Below are positions 1-64,000 of a DNA stretch of 64,000 bases, one piece after another (positions within the stretch are counted from its first letter, which is position 1; each line of letters begins with the position of its first letter). The notes below the pieces were generated by a model. It was not told the DNA's origin, searched no databases, and saw only the letters and a program-made list of their open reading frames with translations. Both the position numbers and the translations under genes were made by a program. This DNA is from Bilabrum cf. latius. Taxonomy: Eukaryota. The stretch spans positions 248,001 through 312,000 of the forward strand of contig OZ237773.1 of assembly GCA_965178125.1 (NCBI GenBank), given 5' to 3'.

Positions 1-3000
1 TGCAGCACAGGAGGAGACTCCAGTCGGTGGCCGACGCGCGCCTCCCCGACCTTGTCAGGGAACAGCTGGGGGCACAGACCCACGACACGCACAAGCGGAT
101 CCCAGTGGTGGTCGCAGAGTGCCCCGTGGACCGCAATATGTCCGTTGGGCCCATCACCTTCACATCACGGAGGGGCGCCAAGGACCTGTTCGGTCGTGAG
201 GCAGACGACCTCATGCAGGCGAAGCTGACGGATGAAATCCTCTGCGCGCCCGACGACCGGGCAAGGCTCGACCACGAGCTGCGAACGTTCGTCGAGCAGC
301 AGGTGAACCTCCTGATCGCGCCTCACCACGTGCAGGCAGGCGGGGGCATCCTCCGCACCTGCTTTCGGGTCAGGCGCCGGCTGAGGCACTCGACGCAGAG
401 GGGCTTCGGTTTTGCGCTCATGGACGGCGATGCGCCTGGCCTGGCCATGGTGCCAGAGCTGTAGGTGCCCACCGGCAACGACGGTACCAACGCCCCCGCC
501 TATGAGAGGGTGGAGATCCTGGGGCGGGACGGGCAGCCCCCCCGTGACCTAAACACGAGGGGCAGGAGCGTCAATGTGCCGGGGACGGCGGAGGTCAACG
601 ACGCCGAACAAACCGGTTTCCTGTGGGTGGAGATGACGGCGCACCTGGTCGCAAGGCGAGGGAACACAGCGTTCTCTCTCCACTTCTCGCTTCGGGAGGC
701 AGGCTCGGAGATATGCGGGTGGAGGCCCAAGCTCGGCATGGAGGTGGAGGACATCCGGAGGCGGTACGGGCTGGCCGACGGGCCGCATCTCGATGGGGGG
801 GGCTCCACCCCCGGTGGGGGCAGGAAGGGGTCTTCGCTCACCTCGGGGGCGAGGGGTGTTGCGGGAGGTTCCTCAGGGGATCGAGCCTCAACCCGGAGCG
901 GGGCCTCGGGAGCACCGGGGAAGGGTTCCGGTTCCGCAAGCGGCGCCGCGCAGAGCCAGGTCACCCGGGACCTGGAGGTTGCACGGCGCCGCGACGGAAC
1001 CACCGGCGGGCCTAGCAGGTACCACACCACGGACGGACACACGACCGCGCTCAGCTCACGCACCGCGAGCCTGGACGGCGGGACGGCGGCGGGCCCCGGC
1101 GGCGTCACCGCACTCGTCATACAGCCGGTACCCCTCGTGGATCCCGCCCACGACAAGGCACGAGCGGTTGCCAGCACCTTCGCGATCGCGTACACCCGCG
1201 CTGCGGTGGCCGCGGCCGAAGACTCCAGGGCTCGAGCCGCCGAGGCCATGGAGGAGGTTGCAACCGCGAGCGCGGAGATGGCCTGCTCCCTGGCCATGCT
1301 GCGAGAGGCCATGGAGGAGATCGATGGTGTGACGAGTGCGGGGGCGCGCCGCTCGGGGAACAAGCGCGACAAGACGGAGGTGATCATCCCCATCCCCCCC
1401 TCCTCCTCCTCGTCTTCCTCGGGCGGGCGGGCTTCCGCTCTGATCGAGAGCGACGCGGGGGATTCGTCCGAGTCCAGCGGAACCGTTCCCAGCGGCGCCG
1501 CGCAGGGGCTAGGCACGCGCAGGAAGCTCGAGTCGAGCACGGTGCCGGTGCAAAGGGGCAAGCTCGGGGCCGGTCGCAGGGGCCAGCAGAGGTCGTCTGC
1601 GTCTGCCAGCGGGTACACCGTGGGCAGCACGGCGGGGACCGGGCCCGGGTGGATCGTCCCGGGGGGAGGGTCCTCGGCTGCGGCTCGGCTGGCCGCCGCT
1701 GCGGACCAGGCTAGCCTGCGGAACCTCAGCTGGGCGCGCGGCGCCTACTGGGGGGTGCCCCTGGGGGGCGCCTCGGGGGGTCCCAAGTGGGACGGGGACA
1801 GGAGGCCCGAATGGAAGCGCCAGCGAACGTTCGCTCTGGGGTTGCTCGAGCCCTCGGAGTCCCCGAGCTGGGACTACGAAGACCCCACAGCGGGGGAGGG
1901 TACCCCGGGGGATGGCCTACAGGGGTCTGGAGGGGACGGGGCGCGGCCAAAGGTCGAGGTGGCGCTCGGGGGGATCGGATCTGCAAGCGAACGGAGCGGT
2001 TCCGTGCGCGGCAGTGCGATGCACCTGCACGCCAGGCGGACCCTGGAGCCGCAGCAGCGCGAAATGGTCCTCGGGATCCTGCGGAACCTCGCGCGCGGCG
2101 CCATGTCCGACCTCCCGCAGCTCTCCGAGTCGGCAGTCGACGTGGCCAGAGCCGTGATCGGGCACCGGGTGTCAGTTTCTGACTCCGTGCTGTCGGTGAT
2201 CCACGGGGCCAAGGCCGCCGCGCAGCACATGTCCCAGCCGACCACGAACTTCATCAGCGGGATGCACACAGTGGGCGACCAGTCCGTAGCGAGAGGTCTG
2301 CTGGACGGCGGGTTTAGGCTCGCCCCCGGTACGGGGGATGGGTCCAGCGGCGGTCGCGAGACGTTCGACATGGGCCGGTCGGTCGCGGAGGCCTCGTCCC
2401 AGGGGGGGGGCGGAGGAGGGGGAGGAGGCCCCGTGCTGGGGGTGCCTGGCGCCGACGGGTCGTACCAGTTCCACGTGACGGGGGGGGTGACCCAGAACAC
2501 GACGGGGGCAGCTTCCAACGCTCACGCGTCCCGGGCCGAGGCGGGCACGGGGGACGTGGACAGCAGGAGCGGCGTGCACCTGGATAGCATGGGTCTCGGG
2601 GCGAGTGGGCGGAACGTGGGGGGCGCCTCGGCGAGGTACGGCATCATGGGCAAGCGGATCTCCGCGCTGAGCAGGGCGCACGACGCACTCGTCACACTCG
2701 GTAGGGTGTGCGAGGTGGTTGGCGTGCAGGGGTTCCGGTTAGACGGCGGGTCGGGCGGGGCTGCGTTCGGGAGCGGCATGGGGGGGCTACCCCCCGGGGC
2801 GGGGGGTAAGGACGCTCACGGTCCCCCTGGACCCCTGGTGTCGGCGGGGGCACAGGGGTCATCCCCCTCTGCCGCCCTGGGGGGGGACTGGAGCGAGGGC
2901 GCGGGGGGCTCCGTGTCTGGGTTCAGCACGAGATCGGACAAGCCGGGCATCCCAGGGCCCAGCCTGCTGCTGCAGAGGAGCCCTTCCTCCGACGTGCGGG

Positions 3001-6000
3001 TGGGCGTGGACCAGCTCAGGTTCGGTGCCTGCGTGTCTCGCGGGGGGGGGCTGTCGGCACACGCGCCCCCTTCGGTCATGACGGCGCTGGCCGCCGGGGG
3101 CGCGGATGCGGTTGCAACCTCGGGTCGGCTCGCGGATGCCTTGGGCTTTGCTCTCCCCGGCCGCACGAGCTGGCAGGGGGTGCCCCCGTCCGTGCAGGCG
3201 ATCACGAGGGGACTGGCAGCTGCGGGGGATGGAGGTGCCATGCTGCTGCTGCAGGCCGCCGCCGCGTCCGCCGGTTTGGCCGCGCCGATCGGGGGTGGTC
3301 AAAGCGGGGAAGGAGTCACCTAGAGCGGACTGGCGGGCCGCGTGCCCGGCGGCATAGACACGACCGGGGGCAGTTCCACCGCGACCGAATCGACCGTCGG
3401 AGCGGCGGGCTTGCTCACTCCAGGCAACGCGGGTTTGAAACCCACTGTCCAGGAAAAGCTGAGGGCGAAAAAGAAAAAATTCCTGGCCGCGCTCGGTCTC
3501 GGTCCCGCGGCGCCCAGGGGAGGCGCGAAGTTCCGCTCCTCCGGCACCGGCGACTCTTCCAGCGGTGACACGCCTATCCGCCGGGATGCATCCGGATCCC
3601 AGGATCGAGTCCAGGCACTGCTAGCGATGGCCGAGCAGCGAGCAGGGGCAGCGATGGCTGCGGCTGGCCGGGCCCTGGAGGCAGCGGCAGCCGCAGACGC
3701 CTCCAGTGGTATGGCCTCATGGGCCTCATAGGCGGCGGGGGAGCGGGGGCGGCAGCTGGAGCTCGTGTGTTCCTCGGGATCCAGGTGGGGCGGGGGTCGG
3801 CGAGGGTGGGAAGTGGCGGCCGCGGCGGCGGCTGCTGCAGAGGCGCGTGACGGGACGGGATCCGGAGCCGAAACCACGGGGGCAGCGACAGGTGCATGTG
3901 CGGGGCTGCTCGCAGCGAACAGCCAGGGCATCGGTTCCGCAAGCAGCGGCAAGACCGGCAGCGCGGCGCCGGGCCCCTCCCAGGACGGGGAAGCCCTCCT
4001 GTTCCTCCCGCACTCGTCACCCATGCACGAGCTGCTGGGATCCACCACAAGCCCGCTCGAACTCCTCAGTTCCGGCTTCTTCGTGCCGGCTTCCCCCGGC
4101 GCCCGCCTGCGAGCCCTCGTGTGGACCCTGGGGATCGACCTGAGGTGCGACCCCCAGGGACTGCAAGACCTCAGCGCATACCCTCCCGAGACCGAGGACT
4201 ACCTCATGGACGCCGGCACAGCGCTGGGGATCGCACCTCCCCAAGCCGCCCTCTTCGCTGCGGGAGTGCTGGGCAGGGGCGCTGCAGCGGTTGCCGCTGG
4301 GTCCCAGGACTCCGAAGAGGGCGGTCACCCGGGTTCGATCCCGGGAGGAGGCAAGCGGGGGAGCGATTCCTCGGGGCAGGGGATCCAGCGGGGCGACAGC
4401 GGCGCGCCGGTGCGGCATATCTCTCGTGTGACGGGGGGAGAGAACACCGACGAGGAGCGTTCGCCCAGCCAGGCATCCCCAGGTGCGCTGCACGAGTGGT
4501 CCGCTTCGGCCTGCAGCACGCTGCTTCCCGTCCTGGTGGGGCTTTCGGAGGAATGGGCCAAGGTCAGGGCACAGCTGGCCGACGGTGGTGTGACGAGTGC
4601 AGGTGGCAGCAGCAGCAGCGTCGGCGGCAAGGGCGATTTCTTCGCCTCTGAGAAGAACACCGGCAGGCTCGTGGTTGTTCTCCGGGCGGTGCCTGTCACC
4701 ATCGGGTGGAAACCGCCTGCCCAGCAAGAGGAGGAGAGCGGGGGTGGCAGCAGCGGCGGCGGAACACCTGGGGCGGAACCATCCGGCGCCATCCCGTCCA
4801 CCTCGGACTCGCCCAGGCAGGTCTCCCTGCCCGGCGTGGCCACCCGACTCGAGGTGCTGGGCGGCAGCCGGGTCATGGCCGCCCTGCAGTCCCTCAAGCT
4901 GAGCCGGGAATCCGCGGAGAACCTCGGCGAAGGTTCTTCGGGAATCGGCCGCAAGGCCTCAATGGACGCGCAGGGCGGGCCGGCGAGGCAGCCTGCCTGG
5001 TCCCCGGAGATAAGGGGCCCTGCCTTGATGGGTGCGCAGTCGGGCGTGGCGGCGCTGTCGCTGACCGCAGCGGAGGAAAGCGCGAAGGGCATCGTCGCGG
5101 CGGCGGCGGCGTCCACCCTTGGATTGCGCGGCGCCGCGGCGGTTCCGCACGGGGTGCGGCTGGCGGGCGTTGTTCTCCAGGGGGAGGCGAAGAGCCTCAC
5201 GAGCGGGGGCAGAGGTGCGGGGCCCGGCCGGCCCATGCGTCCGCAGTGCAGCGTGCAGCTGCCCGATGGCGCCGCGGGACACGTCTTTGTGGTCATGCCC
5301 GCTCCCGCGATGCTCGGCCTGTCGGAGGGAACAAATGGGGGAGGCGGAGGGCAGTATCAGGGCGGTGGTGCGGAGGGGGGTCCCGAGGACGGGGACAAGG
5401 TGCAGCGCATGGCGGCGCAGGGGGAGGCCGAGGCATCTGCGGCGGGGGCAATTTCGGGAGCCCCGCCCGACGGGCCTCTCAGGTCGGGTGCCCTACCGGG
5501 TATCGTACCCCGGAGCGCCATTCCGCTCGCTTGGGGGGACGACTCTCTCGTGGCTCCGTGGTCCCGATCGGCCGGCACCGCGCTGGCTGCGGCGGAGGCC
5601 ATGGGCCTGCAGGAGGGCGGATTTCTGGCTCCGGATAGCCCGGCGGTGGCCGCTGCCATGGCCGCCTACCAGGCCGCGGTGGCGCAACATCTTGCGACCA
5701 CTACCGGAGCAGGTGCTTCGGCGGCGGCAGCGAGCTAGGGCATGTCGGAGGGGTGGATCCTGTAGGCCGCTCGATCGGCGGCGCTGCAGCTGCTTCCCTC
5801 TGGCTGGAGAGGTGCTGGGGCTGGCAGGCTGCTGCCCAGCGGACTCATGGTTCCGCTGCAAATGCGCGGCGCCTCTTCTCTGGCCCGGCACCTGGAGCCA
5901 CCCGCGGAGGCAGTGGCGCAAGCAGGAGCAGGTGGGTCCAAGCCTGCGCCGTACCCCGGGACGGATGCTGCCGCACCTGCCGCAGCCGCACCAGCGACCT

Positions 6001-6932
6001 CGGGGGTAGAGAAGGAGAAGCAATCGGAAGGCATCCAGGTCGAAGGCGCAGGGGCAGCGGCGGGCGAGGGCGCGGCGGGCGCGGGCCGCCGCCGAGTGAA
6101 GAAGCGCACCAAGGCAGAGAAGGAGGCGGCCAAGGCAGCGAGGCTGGCGGCGGAGCAGGGCCAGAAGCAGGGCCAAGATGGTCAGGGCCAGGGCACGGGT
6201 GCCGTTGGAGCTTCTGGCGAGATGCCAGTCTCGGCCCCCGCTCCTGCGCCTTCACCCGCACCCGCACCCAGCAAGGCCAAATCGGGGGCCGCTGGCAAAG
6301 ACAAGGCAAGAGACAAGGCAAAGGATAAGGATAAGGACAAGGGCAAGTCGAAGGGCCGCAACAGGGGCCCAGGGGAGCTGGAGGGGTTGCGTGTACTTTT
6401 GGTGGACGACGAGCGCGCCAACGTGCAGGTCGGCAGGCGCATGCTGAAGCGGATGGGCTGCACGGTCACCACTGCAGACGACGGCGCCGTGGCCCTCGAG
6501 ATGTTCGAGCAGATCCGCGAAGGCCGCAGAGGCGCGTTCGATGTGGTCCTTCTGGACATCTGGATGCCCACGGATGGCAGGCAGGTCTGCAGGCAGCTGC
6601 GGCAGGACGGCTTCACGCTGCCGATCCTCGCCATGACCACCATCAACAGCTAGTCCGACCTCATGGTCCTAAGGGAGGCGGGGTTCGACAAGGTGATCAG
6701 GAAACCGTTCGGAGCCGATGCGCTCCTGCAGGCCCTTAGGGATGTGACGAGGACGAGGACGGGGGCCGCTGGGGGAGGGGCAGAGAAGGCGGCGGCGACT
6801 CGTGCAGGTGCAGGTGCAGGTGCAGGCGCAGGGGCCGGTGCAGGGGCGGGTGCAGGGGCAGGGGCAGCCGGTGGCAAGAAACGGCGGGTAGTGAAGCGGA
6901 AGAAGAAAGAAAAGGACGAGGGGACGAGCTGA
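1..6932 (+). CDS. Large (>2,300 aa, 5'-truncated) Gly/Ala/Ser-rich protein with a C-terminal response-regulator receiver domain; 6 in-frame TAG
   Basis: ORFs 27, 465, 3342, 3765, 5847 and 6663 share one frame, separated only by TAG (462, 3321, 3729, 5736, 5763, 6651). The frame is open at the window start and ends at TGA 6930-6932. The receiver motifs LRVLLVDD...FDVVLLDIWMP...ILAMTTINS*SDLMVLREAGFDKVIRKPF span the TAG at 6651. Confidence 0.85.
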
Positions 6933-7114
6933 CCGTGCTTGCCACCAGCAGACGAGCTGACCGTGCTTGCCAGGTCCTGGGTCCTTGATCCGTACTACGG
7001 TGTGCCGCGGATGTGCACCTCTTCAAAAATTGCGCTGTGTGACGATTTTTCCACGCTTGATCTATCCACCGTCGCACACGAGATTACGGCAGGGGCCGTC
7101 TCCTGCAACCTGAT

Positions 7115-8185
7115 TCAATTTTCCGGGCCATTGCCGACGGCTGAATCCGCCAGACCTGTGGGTGGCACCTCTCCTTCCGGCGTGCTCGCCCCCGGGCCGC
7201 TCCCCACGTCGAGGACGGTTGCTGCCGTACTCGTCCCTGCCCCAGCCCCTGCCGCTGCACCCGTGGCAGCGCCTGATACTGCGGAATTACCAGCGGCAAG
7301 CTGGCCTCCCGCTTCCTCAGCAGACAGTCCCAGCGATATTAGAGCGGCGGCAAGCTCCTCCAAATGCTCGTCGGGAGGGAAACGGTACAAATCCACTGTC
7401 TTGCTCGCTCCAGCTGCGGTCGCAGCAGCCGCTTCTTCTGGTTCTAAACTGGTTTTCGCGGGAAATTCCGACTACATTCCAGTCGTAGAACTGGGTGCAG
7501 AAGACATTGCTGCAGCTGGGATACCATTGGATCCCGCCCCGACGGAGCTCTTGGACAATGGAGCAATTGCTTCGATTGTGCCGGCGTCGTTGACCTGGTC
7601 ATCATGCCCGTTGTGCGTCAGCAAAGCCCGTCGGATATTTGCAAAGTACTCAATATTTGGCCCGGAAGGACCCACGGACTTTGCGATAACCTTCGCAACC
7701 TCCAGAGCTTCCTTCCCACCGTCGTAATGTGGATTGTCGGCGGTGCCAACGAAGCAGACAGCCTTCCTATCAGTACCGTCTTCACAATGCACAATAACAT
7801 CGATCATATCGTATCCGGCCTTTTCTCGGTGCAGAAGCTTCTCCATAGAGGCCTCCACGTGGGAGCGGGGCACCCTGTAAACCACGCCTTGCGTGCGACA
7901 GGCAGGGTCGTCACGAACCATAGTTACGACAAACCCGGGTGACTCTTCAGTACCGCGATGATCTGGTGACCGCTGCCAAAACCGCCGGGTCCACCCGGTC
8001 ACATACCCCCAGTGGCGTTCGCTGAAGACCAAGTCAGGCTGCAGAATAGGACGGTGCGGTCCATTCACAGTGTAGGCCTATTTAAATCGCGACATTCTAT
8101 GAAAGGTAGACGCACAAATCCATCAATAATCTTCTCTTACTTTCCACACTAAACTCCCATAGCCAAACAGCCACAAGTCTGTCAT
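7115..8185 (-). CDS. chaC: ChaC-family glutathione-specific gamma-glutamylcyclotransferase; 2 exons (8185-8141, 8038-7115), 1 in-frame TAG
   Basis: Exon 1 MTDLWLFGYGSLVWK, a GTAAG...CTGCAG intron at 8140-8039, then PDLVFSERHWGYVTGWTRRFWQRSPDHRGTEESPGFVVT...LLHREKAGY...GPSGPNIEY, which are ChaC motifs. TAG at 7472-7474 is followed in frame by ORF 7115..7396, ending TGA. Confidence 0.9.
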
Positions 8186-8293
8186 CACGAAGTAAGTATG
8201 AGTGACGGGGCTGTGTATCCGGATAGGATTTGTGAAGACTTTTCGTATAATTTAACTTAATATGGATTAGCGATTCGGGCAGTTCGGGGTATA

Positions 8294-8366
8294 GGGCGTA
8301 TAGCTCAGTTGGTAGAGTGTCTGCTTCGCATGCAGATAGTCCAGGGTTCGATTCCCTGTGTGTCCA
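8294..8366 (+). tRNA. trnA-CGC: tRNA-Ala(CGC)
   Basis: 73-nt cloverleaf with anticodon arm TCTGC-TTCGCAT-GCAGA, T-arm CAGGG-TTCGATT-CCCTG and the G3:U70 Ala identity pair, followed by an oligo-T Pol III terminator. Confidence 0.95.
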
Positions 8367-8847
8367 AACTTTTTTGCCCTCTCATCATTATCCCCACTAG
8401 ACTATCTCAACCGCCTCAATGCAATAGTCGAGTCACATTTTGTTTGCCAGCCTTCGCTAAGGGTACTCGCTATTGCGAGCTGATTTGCAATCGATTGGTA
8501 AGGTCCCTAGGCTGTAAAGATTCGGCGAAATCCATCGCTGATCCACCATTTCTAGAAACATATCCTTCTCGTCACGATTTACTGATACCAATGCGGTCAA
8601 AGTGAGGATCTGAGAAACTGTGCTTCGGTACTTATAAGATCGACTGCGGTAGTTGTGTCTTTCGCTGTTCCTGTTCCTGTTCCTGTTCCAGATTCCGGAT
8701 CCATGTGGGTGGACAAAACCAAGTATGGCCAAGTCCCACCATTGAGCTTTCACAACTTTTCGCTGGACAGCAGGGTCACCTGTAGTCACCATAATCGATA
8801 AGAATGTTGGTTGAGTGAATATCACGAACTGTGCACTGCGTCTTCGC

Positions 8848-11800
8848 ATGAGGTGACCTCTTGCTTGCTTTTAGGGTCCGGCCTTCTATCCCTATTTCCA
8901 CAGGTCGCTCCACCCAGCCTCGACGCTGCATGGCGTAGCTACTAATATGCCAGCATTGTAGCAGGCGCTAGAAGCGATGCCAATCAGTGAACTACCACAA
9001 GTTATTGATGCCAAGGATCCTGTGAGGGTTGGTACTGTTGTATAGAGTCTACTTTTGACCAGAGGGGTTGCAAGTTAATCCAGGAATATTATGTGCAAAT
9101 TTGTTTGTGTATGTGCTACCCAAGTTGTATTTTCTGATCTGCAGCATGGCAAAACGGCTCTCTGCTTGGCTGCCGCCCAGGGCCAAGATAAATGCTGTGA
9201 ATCTCTCCTGCGGAGAGGCGCAAGCGCCTAGGTGCCCGATTCAGTGAGGAAAACATGTTTTTTCCCCCCAAGCTTTATGTCCAATGTACAGATGCGTCTT
9301 GTGAGGAGTGCGCCTGACTCATCTTATCTAGCAGGATGGTGCGCTGCCGCTTCACTATGCCGCTGCATACGGACACAAGAACGTGGTCGAGAAGATGCTG
9401 AGCCTCTCCAACGCAGAGATTAATGCCGTTGCGCCTGTTAGTCACTTTACTTGCTGCAAGCCACCTTGATGATGCAGGGTGGGTCTTAACTTGGGTGTTT
9501 CGTCGACATCAGCGCCAATGTCCATCTCCGATGCTTATTTGTATCCTTTTCTGACAAAGAGTAAAAACTGACCCAAATGAATTGACAGCTCCAGTACCAC
9601 TGCAGACAGGCGCGACGGCTTTACACTGGGCCTGCTATAGCGGACATCTAGAGGTGGCCATCTGGCTGACTGGAAGTGGTGCCAGCGTGTCTTCGCAAGA
9701 ATTCGTGAGTGGCTAGTGGAGTCATTCACGAGTAAACCATATGCGATCTGTTTCCTACTCTGGAATAGTCCGGGGGTCACTCGCACTTCTAGCCTCTAAA
9801 GTCGCCCGACTATCCTCAATCTCGCAGGAGACTTTGAACACTCCGCTGCACTCTGCTGCTTACAATGGGCACGCAGCTGTTATCAAGCATCTATGTAGTT
9901 GCTCTGGTATCAATGTTGATGCGCCCGATGCGGTAAGATCGATTCATTTTGCGCCCCTATCCAGATTCTTTGTGTTTGGACATGCGGCGAATGCACCCGT
10001 GCGCGACACCTTACCGGCATGAAGGCACTGATAGCCAACAGACAACTGCGGGAAGATAGTTGCGTATTTCCTAATTGCCTTCTGAGATGGGATTGAGCGA
10101 GCACAGCTCTAGAGGTGCAGCTTCCGCGCGCAATAGTATGGATACTATCTGGGCAATCTCGCTGTCAACTGCGATGATTATCCAAAAGTGTAGCACAGCA
10201 CGCCTTCATCCGTTAATTTCGTTACCACAGGACGGGCAAACACCCCTTCACCATGCGTGTACCAACGGGCACGTCGCTGCCACCTTCCTGCTCCTGCAAG
10301 CCGGCGCCAGCCCTATGTCTAAAGAAAACAACGGCATGACCCCAGCCGAGGCGATCCCTGGGGATGCCTCCATGGCTGCGTTCAAGAACGCCATGACGGT
10401 GGGCGCCAGCTTCCCCCAGCTCTGCATGTACCTCATCATCAGGGACTGCGACGTGGACAACCTGACCAAGGGGGCCTACGAGATGTCCAGGGAACACCTC
10501 GACCGAGACCAGGTGGCGCTAGAGGCGTCCAAGCTTCTGGGCAACGAGGGCGTGCTTCATGACAAGAGCCGACGCACTGCCGCCTTGGAAGCCTTCTAGT
10601 ACGTGCAGCAGGGGACCAGGCGGGGTGCGAAAGGAGCAGAGGAAGAGGCTGAACGCCTTCGAAGGATGCTGCAGCAGGCACGAAACGACGCCGACAAGGC
10701 AAGAGACGAGGCCGAGCGCGCCAAAACCGAAGTGCGGGCAGCCGAGCACGAGCGGCGCGTGCTGCTGCAGGCCGGTCTCAAGCTGGCAGCGAGCGCGTTG
10801 CTGACTCGAGACGCCGAGAACGCGAAAGAGATGGCACGGGTGGGCACGGACCCAGCCGAGGTCATCAACGCGCGGGCCAAACGGGTCCTCCTCGCGGTCA
10901 GGGTGCGAGGCGCGCCCATGCGTCGCATCCGCGGCAACATGATGTCTCACCACCCGAGACTAAGGAGACTGTCACCGAGGCCCGGGGAGCCGTATGGAAT
11001 GCTCGACATCAGGTCCGTAGCAGAGCCCAACATCATCGAGCAGATCGCAGTACCGTCCGGCTGTTCCGGTTCTGGGTCTATCCTAAATCTCGTGAACGGC
11101 GGTGTTTCATCAAAGAGGCACGGTGGGGATCCGGCACACCTTGCGTTTCACCAGCACACGCGAGCCAGGCCCATCTACTGGGATGGGTCGGCGTCTGCTG
11201 CCACTGGCTCGACGGCAGCGCCGGAAGGCCAAGGGAGCAACGGCCTGGTGCTAGCCGTTGAGTCGCAGCCTATGGGTGACGTGTATGGATCTGATAGACC
11301 CGCCCGATCTGTGTGGCCGTTCGGCTGGCAGGGCGCACTAAAGGGAGCGTATCCCGGGGCTGATTCCCAGCACAACGATGCGATCTATCCGTTCGTGATC
11401 GGTGACAGACGCGATTCCCGAGGAAACGTGGTCCTGCACGGACACCCAAACGTGCTGACCGTGCACCACGCCTGGCTGGGCTCCACACAGCTGATGCTGC
11501 CTTGGCTCAACGAAATCATCAACAGCAGATGCACCACCTGGACTCTGATGGAGCGGTTCCCCACCACGCTGGAGGGGGCAGTGACTGCTTCGCTCACGAT
11601 AGGCAACCGGCAGGGATTCACGGGGAGACAGGCGGCGCTGTGGCTGCTGCAGGTGCTGCAGGGGCTGGAGCACGCCCGGTCCCGGGGGGTCGTGCACCGT
11701 GACGTAACGTCCGACAACGTCTTCATGTCAGCGGACGGACGGGCCGTGCTGGGCGACTGGGGGGAAGCCAGCTTCCTGTACAAGGGTGGATTGCGGCGCT

Positions 11801-14067
11801 CCGTGGACGAGATGGTCGCGAGCTGGAACAGGGAGTATGTATCCGTTGAGCAGAGAGAGGACGCAGCGGACGGGGTTCCTAGACCCGGAGCCACTGCAGA
11901 GCATGTCGCGGCGAAGGTCGCTTCCATGGAGAGCGCGATGGAGGCAAGCTCGCACCACGGTGCGCTCGGCGCTGCGGGACCGGCGGGCAAAATGGGATCT
12001 GGTGAGGGTCCGATTGACGTGCACGCTACATTCATTGTGCCTGACGATGATATGGACGGCAGCACTGGTGCTGATCCTATTCTATTCGTGGGCTGCGGGC
12101 GCGGCGCAAAGCCCGCCACGCTTGACGATGACGCTTCGTGGAAATTCGGCGGCATGGGAGCGGTAGCACCAGAGGTCAGAGTCGCGGTAGACAAGGGGGT
12201 GCATGCAGTCAGGGATCCGAGGGGCGAGCCGGTGAGGTACCTGGGCCAGCTGTTTGCGTGCTCGGATGCGTGGGCCGCGGGCCGCATGATCTGGCAGATG
12301 TTCGCGAAACAAGCCCAGGCCAGGGGAGCCAGTGTGGGTCAGCTGCCAAGCGCTGCTGATCGCGGATTCTACTCTGACGCAGAGATCCCGCGGCTGCCTG
12401 ATGCATCGTCGTGCCCGCCCGCACTGGAGGCGATCCTTCGTGGGCTGCTGCAGTCGGAGCCTAGCCGGCGCATGCCCCAGCATGAGGCCATCCGCGCGTT
12501 GCTGTGCGCGCTCTACGGCCCTGAGAACGTCGGGGCATTCCCAGGTGTGCCTGCAAGCGGTGCTGCAGCATCTGATGCCACCCATCCCGCCGCTGCAAGT
12601 GCCATGCAGTCCTGGGTGCAGGACCAGAGGGCTTACCTGAACGGAGCTGACGCGATCCAAGGTAGCCTGCCCCCCAGCATGGTGGCGGTGGAGGCTGACC
12701 TCCTCGAGCAAGCCCAGAGATTCGTGCCACCCGCGCCGCCTGCACTGCACGGTAGTGCACCCGTCGGTCCAGCCAGCGGTGCTGGAGGACCGGATGCTCC
12801 GCAGGCCGGCAAGCACTCTGAGGTCGAGGCAGCGGCCCGCAATGCAGTGATCCATGCTGCGGGCCAGGCTGTCATTCCCACCAGGCGCGAGCGGGGCGAT
12901 GTGCAAGGGGAGCAGATCGCGACGGACAGAGACAACAAGAAGCTGGCCAACCGGATGTCCATGGGCTGCGTGGGCGAACACGTGCCATTCGGTCCCTCCA
13001 TCGGCGCGAGCGGCCTCGCAGGTCCTGGCGAGGCCAACAAAGCCATCGCCAGCGCAGGCCCTGATTCAGTGCTGAGGCCTCCCTCGGCTGGGACCAGGTC
13101 GCTTTACGGCTGGGAGGAAGAGGGCATCCTGGGCAGAGTGAAGCCGCTCATGAAGAAAGAGGCGACCATGTGGGACAGGCAGGTGAGGAGGCAGTTCCTG
13201 GGGTCGCACCACGTCGAGGAGCAGGTCGCGAGGGGGGTCATGGCGGTGAGAGAGGCGTTCAGATGCTTTGGGGTGGGAGGTGCGGGGGCGTGGCAGGGCG
13301 CTAGGGACCTCCCTTGGGTCCCATCCGAGAGTTTCCCGACGTATCATAGTGTGACGAGTGGTTAGGCTGTGGCGAGTGGATCACCGGGTGCTCCGGTCTA
13401 CCAACCAGCAAGCCAACCGCTCTCTCCTTCCAACGGCAGATCTAGTAGCTGGCAAGGACAGTCCGCTCCTGCACCGAGCCATGCTGGTGGCAGCTCGTCC
13501 CACATGCATTCTAGTCCGACGCAGGGGCAGGGCATGGCCCACATGCATTCTAGTCCGACGCAGGGGCAGGGCATGGCCCAACGACCAGGCGAGCATACAG
13601 CAGCAGCCCATGCGGTGGCATCACCAACCGCACCACAGCCGGGTATTGTGCTTCCCTAGATGTAGATTTAGCAACCACAGGCATCGGGTCACCATGGTGA
13701 TCCCGGGCATTCGACGTAGGCCCCGCTCCGATTCGGACTTCCTCCAGGCACATTTACTGCCGCTGCACCTCTGGGCGGCGACAGGCAGACTGGATGCACT
13801 GGCTCTTCCGGAGATCAGCGTCCTGAGCTGGGGGCGCCTGAACGTGGTGCAGTGCACGCAGGTGCAGAAGGGGCGGGGGCAGTTGACTCCCACGTACCAG
13901 CGCCGGCGGGTCACCACGACGCATTTAACGGGCATACTGGCCATGGATGGTGCGCAGGAGAGGGCACGGCCGGTCCCGATCGGGGCAAGGGCGAGGCGCT
14001 GATCCGGCAGTCCGCCGAGCTAGAAGCGAGGGAGGCCGCGAGCGGTGGTGCGAGCAACGGAGTGTAA
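8848..14067 (+). CDS. Ankyrin-repeat + coiled-coil + PINK1-like Ser/Thr kinase; multi-exon 5' end (start codon uncertain), several in-frame TAG
   Basis: Ankyrin exons 9145-9243 (HGKTALCLAAAQG), 9335-9436 (DGALPLHYAAAYGH) and 9828-9932 (NTPLHSAAYNGH) with GT-AG phase-0 introns. The last exon 10231-14067 is one frame broken only by TAG (10597, 13363, 13657, 13663, 13669 and one further site). Kinase motifs HPNV, HRDVTSDN, DWG, APE and DAWAAG. Ends TAA 14065-14067, followed by AT-rich sequence. Confidence 0.85.
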
Positions 14068-14280
14068 CTCTGCGAGAGCAATAGCCTAAATTAGTGGCGC
14101 AATAATTTAATAATACAGATTCCTAGGTTCAAAATACGACGATCAGTCAGCGCCTAGTGAATTCAATCGATCTAGGCAGTGGTACTCTCTGGATCTAGTC
14201 ACCCGCAATCGTCCAACTTTACCCCACCCACTACTACTATCATTTGATATGGAATGGCAATTGGAACTACTGCTGGTGTA

Positions 14281-14353
14281 GGGCGTATAGCTCAGTTGGT
14301 AGAGTGTCTGCTTCGCATGCAGATAGTCCAGGGTTCGATTCCCTGTGTGTCCA
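14281..14353 (+). tRNA. trnA-CGC: tRNA-Ala(CGC), identical to the copy at 8294
   Basis: Same 73-nt cloverleaf; oligo-T terminator follows. Confidence 0.95.
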
Positions 14354-14439
14354 AACTTTTTTTGCTCCAATCAAGACTCGTCATGGATCGAGAACCACCC
14401 TTCGCGCTCAGAAAAACACCGACTTGCCCACTTTATAGA

Positions 14440-16431
14440 ATGAGTGGCATGCGCATATTTTACATTTTTTTAGTGTCATGCCTCGGAGGTGTGCTCGCTG
14501 GCGCCACGGCCAGCAACCTGGCGCAAGACTAGCGACCTATATTCCACCCCATGCCAGAGGCAGACTTCACGAACGATATTGATGGTCCCTTCTTTTGGAA
14601 CGGGATGTACCATTTGTTATTTGCGCACCATGTGAACCAGACCTGCTTTTGCAACGTAGACGGTGGCTAGAACCGTTGGGCGCACCTTGTTTCGAAAGAC
14701 CTGGCTCGTTGGGAGAGGTTAGAAGCAGCGCTGCTCGCAAACAAGAGCACGAACGACCCATCAATTCCCTGCAAGGCGACACCCTACGACGGAGTTGCCG
14801 TGATGACTGGTAGCACGACCGTTCTAAGCGACGGCCCCCTCATCCTGTACAGCTCGAACCCGGTCAATGGCATCAACTATGCGAGACCGGCAAACCTATC
14901 CGATCCTCTCCTTCGATACTGGATCAAGGACCCCTCCAATCCCATCTTTTCGAACCAGGGTGCTGGGCTTGCCCCCATGATGCGGGATCCCTCCACGGCG
15001 TGGTACCACGCGGGGAGCAAGCGCTGGATGCTCGTCCTCGCGGGCCAGCCCTCCGCCAAGGGCAGCATGGAGCCAGAGCTGTGGTCCACGGACTAGCCAC
15101 CCACTGCTGATATAGAACGCTCCGGCCCCGGCACCTCATCCGGGTGGAAATACGAGGGAATTTACTGGCGAGCAGCAGGTGGTGCCCAGCTGCCACCCTA
15201 CAAGCCCATGCTCGAGTGCCCCGACACGTGGCCCGTGTTGCCGCAAGACCGCCTAGAAGCGCCGTAGAAAGCTTCTTCTTCCTCTTCCAGTACCCCCAGG
15301 ACAAAGACCCCTCTGTGGGCATTCCGCTGGAGCGGGTCCACAGGTGCAGAGCCCGTCGTTCTGGGCCAGTAGGACCCATCCACGGGCCATTTCGTGCCTC
15401 TCCCTGCCCCTACCAACGGCAGCGCGCCCCGTACCCCGTACCCGCCGCTGCACCTCCTGCAGCAGCAGTCCACCCAAGTTGGTGTGGCGGCCAACGCAGA
15501 CAACGACACGTACTGGCCACAAAGACTCGGGCAGGGCACAACTGGCGGTGTGTATGCCTCCAAGAGCATGCGGGACCCGGTCCACCAGCAGCAGGTGTGG
15601 TGGGGCTGGATCCACGAGGGCTGGATGCAGGGCTCCCACTGCGTCAACCGCTCCGTCTGCGGGACGCACACGGTCCCCCGCGCTCTGGTTTACGACCCGG
15701 CAACCGATCGCCTCAAGGCATACCCCGTGCCCCAGCTCGATCTGCTGCGGCTGGAGCAGCTGGTGGGTCAGGACGATCTGCCGATCCACGCGGGGGTGGT
15801 CGCGGATTGGACCAAGCAGGTCGCTGGTGGCCCGAGCAGTGCCAGGGGCGGCCTGGAGCTTGACGTGGAGGTGGTGCTGAGGCCCAGTTCTGGCGCGATT
15901 GGGGCTGTCGGTGGCACGGCGTTCGGTGCGGTGAACTTTACGTTGCGGGTGCGTGCGACCGTTGGGCCGGATGGTCGGGTGGCGTCGGACCCGGCTCAGT
16001 TCACGGACGTGACCGTGCAGTTTGTTCCTTCTACGAGAAACGAGGCAGCGGCCTCGGGAGTGGCTGGGTGGGTCACCATGCGAATGACGGTCACCGCTCC
16101 CCCTACTGCGTCGATCGAGTCTGTAGGCAGAAAGTGGAGCACCCAGGCGATCGCAGCCCCGGCCGCGGTGATGGTTGAAGATCTGGCCCCGGGCGGAAGC
16201 GGGATTGCCCTCCGTGTGCTTGTGGACCACAGCGTGGTGGAGGCATTCGTGATGGGAGGCAGGGCGCAGCTGGTGGGCAGGACGTATCCTGCGGATGAGG
16301 CAGTCGGCGTGGCTTTGCTCGGAGGAGAAGGAGAAGGAGAAGGCGGAGAAAGGGGTGGAGGTGGGACGATGGTTAAGGGAGTGGCCTGGGCCATGGGTGG
16401 GATGATGCTGCCAGCAGGGAGTCTCCAGTGA
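14440..16431 (+). CDS. Secreted glycoside hydrolase family 32 (beta-fructofuranosidase/invertase-like), 663 aa, 5 in-frame TAG
   Basis: Signal-peptide-like N-terminus, then RPIFHP, FTNDIDGP (NDPNG variant), WAHLVSKDLARW, MRDP, LECPD, YASKS, WWGW and C-terminal LRVLVDHSVVEAF. All lie in one frame across TAGs at 14530, 14668, 15094, 15265 and 15370; ends TGA. Confidence 0.9.
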
Positions 16432-16862
16432 AGGGCTCTCTAGTGAGCTCTCTAGTGAGCTGAGGGAACATGCAGTGGCCGCGATGTTGGCTGCAGGGAG
16501 TCTCCAGTGAGGGGCTCTCTAGTGAGCTCTCTAGTGAGCTAAGGGAACATGCAGTGGCCGCGATGTTGGCTGCAGGGAGTTTCCAGTGAGGGGCTCTCTA
16601 GTGAGCTGAGGGAACATGCAGTGGCCGCGATGTTGGCTGCAGGGAGTCTCCAGTGAAGGGCTCTCTAGTGAGCTCTCTAGTGAGCTGAGGGAACATGCAG
16701 TGGCCGCGATGTTGGCTGCAGGGAGTTTCCAGTGAAGGGCTCTCTAGTGAGCTGAGGGAACATGCAGTGGCCGCGATGTTGGCTGCAGGGAGTATCCAGT
16801 GAAGGGCTCTCTAGTGAGCTCTCTAGTGAGCTGAGGGAACATGCAGTGGCCGCGATGTTGGC
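16414..16862. repeat. Minisatellite, ~6 units of 79 or 67 bp, overlapping the GH32 stop codon
   Basis: Unit starts at 16414, 16493, 16572, 16639, 16718 and 16785. The two unit lengths differ by one 12-bp CTCTCTAGTGAG block. Confidence 0.95.
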
Positions 16863-16951
16863 ATGTGAGCCAGGTCGGGGATCTGTGACAGGGTCTAGCG
16901 TGTGTACCAGTCATTGCGGTTGATTTCACTTAGAGCAGATTCGATCCAATG

Positions 16952-18522
16952 TCACTTCCCGCCTCCTGCGGCTTGCCTCCCTGCCAGCTGCTGCAGCAGG
17001 GCCTGCAGCTCGGCAGCCCCTCCCCTGCCCGTCCCCCCTCGCCCTCCCCTGCCCAGCGGCACGGCATCGATCTGCTTCAGTGCTGGCAGCATCCTCGGCA
17101 GCTTTGTTCTGTACTCCTTGTCCCTGGCAATCGGGTTGTGCTCCAGATAGATCGTGTCCAGGGTGCCCCGCACTGGGGCAAGTGCCTCGATCTGGGCATA
17201 GTCGGCGACGGCATTCGAGCCCAGCCACAAGTCCTCCAGCACGGGGCACTCCTCCAAGCCGCTCAGATCGGCAATCCCGTTGTTGGTGAGGTCCAGCGTG
17301 CTGAGCTTGGGCTTGCGGCCGATCCCGCGCATGCTGGAGATGCCCTGGTGGCCAAGGTACAGCTCCTCAAGCGCCTCGCATTTCTCGAGCCCCTCGATCT
17401 TGGTCAGCCGGTTGCTCTGGAGGTCCAGCCTCCTCAGCTTGGGGAGTGTCTCCAGCCCCTGGATGGTTTCTATCTTGTTCTTGCCCATCCACAGCTCCTC
17501 CAGCTCGGAAAGTGCCTCCAGCCCTTCGATCTTCTTGATCTTGTTCATGCCCAGGTCGAGCTTTCTCAGCTGCGTGAGGGTCTCGATCCCGCGCATGGAG
17601 CGCAGCTTGTTGCTGCAAGCAAACGAGCAAGGCATAAGGGCGTGACTCTGGTTGCGTATGGAACAATTGTGTGGAGCATGTGAGGATGCCATGAGTGGCA
17701 CTGGGGGTCCCTCAGTCGCCTCGGTGCGTGCAAGCAGGGCCGGGTGCTCACTTGGCGAGGTAGAGCGTCTTGAGGTTGACGAGCGCCTCGATGCCTTCGA
17801 TCGTCTTGATCTTGTTGTAGGACATGTCCAGGGTCACCAGGGACACCAGCGGGGCGATGCCTTCCAGTCGGCGAATCTGCGCGGGGGTTGGTGCGAGCGC
17901 GGGCAGGTGCCGTGCAGAGGTGGCTCGCTTCCGATTTCTCCCCTGGGAGGGTTGCGCTGCGAATTGCGGCGACTATTACTGCAGCGGCTGCACTTGGTAC
18001 AGTCCTTACTCTATTTTCGTATAATTCCAGGTGCGTAAGCTTGGTAAGATGTTCCATCCCTTGCATTCTATCGATCAGGTTGGAACGCAAGCACAGGTAG
18101 TCGATGCCGGGGACCGCCTCGAGACCTTCGATGACGGAAACCTTCTTGCCCATTGTTCCCACATAATCCAATTTACCGTGCTTGGCCGCGTCTTCCAAGG
18201 AAACTACGTCGCCTGGGCGGACCACTTCGGGTGCTGGCTCATCGTCTGCTCCGGACCCTGCGTCCGCCCCGCCGGCTGCTCCGCCAGCTTCTTCTTTTCC
18301 GGACGACGCAGATGCAGCCACTGCGCAATCATCTCCGGATGCTGCAGGCGCCGTAGCGGCCGTTCCTGCAGCTCCAGCCCTGGACGCTGAAACCACCTCT
18401 ACCTTGCCTTGCGCAGCGAGCTTCTCCATCGCCGCCGGGTCGCTCAGATCAATCACGCTCATGCCCGCGAAGCGCTTCTCACCACCTGCACCCTCACCGG
18501 GATCACTCCCAGCAGCCGCCAT
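16952..18522 (-). CDS. sds22: SDS22/PPP1R7-like leucine-rich-repeat protein (PP1 regulatory subunit 7); exons 18522-18010, 17876-17752, 17612-16952
   Basis: SDS22-type LRRs (LCLRSNLI, LELYENRI, LDMSYNKI, LYLANNKL, LDLGMNKI, LWMGKNKI, LDLQSNRL) and an LRR cap (TIYLEHNPI...YRTKL...LPALKQIDA). GTAAGG..CAG and GTGAGC..CAG introns restore the repeats; ends TGA. Confidence 0.88.
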
Positions 18523-19182
18523 TCGCCACTTGTCGCGAGAAAGTGCGAGCAAATCGGCGAAGGTCAGTGGTGGGGGTGTGATGACTATTCTGCAGGGCCA
18601 TTGGCAATGCACACGTGCTTGCAGCTTACTCGCTTGGGGTGGTAACAAGGTTTAAGAAGTGTAGACAGGCCAGCCGCAAGCGAGTACATCTGATCCAGCG
18701 GTGGGCATGCCGTGCTGGGCCATCATCGCCCCCTCCCTTCCCATCGACAGAATTGACAACCACAAGTTGAAGGCCGGACAGGGGCGGATGGGCCCAGCCG
18801 TAGGGGCACCTGGCTCCTCTGTACAGACTCGACAGGCCATCATGTACACATTGTGCGGCTGCATGCGACTACCTTCTCCTCAATGTTCAGCGACCGCCAA
18901 ATATGAAGATGATTGCGCGTAAATAAGCCAAAGTTGCGATCAATATATTTTCAGACCATATTTAGATCTGCTTACGAGGCCGTGGGACTCGATTGGGTCT
19001 TGGGTTTTGGGGATATAATTCGCGAGGGTACCAGCCTTTGTTTGTAGTCGAAGCCTCTTCGACAGGTTTAGGTGCAGCGCTGCGTTCACAAAGGACCCTT
19101 TTGCGTCTACGCAAACATTATTTCTTGCCCACCAGCGATTTTAAAATCACAAACATACCTGCTCAAGTTGCATTGATTTGCA

Positions 19183-20916
19183 ATGAGCGAGCGCGACCGC
19201 ATGCCATCGTTCCGAAGCGGTCTGCTGGTTGCCGTTGCAGGCGCCGCGCTGTCGCTGCATCGCACCCATGCTGCCTGTGACTTTGTTGGGATCCAAACCA
19301 GATTATTACAACCAGGCCAATGGACCTCGATCGAATGCGGGGAGGGCACGGGGCTGCCGCAGCCAGGCGACGGCGCCAACCCGAAGGCCTGGGCCACAGC
19401 TCGAGGCAACTGCGAGCACTGCAGCGCAGTGACGCTGCACCTATCCCACGGGCAATCATGCGACCTCGATCCTTACGATAGCGAGCACGAGTCGCTGTGG
19501 AGCGCCCCCCTGCTGCCACCGTAGCTCCCACCCGCCCGTGAGCGAGCACCCCTGGGAGCAGGTGCCTCGCGCATATTGCCAGAGGCGAGCATTCACGGGG
19601 TTGCGTGTCCTGTTGGGACGGGGGAGGGCGGGAGGACCCGGTGCTGCCTCCAAATAAAAAACGGAATGGACCTGGGGAGCAGTAGCGTGCACTTTCCGCG
19701 GGCGTTGATCGGAACAGAGGACGAGAACGCCGCGGCGTTCCGTGGCTGCTCGTACGGCGTGGGTGTGACGATTACGGGGTCAAGCGACTTTCCGCGTGCG
19801 GTGCTGCACTGCACGGCAGTGCAGTCCCAGCGGAAGCTGAGCGGAACCATCGTCGGTCTGCGCGGCGCCGCCAGCATCCGCGTCGGTCTTGGCTCGTCAC
19901 AGTGCGATGCTTTCGATTCCGGGTCCTCTACCCCGGACGGCGTGTCGGGCAGCCGTCTGCGCGTGGCAGCCGGCCAGGAGATCGCGCTGGACCAGGCCCT
20001 TGGTGTGACCCAGGGGAGGTCAGCCGCCTGCCTTGTGGTGGACTGCCTGGCGCTTGGGGGTGTGACGAGTGGGGGTGCGGATGCCGGAGGGGGGTCGTCG
20101 TCTTCGTCGTCGTCATGGGCCAACGGTGGAGGTGGTCCGATCGGCAACGAATGTTCGGTGAGGTTCACGGGAGCGGTCCGCTCCATCCTCGCCACCCCAC
20201 TGCCGAGCGCCACGCCTGCGGCGCAATCCCAGACGCAGCTGTCCGCAGGGAACCCCACCTGGGGCATATCGATGCGGGGGTACTCAGACGGCGCCAGGGA
20301 ACAGTGGGTGGCCAGATCGGACGCTGGGACGCGGGTGCTGGTGACGTGCCTGAGCATAGGCACGGAGCCTGGGTTCGACATGGTGCGGGTGTTTGACGGC
20401 GAGTCGCCCAGGCAAAGTACTCGCCTGGCGGAATGGAGCGGGGACAGCTGCGGAACCGGCGCCGCGGCGTCGGTTGTAACCGGGAGAAACGCCGTCTCGG
20501 TCACCTTCGAGGCGGACGGGGAGGTGTCTGGGAGCTTCAGCGGATTTTCGCTCCGAGTCGAGCGGCTGGCCGCCCCCAGCCCCAGCCCGCGGCCCAGCGC
20601 ATCGCCCGCCGCGCAGCTGGAGACTCTGGGCCAAGAGTTGCTTGTGGGCGGTTCCGCTGGCGCGGCGCCGGGCACCGCGGCGAGTCCCGGGTCGGGGATG
20701 GCGAGCTGGCAGCGGTTCCCGGTGCTGGCCGCGCTGCCCAGCGGGGGCGACGTGGATATATCCGTTGAGCTGCAGGGGCTGGAGGGGGACCCGAGACGGA
20801 CCTGGCTTGACCTGGTCGCCGGGGAGGAGGAAGAAGGTGGGCAAAGTGGCCTCGTCTGGAGGCGGTACGCCGGCGAGTCCGCCGCTGTCAGTGAGTCTGC
20901 TGCTGCAGTGCCTCTG

Positions 20917-20948
<32 letters not shown>

Positions 20949-22295
20949 AGAAGAAGAAGAAGCAGCGGCAACGGTTGCTGCCCCGTTCGCTCCGGGGCGG
21001 GCCGTGGTGTCGGGAGGCACGGCTTCCCTTGTTCTCTGGCAGGAGGCCGGGGCGGCGCAGAACGCAAGCTTCTTGGCGCGGGTCACGTCGGTTGCAACCG
21101 GCAGCGTGGGGAGTGTGACGAGTGCGCGACAGGCGGGGCTGTTCCTGGCGCCGGAGCGCGGCGCGAACGTGACGGCTGCACCTGCCCGGGCGGGTAGCAA
21201 CGACTGGGTGTCTGTTGGGCTGGGTGGTGTGACGAGTGCCAGCCGGCTTCGGCTGCTGTCTGCTCGCGCGTGCTGCCTGGTTGCGGATGCCTCCCTGCGA
21301 GTGTAGGTCGTTGCTACGGCGGTTACCGGTGCACCCGTGTTGAGTGCCCAGGGAGACTGCTCCGCAGGTCAGGGAACATGCGTGGGTCTATCTCCGGACT
21401 CGAATGCGGCGCTGGCGGTGGACGGTCCCGCCGTGGAGGTCGGGGTGAGGACGCAGCGCATCCCGAGGGGAAGTGGGGTGCAGCGCATGGTGGTGCAGAT
21501 GGAGGCATCGGTGCTAGACCTGCCACCACCCGTCACTTTGCCCAACCTGCCCCCCTCGCGACTCGCGTGCCAGTGCCTCTGCGACTTCAGGGTTGCTGGA
21601 TACCTCGACTTGGGCAGCAGCAGCGCGGCCTCCTGCGGAACCTGCACACGGACGGCGTGCAGCCAGGAGTTCGGTTCCGCAGGAGGATAGTGCGCGGCGC
21701 CTGCCGAGGTGGAGGCGCGGTGCGTCGCCGGTGCCCTTGGTCTGCCGTCCCCCGCGCCCTCGCCCGCCCCGGTAGGTGACGCGTGGGCTGGCGCGAGGGG
21801 GACGTGGGCGGTGACTGGGACTGCTGTGACGAGTGGGTCTAAATGTGAGATTGCCGGACTGCGCGTGTCTGGTGGGATGCAGGGAACAGCCTCTGTGCGT
21901 GCCACGGTGCTGGGCGTGGACGCTGCGACGTGCGGGAAATCGCTGGGGTCTGGCCACGGGGGCGCCGCGCAATTGGGAGCGGTTCCGCTCGCCGGAACCA
22001 CCGCCAATGCAACGGCACGGTCCTACTTGTTCCGACGGGCGGGCTTGGGCGCAAGCGGCGATGTAATGCAGCTGTCGCTGCAGGCTCCATCCGACGAGGA
22101 CCCTGGTGCTGCCTCCCCAACCGTGGGCAGCCTGTCGGTACTGAACCCCGGAGCTGCAGCCTCCAGCGAGACCGCGACGGTTATCTCATACTCGGTGGCG
22201 AAGGTCGCTGGTGCCCGGTCCTCAGGTGATGTGACGAGTGGGTGGGTGGGGCGGTACGAACCCTCGGCTGAGCCGGGGTCGTGCCGGGGAGACGG
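19183..22295 (+). CDS. CUB-domain secreted/membrane protein, copy truncated by the assembly gap
   Basis: Matches 24913-28025 at an offset of 5,730 bp and runs into the N-gap. Confidence 0.65.
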
Positions 22296-22495
22296 NNNNN
22301 NNNNNNNNNNNNNNNNNNNNNNNNNNNNNNNNNNNNNNNNNNNNNNNNNNNNNNNNNNNNNNNNNNNNNNNNNNNNNNNNNNNNNNNNNNNNNNNNNNNN
22401 NNNNNNNNNNNNNNNNNNNNNNNNNNNNNNNNNNNNNNNNNNNNNNNNNNNNNNNNNNNNNNNNNNNNNNNNNNNNNNNNNNNNNNNNNNNNNNN
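22296..22495. other. Scaffold gap (200 N)
   Basis: Run of N bases. Confidence 1.
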
Positions 22496-25400
22496 AGTGG
22501 CCGCGATGTTGGCTGCAGGGAGTATCCAGTGAAGGGCTCTCTAGTGAGCTCTCTAGTGAGCTGAGGGAACATGCAGTGGCCGCGATGTTGGCATGTGAGC
22601 CAGGTCGGGGATCTGTGACAGGGTCTAGCGTGTGTACCAGTCATTGCGGTTGATTTCACTTAGAGCAGATTCGATCCAATGTCACTTCCCGCCTCCTGCG
22701 GCTTGCCTCCCTGCCAGCTGCTGCAGCAGGGCCTGCAGCTCGGCAGCCCCTCCCCTGCCCGTCCCCCCTCGCCCTCCCCTGCCCAGCGGCACGGCATCGA
22801 TCTGCTTCAGTGCTGGCAGCATCCTCGGCAGCTTTGTTCTGTACTCCTTGTCCCTGGCAATCGGGTTGTGCTCCAGATAGATCGTGTCCAGGGTGCCCCG
22901 CACTGGGGCAAGTGCCTCGATCTGGGCATAGTCGGCGACGGCATTCGAGCCCAGCCACAAGTCCTCCAGCACGGGGCACTCCTCCAAGCCGCTCAGATCG
23001 GCAATCCCGTTGTTGGTGAGGTCCAGCGTGCTGAGCTTGGGCTTGCGGCCGATCCCGCGCATGCTGGAGATGCCCTGGTGGCCAAGGTACAGCTCCTCAA
23101 GCGCCTCGCATTTCTCGAGCCCCTCGATCTTGGTCAGCCGGTTGCTCTGGAGGTCCAGCCTCCTCAGCTTGGGGAGTGTCTCCAGCCCCTGGATGGTTTC
23201 TATCTTGTTCTTGCCCATCCACAGCTCCTCCAGCTCGGAAAGTGCCTCCAGCCCTTCGATCTTCTTGATCTTGTTCATGCCCAGGTCGAGCTTTCTCAGC
23301 TGCGTGAGGGTCTCGATCCCGCGCATGGAGCGCAGCTTGTTGCTGCAAGCAAACGAGCAAGGCATAAGGGCGTGACTCTGGTTGCGTATGGAACAATTGT
23401 GTGGAGCATGTGAGGATGCCATGAGTGGCACTGGGGGTCCCTCAGTCGCCTCGGTGCGTGCAAGCAGGGCCGGGTGCTCACTTGGCGAGGTAGAGCGTCT
23501 TGAGGTTGACGAGCGCCTCGATGCCTTCGATCGTCTTGATCTTGTTGTAGGACATGTCCAGGGTCACCAGGGACACCAGCGGGGCGATGCCTTCCAGTCG
23601 GCGAATCTGCGCGGGGGTTGGTGCGAGCGCGGGCAGGTGCCGTGCAGAGGTGGCTCGCTTCCGATTTCTCCCCTGGGAGGGTTGCGCTGCGAATTGCGGC
23701 GACTATTACTGCAGCGGCTGCACTTGGTACAGTCCTTACTCTATTTTCGTATAATTCCAGGTGCGTAAGCTTGGTAAGATGTTCCATCCCTTGCATTCTA
23801 TCGATCAGGTTGGAACGCAAGCACAGGTAGTCGATGCCGGGGACCGCCTCGAGACCTTCGATGACGGAAACCTTCTTGCCCATTGTTCCCACATAATCCA
23901 ATTTACCGTGCTTGGCCGCGTCTTCCAAGGAAACTACGTCGCCTGGGCGGACCACTTCGGGTGCTGGCTCATCGTCTGCTCCGGACCCTGCGTCCGCCCC
24001 GCCGGCTGCTCCGCCAGCTTCTTCTTTTCCGGACGACGCAGATGCAGCCACTGCGCAATCATCTCCGGATGCTGCAGGCGCCGTAGCGGCCGTTCCTGCA
24101 GCTCCAGCCCTGGACGCTGAAACCACCTCTACCTTGCCTTGCGCAGCGAGCTTCTCCATCGCCGCCGGGTCGCTCAGATCAATCACGCTCATGCCCGCGA
24201 AGCGCTTCTCACCACCTGCACCCTCACCGGGATCACTCCCAGCAGCCGCCATTCGCCACTTGTCGCGAGAAAGTGCGAGCAAATCGGCGAAGGTCAGTGG
24301 TGGGGGTGTGATGACTATTCTGCAGGGCCATTGGCAATGCACACGTGCTTGCAGCTTACTCGCTTGGGGTGGTAACAAGGTTTAAGAAGTGTAGACAGGC
24401 CAGCCGCAAGCGAGTACATCTGATCCAGCGGTGGGCATGCCGTGCTGGGCCATCATCGCCCCCTCCCTTCCCATCGACAGAATTGACAACCACAAGTTGA
24501 AGGCCGGACAGGGGCGGATGGGCCCAGCCGTAGGGGCACCTGGCTCCTCTGTACAGACTCGACAGGCCATCATGTACACATTGTGCGGCTGCATGCGACT
24601 ACCTTCTCCTCAATGTTCAGCGACCGCCAAATATGAAGATGATTGCGCGTAAATAAGCCAAAGTTGCGATCAATATATTTTCAGACCATATTTAGATCTG
24701 CTTACGAGGCCGTGGGACTCGATTGGGTCTTGGGTTTTGGGGATATAATTCGCGAGGGTACCAGCCTTTGTTTGTAGTCGAAGCCTCTTCGACAGGTTTA
24801 GGTGCAGCGCTGCGTTCACAAAGGACCCTTTTGCGTCTACGCAAACATTATTTCTTGCCCACCAGCGATTTTAAAATCACAAACATACCTGCTCAAGTTG
24901 CATTGATTTGCAATGAGCGAGCGCGACCGCATGCCATCGTTCCGAAGCGGTCTGCTGGTTGCCGTTGCAGGCGCCGCGCTGTCGCTGCATCGCACCCATG
25001 CTGCCTGTGACTTTGTTGGGATCCAAACCAGATTATTACAACCAGGCCAATGGACCTCGATCGAATGCGGGGAGGGCACGGGGCTGCCGCAGCCAGGCGA
25101 CGGCGCCAACCCGAAGGCCTGGGCCACAGCTCGAGGCAACTGCGAGCACTGCAGCGCAGTGACGCTGCACCTATCCCACGGGCAATCATGCGACCTCGAT
25201 CCTTACGATAGCGAGCACGAGTCGCTGTGGAGCGCCCCCCTGCTGCCACCGTAGCTCCCACCCGCCCGTGAGCGAGCACCCCTGGGAGCAGGTGCCTCGC
25301 GCATATTGCCAGAGGCGAGCATTCACGGGGTTGCGTGTCCTGTTGGGACGGGGGAGGGCGGGAGGACCCGGTGCTGCCTCCAAATAAAAAACGGAATGGA

Positions 25401-26646
25401 CCTGGGGAGCAGTAGCGTGCACTTTCCGCGGGCGTTGATCGGAACAGAGGACGAGAACGCCGCGGCGTTCCGTGGCTGCTCGTACGGCGTGGGTGTGACG
25501 ATTACGGGGTCAAGCGACTTTCCGCGTGCGGTGCTGCACTGCACGGCAGTGCAGTCCCAGCGGAAGCTGAGCGGAACCATCGTCGGTCTGCGCGGCGCCG
25601 CCAGCATCCGCGTCGGTCTTGGCTCGTCACAGTGCGATGCTTTCGATTCCGGGTCCTCTACCCCGGACGGCGTGTCGGGCAGCCGTCTGCGCGTGGCAGC
25701 CGGCCAGGAGATCGCGCTGGACCAGGCCCTTGGTGTGACCCAGGGGAGGTCAGCCGCCTGCCTTGTGGTGGACTGCCTGGCGCTTGGGGGTGTGACGAGT
25801 GGGGGTGCGGATGCCGGAGGGGGGTCGTCGTCTTCGTCGTCGTCATGGGCCAACGGTGGAGGTGGTCCGATCGGCAACGAATGTTCGGTGAGGTTCACGG
25901 GAGCGGTCCGCTCCATCCTCGCCACCCCACTGCCGAGCGCCACGCCTGCGGCGCAATCCCAGACGCAGCTGTCCGCAGGGAACCCCACCTGGGGCATATC
26001 GATGCGGGGGTACTCAGACGGCGCCAGGGAACAGTGGGTGGCCAGATCGGACGCTGGGACGCGGGTGCTGGTGACGTGCCTGAGCATAGGCACGGAGCCT
26101 GGGTTCGACATGGTGCGGGTGTTTGACGGCGAGTCGCCCAGGCAAAGTACTCGCCTGGCGGAATGGAGCGGGGACAGCTGCGGAACCGGCGCCGCGGCGT
26201 CGGTTGTAACCGGGAGAAACGCCGTCTCGGTCACCTTCGAGGCGGACGGGGAGGTGTCTGGGAGCTTCAGCGGATTTTCGCTCCGAGTCGAGCGGCTGGC
26301 CGCCCCCAGCCCCAGCCCGCGGCCCAGCGCATCGCCCGCCGCGCAGCTGGAGACTCTGGGCCAAGAGTTGCTTGTGGGCGGTTCCGCTGGCGCGGCGCCG
26401 GGCACCGCGGCGAGTCCCGGGTCGGGGATGGCGAGCTGGCAGCGGTTCCCGGTGCTGGCCGCGCTGCCCAGCGGGGGCGACGTGGATATATCCGTTGAGC
26501 TGCAGGGGCTGGAGGGGGACCCGAGACGGACCTGGCTTGACCTGGTCGCCGGGGAGGAGGAAGAAGGTGGGCAAAGTGGCCTCGTCTGGAGGCGGTACGC
26601 CGGCGAGTCCGCCGCTGTCAGTGAGTCTGCTGCTGCAGTGCCTCTG

Positions 26647-26678
<32 letters not shown>

Positions 26679-28025
26679 AGAAGAAGAAGAAGCAGCGGCA
26701 ACGGTTGCTGCCCCGTTCGCTCCGGGGCGGGCCGTGGTGTCGGGAGGCACGGCTTCCCTTGTTCTCTGGCAGGAGGCCGGGGCGGCGCAGAACGCAAGCT
26801 TCTTGGCGCGGGTCACGTCGGTTGCAACCGGCAGCGTGGGGAGTGTGACGAGTGCGCGACAGGCGGGGCTGTTCCTGGCGCCGGAGCGCGGCGCGAACGT
26901 GACGGCTGCACCTGCCCGGGCGGGTAGCAACGACTGGGTGTCTGTTGGGCTGGGTGGTGTGACGAGTGCCAGCCGGCTTCGGCTGCTGTCTGCTCGCGCG
27001 TGCTGCCTGGTTGCGGATGCCTCCCTGCGAGTGTAGGTCGTTGCTACGGCGGTTACCGGTGCACCCGTGTTGAGTGCCCAGGGAGACTGCTCCGCAGGTC
27101 AGGGAACATGCGTGGGTCTATCTCCGGACTCGAATGCGGCGCTGGCGGTGGACGGTCCCGCCGTGGAGGTCGGGGTGAGGACGCAGCGCATCCCGAGGGG
27201 AAGTGGGGTGCAGCGCATGGTGGTGCAGATGGAGGCATCGGTGCTAGACCTGCCACCACCCGTCACTTTGCCCAACCTGCCCCCCTCGCGACTCGCGTGC
27301 CAGTGCCTCTGCGACTTCAGGGTTGCTGGATACCTCGACTTGGGCAGCAGCAGCGCGGCCTCCTGCGGAACCTGCACACGGACGGCGTGCAGCCAGGAGT
27401 TCGGTTCCGCAGGAGGATAGTGCGCGGCGCCTGCCGAGGTGGAGGCGCGGTGCGTCGCCGGTGCCCTTGGTCTGCCGTCCCCCGCGCCCTCGCCCGCCCC
27501 GGTAGGTGACGCGTGGGCTGGCGCGAGGGGGACGTGGGCGGTGACTGGGACTGCTGTGACGAGTGGGTCTAAATGTGAGATTGCCGGACTGCGCGTGTCT
27601 GGTGGGATGCAGGGAACAGCCTCTGTGCGTGCCACGGTGCTGGGCGTGGACGCTGCGACGTGCGGGAAATCGCTGGGGTCTGGCCACGGGGGCGCCGCGC
27701 AATTGGGAGCGGTTCCGCTCGCCGGAACCACCGCCAATGCAACGGCACGGTCCTACTTGTTCCGACGGGCGGGCTTGGGCGCAAGCGGCGATGTAATGCA
27801 GCTGTCGCTGCAGGCTCCATCCGACGAGGACCCTGGTGCTGCCTCCCCAACCGTGGGCAGCCTGTCGGTACTGAACCCCGGAGCTGCAGCCTCCAGCGAG
27901 ACCGCGACGGTTATCTCATACTCGGTGGCGAAGGTCGCTGGTGCCCGGTCCTCAGGTGATGTGACGAGTGGGTGGGTGGGGCGGTACGAACCCTCGGCTG
28001 AGCCGGGGTCGTGCCGGGGAGACGG
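22496..28025. repeat. Apparently identical direct duplication of 16766-22295 (offset 5,730 bp) flanking the gap; probable assembly artefact
   Basis: The ORF track repeats exactly at +5,730 and I saw no differences. One end lies in the minisatellite and both copies abut the N-gap. Confidence 0.9.
22682..24252 (-). CDS. sds22: SDS22-like LRR protein, duplicate copy
   Basis: Matches 16952-18522 shifted by 5,730 bp. Confidence 0.7.
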
Positions 28026-28737
28026 GACGCCGGGCTGCTGCTGCCCGGGCGCCTGGTGGGTCAGCGAGGGTGTGACGAGTGAGGGCGACAGCGTTTATTT
28101 TTAGGTGGTGGAGTCGCCCCGCGTGAACGGCAGTAGTGACGAGTGCGGAGCTCATGCGGGCGGGCTGTTCGGTGCTGTGACGCCGGTGGATGCAGATGCA
28201 GAGGGCTCAGGCAGCGGCGCAGTGCAGATGGAAGCCGTGTGGAGGGGGCGAGGTGCCAAGGTGATCCGAGACCCGGGGCGGGCTGTGCTCGAGGCTGATC
28301 TGGGGGCGGGCTGCTTCTTCCGGCTTAGGCATGTGACGAGTGCGGAAGGGGGCGAGGTGGTGCCCACTGGTGGAGGCGGAGGGGACAGTTCTGGCGGTGG
28401 GAGTGGGCTGGGTGGGGCGGCCCTGGCAGCCGCTGTGGGGGTGCCTGTCCTGGTGCTGGCGGCATGCGCAGGGGCCGGGTGGTGGTGGTGGCAGGGGCTC
28501 TCCGGTGGCTCTTCCGGCGGGGAGGCGGGCCGTCTGAAATCGCTTCCAGGCGACCCCTCCCGGCGGGATCGGATCGGCCGGGCGAGCCAGGGGCGGGCGG
28601 ACCATGGGATGGGGATGGAGGGCCTGTACGGTGACGTGGGGGGGAATGGGGTAGGCAGGGACGTGGTGAATCCGCTGGGAAGTGTGACGAGTGGGAAGAA
28701 TCCGTACGATCAGGGCAGTGCCGGAATGCTTGCTTGA
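24913..28737 (+). CDS. Cys-rich type I membrane protein with a CUB domain, ~1,274 aa, 4 in-frame TAG
   Basis: Signal-like N-terminus (GLLVAVAGAALSLHRTHAAC); CUB motif TEPGFDMVRVFDG...WSG...VSVTFEADGEVSGSFSGFSL; poly-Glu (GAA)n; TM segment AALAAAVGVPVLVLAACAGAGWWWW. Five same-frame ORFs joined by TAG at 25252, 27034, 27418 and 28102; ends TGA. Confidence 0.82.
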
Positions 28738-29826
28738 GTCGGCGAGACATCCTCAAGGGGAAGTCAATAGCTGTAGTACGTAAACAATCTGGATGCACGG
28801 TGCTTCGAGCCCGGCCGCCAAGCTGACTAGGTGACAGGTCCAGCAGGCAGCCATCGGGGCCAGCGCGAGTCTGCGCAAGCAGCTAAACAAGAGCAGGGTA
28901 GAAGCTAGGGGCTGCAGCACAGGTTAGCAAAGCTGCTGCAGAGCGCAGGAAGGCACATCCTGCGCATACCTGCGATCGACTCGGAGCGGCAAATGACTCT
29001 GTTCGCCAAGCTGTGTCGGCCCATGGCCTCCCCAGACGGTGCTGACCGATACTGGTGCAAGCTTCGCAAGCTCACGCTGTCCGCTGTGAAGAAGGCCGCC
29101 CGGTCCAATTTGCGCCGCGCGACTTTGAGGCCACCTTCCAGCTTCGAGGATGTGCTAGACTGCCGAAGGGCCATCGCGTTCCTCTCCATGCCGGAGGATC
29201 CCTTCAGCCACCCGTCACTACGCCGTCTCTGTAGTGCAGCAGCTCTCCGACACGAATGTGATGGTGCCTGCCTGGATCCATAAAGGATGCAGGGCCTGTG
29301 GCATGATCCATGGATTGTTGGAGGTCGGATGCAATGAGACACATATACAATTTATCGCAAATTCAGTAGTATCACGGCCCGGGATCGCAAGTACCCTGGC
29401 TCAAAATCAGACGCCCGGATTGCACACCACACCATGAACCATGCAGGCAGCTGCGCTTGGCAGCAGGTGGTGTCCATCACCAAGTGCGTCTGAATGTCCA
29501 GTGTCTAGAGCCGCTCAAGTCTAGATGTAACTGGAGACTACCTAGAAGCCGGGGGGCTTCCGGGCTCACAAATTCGTCGGGTGATCCGATCATTGCCTCG
29601 CAACCACATGGTGATATAGATTTCACAACTCCCCAGGCCTCTTCTTATTCCTCTTCTGTCCAACGTGCCCACTGGCACTCTCCTTGCGCATGCCTCGCTG
29701 ACTGTGCCCAACCGCTTACTCCTGCGCTTCGCTGCGCCGCACGCGTTCTTTGATACTCTCTACACGTCTAGCGGGTGCTATGCACAACACGAGACCTTGG
29801 TCTAGAAGACCACACTGGGATTTCTA

Positions 29827-32800
29827 TCAATCAGTGACCTGCAGTTGGATCCCCTTCCCTGCTTCTCGTCCTTCGTGACTTGTGCCTTGGCTCCTCTGCT
29901 CCAACAGCGTCCCGAATCCGACTGAGACACTAGCAGCCGTAGCAGACCCCCCAGCTGCCCGCACGGGGGATAAACTCTTTCCCGGCTTGAGACTCTGCCG
30001 AGTGTCTGGATTTGGCCCTTGCACGTGTTTTCGTGCTGCCTAGCCAAGTACGCCAGCCAGCTTCTGCGGACGGGCTATCTTCTGGCTAACCCGAGGAGGA
30101 GACGGCCGGGTCTCTCGCATTGCTGTTCGGCGTTTGTCCTCACCACGTACCAGCCACAGGGTTACTACAAGGCACAGCATGGCCACGAAGTTGACTAGAC
30201 ATAGGATCACTGTCACTAGCGCGCCGGTCGTGGCGAGCTGATCGCGCATCGTAGTAGGTGCTTCCTCATCGCCAATGGCGATCGTGCTGTTCCCGGGACT
30301 CGTGATATTACCAGCATTATTGTCACTTTCTTCTTCGAGAGTCTATGACGTCGATGACCCCGCTGCCTCAATTTCGGCCTCCTCCTCGAGCACCAGGTCC
30401 TCGCTGCGCAGGTACAGCACCGACAGGATCTGGGTGACGGTGACTGCTGCCAAGCACAGGGTCTCGATCCGGTTGAAGGCCTCCTCTTTGAAAGGCAAGT
30501 ACTACGAATGGAGCACCAGAGCTAGCACCGACACACAGATTGAGAATAGAACGGCGTTGTAAGGCTCCTTGATGAGCGACCCGATGGCCACGATGGCCAC
30601 CTTGCGCACCATCCCGATGGCCTCCCACCACTGCAGGCCCCTTTCCGTGTTGTACCCCTTGTACAAGAATCCGTACTGCTCGAAGAACACGTCATCATTG
30701 TCCAGCCGATACTGTGAAACACGTGACAACATGATACCCACCGCAACCGGCAGGCCAAGTCCCAACACTAACAGCACGAGCCCTGCACCGGCCTGCAATG
30801 CAACGTGATCTCCAACGTAGCACTCCACTCGCAGGTCCCTCTTCAGGTAGACTCGACCCCCGATCGGATCGGGAAGGCAGTCAAACACCGACAGTGCCAT
30901 GGAGGACACCACAGCGTACGAGAGACACACCACCAGCACGGCAGTCCCCAAGAAGCGCAGCCCGACGAAGTAGTCATACACGGCTGCGAATGGGCTTACC
31001 TTACCCTTGACTGCATGAATTGATGTCCGGCGCGACATCCAGGGGGATGAGCCTGAGTCCGGAGAGGCTGCGGCGGCTGCGGCTAGACTAGGCCTAACTG
31101 CCTTACCGCTCCGAATCCCGCCGCCTACTGAGCCTGCATCTGGTGAACCCCGTAGCTGCTGCATCGACATGGGGTTAATAGATCTGAACGAGATGCTCGG
31201 CGGCTCCTCTGTTGGCTATGGAGCAGGCGTTGGTAGCAGCTTTTGATTCGTGTCGTGTCGGATGCATAGGACAAGATTGCACAGCCCACTTAGGTCCCGA
31301 TGTCTGATCTTAGTCCCCGAGCAAGCCTCCAACGAGAAGGCCAGCAGGTTGAGCACGATGGCCCCAGCGCTCACCACGAATGGGAAAGCAGCGGCTGTGA
31401 AGAAGATCGCCGAGAACGATGGACGCAATGCGCACTGCAGGGGGCTGCCAGCAAACAAGCTGGCGCCGGCTGTCTCGGTCCATCCAACCAGCATCCGGAA
31501 CGTCTCTGTCCCCTTGGCTTTGTACAGCCCTAAAGTTCCCAGCGCGGTGATGTAGTTCATCCCAATGCGAAAGACGATTCCAAGCCGAGAGTGCTTGTCA
31601 GGCCGCTACAGCACAGCTACATAGAAGAGCCCGAGTGTCATCACGACAATGCCTGATCCAACCAGGCCCCAATTCGTCTGATCATCGTAGCATGGTACGC
31701 ACTCCCCCGGGGTAGAACTGGCTCCATAGTTTAGCTGCTCGTCGCACACGGCGCATAGAGGACCCGTGTGACCCTCTGCACAGCTGAACACGCGGTTCCC
31801 TTGGTCAATCACGCATCCACTGGGGTACAAGCACTCATGAAACTCCGCTGCAGCTGTGATCAGCCTCTCTCCCGTACTTTCGTTTAACAAGGGAGCCGCT
31901 TCGTCGTCTGGCACCAGGTACCATCCCTGCGACGGCAGCGACAGGAGACCGCCTGCGCAGGACGCGAATCCTAGCTCGTCTGGGCATGACTTGCACTGCT
32001 CACCATCCCAACCAAAAGCATAGGACTTTGCTGGACAGTCGTCACACCGAGTTCCTCCTTGCCCTGCGGGCTCCTTGCCCGGACCGCACGGTGTCATTCG
32101 GACGGAAGATTGCAGAGGAGTGCCTGGCAGCTGGATCGACTCTCCTCTGTAGCACGTCACCTCGATCTCGTATGTCGCTCCTGCCCTGCCCAGTGCGGCG
32201 ATGGCGGGCCACTCCACCAGTCCACCTTTGGCTTCTGCTTCTGGGTTGAACAGCATCACGGAAGGATCATCGGACAGCAGCACGGACTCACAACGAACGT
32301 GGATCTCGTCAGTGGCCCTCAAGGGTGGATTCACCACCTGCTGTCCGTCCCAAACCGTCACCACTTCAATTGCCATATAGAAGGGGTCCTAAGATGAGAC
32401 AGATGAAGGTGGTCGTTGCAGCCACTCACCGACCTCCCCCTTCATGTGCACTTGCGCGGCTTGTATTACGGGCTCTCCTCCCTGCGCCCTGGTGCACTCG
32501 ATTTCCAGATTCAGCGACATGCCGTAGTCTGCCTGCAGCACCACTCGATCGATTGGGATCACACCACCTAGATCCAGTACCTACTGCTGAGCAGCTGCGT
32601 CCATGGCATTGATGCTGGGCAGCAGGAGACGAGAAGGTAGCATCGGCACACCCGCAAGCGTCGAGGCGTGCTAGTTGTCAGGATCCATGCCGAGCTGCTC
32701 CATCCGGACACGCCGCCTATCCAGCTGCAGGTCCTCTGTGTCAAGGTCAATCGTGGGCTCATATCCCGTCGCTGGTGGTACCAGAAGCGCAGGTTGTACT

Positions 32801-35800
32801 TCGGTTGCATCTGGTGACCCATCATGCCGACTAGGCCTGGTCCAGCTCCTGACTACATCGTCCAGTAGCCTTACTACGCACTGGGAGGGCACTGGTTTGG
32901 CTCCTCCTAGTGCATCCTTCAGGCTAACAGCTCCTGCCGGACGCAGAGGCAAGGGATTCTGCGGCGTACTCGGCTTCATGATCGTACCCATGGCCTGCAG
33001 GTTGTTTATGCGCAGGTTGGGGACCTGCACGTGCAGGGGTTGTGAGACGACAGAGCGACCAGCCAGCTAGCACTGCACGAACAGCCGCGCCTCCGTGCCT
33101 TCCTCCGCCAGCAACTGCAGGCACATTGTGGCCACGGCCTGCCCCCCGTCAGCGACAGGACGGACTACAGGCCGTGAAACGGTAGCTGCTGCCCCCCCTT
33201 TGAGTCTGGCTACATCCCCGCTAGTCGATGCACCCTCCACGCTCAAGGTGCACGTTGTACCAGATGCCTCCGACCCCGAGAGCGGGAGCTCTTCGCCATC
33301 CAGCGACTGCTTGAACAGTTCGACTGCCACTACATGTGTGTCGCCGTACAGCACCCGCAACGGACTCTGCTCCTACAACTACGGATCTTCAAGGCCTAGG
33401 GCAGCCCTTGTGGCCGCAGGGTCTGTCTCGGGACACGTCAGGGCAAGTGACGGCGATACGTCAACACTTTCCACTGGGGTCCATTGTACCTTGACCTCAT
33501 TCACTGAAATCTCCAGCCTGGCCCCGGTTGACAACATCTTGACTGGCCTGATTTCTGCGCCAGATTGCTACTTGGCTGGTCCATCCTGGGATCGGATGGT
33601 ACCTGTCGTCAGCCAGTCACACCGAGCATCCACATGCGTCATTGTGCCAAAGTCCGCAGCAACTCCCAGAGAGTGCACCTGGGCAATCGACGGCAGGCCC
33701 CACCCGCCGCCGCATGACAAGCCACGAAGCGCCGATCCGACTTCCTATCCTGCCCCAATCACCTCTGACATCCACGCAGTCTCATTCAGCGTGCGAGTGT
33801 ACGTCTGTGTCCAGCCCACAAGCTGACCGGCTGCTGGCACGTCCGGGGCATCCGACTCCACCGTGGACAGGCGGACCAGACTGCACCTCATGCGGCCATC
33901 GGCGGCGCACCAGTCCTGTCCCCCTTGCAGCGAGACCCAGGATCCCATGGATCCCAGCTGCCGGTGCCGTAGCAGCAGACGGGCAGCGACATCCTCCGCC
34001 TATGCCACGTCTGCCGATGCGTCCGGCCGACAGCTCACCGCAGATGCCACCTGTCCATGGACCGATGCATCCATGGATAGTCCGGGCCACCGGTCCGTCA
34101 CGTTGCAAGGCAGCACCAGGGTCACCACCACCTCGGGGACCGGCTGGGCTGCCTGCAGCTCGGGGTTGTTCAGCACGAGGTCAGGGGCCTGGCCGCTGAG
34201 GATGAAGCTCCTGTCCACGCTCGGCATAGCCACCGCCTGCACCACCTCGCTTGTGCCCTGTCCGGCGCCATGCTCGGTCGATGTGGTGAGCAGCTCGTGC
34301 GCCACATCCACCCATGCATCCCATCGGCCCAGCCGTGGCCTGCCTGCCACCCGCCATCGCACCACAGTGGGAGGCACCACGGCCAACAGATCCGTCTCCG
34401 TGGCATCCTCCAGCACCTGCGAGAAGCCGTCGCCCGTGATCCACCGGACTTCGAAACGCAGATACGCGGCGCCGCCTCGATGCAGGGCGTCCGATGCATC
34501 ATCCCGTCTGCCCATGGCCAGTCCTACGCCGCGGAAGGACGTGCACCACATGCCGGACAGACCGCACTCACGCAAGTCTCTGCTCTTCGTAGCGTTCACC
34601 AGCACCATGCCGTCTGCCGGGACGGGCAGGCGATCATCAGCGGATGCGCGATCGGCCACAAGCCGAGGATACTGCAGGCCTGCGGGCCATCGGGACACCG
34701 CGGTAGACCGGGACACCGCCGCTAGTCTCACGTATGACAGCACCTTGCTGGCCTGTCGAGCGTCCAGTCGGGATGCATTGGGACTCCAGGCTGACTGATT
34801 GCGGTCCTGCGTGTCCAGCTGCAGCAATCCCGCGAATGGCGATCGACTGTGCATCCTCACGGCAGGTGCCGGCACCATCTCCAGGACTTGCTTCCCTGGC
34901 AGCAGATGACCCACGACATCCTGCCCCACCGGCGGCGGGTCATCGCCCGTGGTGTCAGACCACGGGGCCAGCACCACCACGGGCTCCTGGCTGTCGGTAG
35001 ATGCAGGACCAGTGATGGTGTGTTGGGTCTGCATAGACAGACCCTCTAGCGCCTGCTCCCGCATGGCCTCGCGATCCAGCTGCACGTGGATGGGCAGCAC
35101 GTCTGCACGCAACAGCGGCCTGGATCCGGCCGGTGCCCGCATCACGTCGTACCTGCCTCCCCACGTGCACCTTGCACCCAGCACCACGGACGCCGACGAG
35201 CCAATGCCTGCAATCCCCACGAACGGGAACTTGATCCGAGCCAGAGCACGCCTTGCAGGAAGAACAGCCACCGTGCTGCCCACAGTCCGCAGCTCCTCTC
35301 GAGCGGCAGCCAGGCCTGCAGGTCCAGGTCCTAGACGGGCCTCATCCCACGCCCCGGCGGCATCCTCGGCATCCAGTGCCACGTGGGATAATGAACCGCC
35401 CAGGATACTGCCATTCATTGTGCCGTGGCCTGGATCAACCCAGTCAGCTTGACCACGCCACGTCACATTGCCCACCAGTCTTGGCGACTGCAAGCTTCCC
35501 GACGCTGCGGCATCGGCGGCGTTACCTGTCTTCCAGGGAGCCCATGCCTCGACCTGCAGCGTGCATGATATGTCCATGGAGCTCCTGGACAGGCGCGATG
35601 CGGGGATCCCAGGCACCTCCAGCACCACCTCCGGCGGCGGCTGCAGAGGCTGCACTCCGTCCTCGGATGATGACGTGCTGGGCAGGGCAGAGGGCCAGGA
35701 TGGCAGTGATGCCGCATCTCTGGGCATGGGATCCAGGAAGGGCAGACCTGTCACAGGGACGTCCTGTCCGCTCCTCCCTGCCGATGCCTAGCTGATGAGC

Positions 35801-38800
35801 GGCGCCAGCGGATGCGGAGGCGTCCACAACGTGTCATCATCTCCAGCTGCGGATGACACGAGAATCCAAGGCTACAGCCAATCCTCAGGCATTGCATACC
35901 CTTGGCGGATGATTCTTGACACTGCTTCATCAGAAATCTATGCCACGCTATTAGGGGCGTCTCCATCTGTGGTATCCCATGCCCTGACAGCCCATGCAAT
36001 TTCAGGCAAGTCTATGCGCAATTGCTACTTGGCTGGTCCATCCTGAGATCGGATGGTACCTGTCGTCAGCCAGTCACACCGAGCATCCACATGCGTCATT
36101 GTGCCAAAGTCCGCAGCAACTCCCAGAGAGTGCACCTGGGCGATGGACGGCAGCCCCTACCCGCCGCCGCATGACAAGCCATGAAGCGCCGATCCGACTT
36201 CCTATCCTGCCCCAATCACCTCTGACATCCACGCAGTCTCATTCAGCGTGCGCGTGTACGTCTGTGTCCAGCCCACAAGCTGACCGGCTGCTGGCACGTT
36301 CGGGGCATCCGACTCCACCGTGGACAGGCGGACCAGACTGCACCTCATGCGGCCATCGGCGGCGCACCAGTCCTGCCCCCCTTGCAGCGAGACCCACGAT
36401 CCCATGGATCCCAGCTGCCGGTGCCGTAGCAGCAGACGGGCAGCGACATCCTCCGCCTATGCCACGTCTGCCGATGCGTCCGGCCGGCAGCTCACCGCAG
36501 ATGCCACCTGTCCATGGACCGATGCATCCATGGATAGTCCGGGCCACCGGTCCGTCACGTTGCAAGGCAGCACCAGGGTCACCACCACCTCGGGGACCGG
36601 CTGGGCTGCCTGCAGCTCGGGGTTGTCCAGCACGAGGTCAGGGGCCTGTCCGCTGAGGATGAAGCTCCTGTCCACGCTCGGCATAGCCACCGCCTGCACC
36701 ACCTCGCTTGTGCCCTGCCCGGCGCCATGCCCGCTCGATGTGGTCAGCAGCTCGTGCGCCACATCCACCCATGCATCCCATCGGCCCACCCGCGGCCTGT
36801 CTGCCACCCGCCATCGCACCACAGTGGGAGGCACCACGGCCAGCAGATCCGTCTCCGTGGCATCCTCCAGCACCTGCGAGAAGCCGTCGCCCGTGATCCA
36901 CCGGACCTCGAAACGCAGATACGCGGCGCCGCCTCGATGCAGGGCGTCCGATGCATCATCCCGTCTGCCCATGGCCAGTCCTACGCCGCGGAAGGACGTG
37001 CACCACGTGCCGGACAGACCGCACTCACGCAAGTCTCTGCTCTTCGTAGCATTCACCAGCACCATGCCGTCTGCCGGGACAGGCAGGCGATCATCAGCGG
37101 ATGCGCGATCGGCCACAAGCCGAGGATACTGCAGGCCTGCGGGCCATCGGGACACCGCGGTAGACCGGGACACCGCCGCCAGTCTCACGTATGACAGCAC
37201 CTTGCTGGCCTGTCGAGCGTCCAGTCGGGATGCATTGGGACTCCAGGCTGACTGATTGCCGTCCTGTGTGCCCACCTGTAACAATCCCGCGAATGGCGAT
37301 CGACTGTGCATGCTCACGGCAGGTGCCGGCACCATCTCCAGGACTTGCTTCCCTGGCAGCAGATGACCCACGACATCCTGCCCCACCGGCGGCGGGTCAT
37401 CGCCCGTGGTGTCTGACCACGGGGCCAGCACCACCACGGGCTCCTGGCTGTCGGTAGATGCAGGAGCAGTGATGGTGTGTTGGGTCTGCATAGACAGACC
37501 CTCTAGCGCCTGCTCCCGCATGGCCTCGCGATCCAGCTGCACATGGATGGGCAGCACGTCTGCACGCAACAGCGGCCGTGATCCTGCCGGTGCCCGCATC
37601 ACGTCGTACCTGCCTCCCCACGTACACCTGGCACCCAGCACCACGGACGCCGACGAGCCTATGCCTGCAATCCCCACGAACGGGAACTTGATCCGAGCCA
37701 GAGCACGCCTTGCAGGAAGAACAGCCACCGTGCTGCCCACAGTCCGCAGCTCCTCTCGAGCGGCAGCCAGGCCTGCAGGTCCAGGTCCTAGACGGGCCTC
37801 ATCCCACGCCCCGGCGGCATCCTCGGCATCCAGTGCCACGTGGGATAATGAACCGCCCAGGATACTGCCATTCATTGTGCCGTGGCCTGGATCAACCCAG
37901 TCAGCTTGACCACGCCACGTCACATTGCCCACCAGTCTTGGCGACTGCAAGCTTCCCGACGCTGCGGCATCGGCGGCGTTACCTGTCTTCCAGGGAGCCC
38001 ATGCCTCGACCTGCAGCGTGCATGATATGTCCATGGAGCTCCTGGACAGGCGCGATGCGGGGATCCCAGGCACCTCCAGCACCACCTCCGGCGGCGGCTG
38101 CAGAGGCTGCACTCCGTCCTCGGATGATGACGTGCTGGGCAGGGCAGAGGGCCAGGATGGCAGTGATGCCGCATCGCTGGGCATGGGATCCAGGAAGGGC
38201 AGACCTGTCACAGGGACGTCCTGTCCGCTCCTCCCTGCCGATGCCTAGCTGATGAGCGGCGCCAGCGGATGCGGAGGCGTCCACAACGTGGCATCATCTC
38301 CAGCTGCGGATGACACGAGAATCCAAGGCTACAGCCAATCCTCAGGCATTGCATATCCTTCCCGGATGATTCTTGACACTGCTTCATCAGAAATCTATGC
38401 CACGCTATTAGGGGCTTCTCCATCGGTGGTATCCCATGCCCTGACAGCCCAAGCAACCACAGTAGAATCAACACGGAGCAACGGCCGTGATCCTGCCGGT
38501 GCCCGCATCACGTCGTACCTGCCTCCCCACGTGCACGAAGCACCCAGCACTACGGAGTTACCTGCAGCAGAACCCAAGATACCCACGAACGGAAAGCGCA
38601 TCCTAGCCAAAGCACGCGCGGCAGGCAATTGAGCAGTTGCATTCGCAGCTCCCTGCGTTTGCCGACGGGCCACTCGCAGTCCGTCACTCCCCGGGCCTAA
38701 AGCATCCTTGGACCACGCTCCCTGCGATACCTCCTCCTCTATGCGTAAAATCTATTCCCTTGGCGTGATGATGCTACCGTTGATGCTTGCATCATTTTGA

Positions 38801-41800
38801 GATGGATTCGACCACTCCAACGTGCCGCTCCAAGTTGAGTTGCCCACCAATCGAGGGGCCTGCGTTGTATCATCAGCATCCGCATCGACGCTTATCACCC
38901 AAGGAGCCCACGCCTCAACCTGCAGCGTGCATGACACAGTTGGTGAGTATGTGCGCAAGTGGTGGGCGGATATACCGTGCACCTCCAGCACCACCTCCGG
39001 CGGCGGCTGCAGTGGCTGCACTCCGTCCTCGGATGATGACGTGCTGGGCAGGGCGCAGGGCCAGGACGGCACCGATACCGAGCCATCTAGTACTATCTAT
39101 GTGAATGGCAGCACGGCGGAGCTCGTTGGCCCCGTGTATTCCCGCTTGATGATTGGAGCCAGCGGGTGGGGCGGGTACCACACAGCCTCATCACCTGTGT
39201 GCACTGCGCTGGCAAGTCGCCAAGGCATAAGCCATCTCGTTGGGCTATCATACCCTTCGGCAATCAGCCTCTGCTTGACTATTTCGCCCAGCTCCACTTC
39301 TGATGAGTGTCCAATCATCGAGCTGTAACTGATAGACGCGCTGTCCCAGGCCATTATCGCCCAAGCCACCACAGGTGTCCTCACTCGCAGTCGCTGCACC
39401 TCTGCGAACTGCTCCGATGGACTAGGCCACTGGCATTGGGCACTCACATCTGCCTCCTAGCCAAGGGGAAGCGTGGCCCCCAGCAGCACTCGAGATGCTC
39501 CATAGGCGACTTGCGGCTCGATTCCGGGAAATATAATGGTTCCATCAGCACCTGATCTAGCGCACGTAGCACCTTTAAGCTATGCATTGGCTGCTGCCGT
39601 AGACGACGCAGTGAGGAGCCCACTCGCCAGCAGCCCGCTGTTTGGTTGCTGGTTTGTTAGTCGCACTGTGCACGGGATGTCGGCCTTCTCAACCGCTAGA
39701 TCAAATTCCCCTGCTGGGCCAGAGGCATCAGAAAGAAGCGCCACGTGCAACGAGGGTGCTGCATGCGATGCGTTGCCTGCCCTTGACAGAGGCACATCCC
39801 CGCAGCTGCTTCCTACTGTAGTCTCGACTACATCAAGCTATGAACTGCCACTTACAGTTGCAGGTAAGATCATGCCTGAAGGGCTTGTAGTCCCACTGTC
39901 ATTGCCGGTGTTTAGACCCAAACTGGCCTTCACAGTTGCCACTCGAGCTAGCACCACAACTGGCTCTGAAGAAACTCCTAACGCGCTGCTCGAGCATCCC
40001 ATCGCTAGCCGCACCAATTGACCCATGCCAGATAGCAGCCCAAAGGGACGGACGTCGACCAGCCCCGTTGTCAGTCCCGGGGCATAGTTTCGGCTGGAGT
40101 CAACAGGTAGGATTGCAGCCTAGCCGTTCGTCGACAAACCCTGTGTCGCTGCAACAGAGCATGAGACGCCATATCTCTGGCTCTCGGGACCTCCCAGGGG
40201 AATGGAGAAGGCATCCAATAGTGCTGCAACCAGAATAGGGTCCTGCGCTTCCAGGCCAGGAAGGAACGGTGTGGCAGCCTATAGCACGCCAGCCTCAGTG
40301 TCGGCCGTCTATAATACGAATTGCGTCTCCAATCGCCGCATGCCTGAGGCAAAGGGCCGCAGCTACCGCCAGGCGCTGTCGGGCATCTGCATGGCTGATA
40401 CGTTGACGGTGATCGATGCACTTGGCTGAGATATAGCTAGGTGTCTCAGCCATGGTAGCAGTCCTGGCGAATCCACGGCCTCCATGCCGAAATCCTCCGG
40501 TCCAAATACTGTGTCAAGCACACAGCCATCACATGCTGTCAGGGCTGCACGCCCACCGGCACATGAACGCGACTGCCACAACAAGTCTGCGTCCGATAGC
40601 CCAACTTCCTGTAGACCAACGCACGGTGTACTAGTGGATGTGTTGCTATCGTCGACAGCAGCAGCAGGATCGGGATAATATAAGACAGATGCAGTCTCTG
40701 ATTGTAGCCCAAGTCCAAAAAGCCGTCCCAATCGAGACTGTGATGGCGACCGGACGTCCATTGACACGGCAGCACCTGCCCTGCACCTACTGTCTTCAAT
40801 CAGCAAATCCTCAACCACAGTAGGAGCGTAAGATGCGTCGGATGAACGCATTCGGGATATAGATAACGCCCCGCCTTGTCCGGCTAGAACCATACCCCCT
40901 GAGGAGTTCAACTGCTCAGCCACGAGACAGTTGCCCATGGCCAGTCCTCGCACTTCCAACCGAGCCATGCTATCTGCCATCACGCACCCGCCCCGACCCC
41001 ATGGGAACCTAAATACCCTTCCGTGCGAAAAAGAACAGGTGCCCCTAGGTCTGCACTGGGACGTGTTCAAGCTTAGTGCTGAGGATGCCGCTAGCAGTCC
41101 ACCACCAGGCAGGATCTACTGAAGGTCCAGCGGTGCTAACGGCTGGGTTGGAGCTGTTGCAGGGGAAGTGTCTGCTTCAGTAATAACGAAATTGCCAGCA
41201 AGCATTGCGTCGGGACTGTATCCGCCCCCCAGCACTATGCCATCGTGGAAAGCAGCCGGCCCGGCTATGACTGCTTCGGCCTGCTCCCCAATGTGCATCC
41301 ATGCCCCGCCCATGCTGCTGGTCCTACACCCGCTAAGCCTCGCATTCGGCCCAAGCTGCATGCTTGAGCGCACAGACGCGAGACACCCGCCACCAAACTA
41401 CCCATCTCCGGGCGCCTGCTGCAAGACCCCGCCATGAGCCCTAAATGCCCCGCAACCGTGAATGGTCCCTCCATCCCGAACCACTGACAATCCGCTATCG
41501 TCATCTGCCAGAGCCACGCACCCACCGTACCCATCCCATGCTAGCCCAGAACTAATCTTTGCCCCCGCAATTGTTAAACTAGACCTTGACGATAGCACCA
41601 GTCCGCCTGCGCCACCAGATGTCCCCCTCTCTAGCAAGACCCCGTCCAGCAGCATCACGCTGGCACCTCGTGAGAACAATCCCCCCCCTCCTGAAAACGA
41701 TGCAGACCGCGTGCCCGGCCTTACTGCCACAACGGATCGTTGGATACTTGACCCAGCCCGGATAATCACGGCGACCAGTGGCTTGGTGGGATCGATGTCG

Positions 41801-44800
41801 GCCTCTGGAGTTGCGGTGGTCTTGTAGTTGCTGGATGCGAGGTTCGTCCACTCCTCAACGCTCGGGTGCTGAGAGTTAGAACCCCTGGATGTGCCCTATA
41901 CAAGCGATGACACCTGAAGCGCCAGGGTACAGGATAGTCTGGAAAGAGCAGTCTACAGCCGTACTGCAAACTGCATCCCTAAATCCGGATCCATAGTGCT
42001 GTTGGTGCCATTGAGACGGGTCGAGACGTTGGCAGTTAAACGGGTTTCATATCCTGTGCTTCTCTCGTTCTGTACCCTACAATAGTTGTCAGTGGCTGGA
42101 TCCCAGCACACTGCCGCTGCTTGCATCGCTGTTTGTGCCAGGATCTCTGCCGGTAGCGCTGTGGTCCCCTCTTGATCTAGTTGCGTCCACCAGGACCCGT
42201 TGAGGAACTGCAGGCACGCATCGGTACCAGGGATGAATGCCTATTCGGTGGTTGCCTTCGAGGTAGTACCATTCTAGGGCTGGCTTGTGTCTTCGTTTGC
42301 TTCTATCGGAAAAACGTCCTCGAACGAGATGTGGTGCTGCAGCTCCTCGCGCACGTAGGGCCCAGACCCACCCAACCCATCAGCTGACAGGTAGTTGCTG
42401 CTGCGACGAGGCTATCCAAAGGTTTGCGCTTTCTTGACCAGCTCTGCCATCTCTGAGAATTTGTCGTGGTCCACCCACTTGGACAGCATTCCTACCTGCA
42501 ACCATTTGTCAGCTGTGGTGCGCCCCGTCAGCTTGACGGCTGCGATGGCACCTCCTCTGGCAGGCACCACAGGAGTGCTGCCATAGTCTACCTCTACAAG
42601 ACCCACACCGGCATTTTTTATGCTTGACAGTTGGTGATAATTGGCTCCTGCTCCGTTCAGGTGGCTCGCATCCATGCTCACAAAGGCATTTGAGGCAGCT
42701 GCGAGAAGCAGCGCCCCTCCCATCCTGGCGCCGAGCACCTAAGCGGCAGGAGCAGACCCCTGCAAACTGCCGGGCAGCAGCACTGCTTGTGGTTGGAAGC
42801 CACAATTGGGTAGCCCGTGTGCCCACGGTGAGTCGCTCCCATTGAATGCATCCATCAGCGGAGGCACACCGCTGGTTGCTACCTGATCCCAAGGCAGGCA
42901 AGGGTAGGTCTCGCCCGACTGCAAGGGCTCCGGGCACACTACATGGCTCCGGTCCTAGGGCGTTGCAGCATCCGTGCAGGCCAGTCTGCCTACGAACGCA
43001 TGCATGATTTTAGAGCCTTCCACTTGGATGCTGGATTGGGGCACAGGTCGCTGGAGAGAGTCGATGGTGGGACCCGGACCCATGCCCCAGCCGTTCGATA
43101 TCACCACGCCTCTACTGCTGCTGTTGAGAGGACTCTAACTGGACTGCATCAGCCCGGTGATTGCATCCACCACACGCAGTGCTAGCCCACCTTGCGCTCC
43201 CAGGGCCCCAGCAACATCGTCAATTCCCACCGTTGCGTTGCTTAGAGTTCCGCTCCCCAGTGGCCCAACGGCCAGGTGTTGGCTTGCAATTGCTGGTGGC
43301 ATGCTCTCTGCCTGCAAACGTGCTGGAAATTGTAAAACTCCTACAGCCCCACCAGATGCCCCGGCGTACGTCCCGTCCACAACGGACCGCTGCAGCTATA
43401 CCGAAGCCACTGTCCCGTCCAGGCCCACAACCCCCACGGACCCACCGATGGTGCCAGCAGCGCAACGGCTCAGCGTGCTGTCCTGGATCTGCACGGATAG
43501 AGTGGGTCGGATAGAGACTGAGCTGGCAAGCGTCCATGGAAAGTTCGACGATCGAGCAGCGGCAATGCAGCCCCCCGCTCCGCCCGGTGCCACGCAACCC
43601 TCCACCTGTGAGCTGCGGAGCCTCACGGCAATGCTTTGGGTTGACGCGGCGGAGGACTGCACAGAAGCCAGGCCCCCAGAGCCCAGCAGACTGACCGTGC
43701 CCCATACTTGACTGGAGCTTACAGTGATCCGCACGCTAGAAGTGGCATGGGCCGGGTCAGCGTGCCCCAGATAGGATGATTGGGCGATTGTGCCTCCGTC
43801 CCACATGGCAGGCAGGGGATTGTAGACCTGCATGTTGGACACGCTAGCATCCAGACTACGCGCTGCCATTCTCATGGACATAATGCCACCAGATGCATGC
43901 ATCCGGGTTGCTCTGGTCCTGGCCAACTAGACCAGCAGAATGGCTGTCTCATTCAGCTGCTGGTGCTGGTCCAAAGGTAGCGAGGGGGCTGCAGCAGTTA
44001 CACAGGCAGACAGGACCGGCAATTGATGCTACCGTCCATAGGCAAGCGGGTTGACCGGATCGCTTAGGTCTGTTGCAGTATCGCTCAATCTGGATACGGC
44101 GGCTTGCGCTCCTTTGGTTGCCATGACGGCTGCTCTCTCGCACTCGCGGATCTCCTTTAGCTGCTAAACATCAAGGGGCTGGAGCGATGCGCCCGTGCTC
44201 CCCATGGCATCCCATATGATTGATCGGCTGGTATCACATGGCAGCAGCGAACTACTGGCGATACACGGTGCGCGATCTGAACCTAGTGCGCCTTGAACTT
44301 CGACAGTGGAATCGCCTTGAGCAATAGACCTGTAGACCACTACTGCTTGTTGCTCCAGTGCCTAAAGAGTGCCTGGCAGATCCACGCTTTCCCTTGCACG
44401 AATCATGGCCACGCTGCTGATTGAGACTCGGGACGGGACCTAAACGGAAGAATCGCGGATGGGCTACAGCGGAAGCCGAGTGCTCAACCCACTCAGCACG
44501 CGGCCAGCTCTGGCAAGAGTCGGCCACCATGCAGCAGATGCATCCGCAGAGAACACACTACCATCATGCAATGAATCTCTTCCCGCAGATCGCGCCCAGG
44601 CAGCGTCATCATGGAACGCCAGCAGGCGTGGGGGTAGAAGGCCCCGACCAAACGTTATGTTGCCGGTACCCGAGGCTAAGAATAGAGACTCACCTACGTC
44701 TGCCACTCGCCATTCAGCTTCAATTCCTCCAACTTCGGGAATGTCGACGTCCGTAACATCTATAATGGATACGCTGTCCACGTCGTGCACTCGCAGAAGG

Positions 44801-47800
44801 CTTCCTTGCTCATCGCCACATGGACCAGACAGCACTTCCACGCCCGATGCGTTGCCGCCTGCAGCTGCAACTGCTGTGCGCATGCCACTTCGTACCCTGC
44901 ACCAAGCAGGTACCTGAGAATGAATGGATAGGATCTGCCTCAAGCTTGTTGTCACTGCCCCTGAAACGGACACAGCGGCACCCACCGACTCGGTCTGCAC
45001 CCCTGCACCACTCATCTCTCGCTGTAGTCCACTGGAATCCATCAGTACCACCCTGGCTACATCCACGCTCGCTTCCTCTGCTTCATAGAATCCAACCGGA
45101 TTGTACACGCCGATTAGGGATCCAGAAATCTGCGGAGTCCTGCCACGCATCGGTACGAGCCCAGGCCCACCCCCAGTAGTTGTGTTGTAGCTACGCAGGT
45201 GGTCCAGGGCCAGAGGGTTGGGGCCTGGCGGGGTTTCTAGCAGCAGGTCCTGCGCCAAATCGTGGCACGTACCATACATTGCGCTACAACCGACAAGAAT
45301 CGCCTCGCGCATGGCCTATCCAACGGCCGCATCCCCCCTTTGGCCCAGAGCAGGCAGACCTGTCCGTGCACCCACAGCCACCACATCCGTTACCTCCACA
45401 CGTGAGACGCGCCGCAGCGCCAGCACCTGCATCGGCTGGGCCATCCAGGAGGCGTCAAGCACCAACGATGACTCCAGTCGCACCCGCGATGCTCCATCCA
45501 CCACAGCCACGGCAGGAGCTGCCCGCGTGGTCAGTGCTTGTAGGAGTGCCTTTCGGGCTTTTTGATGGCCTAGAGATGCCGTGCTAATACCCAGGCGACG
45601 AACTGGCAGGGAGGCCCTGAGTGGTTCGTGTATCTTTCGGACCTCGAATGGAAGCTGACCGGACGATGCTGCCAACAGTGCGTCTCTTTCCATGGCCACG
45701 CAGGTGGGCAGCACTCTCACGTCCTGCATGACAACGTCGAGCGAGGCCTCCTAATCAGTGGTACGGTCCTCTGTGGCCGGGCATGACCTACTACCGTCCG
45801 CGGCCACCTCGCAATTCCTGCCAGTGAGTAGTAGAGCGGCGCCTGTCGTGCCCTGGCTCTGCCTTATCATGTACTGTGACAGGTTGGCCGGGTTTAGGTC
45901 AAACCTAGCCGCGGTGCGGGCGGTGCAGCTGACAATCCGCAACTTGGAAGTGGCATTGGAGCTTGGGTCAATGACGAGTGGCGAAATGCCACGGCGAATA
46001 TCGGAGCTTCCATTCACTGGGTCCACCCGCACGAAATCAATGCCCACAACCCGCACATGGGTCGCGGCGGCCAGCTCTAGCCTGAGAGCGTCTGGTCCCT
46101 CCCACAGCATGGGAGTGTTGTCGAAGGCAAATTCCCACCTGGGATCTGTAGACGTATTGTACGAGGACTGAAAGCCGTACATATCCTCGAGACTGCTCGA
46201 TGAGGCCACAGGACCGCATACATCAACCGGATGCCCCGAAGCATTGACCGAAGCAGGAGGAGCAGACCTAGCCAGAGCGTCTTGGAGAGGGGAGGCACCC
46301 AGCATGCGAGTCACCCAATCCAATTTACGGATCGGCTATCTAGTCTCCGTTGCATACGATTGATGCATCTCATTCGATGTCCATGCGTCTAGGTACTCGT
46401 CAGTGCATCCAATGCAGCCCCCGGTAGTCGCGATCACGTATCGAACCATGCTCCTCCACGCCCCCACCCCCATCACGTCTACTTCCTTGATTGGGAGATG
46501 CAGGCTGCTCACGTTGGCAGTCTCTGCAGATGTGCCGTCATTCAGGATTGTGCGTATCTGCGATCCGTTAGTATGCGTTGAGAGAGCGATGCTGGAGGCA
46601 TTCGGCGGAAGGATTACGACCCGCAGCATTGCACCGTCCGATCTGCCCGTATTGTACCTGTCTCGGGCGAACACAGTTGCTGCTGCCTAGATGCTTGAGC
46701 ACACAGGCATGACATGCAGCAGAGCCGCCGCATCGTTGTACAGTGCTACTACTGTATCATGGAGACTGGCCGTAGTCACGTTCTGGCCCTGCTCGATGGC
46801 CTGTTGCTCAAAGTACTCCAGGGGGTCCCGGCTGCAAGGGTCCTGTCCATGTGGGTCCTTTGCCACCGCTGGGTCCACGAAGAAGGTACGTTGAATGTCG
46901 GTAGCAAATGATTCCCTCTAGAAATGGTCTGGTTGTTGAACCAACTTGGTGAAGTCGATGGAAGCCTGAGCATCAGTTGCACCCTCAATGCACCTGAACC
47001 GGTTGCTGGCTGTCCTGTCCACCATCACGCAAGTGGTCAACTTGCCCGCAGCCACTGCTACCGCGGCCGAAGAGCCAGAGTCCATGGAACCGACGTTCCC
47101 GTTCCAGCATGGGAATGCCTGCCTGATAGCCAGCAGATGGGCGAGGGTGGCTGCGTCGGGGGTTGAAGCTGCGAAGCATACGGGACATCCGGCTTCGGTG
47201 ACCGCGCATACGTGAGAGTCGCTGCAGTCCAAGAATCTGCTAGGGGTAGATGGAATTCCATCCGTACCGCCTGGCTGCAGAATTACTGGCACCTGAACCC
47301 TACTTTCCCCCGTTCCCGCGCATCTCACAGCCCCCACATCATCTATGGAGCACACCACGCCATCTGTCACGCACATACCAGACACAGAGGCGGTTGGCGG
47401 CACACTGGCCCGGTAGCCCATGGCAGCTGCATGCGTCGTTGCAGCTCCAGTATCCTTGGACCAGCAGTAGATGGCGGACCTGTTGGTGGCCGAAGCTGCG
47501 CAGCAGATGGTGGACCCGCAGTCGACTGCCATCCCTTGCATGGGTATTGAAGGGCTGGTTGGCTCAAAAGGTACGTTTTGGGTCATACCTAGAGCACCGG
47601 CGGATGTACCAAAGCAGGTGACGTTCTACGACCCTGCATCAAGGTTTATTGCTGGAAGATGTAGCTCTAGTGTGGCAGAAGCTGCCGCAACCACGCTAGC
47701 CTGGTCCACCACGACTGCACATGCAACTCTATCGGCAGCCACAGCGATAGGTCGCATGGGTCCACGGCCACCCGGCATGGCTACAGTAGGCGACAGGAGG

Positions 47801-49635
47801 GCTGGATGAATCTTGACGTCCCCAGTTGCGATGGGGCTGCACTCTAGATTGAAGCCGGCCTCTGCGTTCAGCACGTGGCACTGGCTGTCGCTGCCAGTGA
47901 CTAGGGCGAGGAGTCCGTGAGGGGTAAAGCTGGACGGAGGGGTGATGAAGCTATTTGCGGGAGCGAGAGCCTCGAGCCACGAGCTCCTGGGACGCACTGT
48001 CCTCTGTAGTGCCGCCAGCACCAGGCCACCGGATGCGGAGGCCCCGAACGCCAGCTCTGGTGCAATGCCCAGGTGCTAGATATTTGCAGTGGCGTCCGAT
48101 GCCACCACTTTGACAGGAAAGTGCACGCCAATACCTGTCTTTAGGATGGACCGCGAGTCCAAATTGCTGCCCCAGCACGCGATGGATGACCTAGTGGTGG
48201 TAGCACAGGTTGACGCTGACCCAGCTGATATCTGCGGGATGTTTTCAGGATCAGTTCAAAGAAAGAGAAGGGCCAAACGCCATCAAGTACAAATGAGCGA
48301 GTCCCAGTGAAATCCGATACGTATCCGGGTGTCCGTGTGGCTGTTGAGGTAAAGCGAACTAACCTGTGTAAAGTCGCTGTCTATTCGGCGAGGTGCCTGG
48401 TAGGCTGTATCGAGTCCCCAGCACTCGATTCTACCGTCACGTGATCTGGCGCAAGATGACTCGTGTCCCCTCGATATCTGGACGTAGTCAGTGCCTCCGG
48501 GGGCTGTGCACTAGCCCTTGTTGTTGTTCTGACCATGTGTGGCGCCACAACGCACGGTCCCACTTCGTGTCACCCCGCACACGCACGTATTCCCTCTGTA
48601 GACATCTCCCGAGTACAAAGCCACCCCAACGTAATCGCTACCGGTAGGGGGTTCTGGAAGACTAAACCCTGCACAACTGATGCTGCCACTAGCCCGAACA
48701 GCACAATATCTTCCGTATGAAACATCCACCTGCGACGCACAAGAATCTCATTGAGCGAAACGGAACTACTTTTAAGTGTGTATGTCACTTGCAAATTTAT
48801 GTGCCACAAGTCCATATGGTTGGCCTAAGAGCCTCTGCAGTGACTGGTGCAAGGAGCACTGAGCTGCTTCCAGTGGGAATGATTGGTTTTGCTTGGCATA
48901 ATTGCTACTCACATCTATGAAGGGGCCTGCGTCGTAAGCTGCGTTAGTCGTGCAGCGTATACCACCAGACACCTCTAGCCCACAACGAATGTGGGGACCC
49001 GGTTGTACCTGTGAGGTTGATCGATCAGAAAAAGAGGCTGCGTGCCAGCGTCCCGGTGTATGCAGATCCCTATATCGCATCCGGATCCACGGATGCGCAC
49101 GCTTTGCACTGCACACTCACCCTAGAGTACTTGGTCCCATCCAATGGGAGGCCTCTGCTTTTACACAGAGGATCTCCTTTTGTCGTGGTTACACAGTATT
49201 CGTTACCATCGGTCCCTACCTGATAGATCGACGACTTGTAGGTGTTAAACAACTAGGGATGGTCTGGGGCTAAGGTTCAAATTTTCTACCGACACACATT
49301 TACGATTCTTTAGAAAATTTACACCTGTCACGTGCCACAGTGCATTTGTGGGAGGTTTTGTGAGTCTCACCTGCACGTAGTCGCCTGTTATGTGCTTCCG
49401 CCCTCCAACTCCCCAGCACTACAGATCTCCAGAACGCTCGATCAAGCACGGCGATCCGGTTCCCGCGGACAACTGCATGAAGTTTAAGCAGTATCAAGCA
49501 TGCACCAGGCCTGAGAGATTAGGGTTCGAACAAGCGGACCAATTTCACGTACTTTCTCACCGTGGTATCGGCTATCACAGCGCTAATTCCTAGCTATATA
49601 ACAACAAACGCATACACGCGTGCTATCTTTACCAT
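29827..49635 (-). CDS. Giant (~6,400 aa) cell-surface protein: signal peptide, RCC1/BLIP-II-like repeats, GG-containing beta-helix-like repeats, internal 819-aa duplication, Cys-rich region, multi-pass TM C-terminus; dozens of in-frame TAG
   Basis: About 30 minus-strand ORFs from 29827 to 48021 share one frame, and the gaps I read contain only TAG, no TAA or TGA. Terminal exon 48231-29827 (6,135 codons) ends TGA. Upstream phase-0 exons: 48729-48364, 49008-48913, 49252-49121, 49472-49371; probable ATG at 49635, first donor uncertain. Motifs ISAGSASTCA..IACWGSN, CAEGHTGPLCAVC, FDC..YLKRDLRVEC, YGFLYKGY..WWEAIGMVRK. Confidence 0.85.
33564..38455. repeat. In-frame internal tandem duplication, period 2,457 bp (819 codons); a more diverged partial copy lies at ~38480-39450
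   Basis: ORFs 34000..35754 and 36457..38211 are near-identical with scattered substitutions. The third copy shares LPSTSSSEDGVQPLQPPPEVVLEV, CTLQVEAWAPW and PPHPLAP. Confidence 0.93.
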
Positions 49636-49869
49636 CTTGGCGGGAGAAGTGGTGCAAATGGCTGTCGAATCCCTGACGTGTTGGCAGCGACCGGCGTACT
49701 TTTGCTCGACCAGGTAGTCTACTCCTGCAAAAAAAAGAAGGAATTGTACCGGCTCATGACTTGTTACACGTAATTTTAACAATGAGCTTGCCTTTTTTGC
49801 TCTGCCAAAAATATGTACGAGCTGCATAGAGCCTTGAACGGGCCGCCGGCAACCAACATTTCAGAGGTT

Positions 49870-50530
49870 GCGTACAATCCATCATGACCTGTCGGCAATC
49901 CTCACCAAGTACAAACTACTTTATGTACTTCAATCGAGATGTGATTTACTGGCTGCTTTTGTACTGCGACGTGGAATTTCCAGAAATGTGCACACATTTC
50001 TTCACCCAAATTCCCCCCGAGCGTGCCACGGTGCCGGCAGCGGAACCACCCAAATCAAATTCGCTGACGCTGTGGCATGATCAAGTGATAGTCGTAACCA
50101 AGGTACTATGGACTAGCTCAAAAAAGAATAAGTCCATTCCAACACTTTTATCTACCCCTGTCTTCTGGTTGTGTTGTGTCCCTGTGGGAGAGGCATTGTG
50201 CCTTGGACACAAGCAGTGATTCGGCGGAAGCCCTAGATGTACTGGCTGCACCAGCCGCGCAAGAATTCGGCTGTCCGCTGGGTGCTGCAGTAGAGACAGG
50301 CCCTGCTTGCGCACAGGGATGCCAGCCTGCTGGGCTGCGAGGAGGGCAGGCCGCTGGAGCTGGGGAAGCAGCTGAGGCTGGGCAAGCTTGCGTGCAGTGC
50401 GGGGAGGCTGGTGGAGCTGGACGCGATGGCGAGGACCGGGGGGTGGGGGGCACGACGAGTGCAGGGAGGCGGGGCAGGGCTTGCTAAGGCACGAGCTGGT
50501 GGATAAGCGCGTCAAAGCCGACACCTCGTG
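49870..50530 (+). pseudogene. Degenerate member of the ankyrin-like family (C-terminal cassette with small deletions); boundaries approximate
   Basis: Carries the shared RQAL.AHRDASLLG...LELGK.LRLGKLACSAG.LVELDAMAR block at ~50293-50470, but shortened and without a continuous upstream frame. Confidence 0.5.
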
Positions 50531-50699
50531 ATGTAGCCCTTGCGGCATGGCTGGGTCTGGTCTGGGTCGGCTGATATATAGCTAGCCAGAAGGTGCACCG
50601 CATCCAGGATGCGCTTATGCAGGGGCCTACCTGCCCTGACCACCTGGTGCCGGCCTGAGGGTCCGGAGCCCGAGCCGTACAGTCCGCCGATCGTAGAAA

Positions 50700-51991
50700 T
50701 CAAAGTTTAGCCAAGACCTCTAAATCGCTTGTTCGGGCAGTAAGCAACGGCACCTTTGCCCATGCTAAGGACGTATTGACGGCAGAGGATACAGAGCCTT
50801 CATCAAGGCCTGCTATGCGGGACGCTTAGAGGTGTCGCAGCTGCTCTTTGACTCACTAAATAAAGATGATGCCGTCTGGCAGCACGTATTACAGATGGCT
50901 CTAACAGACGCTTGCATTCGAGGGAAGGTGGCTTCGGTGTTGTGGCTCTTGAGCTTGAACTGGGCAAGAAGGGCACAGATTAGTTGGTAGAAAAGCGCCT
51001 GTCTTAAAGAAGCATGTTGACATGGTAGATATGATGTTGTGCATGTTCTTCTGGCAGCAAGCGGCGCAGGAAATCCAGGTAACGCAGTGCAATCAGCCGA
51101 TCCTACGCGGGGCCACCATGATATCCGGATTGTGAGAAGGATGCTGGAACTAAAAGATATATCAAAGATGCCCGCCTAAACAAGGCTGTGAAACTCTTTC
51201 CTGCATCGTCTCCCAGTGGTTATGCAGTGGTTATGTAGGGACGCTGCGATTTCGACCTTGCCATTCGACTGCTCCGCGTGCGGGGCCACCGCGTACCTGC
51301 GAGGCCATAGAGCCTAGTACAAAAGCTTCAGCAATGGCTAAGAGGACAGCATTGGAGCGCCCTCTGCGAAAAGCTCGTTAGAGCCACAGTAGCCCTCCGA
51401 GTCGCGGACGGGACAGGCCTGGGACGGGAGCTTCATGGTCCGCAACTCCGAGGCTCGGCAGACATGCTCGTCCTGCTGCAAACCGGAACCGCGCTGAACC
51501 GCCGATGCATCGGCGCGGTTAGGTCAATCTTGCGGATCATAGACTCCTGGGATGTATCAAATGCTCATTTGTTCTATTGGGTGTTCCCAAGACTAGCACA
51601 TTTTGGGTACGCTTCGGGCGTGGATGAGTTCTTGAAGAGCGGGATGCGCCGCATGCCAACGAGGCAGCTGCAGGGTGACTTCATAGACAAGATGCCGCAT
51701 CGGTACGAGTACTATGTCGAGTGGAACCGGCGGCGAGCCCGGGTCTGGTCCATGACTAGGTGGAGACAGGCCCTGCGTGCGCACAGAGATGCCAGCCTGC
51801 TGGGCAGGTGCTGCGTGGAGGGCAGGCTGCTGGAGCTGGGGAAGCGGCTGAGGCTGGGCAGGCTGGCGTGCAGTGCGGGGAGGATGGTGGAGCTGCACGC
51901 GATGGCGAGGAGGGGCGGCCATGGCGATTGCAGGGAGGTGCTTCACCGGTGTATCATGTGTGGCTGTCCAGCTGCAGCGGGCACATGCTGA
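50700..51991 (+). pseudogene. Ankyrin-like family pseudogene; 5' boundary approximate
   Basis: Ankyrin-like AFIKACYAGRLEVSQLL and ACLKEAC*HGRYDVVHVLL with an internal TGA at 51018 and a frame change near 51170. The shared C-terminal cassette is at ~51760-51945; ends TGA. Confidence 0.6.
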
Positions 51992-52168
51992 GCCATGGTA
52001 GTAAACAGGTCAATTCTTTGTCATTTATGATGTGAGTCCACGCTAGCACGTGCACAACAGATGAACTTGCAGCTTGCCAGTGCCAAGTTGCCATTCATGA
52101 TTATGTCTTCATCTTCGCCAATTGCTTCTGTTGAAAATCGAATTCAATGGCAAAATCCCAACTTGCGT

Positions 52169-54091
52169 ATGACCTCAACTATATCCGATGCATATACTCC
52201 GGGTATATGTACGGTTATGGCTCGGCTACCGTGGCAAAAACGAATGTTGATGGCTTGTAAACAACCTCAACCCGACAAACTTGCAGAAGCCATCAACAGT
52301 GTCGGTCCTGAGAACGTGCGCCCATCACTGATTGAGGAATGCTTCAAGCTGGCTTGCTCGATGAATCGACCACACATATTGGCATACTTGCAGGAGAGCA
52401 TGCCACCAGTAGGTCCAGCAGTTGTGGAAGAGTGTCTTGAGTAGATGTGCTCGTCGAAGTACCCGCCACGGGATGCGATCCGATAGCTAGTAGTGAGCAG
52501 AGCGCACGGTTGCGATTTATTTAATGCTGCATGCAAATATGCCAAAGAGCGCAGCGATGCGGATGTCTTGGACGTGCTGCTGTCTGAGAAACATTGTTTT
52601 GCCAGCGTAAGACTATATGTTGTCCTAGCTTGGGCAGGAGATCGCTTTGGTCCTGACAATGCCATACAAGCCGTCATCATTAGTCATATGCGCTTGCATC
52701 GACCTAGTCCGCCTCCAACTTTGTCCGAGCTGATCATATAGTCGTGCACTGAAGGGAACGATGAAGCGCTGATCGAGCTTCTGCAGCTGCAGAACGAGGC
52801 AGGGGACTTCATGTTTCATCCTGGGCCCAAGCAGCTGCAGGATGTATGTCAGAAAGGCCACTACAAGTGCGCGCTTGTGCTTCTCGCCCTCACCGGGGAC
52901 TCCGCAATCGATGTGTCGGCCGACAACTGGCTGGCCTTCAGGCTTGCGGTCCTGCATCGCCGAGTGATGGTGGTGAAGGCACTGATGACGATCGGCAGGC
53001 ACCCGGTCGACGATGGCCCGGTCTCAGATCAATCGTACTATGTCCAGATGAAACGAGCAAGAGCAGCCCGGGATGCAGCCGCTGCTCGAGCCCGCAAGGA
53101 CACCGCCCGCGTTGCTCCGGCACAGCTGCTAGCCGCATTGTTTGGGAAGAAGTTTATACGCAACCGCGCAGGTTCAGCCCAAATCCCTAGCAATTCTAAG
53201 AAGGGGAACGCTAGAGATGCTGGTCTATGGCGAGGGTACTCAGCAGGAAACAAAGAGCAATAGAAGAGTTGCTAGCCCAAGTCCTGGGGGCCTAGAGGAC
53301 GCCCCCCCCCCGGGCGGGCCCGGAGACGGATACTGAGTGTTGTCTCGGATGACCGCAATGAATAGGAGTAGTAGAAGCGCATAGAGACGGAGCGGATCGC
53401 TACAGAGGGCGCCGCCATTGCAAGCATGGTATCTTCAGCGACTCAACAAGCGCCGTCCCTGTCGCAAGGGCCTCTTCGCTGCATCCCACCGTACTGCGTG
53501 TATGAAGCCGTGGACAAGGCCTCCTCCTTGCGAATGCCTCCATACCAATACTGGCTTCACCGGGTGGAGAACTTCACACGAAGACAAAAAGCCATTCTCA
53601 GGCATCGCATGACCCTAGAGGAGATGAAACGGGTGCAGGAGCACAAGGCCATGCTTGCGGAATGCTGCCCAACCGACGATGCCTTCAAACTGTCCAAGCG
53701 ACTCAGGCTGAGCCACAGGCCGTGTCAGGCGACGTCCATTTCTGAGCTTGAGGATATCGCGCGATCGTTCGGGTGCAAAGATTGCGTGGATGTGCTGCAG
53801 CGGCAGTGGAGAACGGCCGTGGCAGTGGCACGCAGGCCGAGTAGGCGACATTTGGTCATTTGGAGGCAGGCCCTGCTTGCGCACAGGGATGCCAGCCTGC
53901 TGGGCAGGTGCTGCGTGGAGGGCAGGCCGCTGGAGCTGGGGAAGCGGCTGAGGCTGGGCAGGCTGGCGTGCAGTGCGGGGAGGATGGTGGAGCTGGACGC
54001 GATGGCGAGGTAGGGGGGCCATGGCGAGTGCAGGGAGGTGCTTCACCGGTGTATCATGTGTGGCTGTCCAGCTGCAGCGGGCACATGCTGA
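52169..54091 (+). CDS. Ankyrin-like repeat protein, tandem family copy B1 (~640 aa), multiple in-frame TAG
   Basis: ORFs 52061, 52493, 52811 and 53426 share one frame joined only by TAG. Ankyrin-like IDVSADNWLAFRLAVLHRRVMVVKALM; shared C-terminal cassette; ends TGA 54089-54091. Start chosen as the ATG conserved in all three B copies. Confidence 0.75.
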
Positions 54092-54266
54092 GCCATGGTC
54101 GTGGACAGTTCAATTCTTTGACATTTCTAATGTGATCCCACGCAAGCACATGCACAACACATGAGCTTGCCTTTTTCGTTCTGGTTCCGGGTTTTCAAGA
54201 TGTCTTCATCTTCGATAATTGCTTCTTCTGAAAAATGGAACACAATGGCATAATCATATTTTGTGT

Positions 54267-57023
54267 ATGACCGCAACTATATCCGATGCATATGATCCGG
54301 GTATATGTACGGTTATGGCTCGGCTACCGTGGCAAAAACGAATGTTGATGGCTTGTAAACAACCTCAACCCGACAAACTTGCAGAAGCCATCAACAGTGT
54401 CGGTCCTGAGAACGTGTGCCCATCACTGCTCGAGGAATGCTTCAAGCTGGCGTGCTCGATGAATCGACCACACATATTGGCATACTTGCAGGAGACCATG
54501 CCACCAGTTGGTCCAGCAGTTGTGGAAGAGTATCTTGAGTAGATGTGCTCGTCGAAGTACCCACCGTGGGATGCGATCCGATAGCTAGTTGTGAGCAAAG
54601 CGCACGGTTGCGATTTATTTAATGCTGCATGCAAATTTGCCATAGAGCGCAGCAATGCGGATGTCTTGGACATGCTGCTGTCTGAGAAAGATTGTTTTGC
54701 CAGCGTAAAACCATATGTTGTCCTGGCTTGGGCAGGGGATCGCTTGGGCCCCGAGAATGCCATACAGGCCGTCATCATTAGACAATTTCGGGATAGTCTG
54801 CGCGCTCCCACTCCAACTTTGTCCGAGCTGTTCAGATAGGCGTGCTCTGAAGGTCATGACGACTTGCTCGTCGAGCTTCTGCAGCTGCAGAACGAGGCGG
54901 GGGACTTTATGTTTCATCCTGGGCCCAAGCAGCTGTAGGAAGTATGCCAAAAAGGCCACTACAAGTGCGCGCTTGTGCTTCTCGCCCTCACCGGTGAATC
55001 TGCAATCGATGTGTCGGCCGACAACTGGCTGGCCTTCAGGCTTGCGGTCCTGCATCGCCGAGTGATGGTGGTGAAGGCACTGATGACGATCGGCAGGCAC
55101 CCGGTCGATGATCAGCCGTTTCTCGTCTAGCGGGAGCTTCTTCGGAACAGAGAACGAGCCAGAGCAGCCGAGGCTGCAGCCGCTCGAGTTCGAGCTAACG
55201 CTGAGGCTGAACGTAGATTGGCAAGGCTGCCAGCTGGCACCACTGCCACTGGGGCAGGAAGCGATAGGCTGCCAGCTGGCACCACTGCCACTGGGGCAGG
55301 AAGCGATAGGCTGCCAGCTGGCACCACTGCCACTGGGGCAGGAAGCGATAGGCTGCCAGCTGGCACCACCAGTGCAGCACGGATGCCCGCCAGGAAGCGG
55401 CCGCTGGTCCTACGCGGAAACCTATCGAAGACTGTCAATGCGAAGCCGAGCTACACAAAGTCATGTGCGAGTGGCATGTCCATTGCTACAGAGAGACATG
55501 GTGTGGGTATGCAGCGGGCCTCCGCTTCCAGCAAGCGCCAAGTCACCCGATCATTGCAAGTCCCCAGTCGCAGTCCTGGACCACGCCAAGCATAGCCAGG
55601 CTCAGGTCGATCAGTGAAGCTGGGGACCAGACCCGTGGAGACAGAGATGAAACTGCCCGTACTTGCAAGCTATCGAACCAGCACGGCGGTGAGGCGAAAC
55701 ACCAACGCGGCCAGCCGGGCCAGCCGGGCCAGCCGGGTCAAGCAGACCAAGCAGACCAAGCGGATTATCATAGCCACGCAAGCCACGCAGGCCAAGCAGA
55801 CTAAGCGGACTAAGCAGACCAAGCACGCAAAGCGGGTCAAGCAGGTCAAGCAGACCAAGCAGGCCTAGCAAGCAACAAAGGCCAAGCAAGCAACGAAGGC
55901 CACGCTTGCCAAGCGGACCAAGCTTGTCAAGCAGACCTCGGAGGCCACTCAGGCAACTTCGGACTAGCCCGAGCAGATGCCATCTACTTGCAAGCAGAAA
56001 CCCAGCATCGTGCCGCGCCAAGGGGCAAAGCAAGGAACCGGCCGGCGCAGCCAGGACAGTATCGGCCCTTCTCCTCGTGGAGTGGTTGAAGAAAACAAGA
56101 GCACTACGTAGCAGTAGCACCAGGACGTATCAGCAGGCAAGCTTCGATAGCAAGGAGACAACGGGCAAGTCGCACAGAGCTCGCCGCCCGGCCCCCGCCG
56201 TCGGAGTGGGGCTGAGTTAAGAGGAGCACATAGACGCACGCCAGAAGTACAGAAACAAGTATCACAGGCCCGGCAAAGCACAGAGAGGAAGGTGCAGCTA
56301 CCGTAGATACCGCTTGACGGTGAAGAGAGGATCCTCAAAGAGGGCGCCGCCATTGCAAACATGGTCTCGGCTGCGATCGCACGAATTCCGGTTTCGGCGC
56401 GGAGGCCTCTTCGCTGCATCCCACCGTACTGCGTGTATGAAGCCGTGGGCAAGGCCGCCTCCATGCGTCTGCCTCCGTACCGATACTGGCTGTACCGAGT
56501 GGAGAACTTCACACGAAGACAAAAAGCCATTCTCAGGCATCGCATGGTGTGGGACCCCTGGAAGAGGGTGCAAGAGCACAGCGGTATGCTCTAGGAATGC
56601 TGCCCAACCAATGACGCCCTCAAGCTGTCCAAGCGACTCAGACTGAGCCACAGGCCGTGTCAGGCGCAGTACATCCGGGTAGTCATGGACGTAGCGCGAT
56701 CGTTTGGAAATGCAGATTGCGTGGATGTGCTGCAGCGGCAGTGGAGAAGGGCCGTGGCAGTGGCACGCAGGCCGAGTAGGCGGCATTTGGTCGCTTGGAG
56801 GCAGGCCCTGTGCGCGCACAGAGATGCCAGCTTGCTGGGCAGGTGCTGCGAGGAGGGCAGGCCGCTGGAGCTGGGGAAGCGGCTGAGGCTGGGCAAGCTT
56901 GCGTGCAGTGCGGGGCGGCTTGTGGAGCTGGACGCGATGGCGAGGTAGGGCGGTCATGGCGAGTGCAGGGAGGTGCTTCACGCATTCATGCACTCTGGGT
57001 GTCTGGCTGCAGCAGGTCGGTGA
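54267..57023 (+). CDS. Ankyrin-like repeat protein, copy B2 (~918 aa) with an expanded low-complexity middle, multiple in-frame TAG
   Basis: Continuous frame through ORFs 54219, 54591, 55218, 55614, 56361 and 56685, with only TAG between them; ends TGA 57021-57023. Confidence 0.75.
55224..55369 (+). repeat. Coding 42-bp tandem repeat, ~3.5 copies (RLPAGTTATGAGSD); 9-bp KQT/RAS-type repeats follow at ~55710-55940
   Basis: Direct inspection of the sequence and of ORFs 55218 and 55614. Confidence 0.9.
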
Positions 57024-57191
57024 CAAACGTAGAAATGGATAGTAAATGGAGTTGCTCGTATCGCATTTGAATGAGCAGAATCCGATGATTGCTTGGCTTG
57101 CTCCTCACTTGTCACACGGCCACACTGGGATTTTCATCTTCACTATTTGTTACCTAGCGAAATCTAGCAAAGGCTATAATACAAATTGAAT

Positions 57192-59114
57192 ATGGGCGCA
57201 GCGCTATCTTGTGTATGCATTCCGGGTACACATACGAATGTATCCCGGCTGCCATGGCACGATTAGATGTTGGTGGCATGTAAACAACCTACAACTGACA
57301 AACTTGCAGAAGCCATCAACAGTGTTGGTCCTGAGAACGTGCGCCCATCACTGCTCGAGGAATGCTTCAAGCTGGCGTGCTCGATGAATCGACCGCACAT
57401 ATTGGCATACTTGCAGGAGAGCATGCCGCCAGTAGGTCCAGCAGTTGTGGAAGAGTGTCTTGAGTAGATGTGCTCGTCGAAGTACCCACCGTGGGATGCG
57501 ATCCGATAGCTAGCGATGAGAAATACCCATAACCACTTGGCTTTCAATATCTTATGCAAATACGCCATTGAGCGCAGCAATGCGGATGTCTTGGACATGC
57601 TGCTGGCAAACCGAGACAAAAATGACATGACCAAAGCTGCCCTAGCTTGGGCAGGAGATCGCTTTGGTCCTGACAATGCCATACAAGCCGTCATCATTAG
57701 TCATATGCGCTTGCATCGACCTAGTCCGCCTCCAACTTTGTCCGAGCTGATCATATAGTCGTGCACTGAAGGGAACGATGAAGCGCTGATCGAGCTTCTG
57801 CAGCTGCAGAACGAGGCAGGGGACTTCATGTTTCATCCTGGGCCCACGATATTGCAGGATGTATGTCAGAAAGGCCACTACAAGTGCGCGCTTGTGCTTC
57901 TCGCCCTCACCGGTGACTCCGCAATCGATGTGTCGGCCGACAACTGGCTGGCCTTCAGGCTTGCGGTCCTGCATCGCCGGCCGATGGTAGTGAAGGCATT
58001 GATGACGATCGGCAGGCACCCGGTCGACGATGGCCCGGTCTCAGATCAATCGTACTATGTCCAGATGAAACGAGCAAGAGCAGCCCGGGATGCAGCCGCT
58101 GCTCGAGCCCGCAAGGACACCGCCCGCGTTGCTCCGGCACAGCTGCTAGCCGCATTGTTTGGGAAGAAGTTTATACGCAACCGCGCAGGTTCAGCCCAAA
58201 TCCCTAGCAATTCTAAGAAGGGGAACGCTAGAGATGCTGGTCTATGGCGAGGGTACTCAGCAGGAAACAAAGAGCAATAGAAGAGTTGCTAGCCCAAGTC
58301 CTGGGGGCTTAGAGGACGCCGCCCCCCCGGGCGGGCCCGGAGACGGATACTGAGTGTTGTCTCGAATGATCGCAATGAATAGGAGTATTAGAAGCGCATA
58401 GAGACGGAGCGGATCGCTACAGAGGGCGCCGCCATTGCAAGCATGGTATCTTCAGCGACTCAACAAGCGCCGTCCCTGTCGCAAGGGCCTCTTCGCTGCA
58501 TCCCACCGTACTGCGTGTATGAAGCCGTGGACAAGGCCTCCTCCTTGCGAATGCCTCCATACCGATACTGGCTTCACCGGGTGGAGAACTTCACACGAAG
58601 ACAAAAAGCCATTCTCAGGCATCGCATGACCCTAGAGGAGATGAAACGGGTGCAGGAGCACAAGGCCATGCTTGCGGAGTGCTGCCCAACCGACGATGCC
58701 TTCAAACTGTCCAAGCGTCTTAGACTCAGCCACAGGCCGTGTCAGGCGACGTCCATTTCTGAGCTTGAGGATGTCGCGCGATCGTTTGGAAGTGCAGATT
58801 GCGTGGATGTGCTGCAGAGGCAGTGGAGAGGGGTTGTTGCAGTGGCACGCAGGCCGAGTAGGCGACATTTGGTCATTTGGAGGCAGGCCATGTGCGCGCA
58901 CAGGGATGCCAGCTTGCTGGGCAGGTGCTGCGTGGAGGGCAGGCCGCTGGAGCTGGGGAAGCGGCTGAGGCTGGGCAGGCTGGCGTGCAGTGCGGGGAGG
59001 ATGGTGGAGCTGGACGCAATGGCGAGGTAGGGCGGTCATGGCGAGTGCAGGGAGGTGCTTCACGCATCGTCACGGAAATCGAAGAACGCAGGCATGCAGC
59101 ATGATTAGAATTGA
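57192..59114 (+). CDS. Ankyrin-like repeat protein, copy B3 (~640 aa), multiple in-frame TAG
   Basis: ORFs 57267, 57516, 57828 and 58443 share one frame and are near-identical to B1 over most of their length; ends TGA 59112-59114. Confidence 0.75.
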
Positions 59115-59255
59115 AATTGACGCACATTGCTTTATCTGTGGCCCCAGTAAGCGGCTGCACATGTGCTGTGCACCAAGTGTGTGCAACTGCACGGAACGGC
59201 AGTGCCTTATTGGCGAGAAAATATACAACTAAAGCACGACACATAGTTCAATAGA

Positions 59256-60683
59256 ATGGCGTCAGTCTACGATGGCTTTGTGGTGTACTGTAGTAAGGGT
59301 GAGCTGGACAAGGTAGCATAGGTCGTTGCTAGCACAAGTGCTCGCGAACTGGAGGCCAGCCGTTTTCGCCTGGTATGTCGCGGATTCGTCAAAGCCTGCA
59401 ACAAAGGCCACTCGCTAGTCGTATCTGCATTAGCAACATACATGAATGTCATTCTGCCAGCTCATCCAAATGTCGTGCAAAGTGCGTTCGAACAGGCGTG
59501 CCAGCGAGGGCGAGCGAATGTCGTGAATCAACTGCTGGAGATAGACGCATGCCGCAAAGCATTGTCGATCTCACGCAACCAGAGTGCATGCCTAAAGGTT
59601 GCTTGCTCTGGCGGGTATAGCGAAGTACTGGACATGCTGCTGGCTCAAGAAGACATGCGCGAAGTTGCTGCGACCACGCTGCACGAATGCCTCTGCATCG
59701 CATGCCACCACGGGCGACTGTCCATCGTAAAGCAACTCATGTCTCTTGAAGGCGCCCAATACGTAAACATCCACGCCAAAAACGGCCTTGCGCTGTATCG
59801 GGCCGTCCGGCGGAATCACGAGGACGTGGTCCGCTGGCTGCTCGCACACGAGGCCAGACCTCCCGCGCAGCTGCCCACGGACGACCCCAGGACATTGCTT
59901 GGCATGGAAAAGGAAGGGTGCATGTCGGTTTTGTACCTATTTCGGTGGTTGCGATTTTGGCGGGCGGTATGCCCAGCGCAGTTGCTCGCTGATATCGTAG
60001 CAGCGAGAGCGCACCGTGTCAGCAGCCTGCAGCTGCCAGCAATTGAGCACTATTGCTTATGGTAGCACTGCAGGCCTATATATTTGACGCAGCACGCCAT
60101 TATATGCCGCGATGGGGCACTACTGGCTCGTATGAATGCGGCCACCATCGACAGATTCATACACCTGGGGGTAGACCGGCAAGTTTGGCGGTTCATCGTA
60201 TCGCTCGTTGGCATACGGCGCCCCGCATTTGATTCTACAATACCTCTTCAACTCGCGTACTACCATTGCTTGTATCCGTCCAGGCAGCCGATTGGATGGA
60301 TGCTGGATGGGCTTTGGCGAAGCGGACGGGAGCGCATGCCTTCCCGGCCAGACTATGATTCGATCAAGGAGACAGCTGGTATTGATCACGCGTACGATTT
60401 TTACGAGTAGTACAATGAGAATCAGGGAAGGAAGTCGCGGGTGCTGCAGTAGAGGCAGGCCCTGTGCGCGCACAGAGATGCCAGCCTGCTGGGCAGGTGC
60501 TGCGTGGAGGGCAGGCCGCTGGAGCTGGGGAAGCGGCTGAGGCTGGGCAAGCTTGCGTGCAGTGCGGGGAGGATGGTGGAGCTGGACGTGATGGCGAGGA
60601 GAGGCGGGCATGGCGAGTGCAGGGAGGCGGTGCAGCTAGAGCTGTGGAAGATGCATGCCAAGGTCCCGATGCATTTACATTGA
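59256..60683 (+). CDS. Ankyrin-repeat protein, divergent family member C (475 aa), 4 in-frame TAG
   Basis: FVKACNKGH, FEQACQRGRANVVNQLL, CLKVACSGGYSEVLDMLL, CLCIACHHGRLSIVKQLM and NIHAKNGLALYRAVRRNHEDVVRWLL, followed by the shared C-terminal cassette; ends TGA 60681-60683. Confidence 0.8.
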
Positions 60684-61102
60684 GGAGCTATGAGAACTGA
60701 CTAGTTTGATGGGGGAGATTCGCACGTTAGATCCAATCTGTACGAGGGGACACGCGTTAGCAACTCTTTGCCTGCAGACTTCGCAACGTCTCCGTACGTA
60801 GTCTCCTGGTCAGCTCTACCGGTAGATGCTAACTTGCATCCAAACGTACTGTAAACACTATGTATATACCAAGCAGATAAGGCGAGAGGGCCGGAGCTTT
60901 GCAGCGAAACCAACATGTTAGTTGCAGTTGGGCTTCCGTACTAATTCATCCTTCCCAAATCAGTTGAGTTATAAAACCACCACAGCGTTAATCTAATAAA
61001 CGAATATCAACACACGTTCGTCCTTGCGCACATCGTGGATCCTACGCACCATTCAAATTGAAGCATAGTGGCGGCCTCTGGGGCAAAACTGGCAAAAAAA
61101 TC

Positions 61103-61175
61103 TGGACACACAGGGAATCGAACCCTGGACTATCTGCATGCGAAGCAGACACTCTACCAACTGAGCTATACGCCC
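61103..61175 (-). tRNA. trnA-CGC: tRNA-Ala(CGC), third identical copy
   Basis: Reverse complement of the same 73-mer, with an oligo-T terminator downstream on the minus strand. Confidence 0.95.
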
Positions 61176-61227
61176 ACTATTCGATTTATCGAATTATATA
61201 AGTACAAATACGACAATGATCAATTTA

Positions 61228-64000
61228 TCAATCTTCCTCGTCATCCAGTTCAATCTCGTTCTCGTCCTCCGCCGCCTGCTTTCCGGACTGCGCTTTTTCG
61301 TTTCCATCTTCTGCGGCACCTGCTTCTTCTCTTCTGCTTCTCTTCACGTACCGAAGATCTTCCGCAGTAGCAGCATCCGCGTTCGACGTGGCGCTGGTGC
61401 CAACTGCTCCGGCCTACAAGGATTGTCCACCGTCGTGTGCATCGCTGCTCCCATCCGCTTCCGCGGGCACAGAACTGGCAGTGTCCCTGCCCCGCTTCTG
61501 TCCCAGAGCCGGCTCCGCTGGCGCCGCCCCGTCCCCTCCGTCCCCCTGCCCTTGCCCCTGCCCCTGCCCCATGGCCCTGACCTTCTCCCTGAGTTCCGGC
61601 TCCGAGTACCTCACCTGGGAGAACTGCGCGCCCATGGCCCTCCTCACGTGCTGCATCTCCGCGTACGTGTCGGGGTTCCCGTGCCTCCGCTCGAACTCGC
61701 GCCAAGAGTCCCAGTAGGTCCGGTGGGACGCCTCGCTGGGGTCGGCGAACTGAGCGCCGTGCCTCCACAGCGCCCTCGCGCGGTCGATCTCGCCCAGGGA
61801 AGCCTCCAGCACCGCGAACCGCATGGTGAGCGCGCGAGCATCCCCGTCCGGCAGGCCCTCGTCCGCCATCGCGATTTCCAAAACCGCACGCAACCTCGGT
61901 GCCCCGAACACCTCCTGGCCCCTCCGGACCCAGCGGTCGTACACCACGCGCTTGTCCCCGGTTGCAACCGCTCCCGCGGCCCTCTGGTACACCGCCATCT
62001 CCCTCCGGACCTGCCCGTGCCTCTTTTCCAGCTCGGCAAACACCAGCCACAGGGGCAGGGCGCTGGCGAGGCCTTGTTCCCCGCCCTCTCCCGCGGCAGC
62101 CACGGCCTCCTCGCAGATTTCCCTGGCCCTCTCCAGCTTGTCCAGGCGACCCCCAGGAGCACCCAGCACGTCGATCGAGGCACCAGCCGCTGCGGCCACG
62201 GCGGGCAACGACGACGAAGATGACGAAGATGATGATGAGGACGATGATGATGACGAAGCAGCACCGGTACCTGCCCCCCCGGCGCCCTTGGTGTGGCGCT
62301 TCACGAACGCCCCGATGTAAGCCAGCCACAGGTCCCTCTGGTGCGGCCAGCCGAACGCCGCCACCCCCCTCTCATACACACGGAAGGACTCCTCGAACTC
62401 GTTGTGCGCCTGCAGATACTCTGCGTGCTGCAGCACCATGGCCGCCGTGGCCACTCCCAGTCGAAGGCACAGCGCATGCGCCGCCTTGACCTCATCCACA
62501 GTGCCCAGGGACTCCTCCAGGTCGAGGAACAGCGCCCACACGCGGGGGTTCAGGTGCAGCCGGTCTCGCGCCGAGGTTTTGCCACCCCCGTGCAGTCGCC
62601 GGAGAACCGCCGCCGAAGGTTCCCTGACGGCCTCGGCGGCCACCGCCCGGGCCTCCTCCAGTCTCTCCTCCCTCACCTCCAGCTCTGCCAGGGAACAATG
62701 CACGGCGGCCAACTGGTCCACCCTCCTGAACGATACCTCAATGGCGCGCCGGAGCACCACCCTCGCCGATTCCGAGTCCCCGTTCCGCTCGTAGAGCCCT
62801 GCAAACGCGATCCACAGCTCTTCCAGCTTGCCAACCGCCTTGCCCGGGTCCACCGCCTGCGTGGCCTCCTGAAACGCAAGCACTGCCTGGTCCGGCCGTC
62901 CCTGCTTCTCGTACAGCTGTGCCCTGTCCAGCCACTCCTACACGCTCTGGGGGTTCTGCCTCAGCCGCACGGAGGACAGCAGCAGCGGCCGCCTGGCCAC
63001 GAGGACCTCGAGCCGCTCCATCCTGAGGGCGAGGTCCTCCTTCCCGGCCTCCAGCTGGGCCAGCTCTTTGCCCTCGATGTCGCTGGCCCCGCGGTCACCA
63101 GGCGAGTCCCCGCCCGCTGATGCCGATGAGGACGATGCAGACGCACCAGCTGCCTTGTTGGAGCTGTCCTATTCGTCCTCGTCCTCGTCCTCGTCCTCGT
63201 CGTCATCGGACACCTCTCCCGCAGCGAGCAGCAGGGTCTCCTCAAACCGCACGTAACTATCGTACACGGTCGCGAAATCCCTCACCGTCATGACGGCTTC
63301 GATCCCCTCCTCGTACACGTCTCTCGCCCGCTCGAACCTGCCCTGCCTCGAGTGCCAGTCCGCCAGCGCGCACCACAGCCGGCCCACCTCGTCCGAGAAC
63401 CTCCGGATGCCCGAGCGGAGCACCTGCTCCACATTCAGCGAGCGAACCTTCCCCGCGTGCTCCGACACGGTCGCGCACAGCCGCAGCCACAGCTCGTGGT
63501 GGGACCGCCCCCGCTTGCTGACGAAGGAGGGGTCGTCCACAGCGCGCGCCAGCACGAGGGCGCCCTCGTCCACGCGGCCAAACCGGAAGTAGTACTCGGC
63601 CAGCCGCTCGAGCTGCTTGGGGGCGAACTCGACGAACCTTCGCAGCAGCAGGGCACCCGACCTTGGGGGGACAGCCGGCTGCCGCCTCCAGTCGATGCCC
63701 AGGTGCCTGCGGACCGCCCGCTCGTCCCGTCTCAGTTGTTCCCTGGCCTCGGTGTCTTGCGCGGAGGCGCCCTTGGCTGCGGCGGAGGAGGACGATGAAG
63801 TTCCGCTGGATCGCGCGGCGCCGGTGCCGAGAAGTTCGCCGCGCTCGTCGACAGCACCCTCATCCTCGTCGTGGTCGTCATCGCCGCGCTCCGGTGGCAG
63901 CTCAAGGGACGGTACCTCGTAGGAACCGTCCTCCAGCATGCGAGGGGGGTCGGATGTTTCTACGAAGCGCACGACCGCTGGCCAGACGTGGTCGTGCTGG
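61228..64000 (-). CDS. SYF1: Pre-mRNA splicing factor SYF1/XAB2 (HAT repeats), 5'-truncated by the window; 3 in-frame TAG
   Basis: RSGIRRFSDEVGRLWCALAD...FERARDVYEEG...TVRDFATVYDSY, LRQNPQSV*EW, LFLDLEESLG, FEESFRVYERGV, KLERAREICEEA, LGEIDRARA, FERRHGNPDTYAEM and acidic tail ENEIELDDEED. TAG at 63169, 62938 and 61414; ends TGA (61228-61230) immediately followed by TAA. Confidence 0.93.

What the first reader, a model, noticed from the sequence alone, without database searches (positions are those of the whole stretch)
1..64000. Non-standard nuclear genetic code: UAG is a sense codon throughout the window
Seen: in 11 of 12 distinct intact genes the ORF fragments lie in one frame and are separated only by TAG. 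TAG falls inside folded, conserved domains: the receiver domain (6651), between the GH32 catalytic motifs (14668, 15094), an ankyrin repeat (9229) and the essential splicing factor SYF1 (62938, 63169, and 61414 upstream of its acidic tail). An 18.4-kb exon carries dozens of TAG and, where read, no TAA or TGA. Established: random pseudogene decay gives all three stops plus frameshifts, and SYF1 is an essential spliceosome component. Inference: UAG has been reassigned genome-wide in a GC-rich, intron-containing protist whose sequence composition does not look like a typical AT-rich ciliate, possibly an undescribed independent reassignment. I cannot identify the organism from this window.
Basis: partly seen in the sequence, partly recalled or inferred. 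Interest (0 to 1): 0.96.

Follow-up and report, generated by a model that had tools for sequence, protein, structure and literature searches.

The report
Stop codon TAG read as sense
In this GC-rich stretch of an unidentified microbial eukaryote every sizeable gene carries the stop codon TAG inside its reading frame, so the organism reads TAG as an amino acid (most likely glutamine) and keeps only TGA and TAA as stops, a rare kind of genetic-code change.

Summary
In 13 long frames (17,263 codons) there are 126 in-frame TAG and no internal TAA or TGA; 12 frames end in TGA and 1 in TAA. One 18.4-kb frame holds 57 TAG. Reading TGA or TAA through instead gives no frame above 977 aa, against 6,142 aa for TAG.

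TAG takes up exactly one aligned column inside the GH32, SYF1 and receiver domains. The three SYF1 TAGs are present, with no differing letters, in contigs of four runs from four studies.

TAA is not reassigned. About 39 in-frame TAA would be expected from the CAA/CAG ratio, and none is seen.

The amino acid is most likely glutamine, but this is not proven. Two fragments of a 72-78% identical relative end exactly at window CAG and CAA codons, and one window TAG aligns to their Q.

The organism is unidentified. It is eukaryotic, has introns and carries a spliceosome gene. Its SYF1 falls outside green plants (AU p 0.022).

This code type (UAG sense, UAA and UGA stops) is already known from a few lineages. 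I read this as a probable new member of that kind, in an unusual GC-rich genome. No genome was held, so tRNA(CUA) and eRF1 could not be examined.

The parts
3..6932 (+). C-terminal 2,309 codons of a gene that ends in a response-regulator receiver domain. It has 6 in-frame TAG, one at 6651 inside the domain, and ends in TGA.
7115..8122 (-). ChaC-like gamma-glutamylcyclotransferase exon with 2 in-frame TAG outside the Pfam match. Ends in TGA.
9229..9231 (+). TAG in an ankyrin-repeat exon, at the position where the repeat consensus has N. The GT..AG intron 9244-9334 follows, and the next exon starts at 9335.
   Evidence: the splice sites were read by eye
10075..14067 (+). Ankyrin plus protein-kinase gene with 6 in-frame TAG. 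Ends in TAA.
14440..16431 (+). Secreted GH32 (plant-type fructofuranosidase-like) gene in a single frame. It has 5 in-frame TAG, including 14530, 14668 and 15094. Ends in TGA.
19177..22653 (+). Gene without a Pfam family, copy 1 of a 5.73-kb tandem duplication, with 3 in-frame TAG. A 200-N gap lies at 22296-22495.
24907..28737 (+). Copy 2 of the same gene, with 4 in-frame TAG. Ends in TGA.
29827..48255 (-). Single 6,142-codon frame with 57 in-frame TAG and no TAA or TGA before the terminal TGA. It contains two 97% identical internal repeats of about 820 aa.
51122..60683 (+). Five tandem paralogues: 51122-51991, 52031-54091, 54219-57023, 57180-59114 and 59151-60683. They carry 2, 9, 14, 10 and 5 in-frame TAG. 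Many TAG positions are shared between copies. All end in TGA.
61228..63999 (-). Pre-mRNA-splicing factor SYF1 (its N-terminus lies off the window). In-frame TAG at 63169, 62938 and 61414. The conserved acidic C-terminal tail lies after the last TAG. Ends in TGA.

Best explanation
The window is nuclear DNA of an unidentified, GC-rich, intron-poor eukaryote. In its genetic code UAG is a sense codon, while UGA (the main stop) and UAA still terminate.

The encoded amino acid is most probably glutamine. The inferred mechanism, which is not shown here, is a tRNA with anticodon CUA, most simply a tRNA-Gln(CUG) with one anticodon change. It would be paired with a release factor eRF1 that no longer recognises UAG but keeps UAA and UGA.

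The trait appears to be shared with at least one related, unnamed organism in public read sets. Its homologue of the giant gene is also broken into short ORFs.
For: SHOWN
1. Only TAG occurs in frame: 126 TAG against 0 TAA and 0 TGA in 17,263 codons of 13 frames, which end in 12 TGA and 1 TAA. TAA and TGA are common in the off-frames. Reading TGA or TAA through gives no frame above 977 aa, against 6,142 aa for TAG.
2. Translation must pass through TAG.
   - The GH32 C-terminal domain lies after all five TAGs.
   - The receiver domain's conserved K-P-F end lies after its TAG.
   - The SYF1 acidic tail, aligned to the tail of chain 8xi2_I, lies after the TAG at 61414.
   - In every printed alignment the TAG fills one column, with no gap.
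3. TAG positions are conserved between paralogues, in 25 TAG:TAG pairs.
4. The TAGs are not an assembly error. Contigs of X1, X5, X6 and X7 (four studies) cover the SYF1 gene (pieces spanning 61146-63200) with 0 other letters and no indels.
5. TAA is not sense. The counts are CAG 409, CAA 151, TAG 105 and TAA 1, the last being terminal. About 39 TAA would be expected if UAR were read alike.
6. The DNA is eukaryotic and nuclear: SYF1, ankyrin, kinase and GH32 genes and a GT..AG intron at 9244-9334.

FOR GLUTAMINE
- Of the 10 hits to a 1,200-aa part of the giant protein, the two closest are P0215 (78% identical) and P0216 (72%). Each is recorded on a Logan contig of 2,384 nt, probably the same one. 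They stop exactly opposite window CAG and CAA. Window TAG at segment position 366 aligns to Q in P0216.
- One paralogue has TAG where two others have CAG, in a well-aligned stretch.
- The GH32 TAG at 14530 aligns to Q in the best solved homologue, 3ugf.
- The TAG count per segment follows the local Gln count better than any other residue at segment sizes 150 and 250 codons. Permutations reached the observed value 13 of 300 and 1 of 300 times.
Against: - The amino acid rests on few sites. Window TAG at segment position 453 aligns to W in P0216, and a 97% identical internal repeat has TGG where the other has TAG.
- In a BLOSUM sum over 23 aligned partners, Arg scores 7.2 against 5.7 for Gln. Seven of the 23 partners are R.
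- The Gln-tracking test fails at segment size 100 (Q ranks sixth; permutations reach it 101 of 300 times).
- SYF1 columns are uninformative (H 93 of 120, and D/E 105 of 120). The receiver TAG aligns to E in 4 of 5 printed alignments.
- The stop codons of the relative's fragments were not seen as DNA, so calling them TAG is inferred.
- No tRNA(CUA) lies in the window.
- No eRF1 gene, confirmed RNA or peptide data were available.
- 'Genome-wide' is extrapolated from 64 kb.
Confidence: 0.8

Rival explanations
1. UAG is a sense codon but stands for a residue other than Gln. Candidates are Arg, Trp, Tyr and Glu, or Ser as reported for the green alga Scotinosphaera.
For: - Arg tops the BLOSUM sum over 23 partners (R 7.2, Q 5.7).
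- There are two close TAG/TGG pairs and one TAG/TAT pair.
- The receiver TAG aligns to E in 4 of 5 alignments, and one SYF1 TAG sits in a D/E run.
- UAG to Ser with UAA and UGA as stops is in print for Scotinosphaera (PMC8271138, passages).
Against: - The closest relative gives Q three times: two ORF ends plus one aligned Q.
- Ser scores -8.3, Leu -11.1, Trp -12.6 and Glu -2.9.
- Asn is rejected. N is followed by x-S/T in 40 of 106 cases in the extracellular part of the giant protein, TAG in 3 of 46.
- Recalled knowledge, not from a call: ArgRS and TrpRS read the anticodon, so a CUA tRNA charged with Arg or Trp is mechanistically harder.
- A green-algal position for SYF1 is disfavoured (AU p 0.022).
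Confidence: 0.17
2. The TAGs are removed or changed before translation, by tiny in-frame introns or by U-to-C RNA editing that restores CAG. The code itself would then be standard.
For: No run on record as RNA was available, so unedited transcripts were not shown.
Against: - Each TAG occupies a single aligned residue column with conserved sequence directly on both sides. An intron would therefore have to be exactly 3 nt long.
- 126 sites would need site-specific editing, while TAA and TGA never need it.
- No contig of four runs shows another letter at the SYF1 TAGs. Two of these runs are guessed, not shown, to be RNA.
Confidence: 0.02
3. The genes are decaying pseudogenes, or the TAGs are sequencing or assembly errors.
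For: None found beyond the bare presence of stop codons.
Against: - Decay would give all three stops and frameshifts. Here there are 0 TAA, 0 TGA and no frame change over 17,263 codons.
- TAG sites are conserved between paralogues.
- The sequence is identical in contigs of four studies.
Confidence: 0.01

Closest known systems
UAG-only reassignment to glutamine with UAA kept as stop: the fornicate Iotanema spirale (Panek et al. 2017, PMC5304391), Protocruzia tuzeti and some phyllopharyngean ciliates (McGowan et al. 2024, PMC11687900; passages read)
   Same: UAG is sense while UAA and UGA terminate, and the probable meaning is Gln. UAG has evolved apart from UAA, which is the rare pattern.
   Different: Those organisms are a metamonad and ciliates. 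This window is 55-71% GC, intron-poor, and its SYF1 groups with unnamed environmental sequences. Gln is not proven here, and tRNA and eRF1 were not seen.
Scotinosphaera sp. NIES-154 (Ulvophyceae): TAG read as Ser, TAA and TGA as stops (Li et al. 2021, PMC8271138; passages read)
   Same: It has the same set of stop codons, sits in a non-ciliate lineage, and GH32 in this window is most like plant enzymes.
   Different: No window TAG sits in a Ser-dominated column, and Ser scores -8.3. The SYF1 tree puts the window outside a 100%-supported green-plant clade, and the AU test gives p 0.022.
Uncultured rhizarian exLh: UAG read as Leu (PMC5304391)
   Same: UAG alone is reassigned in a non-ciliate protist.
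   Different: Leu scores -11.1 here.
UAR to Gln codes (NCBI table 6: many ciliates, Dasycladales and other ulvophytes, Hexamita, Streblomastix, Amoeboaphelidium; listed in PMC11687900)
   Same: A stop codon has been reassigned to Gln.
   Different: TAA is not a sense codon here: 0 internal TAA against about 39 expected, and one gene ends in TAA.

Membership tests
Nuclear code with UAG = Gln and UAA/UGA = stop (Iotanema / Protocruzia type) | In-frame UAG in conserved, evidently functional genes | tested here: met
   126 in-frame TAG in 13 frames, including the SYF1, GH32 and receiver domains
Nuclear code with UAG = Gln and UAA/UGA = stop (Iotanema / Protocruzia type) | UAA and UGA remain terminators | tested here: met
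   0 internal TAA or TGA; frames end in 12 TGA and 1 TAA. About 39 TAA would be expected from CAA/CAG if UAA were sense.
Nuclear code with UAG = Gln and UAA/UGA = stop (Iotanema / Protocruzia type) | UAG aligns with Gln in homologues | tested here: inconclusive
   In favour: the closest relative gives 1 Q and 1 W at two TAG sites, and two of its ORF ends fall on window Q codons. A paralogue pair shows TAG/CAG, and GH32 aligns Q in 3ugf. Against: Arg scores highest in the pooled sum.
Nuclear code with UAG = Gln and UAA/UGA = stop (Iotanema / Protocruzia type) | A tRNA-Gln with anticodon CUA | not testable with these tools
   Only three tRNA-Ala(CGC) genes lie in the window, and no genome is held.
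Nuclear code with UAG = Gln and UAA/UGA = stop (Iotanema / Protocruzia type) | eRF1 N-domain altered so that UAG is not recognised | not testable with these tools
   eRF1 is not in the window, and no genome is held.
Scotinosphaera-type code (UAG = Ser) | UAG at conserved Ser positions | tested here: not met
   S is 2 of 120 and 0 of 120 at the two aligned SYF1 columns, and 1 of 12 partners in relatives. The pooled score is -8.3. There are few sites.
Scotinosphaera-type code (UAG = Ser) | Green-algal (ulvophyte) organism | tested here: not met
   SYF1 lies outside the green-plant clade, and the AU test of a joint clade gives p 0.022. This is a single gene on a long branch (1.19), so the result is weak.
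UAR = Gln (NCBI table 6) | UAA also used as a sense codon | tested here: not met
Codes with all stops ambiguous (Condylostoma, Blastocrithidia, Amoebophrya) | UGA and/or UAA also in frame | tested here: not met
   0 internal TGA or TAA in 17,263 codons

The most novel reading that the evidence does not exclude
An as yet undescribed, deep-branching, GC-rich and intron-poor protist lineage has independently reassigned UAG alone. Its ChaC is nearest to oomycetes among named hits, and its SYF1 is nearest to unnamed environmental sequences. The reassignment would be shared by a small clade of environmental relatives, while a more distant relative (locus L001) keeps what looks like the standard code. 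This would be a UAG capture in a genome whose base composition should favour, not deplete, TAG. It would bear on the idea that stop-codon reassignment follows codon disappearance under AT pressure. If the residue turned out to be Arg or Trp, it would be a code never yet reported for a nucleus.
Probability: 0.4. Interest if true: 0.85.

Novelty: new member of a known kind. Interest (0 to 1): 0.72.

Why it matters
Nuclear codes in which UAG and UAA have different meanings are known from only a handful of lineages (PMC11687900 and PMC5304391, passages). Each independent case is a natural experiment on how eRF1 can lose one stop codon and keep the other two.

A case in a 55-71% GC genome is unusual. 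TAG is here as frequent in frame as out of frame, whereas most recoded eukaryotes are AT-rich.

There is also a practical consequence. Any standard-code annotation of this assembly will shatter its genes. The database fragments P0215-P0224 look like exactly that. Completeness scores and protein databases for this organism and its relatives will be wrong until code 15-like translation is used.

Tried and rejected
- Whole genome: none is held, so tRNA(CUA), eRF1, 18S and a Codetta-style run were impossible.
- Earlier findings: nothing on this genome or look-alikes. The 9 hits for 'UAG reassignment' concern phages, bacteria and a mitochondrion.
- RNA: no RNA holder was listed. X6 and X7 are only guessed to be RNA. 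Both have no cover at 60565-61026, where X1 and X5 go on. I draw nothing from that hole. The joints seen sit in low-complexity GAC/GAG repeats and are not introns.
- GH32 homologue search returned 1 protein only, so no column statistics were possible.
- SYF1 columns at the TAGs are uninformative.
- Paralogue codon pairs gave mixed partners: CAG, TAT and TGG for single-base differences, and D, R, H, M, A and others beyond that.
- A naive-Bayes model of neighbouring residues gave no clear class (L 2.0, M -0.8, V -1.2 ...). Neighbour enrichment only argues weakly against A, G, K and W.
- The Asn idea came from the ankyrin and GH32 consensus. The sequon test rejected it.
- Relatives' DNA:
  - The metagenome scan with P0004 gave 34 loci. 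None is closer than 42% to the window's SYF1.
  - L001 (GC 0.61) has eight long standard-code ORFs with Pfam domains.
  - Scans of genome contigs and viral contigs with SYF1 found no relative.
I dropped that step.
- Taxon: one member of P0005's cluster is labelled Symbiodinium sp. KB8. It sits on a 3.2-kb contig with an intronless gene, and I do not trust it as a dinoflagellate sequence.
- Literature: seven searches found no paper on a GC-rich non-ciliate with this code. Supplements were closed, and subscription journals are not searched.


Full report
OBSERVATION

The window is 55-71% GC in 4-kb bins. Under the standard code the longest stop-to-stop frame is 952 aa. With TAG read through, frames of 6142, 2309, 1330, 1276, 1158, 934 and 923 aa appear.

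In 13 frames delimited only by TAA or TGA there are 17,263 codons, 126 in-frame TAG and no internal TAA or TGA. Twelve frames end in TGA and one in TAA. By contrast, the two off-frames of the 18.4-kb gene hold 16-32 TAA and 106-122 TGA, and TAG is about as common there (48-79) as in frame (57).

The longest frames are then 977 and 952 aa. The effect is therefore specific to TAG and is not a by-product of high GC.

ARE THE TAGS REAL AND TRANSLATED?

Contigs of four runs from four studies (X1, X5, X6, X7) lie on the SYF1 gene with no other letters and no indels. This covers the TAGs at 61414, 62938 and 63169. These runs may all be one strain, so this rules out an assembly error but is not evidence of independent evolution.

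In alignments to solved structures each TAG fills exactly one column, flanked by conserved residues:
- GH32: columns 95 and 141 of the 14248 frame.
- SYF1: 'NPQSV-X-EW' against human 'NPHHVHEW'.
- Receiver domain: 'TTINS-X-SD' against 'TAFSEESN'.

Conserved sequence continues after the TAGs. The GH32 C-domain, the receiver K-P-F end and the acidic SYF1 tail all lie downstream of a TAG. Between paralogues, 25 aligned pairs are TAG:TAG. Pseudogene decay, sequencing error and introns do not fit these facts.

RNA editing of 126 sites cannot be formally excluded, because no run is on record as RNA.

WHICH STOPS REMAIN?

In the non-redundant gene set CAG is 409, CAA 151, TAG 105 and TAA 1, the last being a terminal codon. 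If UAA shared the meaning of UAG, about 39 in-frame TAA would be expected. None is seen. The change therefore affects UAG alone.

WHICH AMINO ACID?

The window holds few TAGs in conserved columns.
- SYF1 gives H 93 of 120 at one site and D/E 105 of 120 at another. The first column is variable in the nearest clade.
- GH32 gives Q in the best structure (3ugf) and Y in two others, and N, V or I at the second site.
- The receiver gives E in 4 of 5 printed alignments.
- The ankyrin TAG sits at the consensus N position.

Asn is rejected. In the extracellular part of the giant protein N is followed by x-S/T in 40 of 106 cases, TAG in 3 of 46.

The most telling data come from a full HMMER scan with 1,200 residues of the giant protein. 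It gave 10 hits, all short ORFs from Logan contigs. The two closest, P0215 (78% identical) and P0216 (72%), are each recorded on a contig of 2,384 nt, probably the same one.
- P0215 ends opposite a window CAG.
- P0216 ends opposite a window CAA.
- One window TAG aligns to Q in P0216, and another to W.

Gln is about 4% of residues (560 of 14,188 in the gene set). Three Q coincidences at 72-78% identity are therefore unlikely by chance, if the relative's breaks are the reassigned codon. That last point is inferred, because I could not see the DNA.

Further support for Gln:
- One paralogue has TAG where two have CAG, in a well-aligned stretch.
- The TAG count per segment follows the local Gln count better than any other residue at segment sizes 150 and 250 codons. 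Permutations reach the observed fit 13 of 300 and 1 of 300 times. At size 100 the test fails: Q is sixth, and permutations reach it 101 of 300 times.

Against Gln, a BLOSUM sum over 23 aligned partners puts Arg (7.2) ahead of Gln (5.7). Lys scores 2.3, Ser -8.3, Leu -11.1 and Trp -12.6. My reading of the many R partners is mutational: CGG to CAG or TGG to TAG by transitions in a CpG-rich genome. This is inference.

I put Gln at roughly 0.7-0.8 of the probability that UAG is sense.

WHAT ORGANISM?

It is eukaryotic and nuclear. The window holds SYF1, ankyrin, kinase, GH32 and ChaC genes and a 91-nt GT..AG intron at 9244-9334 that joins two ankyrin half-repeats in register. Most genes here are single frames.

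SYF1:
- The best hits are only 40-45% identical.
- In a 66-row tree the window sits on a long branch (1.19). It groups with two unnamed sequences (SH-aLRT 98) and lies outside a fully supported green-plant clade.
- Forcing it together with green plants costs 47.6 log-likelihood units (AU p 0.022).
- This is one gene on a long branch, so the result is weak.

ChaC:
- The best named hits are oomycetes at 38-43%.
- An unnamed ENA/JGI cluster is 74% identical over half the query, and 78% (35 of 45) and 49% (103 of 210) over two aligned stretches of P0212.

The contig of the nearest SYF1 relative (L001, GC 0.61) carries eight long standard-code ORFs with good Pfam domains. That lineage therefore looks standard.

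I cannot name the organism. A heterotrophic stramenopile is a guess, not a finding.

COMPARISON WITH WHAT IS KNOWN

I read passages of three papers. UAG alone is reassigned in:
- a rhizarian (to Leu) and Iotanema spirale (to Gln) (PMC5304391);
- Protocruzia and several phyllopharyngean ciliates (to Gln or Leu) (PMC11687900);
- Scotinosphaera (to Ser) (PMC8271138).

The window fits the Iotanema-type code best. The Scotinosphaera type is disfavoured both by the residue evidence and by the tree. The usual UAR = Gln code is excluded by the absence of TAA.

Seven full-text searches found no report of such a code in a GC-rich non-ciliate beyond these. Subscription journals and supplements were not searched.

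VERDICT

The kind of code change is known. This is probably a new, independently evolved member in an unusual genomic setting. Its amino acid is probable but not proven, and its molecular machinery (tRNA, eRF1) is untested.

Noticed in passing
window 16500-28100: A 5,730-bp tandem duplication. Offset 5,730 gives 95.6% identical letters over 5.8 kb, and the shortfall includes a 200-N scaffold gap at 22296-22495. The two gene copies are 100% identical over 1,039 aligned codons. This may be a real recent duplication or an assembly artefact at the gap.
   Followed up: partly
window 8294-8366 (+), 14281-14353 (+), 61103-61175 (-): Three tRNA-Ala(CGC) genes with the same Rfam score (64.8 bits). The first two share flanking sequence: the same peptide-like reading 'RIAQLVECLLRMQIVQGSIPCVSKLF' appears in the frames over both. 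This suggests a dispersed tRNA-carrying repeat.
   Followed up: no
window 50132-60683 (+): A tandem family of at least six genes or gene remnants. They share a Cys-rich C-terminal module of about 60 aa ('RQAL.AHRDASLLGRCC.EGRPLELGKRLRLG.LACSAGR.VEL..MAR.GGHG.CREV') with no Pfam family. One member has ankyrin repeats.
   Followed up: partly
window 29827-48255 (-): A 6,142-aa single-frame protein. It has weak RCC1-like repeats near the N-terminus, two 97% identical 820-aa internal repeats, a Cys-rich stretch and a multi-pass membrane C-terminus with a weak TRP-channel match. Homologues in public data appear only as short fragments.
   Followed up: partly
window 14440-16431 (+): The GH32 enzyme is much closer to plant fructosyltransferases and invertases (E 4e-32 to 3e-26) than to fungal or bacterial ones (E 7e-13 or weaker) among solved structures. 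This is odd for an organism whose SYF1 is not plant-like, and horizontal transfer is possible.
   Followed up: no
window 62182-62412 and 63106-63336: Depth spikes of up to 336,700 in the laid contigs, with many loose ends and false joints, at acidic and serine low-complexity (GAC/GAG/TCG) repeats of SYF1. These are mapping artefacts of simple repeats.
   Followed up: no
L001 1-22226: The contig of the nearest SYF1 relative is intron-poor and 61% GC. It carries an AGC kinase, zuotin, ribophorin I, ATG13, SYF1 and an ankyrin protein as uninterrupted standard-code ORFs. It comes from an unnamed environmental eukaryote.
   Followed up: partly

Follow-up and report, generated by a model that had tools for sequence, protein, structure and literature searches.

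The window analysed here, a stretch of 64,000 nucleotides, reads UAG as a sense codon and gives UAA a different meaning, which supports the original prediction that it carries the rare split type of genetic code. Within the window TAG is abundant in frame and TAA is absent, and a related metagenome contig, L001, combines TAG as sense with a TAA terminus. Only seldom does one of UAA and UAG change meaning without the other. We think it probable that UAA is kept with UGA as a terminator, with UGA used commonly and UAA rarely on account of the high G+C content of the genome.

The 13 distinct genes of the window comprise 16,393 codons, in which TAG occurs 123 times in frame, and TAA and TGA not once; the TAG counts are partly non-independent, since ankyrin paralogues and internal repeats of a giant gene are among them, and a 100% identical gene copy across a 200-N gap was counted once. 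All genes except the SDS22-like gene contain in-frame TAG (12 of 13), and alignments with homologues pass through TAG codons in SYF1 and GH32 of the window and in GH79 of L001. Taking TAG as sense lengthens the longest open reading frame from 953 to 6143 codons. This giant ORF (29827..48255, minus strand, 6142 codons) holds 57 TAG, no TAA and no TGA, and its codon signal continues up to the TGA at 29827-29829.

Codons ending in A are not rare in these genes: the counts are 172 CAA to 463 CAG, 220 GAA to 597 GAG, and 98 AAA to 298 AAG. Were TAA and TAG synonyms, about 46 in-frame TAA (45.7 from the CAA/CAG counts) should therefore be present, and the probability of finding none is 1.3e-17. In the giant gene alone, where CAA is indeed common as the original prediction had remarked (CAA:CAG = 69:171), the corresponding probability is 4e-9. 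The reported lack of in-frame TAA in intact coding sequences is thus confirmed at 0 in 16,393 codons, far beyond chance. Off frame, the two alternative readings of the long ORFs give TAA:TAG ratios of 54:138 and 37:105, so that the 122 in-frame TAG of these ORFs are similar in number to those off frame, whereas internal TAA falls to 0 from 54 and 37.

These counts bear directly on a code in which one amino acid has taken over both UAA and UAG, of the kind used by ciliates, hexamitids and some ulvophytes, with TAA made rare in frame by G+C pressure and UGA left as the sole stop. Such a code would agree with TGA at all 12 clear termini, with the richness in G+C (0.61-0.81 at third positions) and with the overall scarcity of TAA (202 per strand). 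We nevertheless regard it as very improbable, given the missing TAA codons and an L001 gene whose terminal TAA lies where proteins of its family naturally end. The UAR = Gln codes known from ciliates and hexamitids (NCBI table 6), Dasycladales, Cladophorales and Trentepohliales share with the window the change of UAG from stop to sense and a working UGA stop. However, TAA is also in frame in those codes, and with 0 TAA against 123 TAG the window does not belong among them.

Every one of the 12 window genes with a clear end stops at TGA, and the coding signal reaches to within 0-16 codons of each stop. The original prediction had put the number of other termini at 11; all are TGA, but the distinct genes number 12. 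On the plus strand, TGA ends a response-regulator gene of 2309 codons with 6 TAG (6930..6932), the GH32 gene with 5 TAG (16429..16431), a 1276-codon gene with 4 TAG (28735..28737; an exact duplicate lies across the N gap at 19177-22295), and five tandem ankyrin-family genes with 40 TAG in total (51122..60683, TGA ends at 51989, 54089, 57021, 59112 and 60681). On the minus strand, besides the giant ORF, TGA ends a ChaC gene (7115..7117), SYF1, and the SDS22-like LRR gene (16952..16954), whose three exons are supported by CT..AC joints in three runs, by the spliced translation and by a Pfam LRR match. The SYF1 terminus (61225..61230) does carry TGA and TAA in tandem, as previously described: direct reading of the minus strand gives ...GAA GAT TGA TAA at 61230-61225, and the SYF1 family match extends to the end of the ORF. 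A fragment at 50132-50506 that ends at TAA proved to be a frameshifted copy of an ankyrin-family C-terminus and is not a TAA terminus.

The one candidate TAA terminator in the window is at 14065..14067 (plus strand), in an ankyrin-kinase gene. The main exon of this gene (10231..13329, frame 0, one in-frame TAG) is identified by Pfam Pkinase and Ank matches, codon signal and homologues, and its 5' edge is marked by a GT..AG joint, 9931>10230, in RNA-like contigs. The original prediction had the kinase frame ending at this TAA. Frame 0 does indeed meet its first TAA or TGA here, and G+C falls there, but coding signal and homology are lost 245-252 codons earlier: homologues P0123-P0125 align in frame 0 only to ...WVPS at ~13326, and the codon signal stays positive only until ~13308, 252 codons upstream of the TAA. 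The stretch that follows (13330..13719) scores as non-coding, at -10.2 bits over 130 codons, and contains five in-frame TAG, at 13363, 13657, 13663, 13669 and 13717. It is possibly an intron or a strain-specific insert.

Beyond this stretch, the last 115 codons of frame 0 (13720..14064) are again coding-like and lack TAG. Their score of 13.1 bits is higher than that of 23% of true coding windows. Controls attain it in only 0.3% of off-frame windows, in 1.3% of those that are off frame but open, and in 0.1% of intergenic ones. G+C drops exactly at the TAA, from 0.68 over 13720-14064 to 0.44 over 14068-14217, and likewise drops at the 12 TGA stops. What follows (14068..14353) is an A+T-rich spacer with G+C of 0.44 and 0.41 and then a tRNA-Ala(CGC) at 14281-14353 identified by ARAGORN, and the same layout of spacer and tRNA lies downstream of the SYF1 stop. 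A TGTAA overlapping the TAA was considered as a poly(A) signal of the green-alga type and rejected, as it does not consistently lie downstream of the other genes.

Assembled contigs of runs X5, X6, X8 and X1 were aligned to positions 1-20000. Three runs contain spliced GT..AG and CT..AC joints and so behave like RNA, although no run is recorded as RNA and such contigs cannot reveal 3' ends. Contigs of X5 and X6 skip 13329-13720, their match ending at 13328 and resuming for 27 letters at 13721. Taken literally, this joint (13328>13721) assigns what lies downstream to frame 2, whose stop is TGA 13824. Averaged bin depths would carry coverage to ~14060, an estimate that is given no weight here. 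No canonical GT..AG pair both fits the joint and keeps frame 0; in that frame several canonical GT..AG introns (for example 13331..13747) could link ~13330 with the terminal stretch, but their donors are weak and none matches the contig joint. A frame-1 ORF at 13355-14002 also ends at TGA, and its third-position G+C is high over 13500-13900. The WW-like tails of P0123 and P0125 gave no significant match to the kinase 3' region in any frame (the best, at E = 0.14, was in frame 0), no Pfam domain was found in 13720-14064, and homologue searches returned three matches for each of two queries, GH32 and the C-terminal half of the kinase, none above 45% identity. Since the contigs are ambiguous on the 3' structure of the transcript, the TAA at 14065 is a candidate terminator, short of proof; we lean toward taking it as the point where the kinase gene truly stops, beyond the non-coding-like 13330-13719.

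The same region provides the case for two other readings of the stop codons. If UAA were unassigned or avoided, with UGA the only working stop, the kinase gene would end at another site and the TAA at 14065 would belong to its 3' UTR. None of the 13 window genes has a proven TAA terminus, the kinase coding signal stops ~250 codons before the TAA, and the alternative kinase frames end at TGA 13824 and 14000, all of which suit this idea. We consider it unlikely, however, given the coding-like 115 codons that precede the TAA, a G+C drop there of the kind seen at the 12 TGA stops, and the TAA terminus in the relative L001. In addition, an eRF1 that keeps UGA and loses UAA while UAA goes undecoded is not among the codes named in the available text of PMC5304391 and PMC11687900.

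Codes in which a codon is both stop and sense are found in Condylostoma and the karyorelicts, and for UAA in Blastocrithidia. In the second reading UAG would be ambiguous in this way, sense internally but terminating close to the 3' end of some genes, the kinase among them at TAG 13363. This TAG is 11 codons past the end of kinase homology and codon signal, within the 0-16 range of the stops of other genes, and the second allele or strain form ceases to match at 13328. Against this, the coding signal ends at TAG in none of the other 12 genes, and in ank3 one TAG sits only 2 codons upstream of the TGA. Frame 0 also remains open for 245 codons more, for which the TGA and TAA frequencies of the window give a chance of ~0.025; its last 115 codons are coding-like, and RNA-like coverage persists downstream. 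Genes ending at TAG, a case raised by the original prediction, were found at 0 of the 12 clear termini, with the kinase ambiguous at TAG 13363, and TGA and TAA are absent in frame. The window therefore does not fall among the ambiguous stop/sense codes, and we regard ambiguity of UAG as improbable.

A single TAA terminus in the window is not beyond chance, unlike the absence of in-frame TAA, and the best support for UAA as a stop comes from L001. This contig is from a relative (75% identity in GH32) and not from the window's own genome. It carries a heparanase-like GH79 gene with two in-frame TAG inside the heparanase alignment and a terminal TAA that lies six codons past the Cys aligned with the next-to-last residue of human heparanase. 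Two database fragments stop just before an in-frame TAG, which implies that relatives share this use of the codon: the last residue of P0147 aligns beside the window TAG at 14668, and P0134 ends at the L001 TAG at 2924.

We compared conserved sites to ask which amino acid UAG specifies, and they conflict. Two fit Gln. At the in-frame TAG of the GH32 D-x-R-P motif (14530..14532, plus strand), Gln is found in the two closest relatives (P0147, 90% identical, and L001, 77% identical) and in seven more near homologues, and a TAG of the L001 GH79 gene aligns with the Gln of the R-Q motif in human heparanase. Two others fit a hydrophobic or aromatic residue. The TAG at 15370..15372 (plus strand), in the GH32 motif G-Q-x-D...F-V-P, is opposite Y, W, F or M in homologues, and an L001 TAG in the motif GP-[VIL]-I stands opposite Leu in the window, its column of 149 homologues holding V 63, I 24, L 8 and Q 3. 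A fifth site, in a conserved SYF1 helix (62938..62940, minus strand, ORF residue 354), is mostly His in its 120-homologue column (H 93, E 9, A 4, G 3, Q 2, V 2, S 2, Y 2).

On balance these alignments tip slightly toward Gln as the meaning of UAG, in line with the original prediction, but the two sites that fit a hydrophobic or aromatic residue leave that assignment short of established. The split may be real and UAG may instead be Tyr or Leu, less likely Ser, or be read by a mixture of near-cognate tRNAs. We give this a smaller but appreciable probability. It would account for the G-Q-x-D and GP-[VIL]-I sites and for the wider GH32 family, in which the D-x-R-P column holds Q 23, Y 14, L 14 and H 12 of 76; it accords less well with the Gln of the closest relatives, with the heparanase R-Q motif and with one paralogue pair that sets CAG against TAG. 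Partner codons in paralogue alignments and the neighbouring residues gave no clear meaning for TAG and disfavoured only Ser, Thr, Gly, Lys and Ala. Ser in particular is found at 0 of 30 non-TAG partner codons and at 1/76, 2/113, 5/149 and 2/120 in the four aligned TAG columns, and the SYF1 tree places the window outside green plants. Sequence comparison thus suggests that TAG is not Ser here, as it is in Scotinosphaera.

Comparison with known codes offers several precedents for a change in UAG alone. The fornicate Iotanema spirale uses UAG for Gln and still stops at UAA and UGA (Panek et al., 2017; PMC5304391). The code of the window resembles it in that UAG alone is sense, UAA is probably kept as a terminator and Gln is again the likeliest meaning. 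The two differ in that UAA is the main stop in Iotanema, whereas in this G+C-rich genome (~61%) 12 of 13 genes stop at UGA and no more than one at UAA. The rhizarian exLh (Sainouroidea), with UAG as Leu and UAA and UGA as stops (PMC5304391), shares the UAG-only change, and Leu is among the possible meanings here, but Gln and not Leu fits at the two sites for which close relatives set the tightest limits.

The original prediction rightly cited Iotanema as a precedent, but its list was incomplete, as it lacked Scotinosphaera (Ser), the phyllopharyngean ciliates (Leu once, Gln twice) and Protocruzia (PMC11687900; PMC8271138). Among the phyllopharyngean ciliates, UAG is Gln in Hartmannula sinica as in Trochilia petrani and Leu in a TARA lineage, and Protocruzia has also changed UAG only (McGowan et al., 2024; PMC11687900). 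These ciliates resemble the window in the UAG-only change, in showing no sign of context-dependent UAG and in UAA as a retained stop, which is probable for the window. In those ciliates, however, UAA ends 86.9-98.3% of genes and UGA the fewest (PMC11687900), so the stop preference is reversed here, with UGA the main stop. Gene structure in the window is also unlike that of ciliates, with spliceosomal introns of 91-298 nt and long, intron-poor genes. In the ulvophyte Scotinosphaera sp., TAG is Ser, TAA and TGA are stops, and TAA ends several of the genes checked (Li et al., 2021; PMC8271138). It shares with the window a sense TAG and TGA as a terminator, and probably TAA as another, but Ser is unsupported at the TAG sites here and SYF1 of the window lies outside the green-plant clade.

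To explain how the two codons could be separated, we propose that a dedicated tRNA with anticodon CUA would decode UAG, while an eRF1 that has lost recognition of UAG would still recognize UAA and UGA. Of the two codons, a CUA anticodon can pair only with UAG, while UUA would serve for both. The only tRNA genes found in the window are three tRNA-Ala(CGC), with none in L001, and no eRF1 gene was found among the window genes.

The published UAG-only cases described in the available text of PMC5304391, PMC11687900 and PMC8271138 all use UAA as a regular stop, and as the main one in Iotanema and the phyllopharyngean ciliates. Our literature search returned no paper on a G+C-rich eukaryote that combines UAG-only reassignment with UGA as main stop. 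We tentatively put forward, as a doubtful but possible view, that the window represents a UAG-only code in a deep, fast-evolving lineage, the first in a G+C-rich genome with UGA as main stop, in which UAG may be read as Tyr or Leu, or by near-cognate decoding as a mix of Gln and Tyr with no single dedicated meaning. If this is true, such a lineage would be a natural test of codon capture, in which a stop is made rare by composition and then captured, and of whether eRF1 can drop UAG alone. More generally, the uncoupling of UAA from UAG indicates that the translation apparatus can distinguish the two, which bears on the evolution of the code and on UAG as a free codon in eukaryote engineering. 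In practice, most genes would be cut short if this genome were annotated under the standard code, 12 of the 13 here having in-frame TAG.

As to the lineage itself, a quick SYF1 tree recovers a green-plant clade with support of 100 that excludes the window sequence. The latter sits on a long branch and groups with unnamed sequences, and not with green plants, animals or ochrophytes. A database homologue, P0130, gives a weak taxonomic lead in a protein atlas, its score of 0.87 being below the 0.9 mark, and the PAN-GH32 relatives most resemble a cluster of proteins whose records come mainly from Euglenozoa.

Allowing only TGA and TAA as stops lengthens the longest open reading frame of the window from 953 codons, with standard stops, to 6143. 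Across 13 distinct genes (16,393 codons) we counted 123 in-frame TAG codons, and the frequency of TAG is alike in frame (122) and in the other two frames (138 and 105). Homologue alignments continue through the TAG codons of the splicing factor SYF1 and of the GH32 fructosidase gene, and a contig of the RNA-like run X5 over GH32 has zero letter differences in 14419-16443, the region that holds all five TAG. TAG is a sense codon in these genes.

The same 16,393 codons contain 0 in-frame TAA and 0 in-frame TGA, so the absence of in-frame TAA stated in the original prediction holds throughout. A-ending codons are not rare (CAA/CAG 172/463, GAA/GAG 220/597, AAA/AAG 98/298), and off-frame TAA:TAG ratios are 54:138 and 37:105. 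If TAA were synonymous with TAG, about 46 in-frame TAA would be expected in the 13 genes (P ~1e-17), and 23 in the giant membrane-protein gene alone (P = 4e-9). The TAG counts are not fully independent, because ankyrin paralogues and repeats of the giant gene share TAG sites by descent, but the conclusion survives any reasonable discount for shared sites. Because our ORF definition used TAA as a stop, we also checked TGA-only ORFs for coding stretches joined across a TAA. There were none: the giant, response-regulator and SYF1 genes are unchanged, and the extensions of ankyrin genes fall before the point where paralogue homology begins. In these genes TAA is not used as sense, and the predicted difference between UAG and UAA, with UAA not decoded, is real and statistically overwhelming.

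Where genes end is clear in most cases. Twelve distinct termini are TGA, in keeping with what had been predicted for the genes other than the kinase, and in all TGA-ended genes the coding signal of a codon log-odds model trained on the long genes reaches within 0-16 codons of the TGA. G+C drops at each stop: it is 0.60-0.70 over the final 300 nt and 0.41-0.59 over the 150 nt that follow. The SYF1 terminus is indeed the tandem TGA TAA, and a tRNA-Ala gene lies 49 nt further on.

The exception is the ankyrin-kinase gene (+ strand, main exon 10231..13329), for which the original prediction had placed the end at TAA 14065-14067. Frame 0 is open as far as this TAA, but its last 245 codons are doubtful. 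The coding signal stops at about 13308, 252 codons ahead of the TAA, and the three metagenome proteins that were the only homologues found (33-45% identical) align in frame as far as ...WVPS (about 13326); the WW-like tails of two of them match nothing downstream. The stretch 13330-13719 scores -10.2 bits in the kinase frame and contains five TAG, of which three fall in a span of five codons. An end at TAG 13363, close behind the last coding signal and homology, is in our view the least likely alternative. A contig of runs X5 and X6, from an allele or strain form that is ~3% diverged, matches to 13328 and then over 27 letters only, 13721-13747. Taken literally, this joint shifts the frame and leads to an alternative end at TGA 13824 (frame 2); the 34 codons concerned score -8.0 bits. 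No canonical GT..AG pair at the kinase tail both fits the joint and retains frame 0, and TGA 14000, in frame 1, is a further alternative end. Frame 0 itself scores +13.1 bits over the 115 codons of 13720-14064, inside the true-coding range (mean 21.4, sd 10.3) and reached by 0.3% of off-frame, 1.3% of open off-frame and 0.1% of intergenic windows. G+C is a coding-like 0.68 in this stretch and falls to 0.44 exactly at the TAA, and the TAA, like the SYF1 stop, is followed by an A+T-rich spacer and then a tRNA-Ala gene (213 nt past the TAA). From the TGA and TAA frequencies, the chance of frame 0 staying open for 245 codons is ~0.025. We regard TAA 14065 as probably the true terminator. The likely 3' structure is a terminal exon preceded, near 13330-13719, by an intron or a strain-specific insert.

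The runs also show another form of the kinase locus. At 10465-13328 the RNA-like runs X5, X6 and X8 contain only the ~3% diverged form (42 differences in 1367 nt), which has a 3-nt deletion at 11107. At 10535-10749, 213 nt are replaced by 171 other letters, a replacement that the DNA run X1 has too. These variants suggest two haplotypes or strains. Within the non-coding-like tail, a 39-nt unit stands in two tandem copies at 13500-13577, and X1 contigs break around there.

GH32, searched against 1.84 billion representative proteins, returned short fragments of close relatives, P0147 (90% identical) and P0134 (77% identical). The last residue of P0147 aligns directly beside an in-frame TAG of the window, and P0134 ends exactly at TAG 2924 of the contig encoding it, which fits both having been cut at TAG by a standard-code gene caller. 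That contig, L001 (3063 bp, G+C 0.56), was the one locus that scanning metagenome contigs returned. On it lies the 5' part of GH32 at 75% identity to the window, with in-frame TAG at 2588 and 2924, and upstream a PAN-GH79 heparanase-like gene with two in-frame TAG within an unbroken alignment to human heparanase. The GH79 stop is TAA 1956-1958, six codons past the Cys that aligns with the penultimate residue of human heparanase; thus one gene of a relative combines sense TAG with a TAA stop at the natural C-terminus of its family. The parsimonious reading is that UAA would work as a terminator, with support from this clean case, the probable kinase case and the TGA-TAA tandem. A PAN domain at the N-terminus, then a proline-rich linker and the enzyme, is the arrangement that both L001 enzymes and the GH32 homologues P0130-P0133, P0136 and P0159 have or resemble.

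The evidence for Gln, the assumed meaning of UAG, is mixed. Gln occupies the TAG site of the D-x-R-P motif in GH32 of the two closest relatives and of a further seven near homologues (full column: Q 23, Y 14, L 14, H 12 of 76), and a GH79 TAG of L001 aligns with Gln in the heparanase R-Q motif. Plant GH79 enzymes have R-Q-T-L-V-G-G. One paralogue pair has CAG against TAG. Other sites speak against it: in G-Q-x-D...F-V-P of GH32, TAG stands where homologues have Y, W, F or M, and an L001 TAG aligns with Leu of the window in a column where 149 homologues include V 63, I 24, T 13, A 10, L 8, Q 3. The SYF1 site has His in 93 of 120 homologues (Q 2, Y 2). We lean slightly towards Gln; Tyr and Leu, taken jointly, are a less likely reading, and other amino acids account for the rest.

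Codes that split UAG from UAA are described for Iotanema (UAG = Gln) and the rhizarian exLh (UAG = Leu), both keeping UAA as stop (PMC5304391), and for Scotinosphaera (UAG = Ser, with TAA and TGA stops; PMC8271138). In three phyllopharyngean ciliate lineages UAG became Leu once and Gln twice with UAA still a stop, and Protocruzia likewise reassigned UAG only (PMC11687900). In these accounts the main stop of Iotanema and the phyllopharyngean ciliates is UAA, whereas in the window's genes it is UGA; we found no description in the literature of a UAG-only code with UGA as main stop in a G+C-rich eukaryote. The Scotinosphaera meaning, Ser, found no support in aligned columns, paralogue partner codons or neighbouring residues.

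The best SYF1 matches are 40-42% identical, with no close relative. A quick SYF1 tree, which places the organism only weakly, sets the query on a long branch (2.3) nearest to unnamed sequences and not within the well-supported groups of green plants, animals or ochrophytes. The PAN-GH32 homologue P0130 matches a protein-atlas cluster recorded mainly from Euglenozoa (score 0.87), a lead only, because the atlas's own mark is 0.9.

Our evidence base is the 64 kb of the window, with G+C ~61% and eukaryotic nuclear genes, and one related contig. Besides one gene each for the ankyrin-kinase, GH32 and ChaC, SYF1, and a response-regulator receiver-domain protein of 2309 codons, it contains the giant gene, five tandem ankyrin-family genes and an SDS22-like LRR protein. 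Spliceosomal introns are few and short: contigs of three runs give five joints of 91-298 nt, with ends GTGAG or GTAAG ... CAG. The stretches 16766-22295 and 22496-28025 (5530 nt each) are 100% identical with 0 mismatches and both abut a 200-N gap (22296-22495), most likely a scaffolding duplicate; the SDS22-like gene and a 1276-codon gene are each present twice for this reason, and the pair entered our codon counts once.

The giant gene (29827-48747, - strand) has at least 6142 codons, with a further exon-like ORF at 48283-48747. RCC1-like repeats lie at its N-terminus, its C-terminus is multi-pass membrane sequence, and it also contains long near-identical internal repeats and a Cys-rich module; Pfam gave no family spanning most of the protein. 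The genes of the ankyrin-family array (50132-60683, + strand) have a common C-terminal module (...HRDASLLGRCC.EGRPLELGKRLRLG...), and one site reads TAG in three copies but AGG, AGA or ACC in others. Upstream of the genes, a frameshifted fragment (50132-50506) stops at TAA. There are three tRNA-Ala(CGC) genes, at 8294-8366 (+), 14281-14353 (+) and 61102-61176 (-). A DNA-run contig breaks at the first, its loose end resembling what lies upstream of the 61176 copy, and X1 contig depth is ~12-15 up to that tRNA (1-8321) versus ~31-52 beyond (8368-20000), a step that may reflect a copy-number or haplotype difference, or joining at the repeated tRNA gene.

What the first reader, a model, noticed from the sequence alone, without database searches (positions are those of the whole stretch)
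48511..48513. The reassigned UAG most likely encodes glutamine
Seen: (1) TAG sits at the conserved Q of the RCC1/BLIP-II-type GxNxxGQ motif (GQNNNKG*CTAP, 48511). (2) Paralogs align TAG to CAG: KQL*EVCQKG (54936) vs KQLQDVCQKG (52838) and TILQDVCQKG (57855); DQPFLV* (55128) vs DQSYYVQ (53045). (3) TAG clusters with Gln codons in low-complexity tracts: P*M*I*QPQ (13657-13680), T*Q*HQ (56109-56123), AAQQ* (32581), NE*E**KR (53363-53374), PAL*QAL (~8958). Inference: UAG = Gln fits best; Leu, Tyr and Trp fit the poly-Q contexts poorly.
Basis: partly seen in the sequence, partly recalled or inferred. Interest (0 to 1): 0.88.

Follow-up and report, generated by a model that had tools for sequence, protein, structure and literature searches.

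The report
Reassigned UAG codon, probably glutamine
In this GC-rich eukaryotic DNA the stop codon UAG is read as an amino acid, most probably glutamine, which adds a likely new lineage to the few organisms that changed UAG alone while keeping UAA and UGA as stops.

Summary
The quoted sequences are all there. TAG is a sense codon: reading it through raises the longest open frames from 952 to 6142, 2309 and 1330 codons. There are 123 in-frame TAG in 12 frames. These frames end in TGA (11) or TAA (1) and hold no in-frame TAA. The TAG at 48511-48513 lies in an exon (48364-48726) of a giant gene. It is unchanged in spliced, RNA-like contigs.

Glutamine is the best reading, on about 20 informative sites only:
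- GH32 residue 31 is TAG here, CAG in a 76%-identical environmental relative and Q in 10 of 14 nearest homologues.
- A TAG of that relative falls on Q of heparanase and N of three bacterial homologues.
- Receiver and ankyrin sites are polar.
- Summed likelihood puts Q first, then R (-8.7 nats) and E (-9.1). Without the strongest site Q is still first, at 0.78.

Against: one GH32 TAG lies on a conserved aromatic column, strictly aligned paralogues favour W and R, and Gln is not significantly enriched near TAG. No tRNA(CUA) could be sought because no genome is held. My confidence in Gln is about 0.8.

The parts
48511..48513 (-). The TAG codon of the finding (GQNNNKG-TAG-CTAP)
   Evidence: unchanged in the spliced contigs of runs X5 and X6 (0 other letters over 48364-48726)
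48364..48726 (-). Exon holding that TAG; weakly RCC1-like repeats
   Evidence: joints 48231/48364 and 48726/48910 with GT..AG ends on the minus strand; the frame runs on into the giant frame; RCC1_2 21.9 bits against cut-off 22
29827..48231 (-). Main exon of a gene of about 6400 codons; 57 in-frame TAG in the frame 29827-48255, 60 in my spliced model; ends in TGA
48910..49723 (-). Four short 5' exons (48910-49006, 49119-49217, 49369-49472, 49561-49723) with the likely start MVKIARV...; two further TAG, one in the hydrophobic signal-like stretch
14530..14532 (+). GH32 residue 31, TAG; CAG in relative L001, Q in 10 of 14 nearest homologues that cover the site
14668..14670 (+). GH32 residue 77, TAG; GAG (Glu) in L001; the 75%-identical fragment P0131 ends exactly here
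15370..15372 (+). GH32 residue 311, TAG on a conserved aromatic column (Y 88, F 19, L 10, W 9 of 136): evidence against Gln
62938..62940 (-). SYF1 TAG (SV-TAG-EW) on a variable column (H 93, E 9, A 4, G 3, Q 2 ... of 120)
6651..6653 (+). TAG in the receiver domain; E, N, H, E, E in five printed PDB alignments
9229..9231 (+). TAG in an ankyrin repeat (GASA-TAG-VPD) at the N of the GADVNA consensus
54936..54938 (+). TAG of paralogue B against CAG at 52838-52840 (A) and 57855-57857 (C)
36157..36159 (-). TAG in one copy of the 98%-identical internal repeat (GGG-TAG-GLPS); the other copy has TGG at 33700-33702
60450..60452 (+). TAG of paralogue D (LQ-TAG-RQAL) where paralogue B and fragment 51122-51988 have TGG in BLASTP, and A, B and C have TGG in MAFFT
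14065..14067 (+). TAA that ends the ankyrin-kinase frame; AT-rich sequence and a tRNA-Ala gene follow

Best explanation
The window is nuclear DNA of a GC-rich eukaryote with introns, in which UAG is no longer a stop. It is read as an ordinary sense codon, most probably a third glutamine codon, while UGA (the usual one) and UAA still end genes.

Shown:
- TAG is in frame, at 0.3 to 1.5% of codons, in conserved and lineage-specific genes.
- It stays TAG in spliced RNA-like contigs, so it is not edited away.
- An environmental relative shares the trait.

Inferred:
- The residue is Gln.
- It is delivered by a tRNA-Gln whose anticodon changed from CUG to CUA. Such a tRNA pairs with UAG but not UAA, as argued for other UAG-only codes (passages of PMC5304391).
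- The release factor eRF1 has lost recognition of UAG.

Neither the tRNA nor eRF1 lies in the window.
For: TAG is sense:
- Longest stop-free frames are 952, 921 and 668 codons by the standard code, and 6142, 2309 and 1330 with TAG read through. Reading TAA through changes nothing among the longest.
- There are 123 TAG in 12 frames, whose last codons are TGA in 11 and TAA in 1.
- Contigs of runs X5 and X6 skip six GT..AG-bounded segments and match 44512-48231 and 48364-48726 with 0 other letters.

The relative L001:
- It is 76% identical in GH32.
- It has 2 + 2 in-frame TAG and a TAA stop.

The meaning is Gln:
- GH32 residue 31 is TAG here, CAG in L001, Q in the 75%-identical fragment P0131 and Q in 10 of 14 nearest homologues that cover the site.
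- Fixed-tree likelihood (LG+G4, 75 sequences) over 4 GH32 sites gives Q 0, L -3.4, E -4.4, A -4.9, Y -8.8, W -15.8 nats.
- L001's NR-TAG-TLVGG aligns to RQ of human heparanase and to HN in 3 of 3 bacterial GH79-like proteins.
- The receiver-domain TAG aligns to E, N, H, E, E.
- The ankyrin TAG aligns to the N of GADVNA.
- Paralogue B has TAG where A and C have CAG. Paralogue D has CAG where A, B and C have TAG.
- The sum over all sites puts Q first, R at -8.7 and E at -9.1 nats. Without GH32 residue 31 Q is still first, with posterior 0.78 under a flat prior.

Gln is also one of only two meanings reported for UAG-only nuclear codes (abstract of PMC11687900; passages of PMC5304391).
Against: - GH32 residue 311 (TAG) lies on an aromatic column (Y 88, F 19, L 10, W 9 of 136, no Q). 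Q scores -4.5 nats there. True residues of this protein score -4 or worse at only 2% of sites.
- L001's GP-TAG-ILFSS lies on a V/I/T column and on Leu (CTC) of the window. Q scores -4.7 there.
- In the strictly filtered paralogue set (13 events, about 11 independent columns: T, M, R, W, Y, R, Q, I, A, R, W) Trp and Arg score above Gln. This includes TAG against TGG in a 98%-identical repeat and TAG against TAT between paralogues A and C.
- TAG-to-CAG and TAG-to-TGG are both single transitions, so close paralogues partly reflect mutation rather than meaning.
- The likely signal peptide has TAG in its hydrophobic core (VYAFVVI-TAG-LGISAVIA).
- With 3 sites, the GH32 likelihood method recovers true Gln in only 60% of trials.
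- The SYF1 site is uninformative.
- Much of the margin comes from one site.
- No tRNA with a CUA anticodon is in the window or in L001.
Confidence: 0.8

Rival explanations
1. UAG encodes glutamate, as UAR does in peritrich ciliates and Blastocrithidia and UAG does in one oligohymenophorean ciliate. A tRNA-Glu with a CUA anticodon would deliver it.
For: - GH32 residue 77 is GAG (Glu) in the 76%-identical relative, and Glu is the likeliest residue there.
- The receiver-domain site is E in 3 of 5 printed alignments.
- Paralogue D has TAG where A, B and C have GAA.
- TAG stands in acidic runs (DEDEDEDE-TAG-D in SYF1, NE-TAG-E-TAG-TAG-KR).
Against: - No Glu at GH32 residue 31 among 107 homologues with a residue there. 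Glu scores -5.7 nats at that site and -4.4 over the four GH32 sites.
- The GH79 site is Q, N, N, N.
- Three CAG partners among paralogues against one GAA.
- Glu near TAG is 1.2x, whereas Glu codons show 1.5 to 2.5x self-clustering.
- The sum is -9.1 nats against Gln.
Confidence: 0.05
2. UAG encodes a hydrophobic or aromatic residue. Leu is one option, as in the rhizarian exLh and three phyllopharyngean ciliate genomes. Tyr or Trp are the others, by a mutated tRNA-Tyr or tRNA-Trp.
For: - GH32 residue 311 lies on an aromatic column.
- L001's TAG lies on Leu of the window and on a V/I column.
- TAG stands against TGG in two independent paralogue columns and against TAT in one.
- TAG lies in the hydrophobic core of the likely signal peptide.
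- Leu is a documented meaning of UAG-only codes.
Against: - GH32 likelihood: L -3.4, Y -8.8, W -15.8 nats.
- At GH32 residue 31 the close relatives have Gln.
- The receiver, ankyrin and GH79 sites are polar.
- No TTG or CTN partner for a window TAG in the strict paralogue set (0 of 13 events).
- Among the six most enriched neighbours of TAG there is no Tyr or Trp. Tyr and Trp codons show 1.7 to 1.8x self-clustering.
- In the sum, L is -11.2 nats in the strict tally, and Y and W are not among the seven best.
Confidence: 0.07
3. UAG encodes another polar residue (Arg, Lys, Asn or His), which would be without precedent for a nuclear UAG-only code.
For: - Arg stands opposite TAG in three independent paralogue columns (CGA, CGG, AGA/AGG) and scores above Gln in the strict paralogue set.
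- Arg is second in the strict total.
- Asn is the consensus at the ankyrin site and in the bacterial GH79-like proteins.
- His leads the SYF1 column.
Against: - GH32 likelihood: R -7.9, K -7.2, H -7.8, N -9.6 nats.
- All Arg partners differ from TAG by two or three bases. They are one step from CAG, so they fit the common Gln-Arg exchange.
- The sum is -8.7 nats or worse.
Confidence: 0.05
4. UAG has no single meaning: it is read as more than one residue, or as sense in some contexts and stop in others.
For: - The four GH32 sites each prefer a different residue (Q, E, Y, L).
- The base before TAG is A in 30% of cases against 15% for all codons, which hints at a context preference.
Against: - None of the 12 frames ends in TAG.
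- There are 57 TAG in one 6142-codon frame.
- Scatter among a handful of poorly conserved columns is expected. The true residue is the likeliest one at only 50% of the sites of this protein.
Confidence: 0.03

Closest known systems
UAG-only reassignment to Gln with UAA kept as stop: Iotanema spirale (Fornicata), and the ciliates Hartmannula sinica and Trochilia petrani (formally NCBI table 15)
   Same: UAG is sense while UAA and UGA are stops. Gln is the best-fitting residue. The predicted carrier is a tRNA-Gln(CUA) one anticodon step from CUG (passages of PMC5304391; abstract of PMC11687900).
   Different: - In those organisms UAA is the main stop. Here TGA ends 11 of 12 frames.
- This DNA is 55-71% G+C with GT-AG introns.
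- Its SYF1 is at most 42% identical to anything in the protein collection, so it is not a close relative of a sequenced organism there.
- The meaning rests on about 20 sites here, against hundreds in those studies.
Code 6 (UAA and UAG both Gln): many ciliates, hexamitin diplomonads, some ulvophycean green algae, Amoeboaphelidium (the last two recalled, not read here)
   Same: UAG is read as Gln and UGA is the usual stop.
   Different: TAA is not sense here. There is no in-frame TAA in a 6142-codon frame that holds 57 TAG, although CAA is 0.4 times as frequent as CAG there (69 against 171). Reading TAA through does not lengthen the long frames. TAA ends one gene here and one in L001, each followed by AT-rich sequence.
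UAG-only reassignment to Leu: the rhizarian exLh and three uncultivated phyllopharyngean ciliates
   Same: Only UAG is changed; UAA and UGA are stops.
   Different: In exLh, UAG falls on conserved Leu columns. Here Leu scores -3.4 nats on GH32 and -11.2 in the strict sum. No window TAG has a Leu codon opposite it in the strict paralogue set.
TAG-to-Gln recoding in phages (crAss-like phages, 'code 15')
   Same: TAG is read as Gln by a suppressor tRNA (search listing and abstract start of PMC9523058).
   Different: This is cellular, spliced eukaryotic DNA with spliceosome, kinase and glycosidase genes. It is not a phage genome recoded late in infection.

Membership tests
Nuclear code with UAG = Gln, UAA and UGA = stop (table 15 type) | UAG in frame inside genes, including conserved ones | tested here: met
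   123 TAG in 12 frames; TAG inside GH32, SYF1 and receiver domains; kept in spliced contigs
Nuclear code with UAG = Gln, UAA and UGA = stop (table 15 type) | UAA still ends genes and is absent in frame | tested here: met
   No gain among the longest frames from reading TAA through; 0 TAA in the 6142-codon frame; TAA ends the ankyrin-kinase gene and L001's GH79 gene, with AT-rich sequence after it. Only two gene ends.
Nuclear code with UAG = Gln, UAA and UGA = stop (table 15 type) | UAG-aligned columns of conserved proteins led by Gln | tested here: inconclusive
   Gln is first in the summed likelihood, but only one of the five GH32 and SYF1 sites scored by likelihood has Gln as its best residue, and one is a conserved aromatic column
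Nuclear code with UAG = Gln, UAA and UGA = stop (table 15 type) | A tRNA with anticodon CUA and tRNA-Gln identity | not testable with these tools
   The window holds only three tRNA-Ala(CGC) genes and L001 holds none; no genome is held
Nuclear code with UAG = Gln, UAA and UGA = stop (table 15 type) | eRF1 altered so that UAG is not recognised | not testable with these tools
   No eRF1 gene among the frames scanned
Code 6 (UAR = Gln) | UAA used as a sense codon | tested here: not met
UAG = Leu code (rhizarian exLh type) | UAG on conserved Leu columns | tested here: not met
   Leu is best at 1 of 4 GH32 sites and -3.4 nats overall; 0 Leu partners in 13 strict paralogue events; polar partners at the receiver, ankyrin and GH79 sites
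RCC1 / BLIP-II-type repeat (for the exon with the TAG of the finding) | Match to the RCC1 repeat profile with the GQ motif in register | tested here: inconclusive
   RCC1_2 21.9 bits against cut-off 22, on the neighbouring repeat; WD40_RLD 16.6 and 20.4 bits against 150; PDB RCC1 E 0.016; 1 of the 7 repeats I read by eye keeps the Q

The most novel reading that the evidence does not exclude
UAG here is not glutamine. It would be another residue (Arg, Glu or Tyr are the least-bad alternatives), or it would be read in more than one way. That would be a nuclear UAG-only code of a kind not yet described, in a eukaryote lineage with no close sequenced relative and with environmental relatives that share the trait.
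Probability: 0.15. Interest if true: 0.85.

Novelty: new member of a known kind. Interest (0 to 1): 0.6.

Why it matters
Nuclear codes in which UAG alone changed meaning while UAA stayed a stop are rare. In what I read, only a fornicate, a rhizarian and a few phyllopharyngean ciliates are described. They bear on how the two UAR codons can be uncoupled, which needs a tRNA with anticodon CUA and a release factor that tells UAG from UAA.

A GC-rich, UGA-terminating, intron-bearing eukaryote with the same change would be a further case, probably of independent origin. At least one environmental relative shares it.

There is a practical side. Gene calling on this genome and its relatives with the standard code cuts proteins at every TAG, as the fragments P0127 and P0131 in public protein collections show. 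Knowing the residue is what makes correct annotation possible.

Tried and rejected
- Whole genome: none is held. The genome-wide column tabulation and the search for a tRNA(CUA) could therefore not be done.
- Earlier findings of this scan: nothing by place, words or sequence.
- Protein searches for fragments of close relatives found nothing for residues 1201-2750 of the giant frame or for residues 120-480 of GH32.
- An alignment of GH32 fragments was too gappy for the locus search, so the single protein was used instead.
- SYF1 in genome contigs and viral contigs: no relative.
- Sequencing runs: 7 holders. The one with a 0.27 share of words (X7) proved to be the same sequence at low cover, not a diverged strain. 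Its pieces inside 40257-51700 have 0 other letters. Its differing pieces lie at 38820-39806, within the internally repeated part of the gene. No polymorphism test at TAG was therefore possible. No RNA holder is listed on record; X5 and X6 are called RNA only as a guess by the tool and because their contigs are spliced.
- Methods that use sequence context have no power here:
  - Mean hydropathy of neighbours does not separate residues.
  - A neighbour-composition classifier names the right residue for 20 of 59 test codons, ranks CAG 16th, and puts Gln first for TAG by only 0.5 nats.
  - Regression of codon density on residue density in 60-codon segments is right for 8 of 55 codons.
  - Hydrophobic neighbours at -1 and +1 are the same for TAG, Gln, Glu and Leu.
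- ChaC: its TAG codons lie outside the aligned domain, one probably in an intron.
- The first MAFFT run on 151 GH32 sequences timed out, and one script failed on a text pattern. Both were repeated.
- Supplementary tables of the two papers were not seen.
Full report
WHAT THE WINDOW IS

The 64 kb are 55-71% G+C. They carry eukaryotic genes:
- a long protein ending in a response-regulator receiver domain (3-6932, +);
- a ChaC-like gene (7115-8122, -);
- an ankyrin plus protein-kinase gene (10075-14067, +, with ankyrin exons upstream);
- a GH32 fructosidase (14440-16431, +);
- a tandemly duplicated gene of unknown family;
- a giant gene on the minus strand;
- four paralogues of an ankyrin-like family (52061-60683, +);
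- the splicing factor SYF1 (61228-63999, -).

The only RNA genes found are three tRNA-Ala(CGC). No whole genome is held. The best SYF1 match in the protein collection is 42% identical, so no close sequenced relative is there.

IS THE OBSERVATION THERE?

All quoted peptides and coordinates are confirmed. The TAG at 48511-48513 is on the minus strand.

Contigs of two runs (X5 and X6) skip six segments whose ends are GT..AG on the minus strand: 48232-48363, 48727-48909, 49007-49118, 49218-49368, 49473-49560 and 49724-49904. A DNA run (X4) reads straight through. The library type of X5 and X6 is not on record; the tool guesses RNA.

I read these contigs as spliced transcripts. Joined in that way, the frame runs from a likely start (MVKIARV...) through the exon 48364-48726 into the 6142-codon frame. 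So the TAG of the finding lies in an exon of the giant gene. The spliced contigs match that exon and 44512-48231 with 0 other letters, so the codon is not edited away.

TAG IS A SENSE CODON; TAA AND TGA ARE STOPS

- With the standard code the longest stop-free frames are 952, 921 and 668 codons.
- With TAG read through they are 6142, 2309, 1330, 1276 and 1158.
- Reading TAA through changes none of the longest.
- Twelve frames hold 123 TAG, against 480 CAG and 175 CAA.
- Eleven frames end in TGA and one in TAA.
- The giant frame has 57 TAG and no TAA, although its CAA is 0.4 times as frequent as its CAG.
- After the one TAA the sequence turns AT-rich and a tRNA gene follows.

A RELATIVE THAT SHARES THE TRAIT

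The HMMER search with GH32 found short fragments that are 75-77% identical. They are cut as a standard-code gene caller would cut them. One (P0131) ends exactly at the window's second TAG. They come from environmental assemblies.

The one metagenome scan returned a 3063-base contig, L001, which is 76% identical over GH32 residues 30-178. It has two in-frame TAG in a GH79-like gene that ends in TAA, and two more in its GH32 gene.

WHICH RESIDUE? HOMOLOGUE COLUMNS

- GH32 residue 31 (TAG-RPIFH). L001 has CAG, P0131 has Q, and 10 of the 14 nearest homologues that cover the site have Q. Among the 150 homologues, 107 have a residue there: Q 29, Y 21, H 16, L 16, F 7, no E.
- GH32 residue 77. L001 has GAG. 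The column is variable (N 47, P 22, D 21, G 14).
- GH32 residue 311. This is an aromatic column (Y 88, F 19, L 10, W 9 of 136). It speaks against Gln.
- GH32 residues 219 and 276 lie in insertions and cannot be aligned.
- L001's own GH32 TAG lies on Leu (CTC) of the window and on a V 64 / I 26 / T 17 column.
- Fixed-tree likelihood (LG+G4, 75 sequences) over these four sites: Q 0, L -3.4, E -4.4, A -4.9, Y -8.8, W -15.8 nats.
- Calibration on the same protein. The true residue is the likeliest at 50% of sites and scores -4 or worse at 2%. Three random Gln sites give Gln in 60% of trials. The method is right more often than not, but it is no proof with so few sites.
- The alignable SYF1 TAG lies on a variable column and decides nothing.
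- L001's GH79 TAG in NR-TAG-TLVGG aligns to the Q of heparanase RQVFFGAG and to N in three of three bacterial GH79-like proteins. Its other TAG aligns to V, R, M, R.
- The receiver-domain TAG aligns to E, N, H, E, E.
- An ankyrin-repeat TAG aligns to the N of GADVNA.

PARALOGUES INSIDE THE WINDOW

For Gln:
- B has TAG where A and C have CAG (local identity 0.94 and 0.81).
- D has CAG where A, B and C have TAG.

Not for Gln:
- TAG against TGG in the 98%-identical internal repeat of the giant gene (36157-36159 against 33700-33702).
- TAG against TGG in paralogue D.
- TAG against TAT between A and C.
- TAG against Arg codons in three columns, and against M, T, I, A.

In the strictly filtered set, Trp and Arg score above Gln. 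With three looser MAFFT columns added, Gln is first. TAG-to-CAG and TAG-to-TGG are both single transitions, so recent copies partly show mutation rather than meaning.

CONTEXT ARGUMENTS

Gln is not significantly enriched near TAG (33 against 25.9 expected, P 0.16). TAG clusters with itself (16 against 5.1, P 8e-5). Four context-based classifiers failed their own calibration, so I give them no weight.

The RCC1 argument is also weak. The profile match is just under threshold and covers the neighbouring repeat. The PDB match has E 0.016. Only one of the seven repeats I read by eye keeps the Q.

SUM

I added the GH32 and SYF1 likelihoods, BLOSUM62 log-odds for the PDB pairs, and the strict paralogue set. 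Gln is first, Arg is at -8.7 nats and Glu at -9.1. Leu, His and Ala are near -11. Tyr and Trp are not among the seven best.

Without GH32 residue 31, Gln is still first, with 0.78 under a flat prior. Arg then has 0.07, Tyr 0.05, Glu 0.03 and Leu 0.02. This tally was made. The three Asn partners found there soften the GH79 term a little.

These numbers assume independent sites and adequate models. About 20 sites carry them, so I put my own confidence in Gln at about 0.8.

MECHANISM

- Shown: UAG is translated through, stays UAG in the transcripts, and is never the last codon of the 12 frames.
- Inferred from what is established for other UAG-only codes (passages of PMC5304391): a tRNA with anticodon CUA, which reads UAG but not UAA. 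It would derive from tRNA-Gln(CUG) by one change. With it goes an eRF1 that no longer recognises UAG.
- Neither gene is in the window.

COMPARISON AND NOVELTY

UAG-only reassignment is described as follows:
- Gln in Iotanema spirale, Hartmannula sinica and Trochilia petrani;
- Leu in the rhizarian exLh and three uncultivated phyllopharyngeans (passages, abstract).

This case fits the Gln type. It differs in three ways: UGA rather than UAA is the usual stop, the composition is G+C-rich, and no close sequenced relative was found.

Two full-text searches listed no such organism outside ciliates, fornicates, rhizarians, trypanosomatids and Amoebophrya. I read only listings and abstract starts for the rest, and no supplements.

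I rate it a new member of a known kind. The Gln meaning is the ordinary outcome of a rare event.

Noticed in passing
window 8294-8366 (+), 14281-14353 (+), 61102-61176 (-): Three tRNA-Ala(CGC) genes with the same Rfam score (64.8 bits) lie between protein genes. They are the only RNA genes found in 64 kb.
   Followed up: partly
window 50334-50442: A stretch of about 100 bases, a diverged copy (91-93% identical) of part of the conserved C-terminal region of the ankyrin-like family, has 5 to 7 times the depth of its surroundings (860 against 120-146 in run X4). At 50370 it is covered by 43 contigs of X4 with many loose ends. The family is probably present in dozens of copies in the genome.
   Followed up: partly
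window 16949-22653 and 22679-28104: A tandem duplication with a period of 5730 bases carries a gene of about 1200 codons with no Pfam match. The first copy is interrupted by a run of N (the window holds 200 N in all).
   Followed up: no
window 33700-38800 (-): The giant gene contains two 819-codon internal repeats that are 97-98% identical, plus a third, diverged copy. All six introns seen lie in the first 1.7 kb of the gene, and the 18.4 kb exon has none.
   Followed up: partly
window, all in-frame TAG: The base just before TAG is A in 33 of 111 cases (30%) against 15% for all codons. C follows TAG in 34 of 111 against 24% overall. This may be a context preference of the reassigned codon.
   Followed up: no
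L001 1-3063: The environmental relative does not share gene order with the window. A PAN-domain GH79-like gene lies upstream of its GH32, where the window has the ankyrin-kinase gene and a tRNA-Ala.
   Followed up: no
window 7115-8122 (-): In the ChaC-like frame the PDB alignment starts at residue 26. The 25 residues before it, which include one TAG, do not align, so an intron probably lies there.
   Followed up: no
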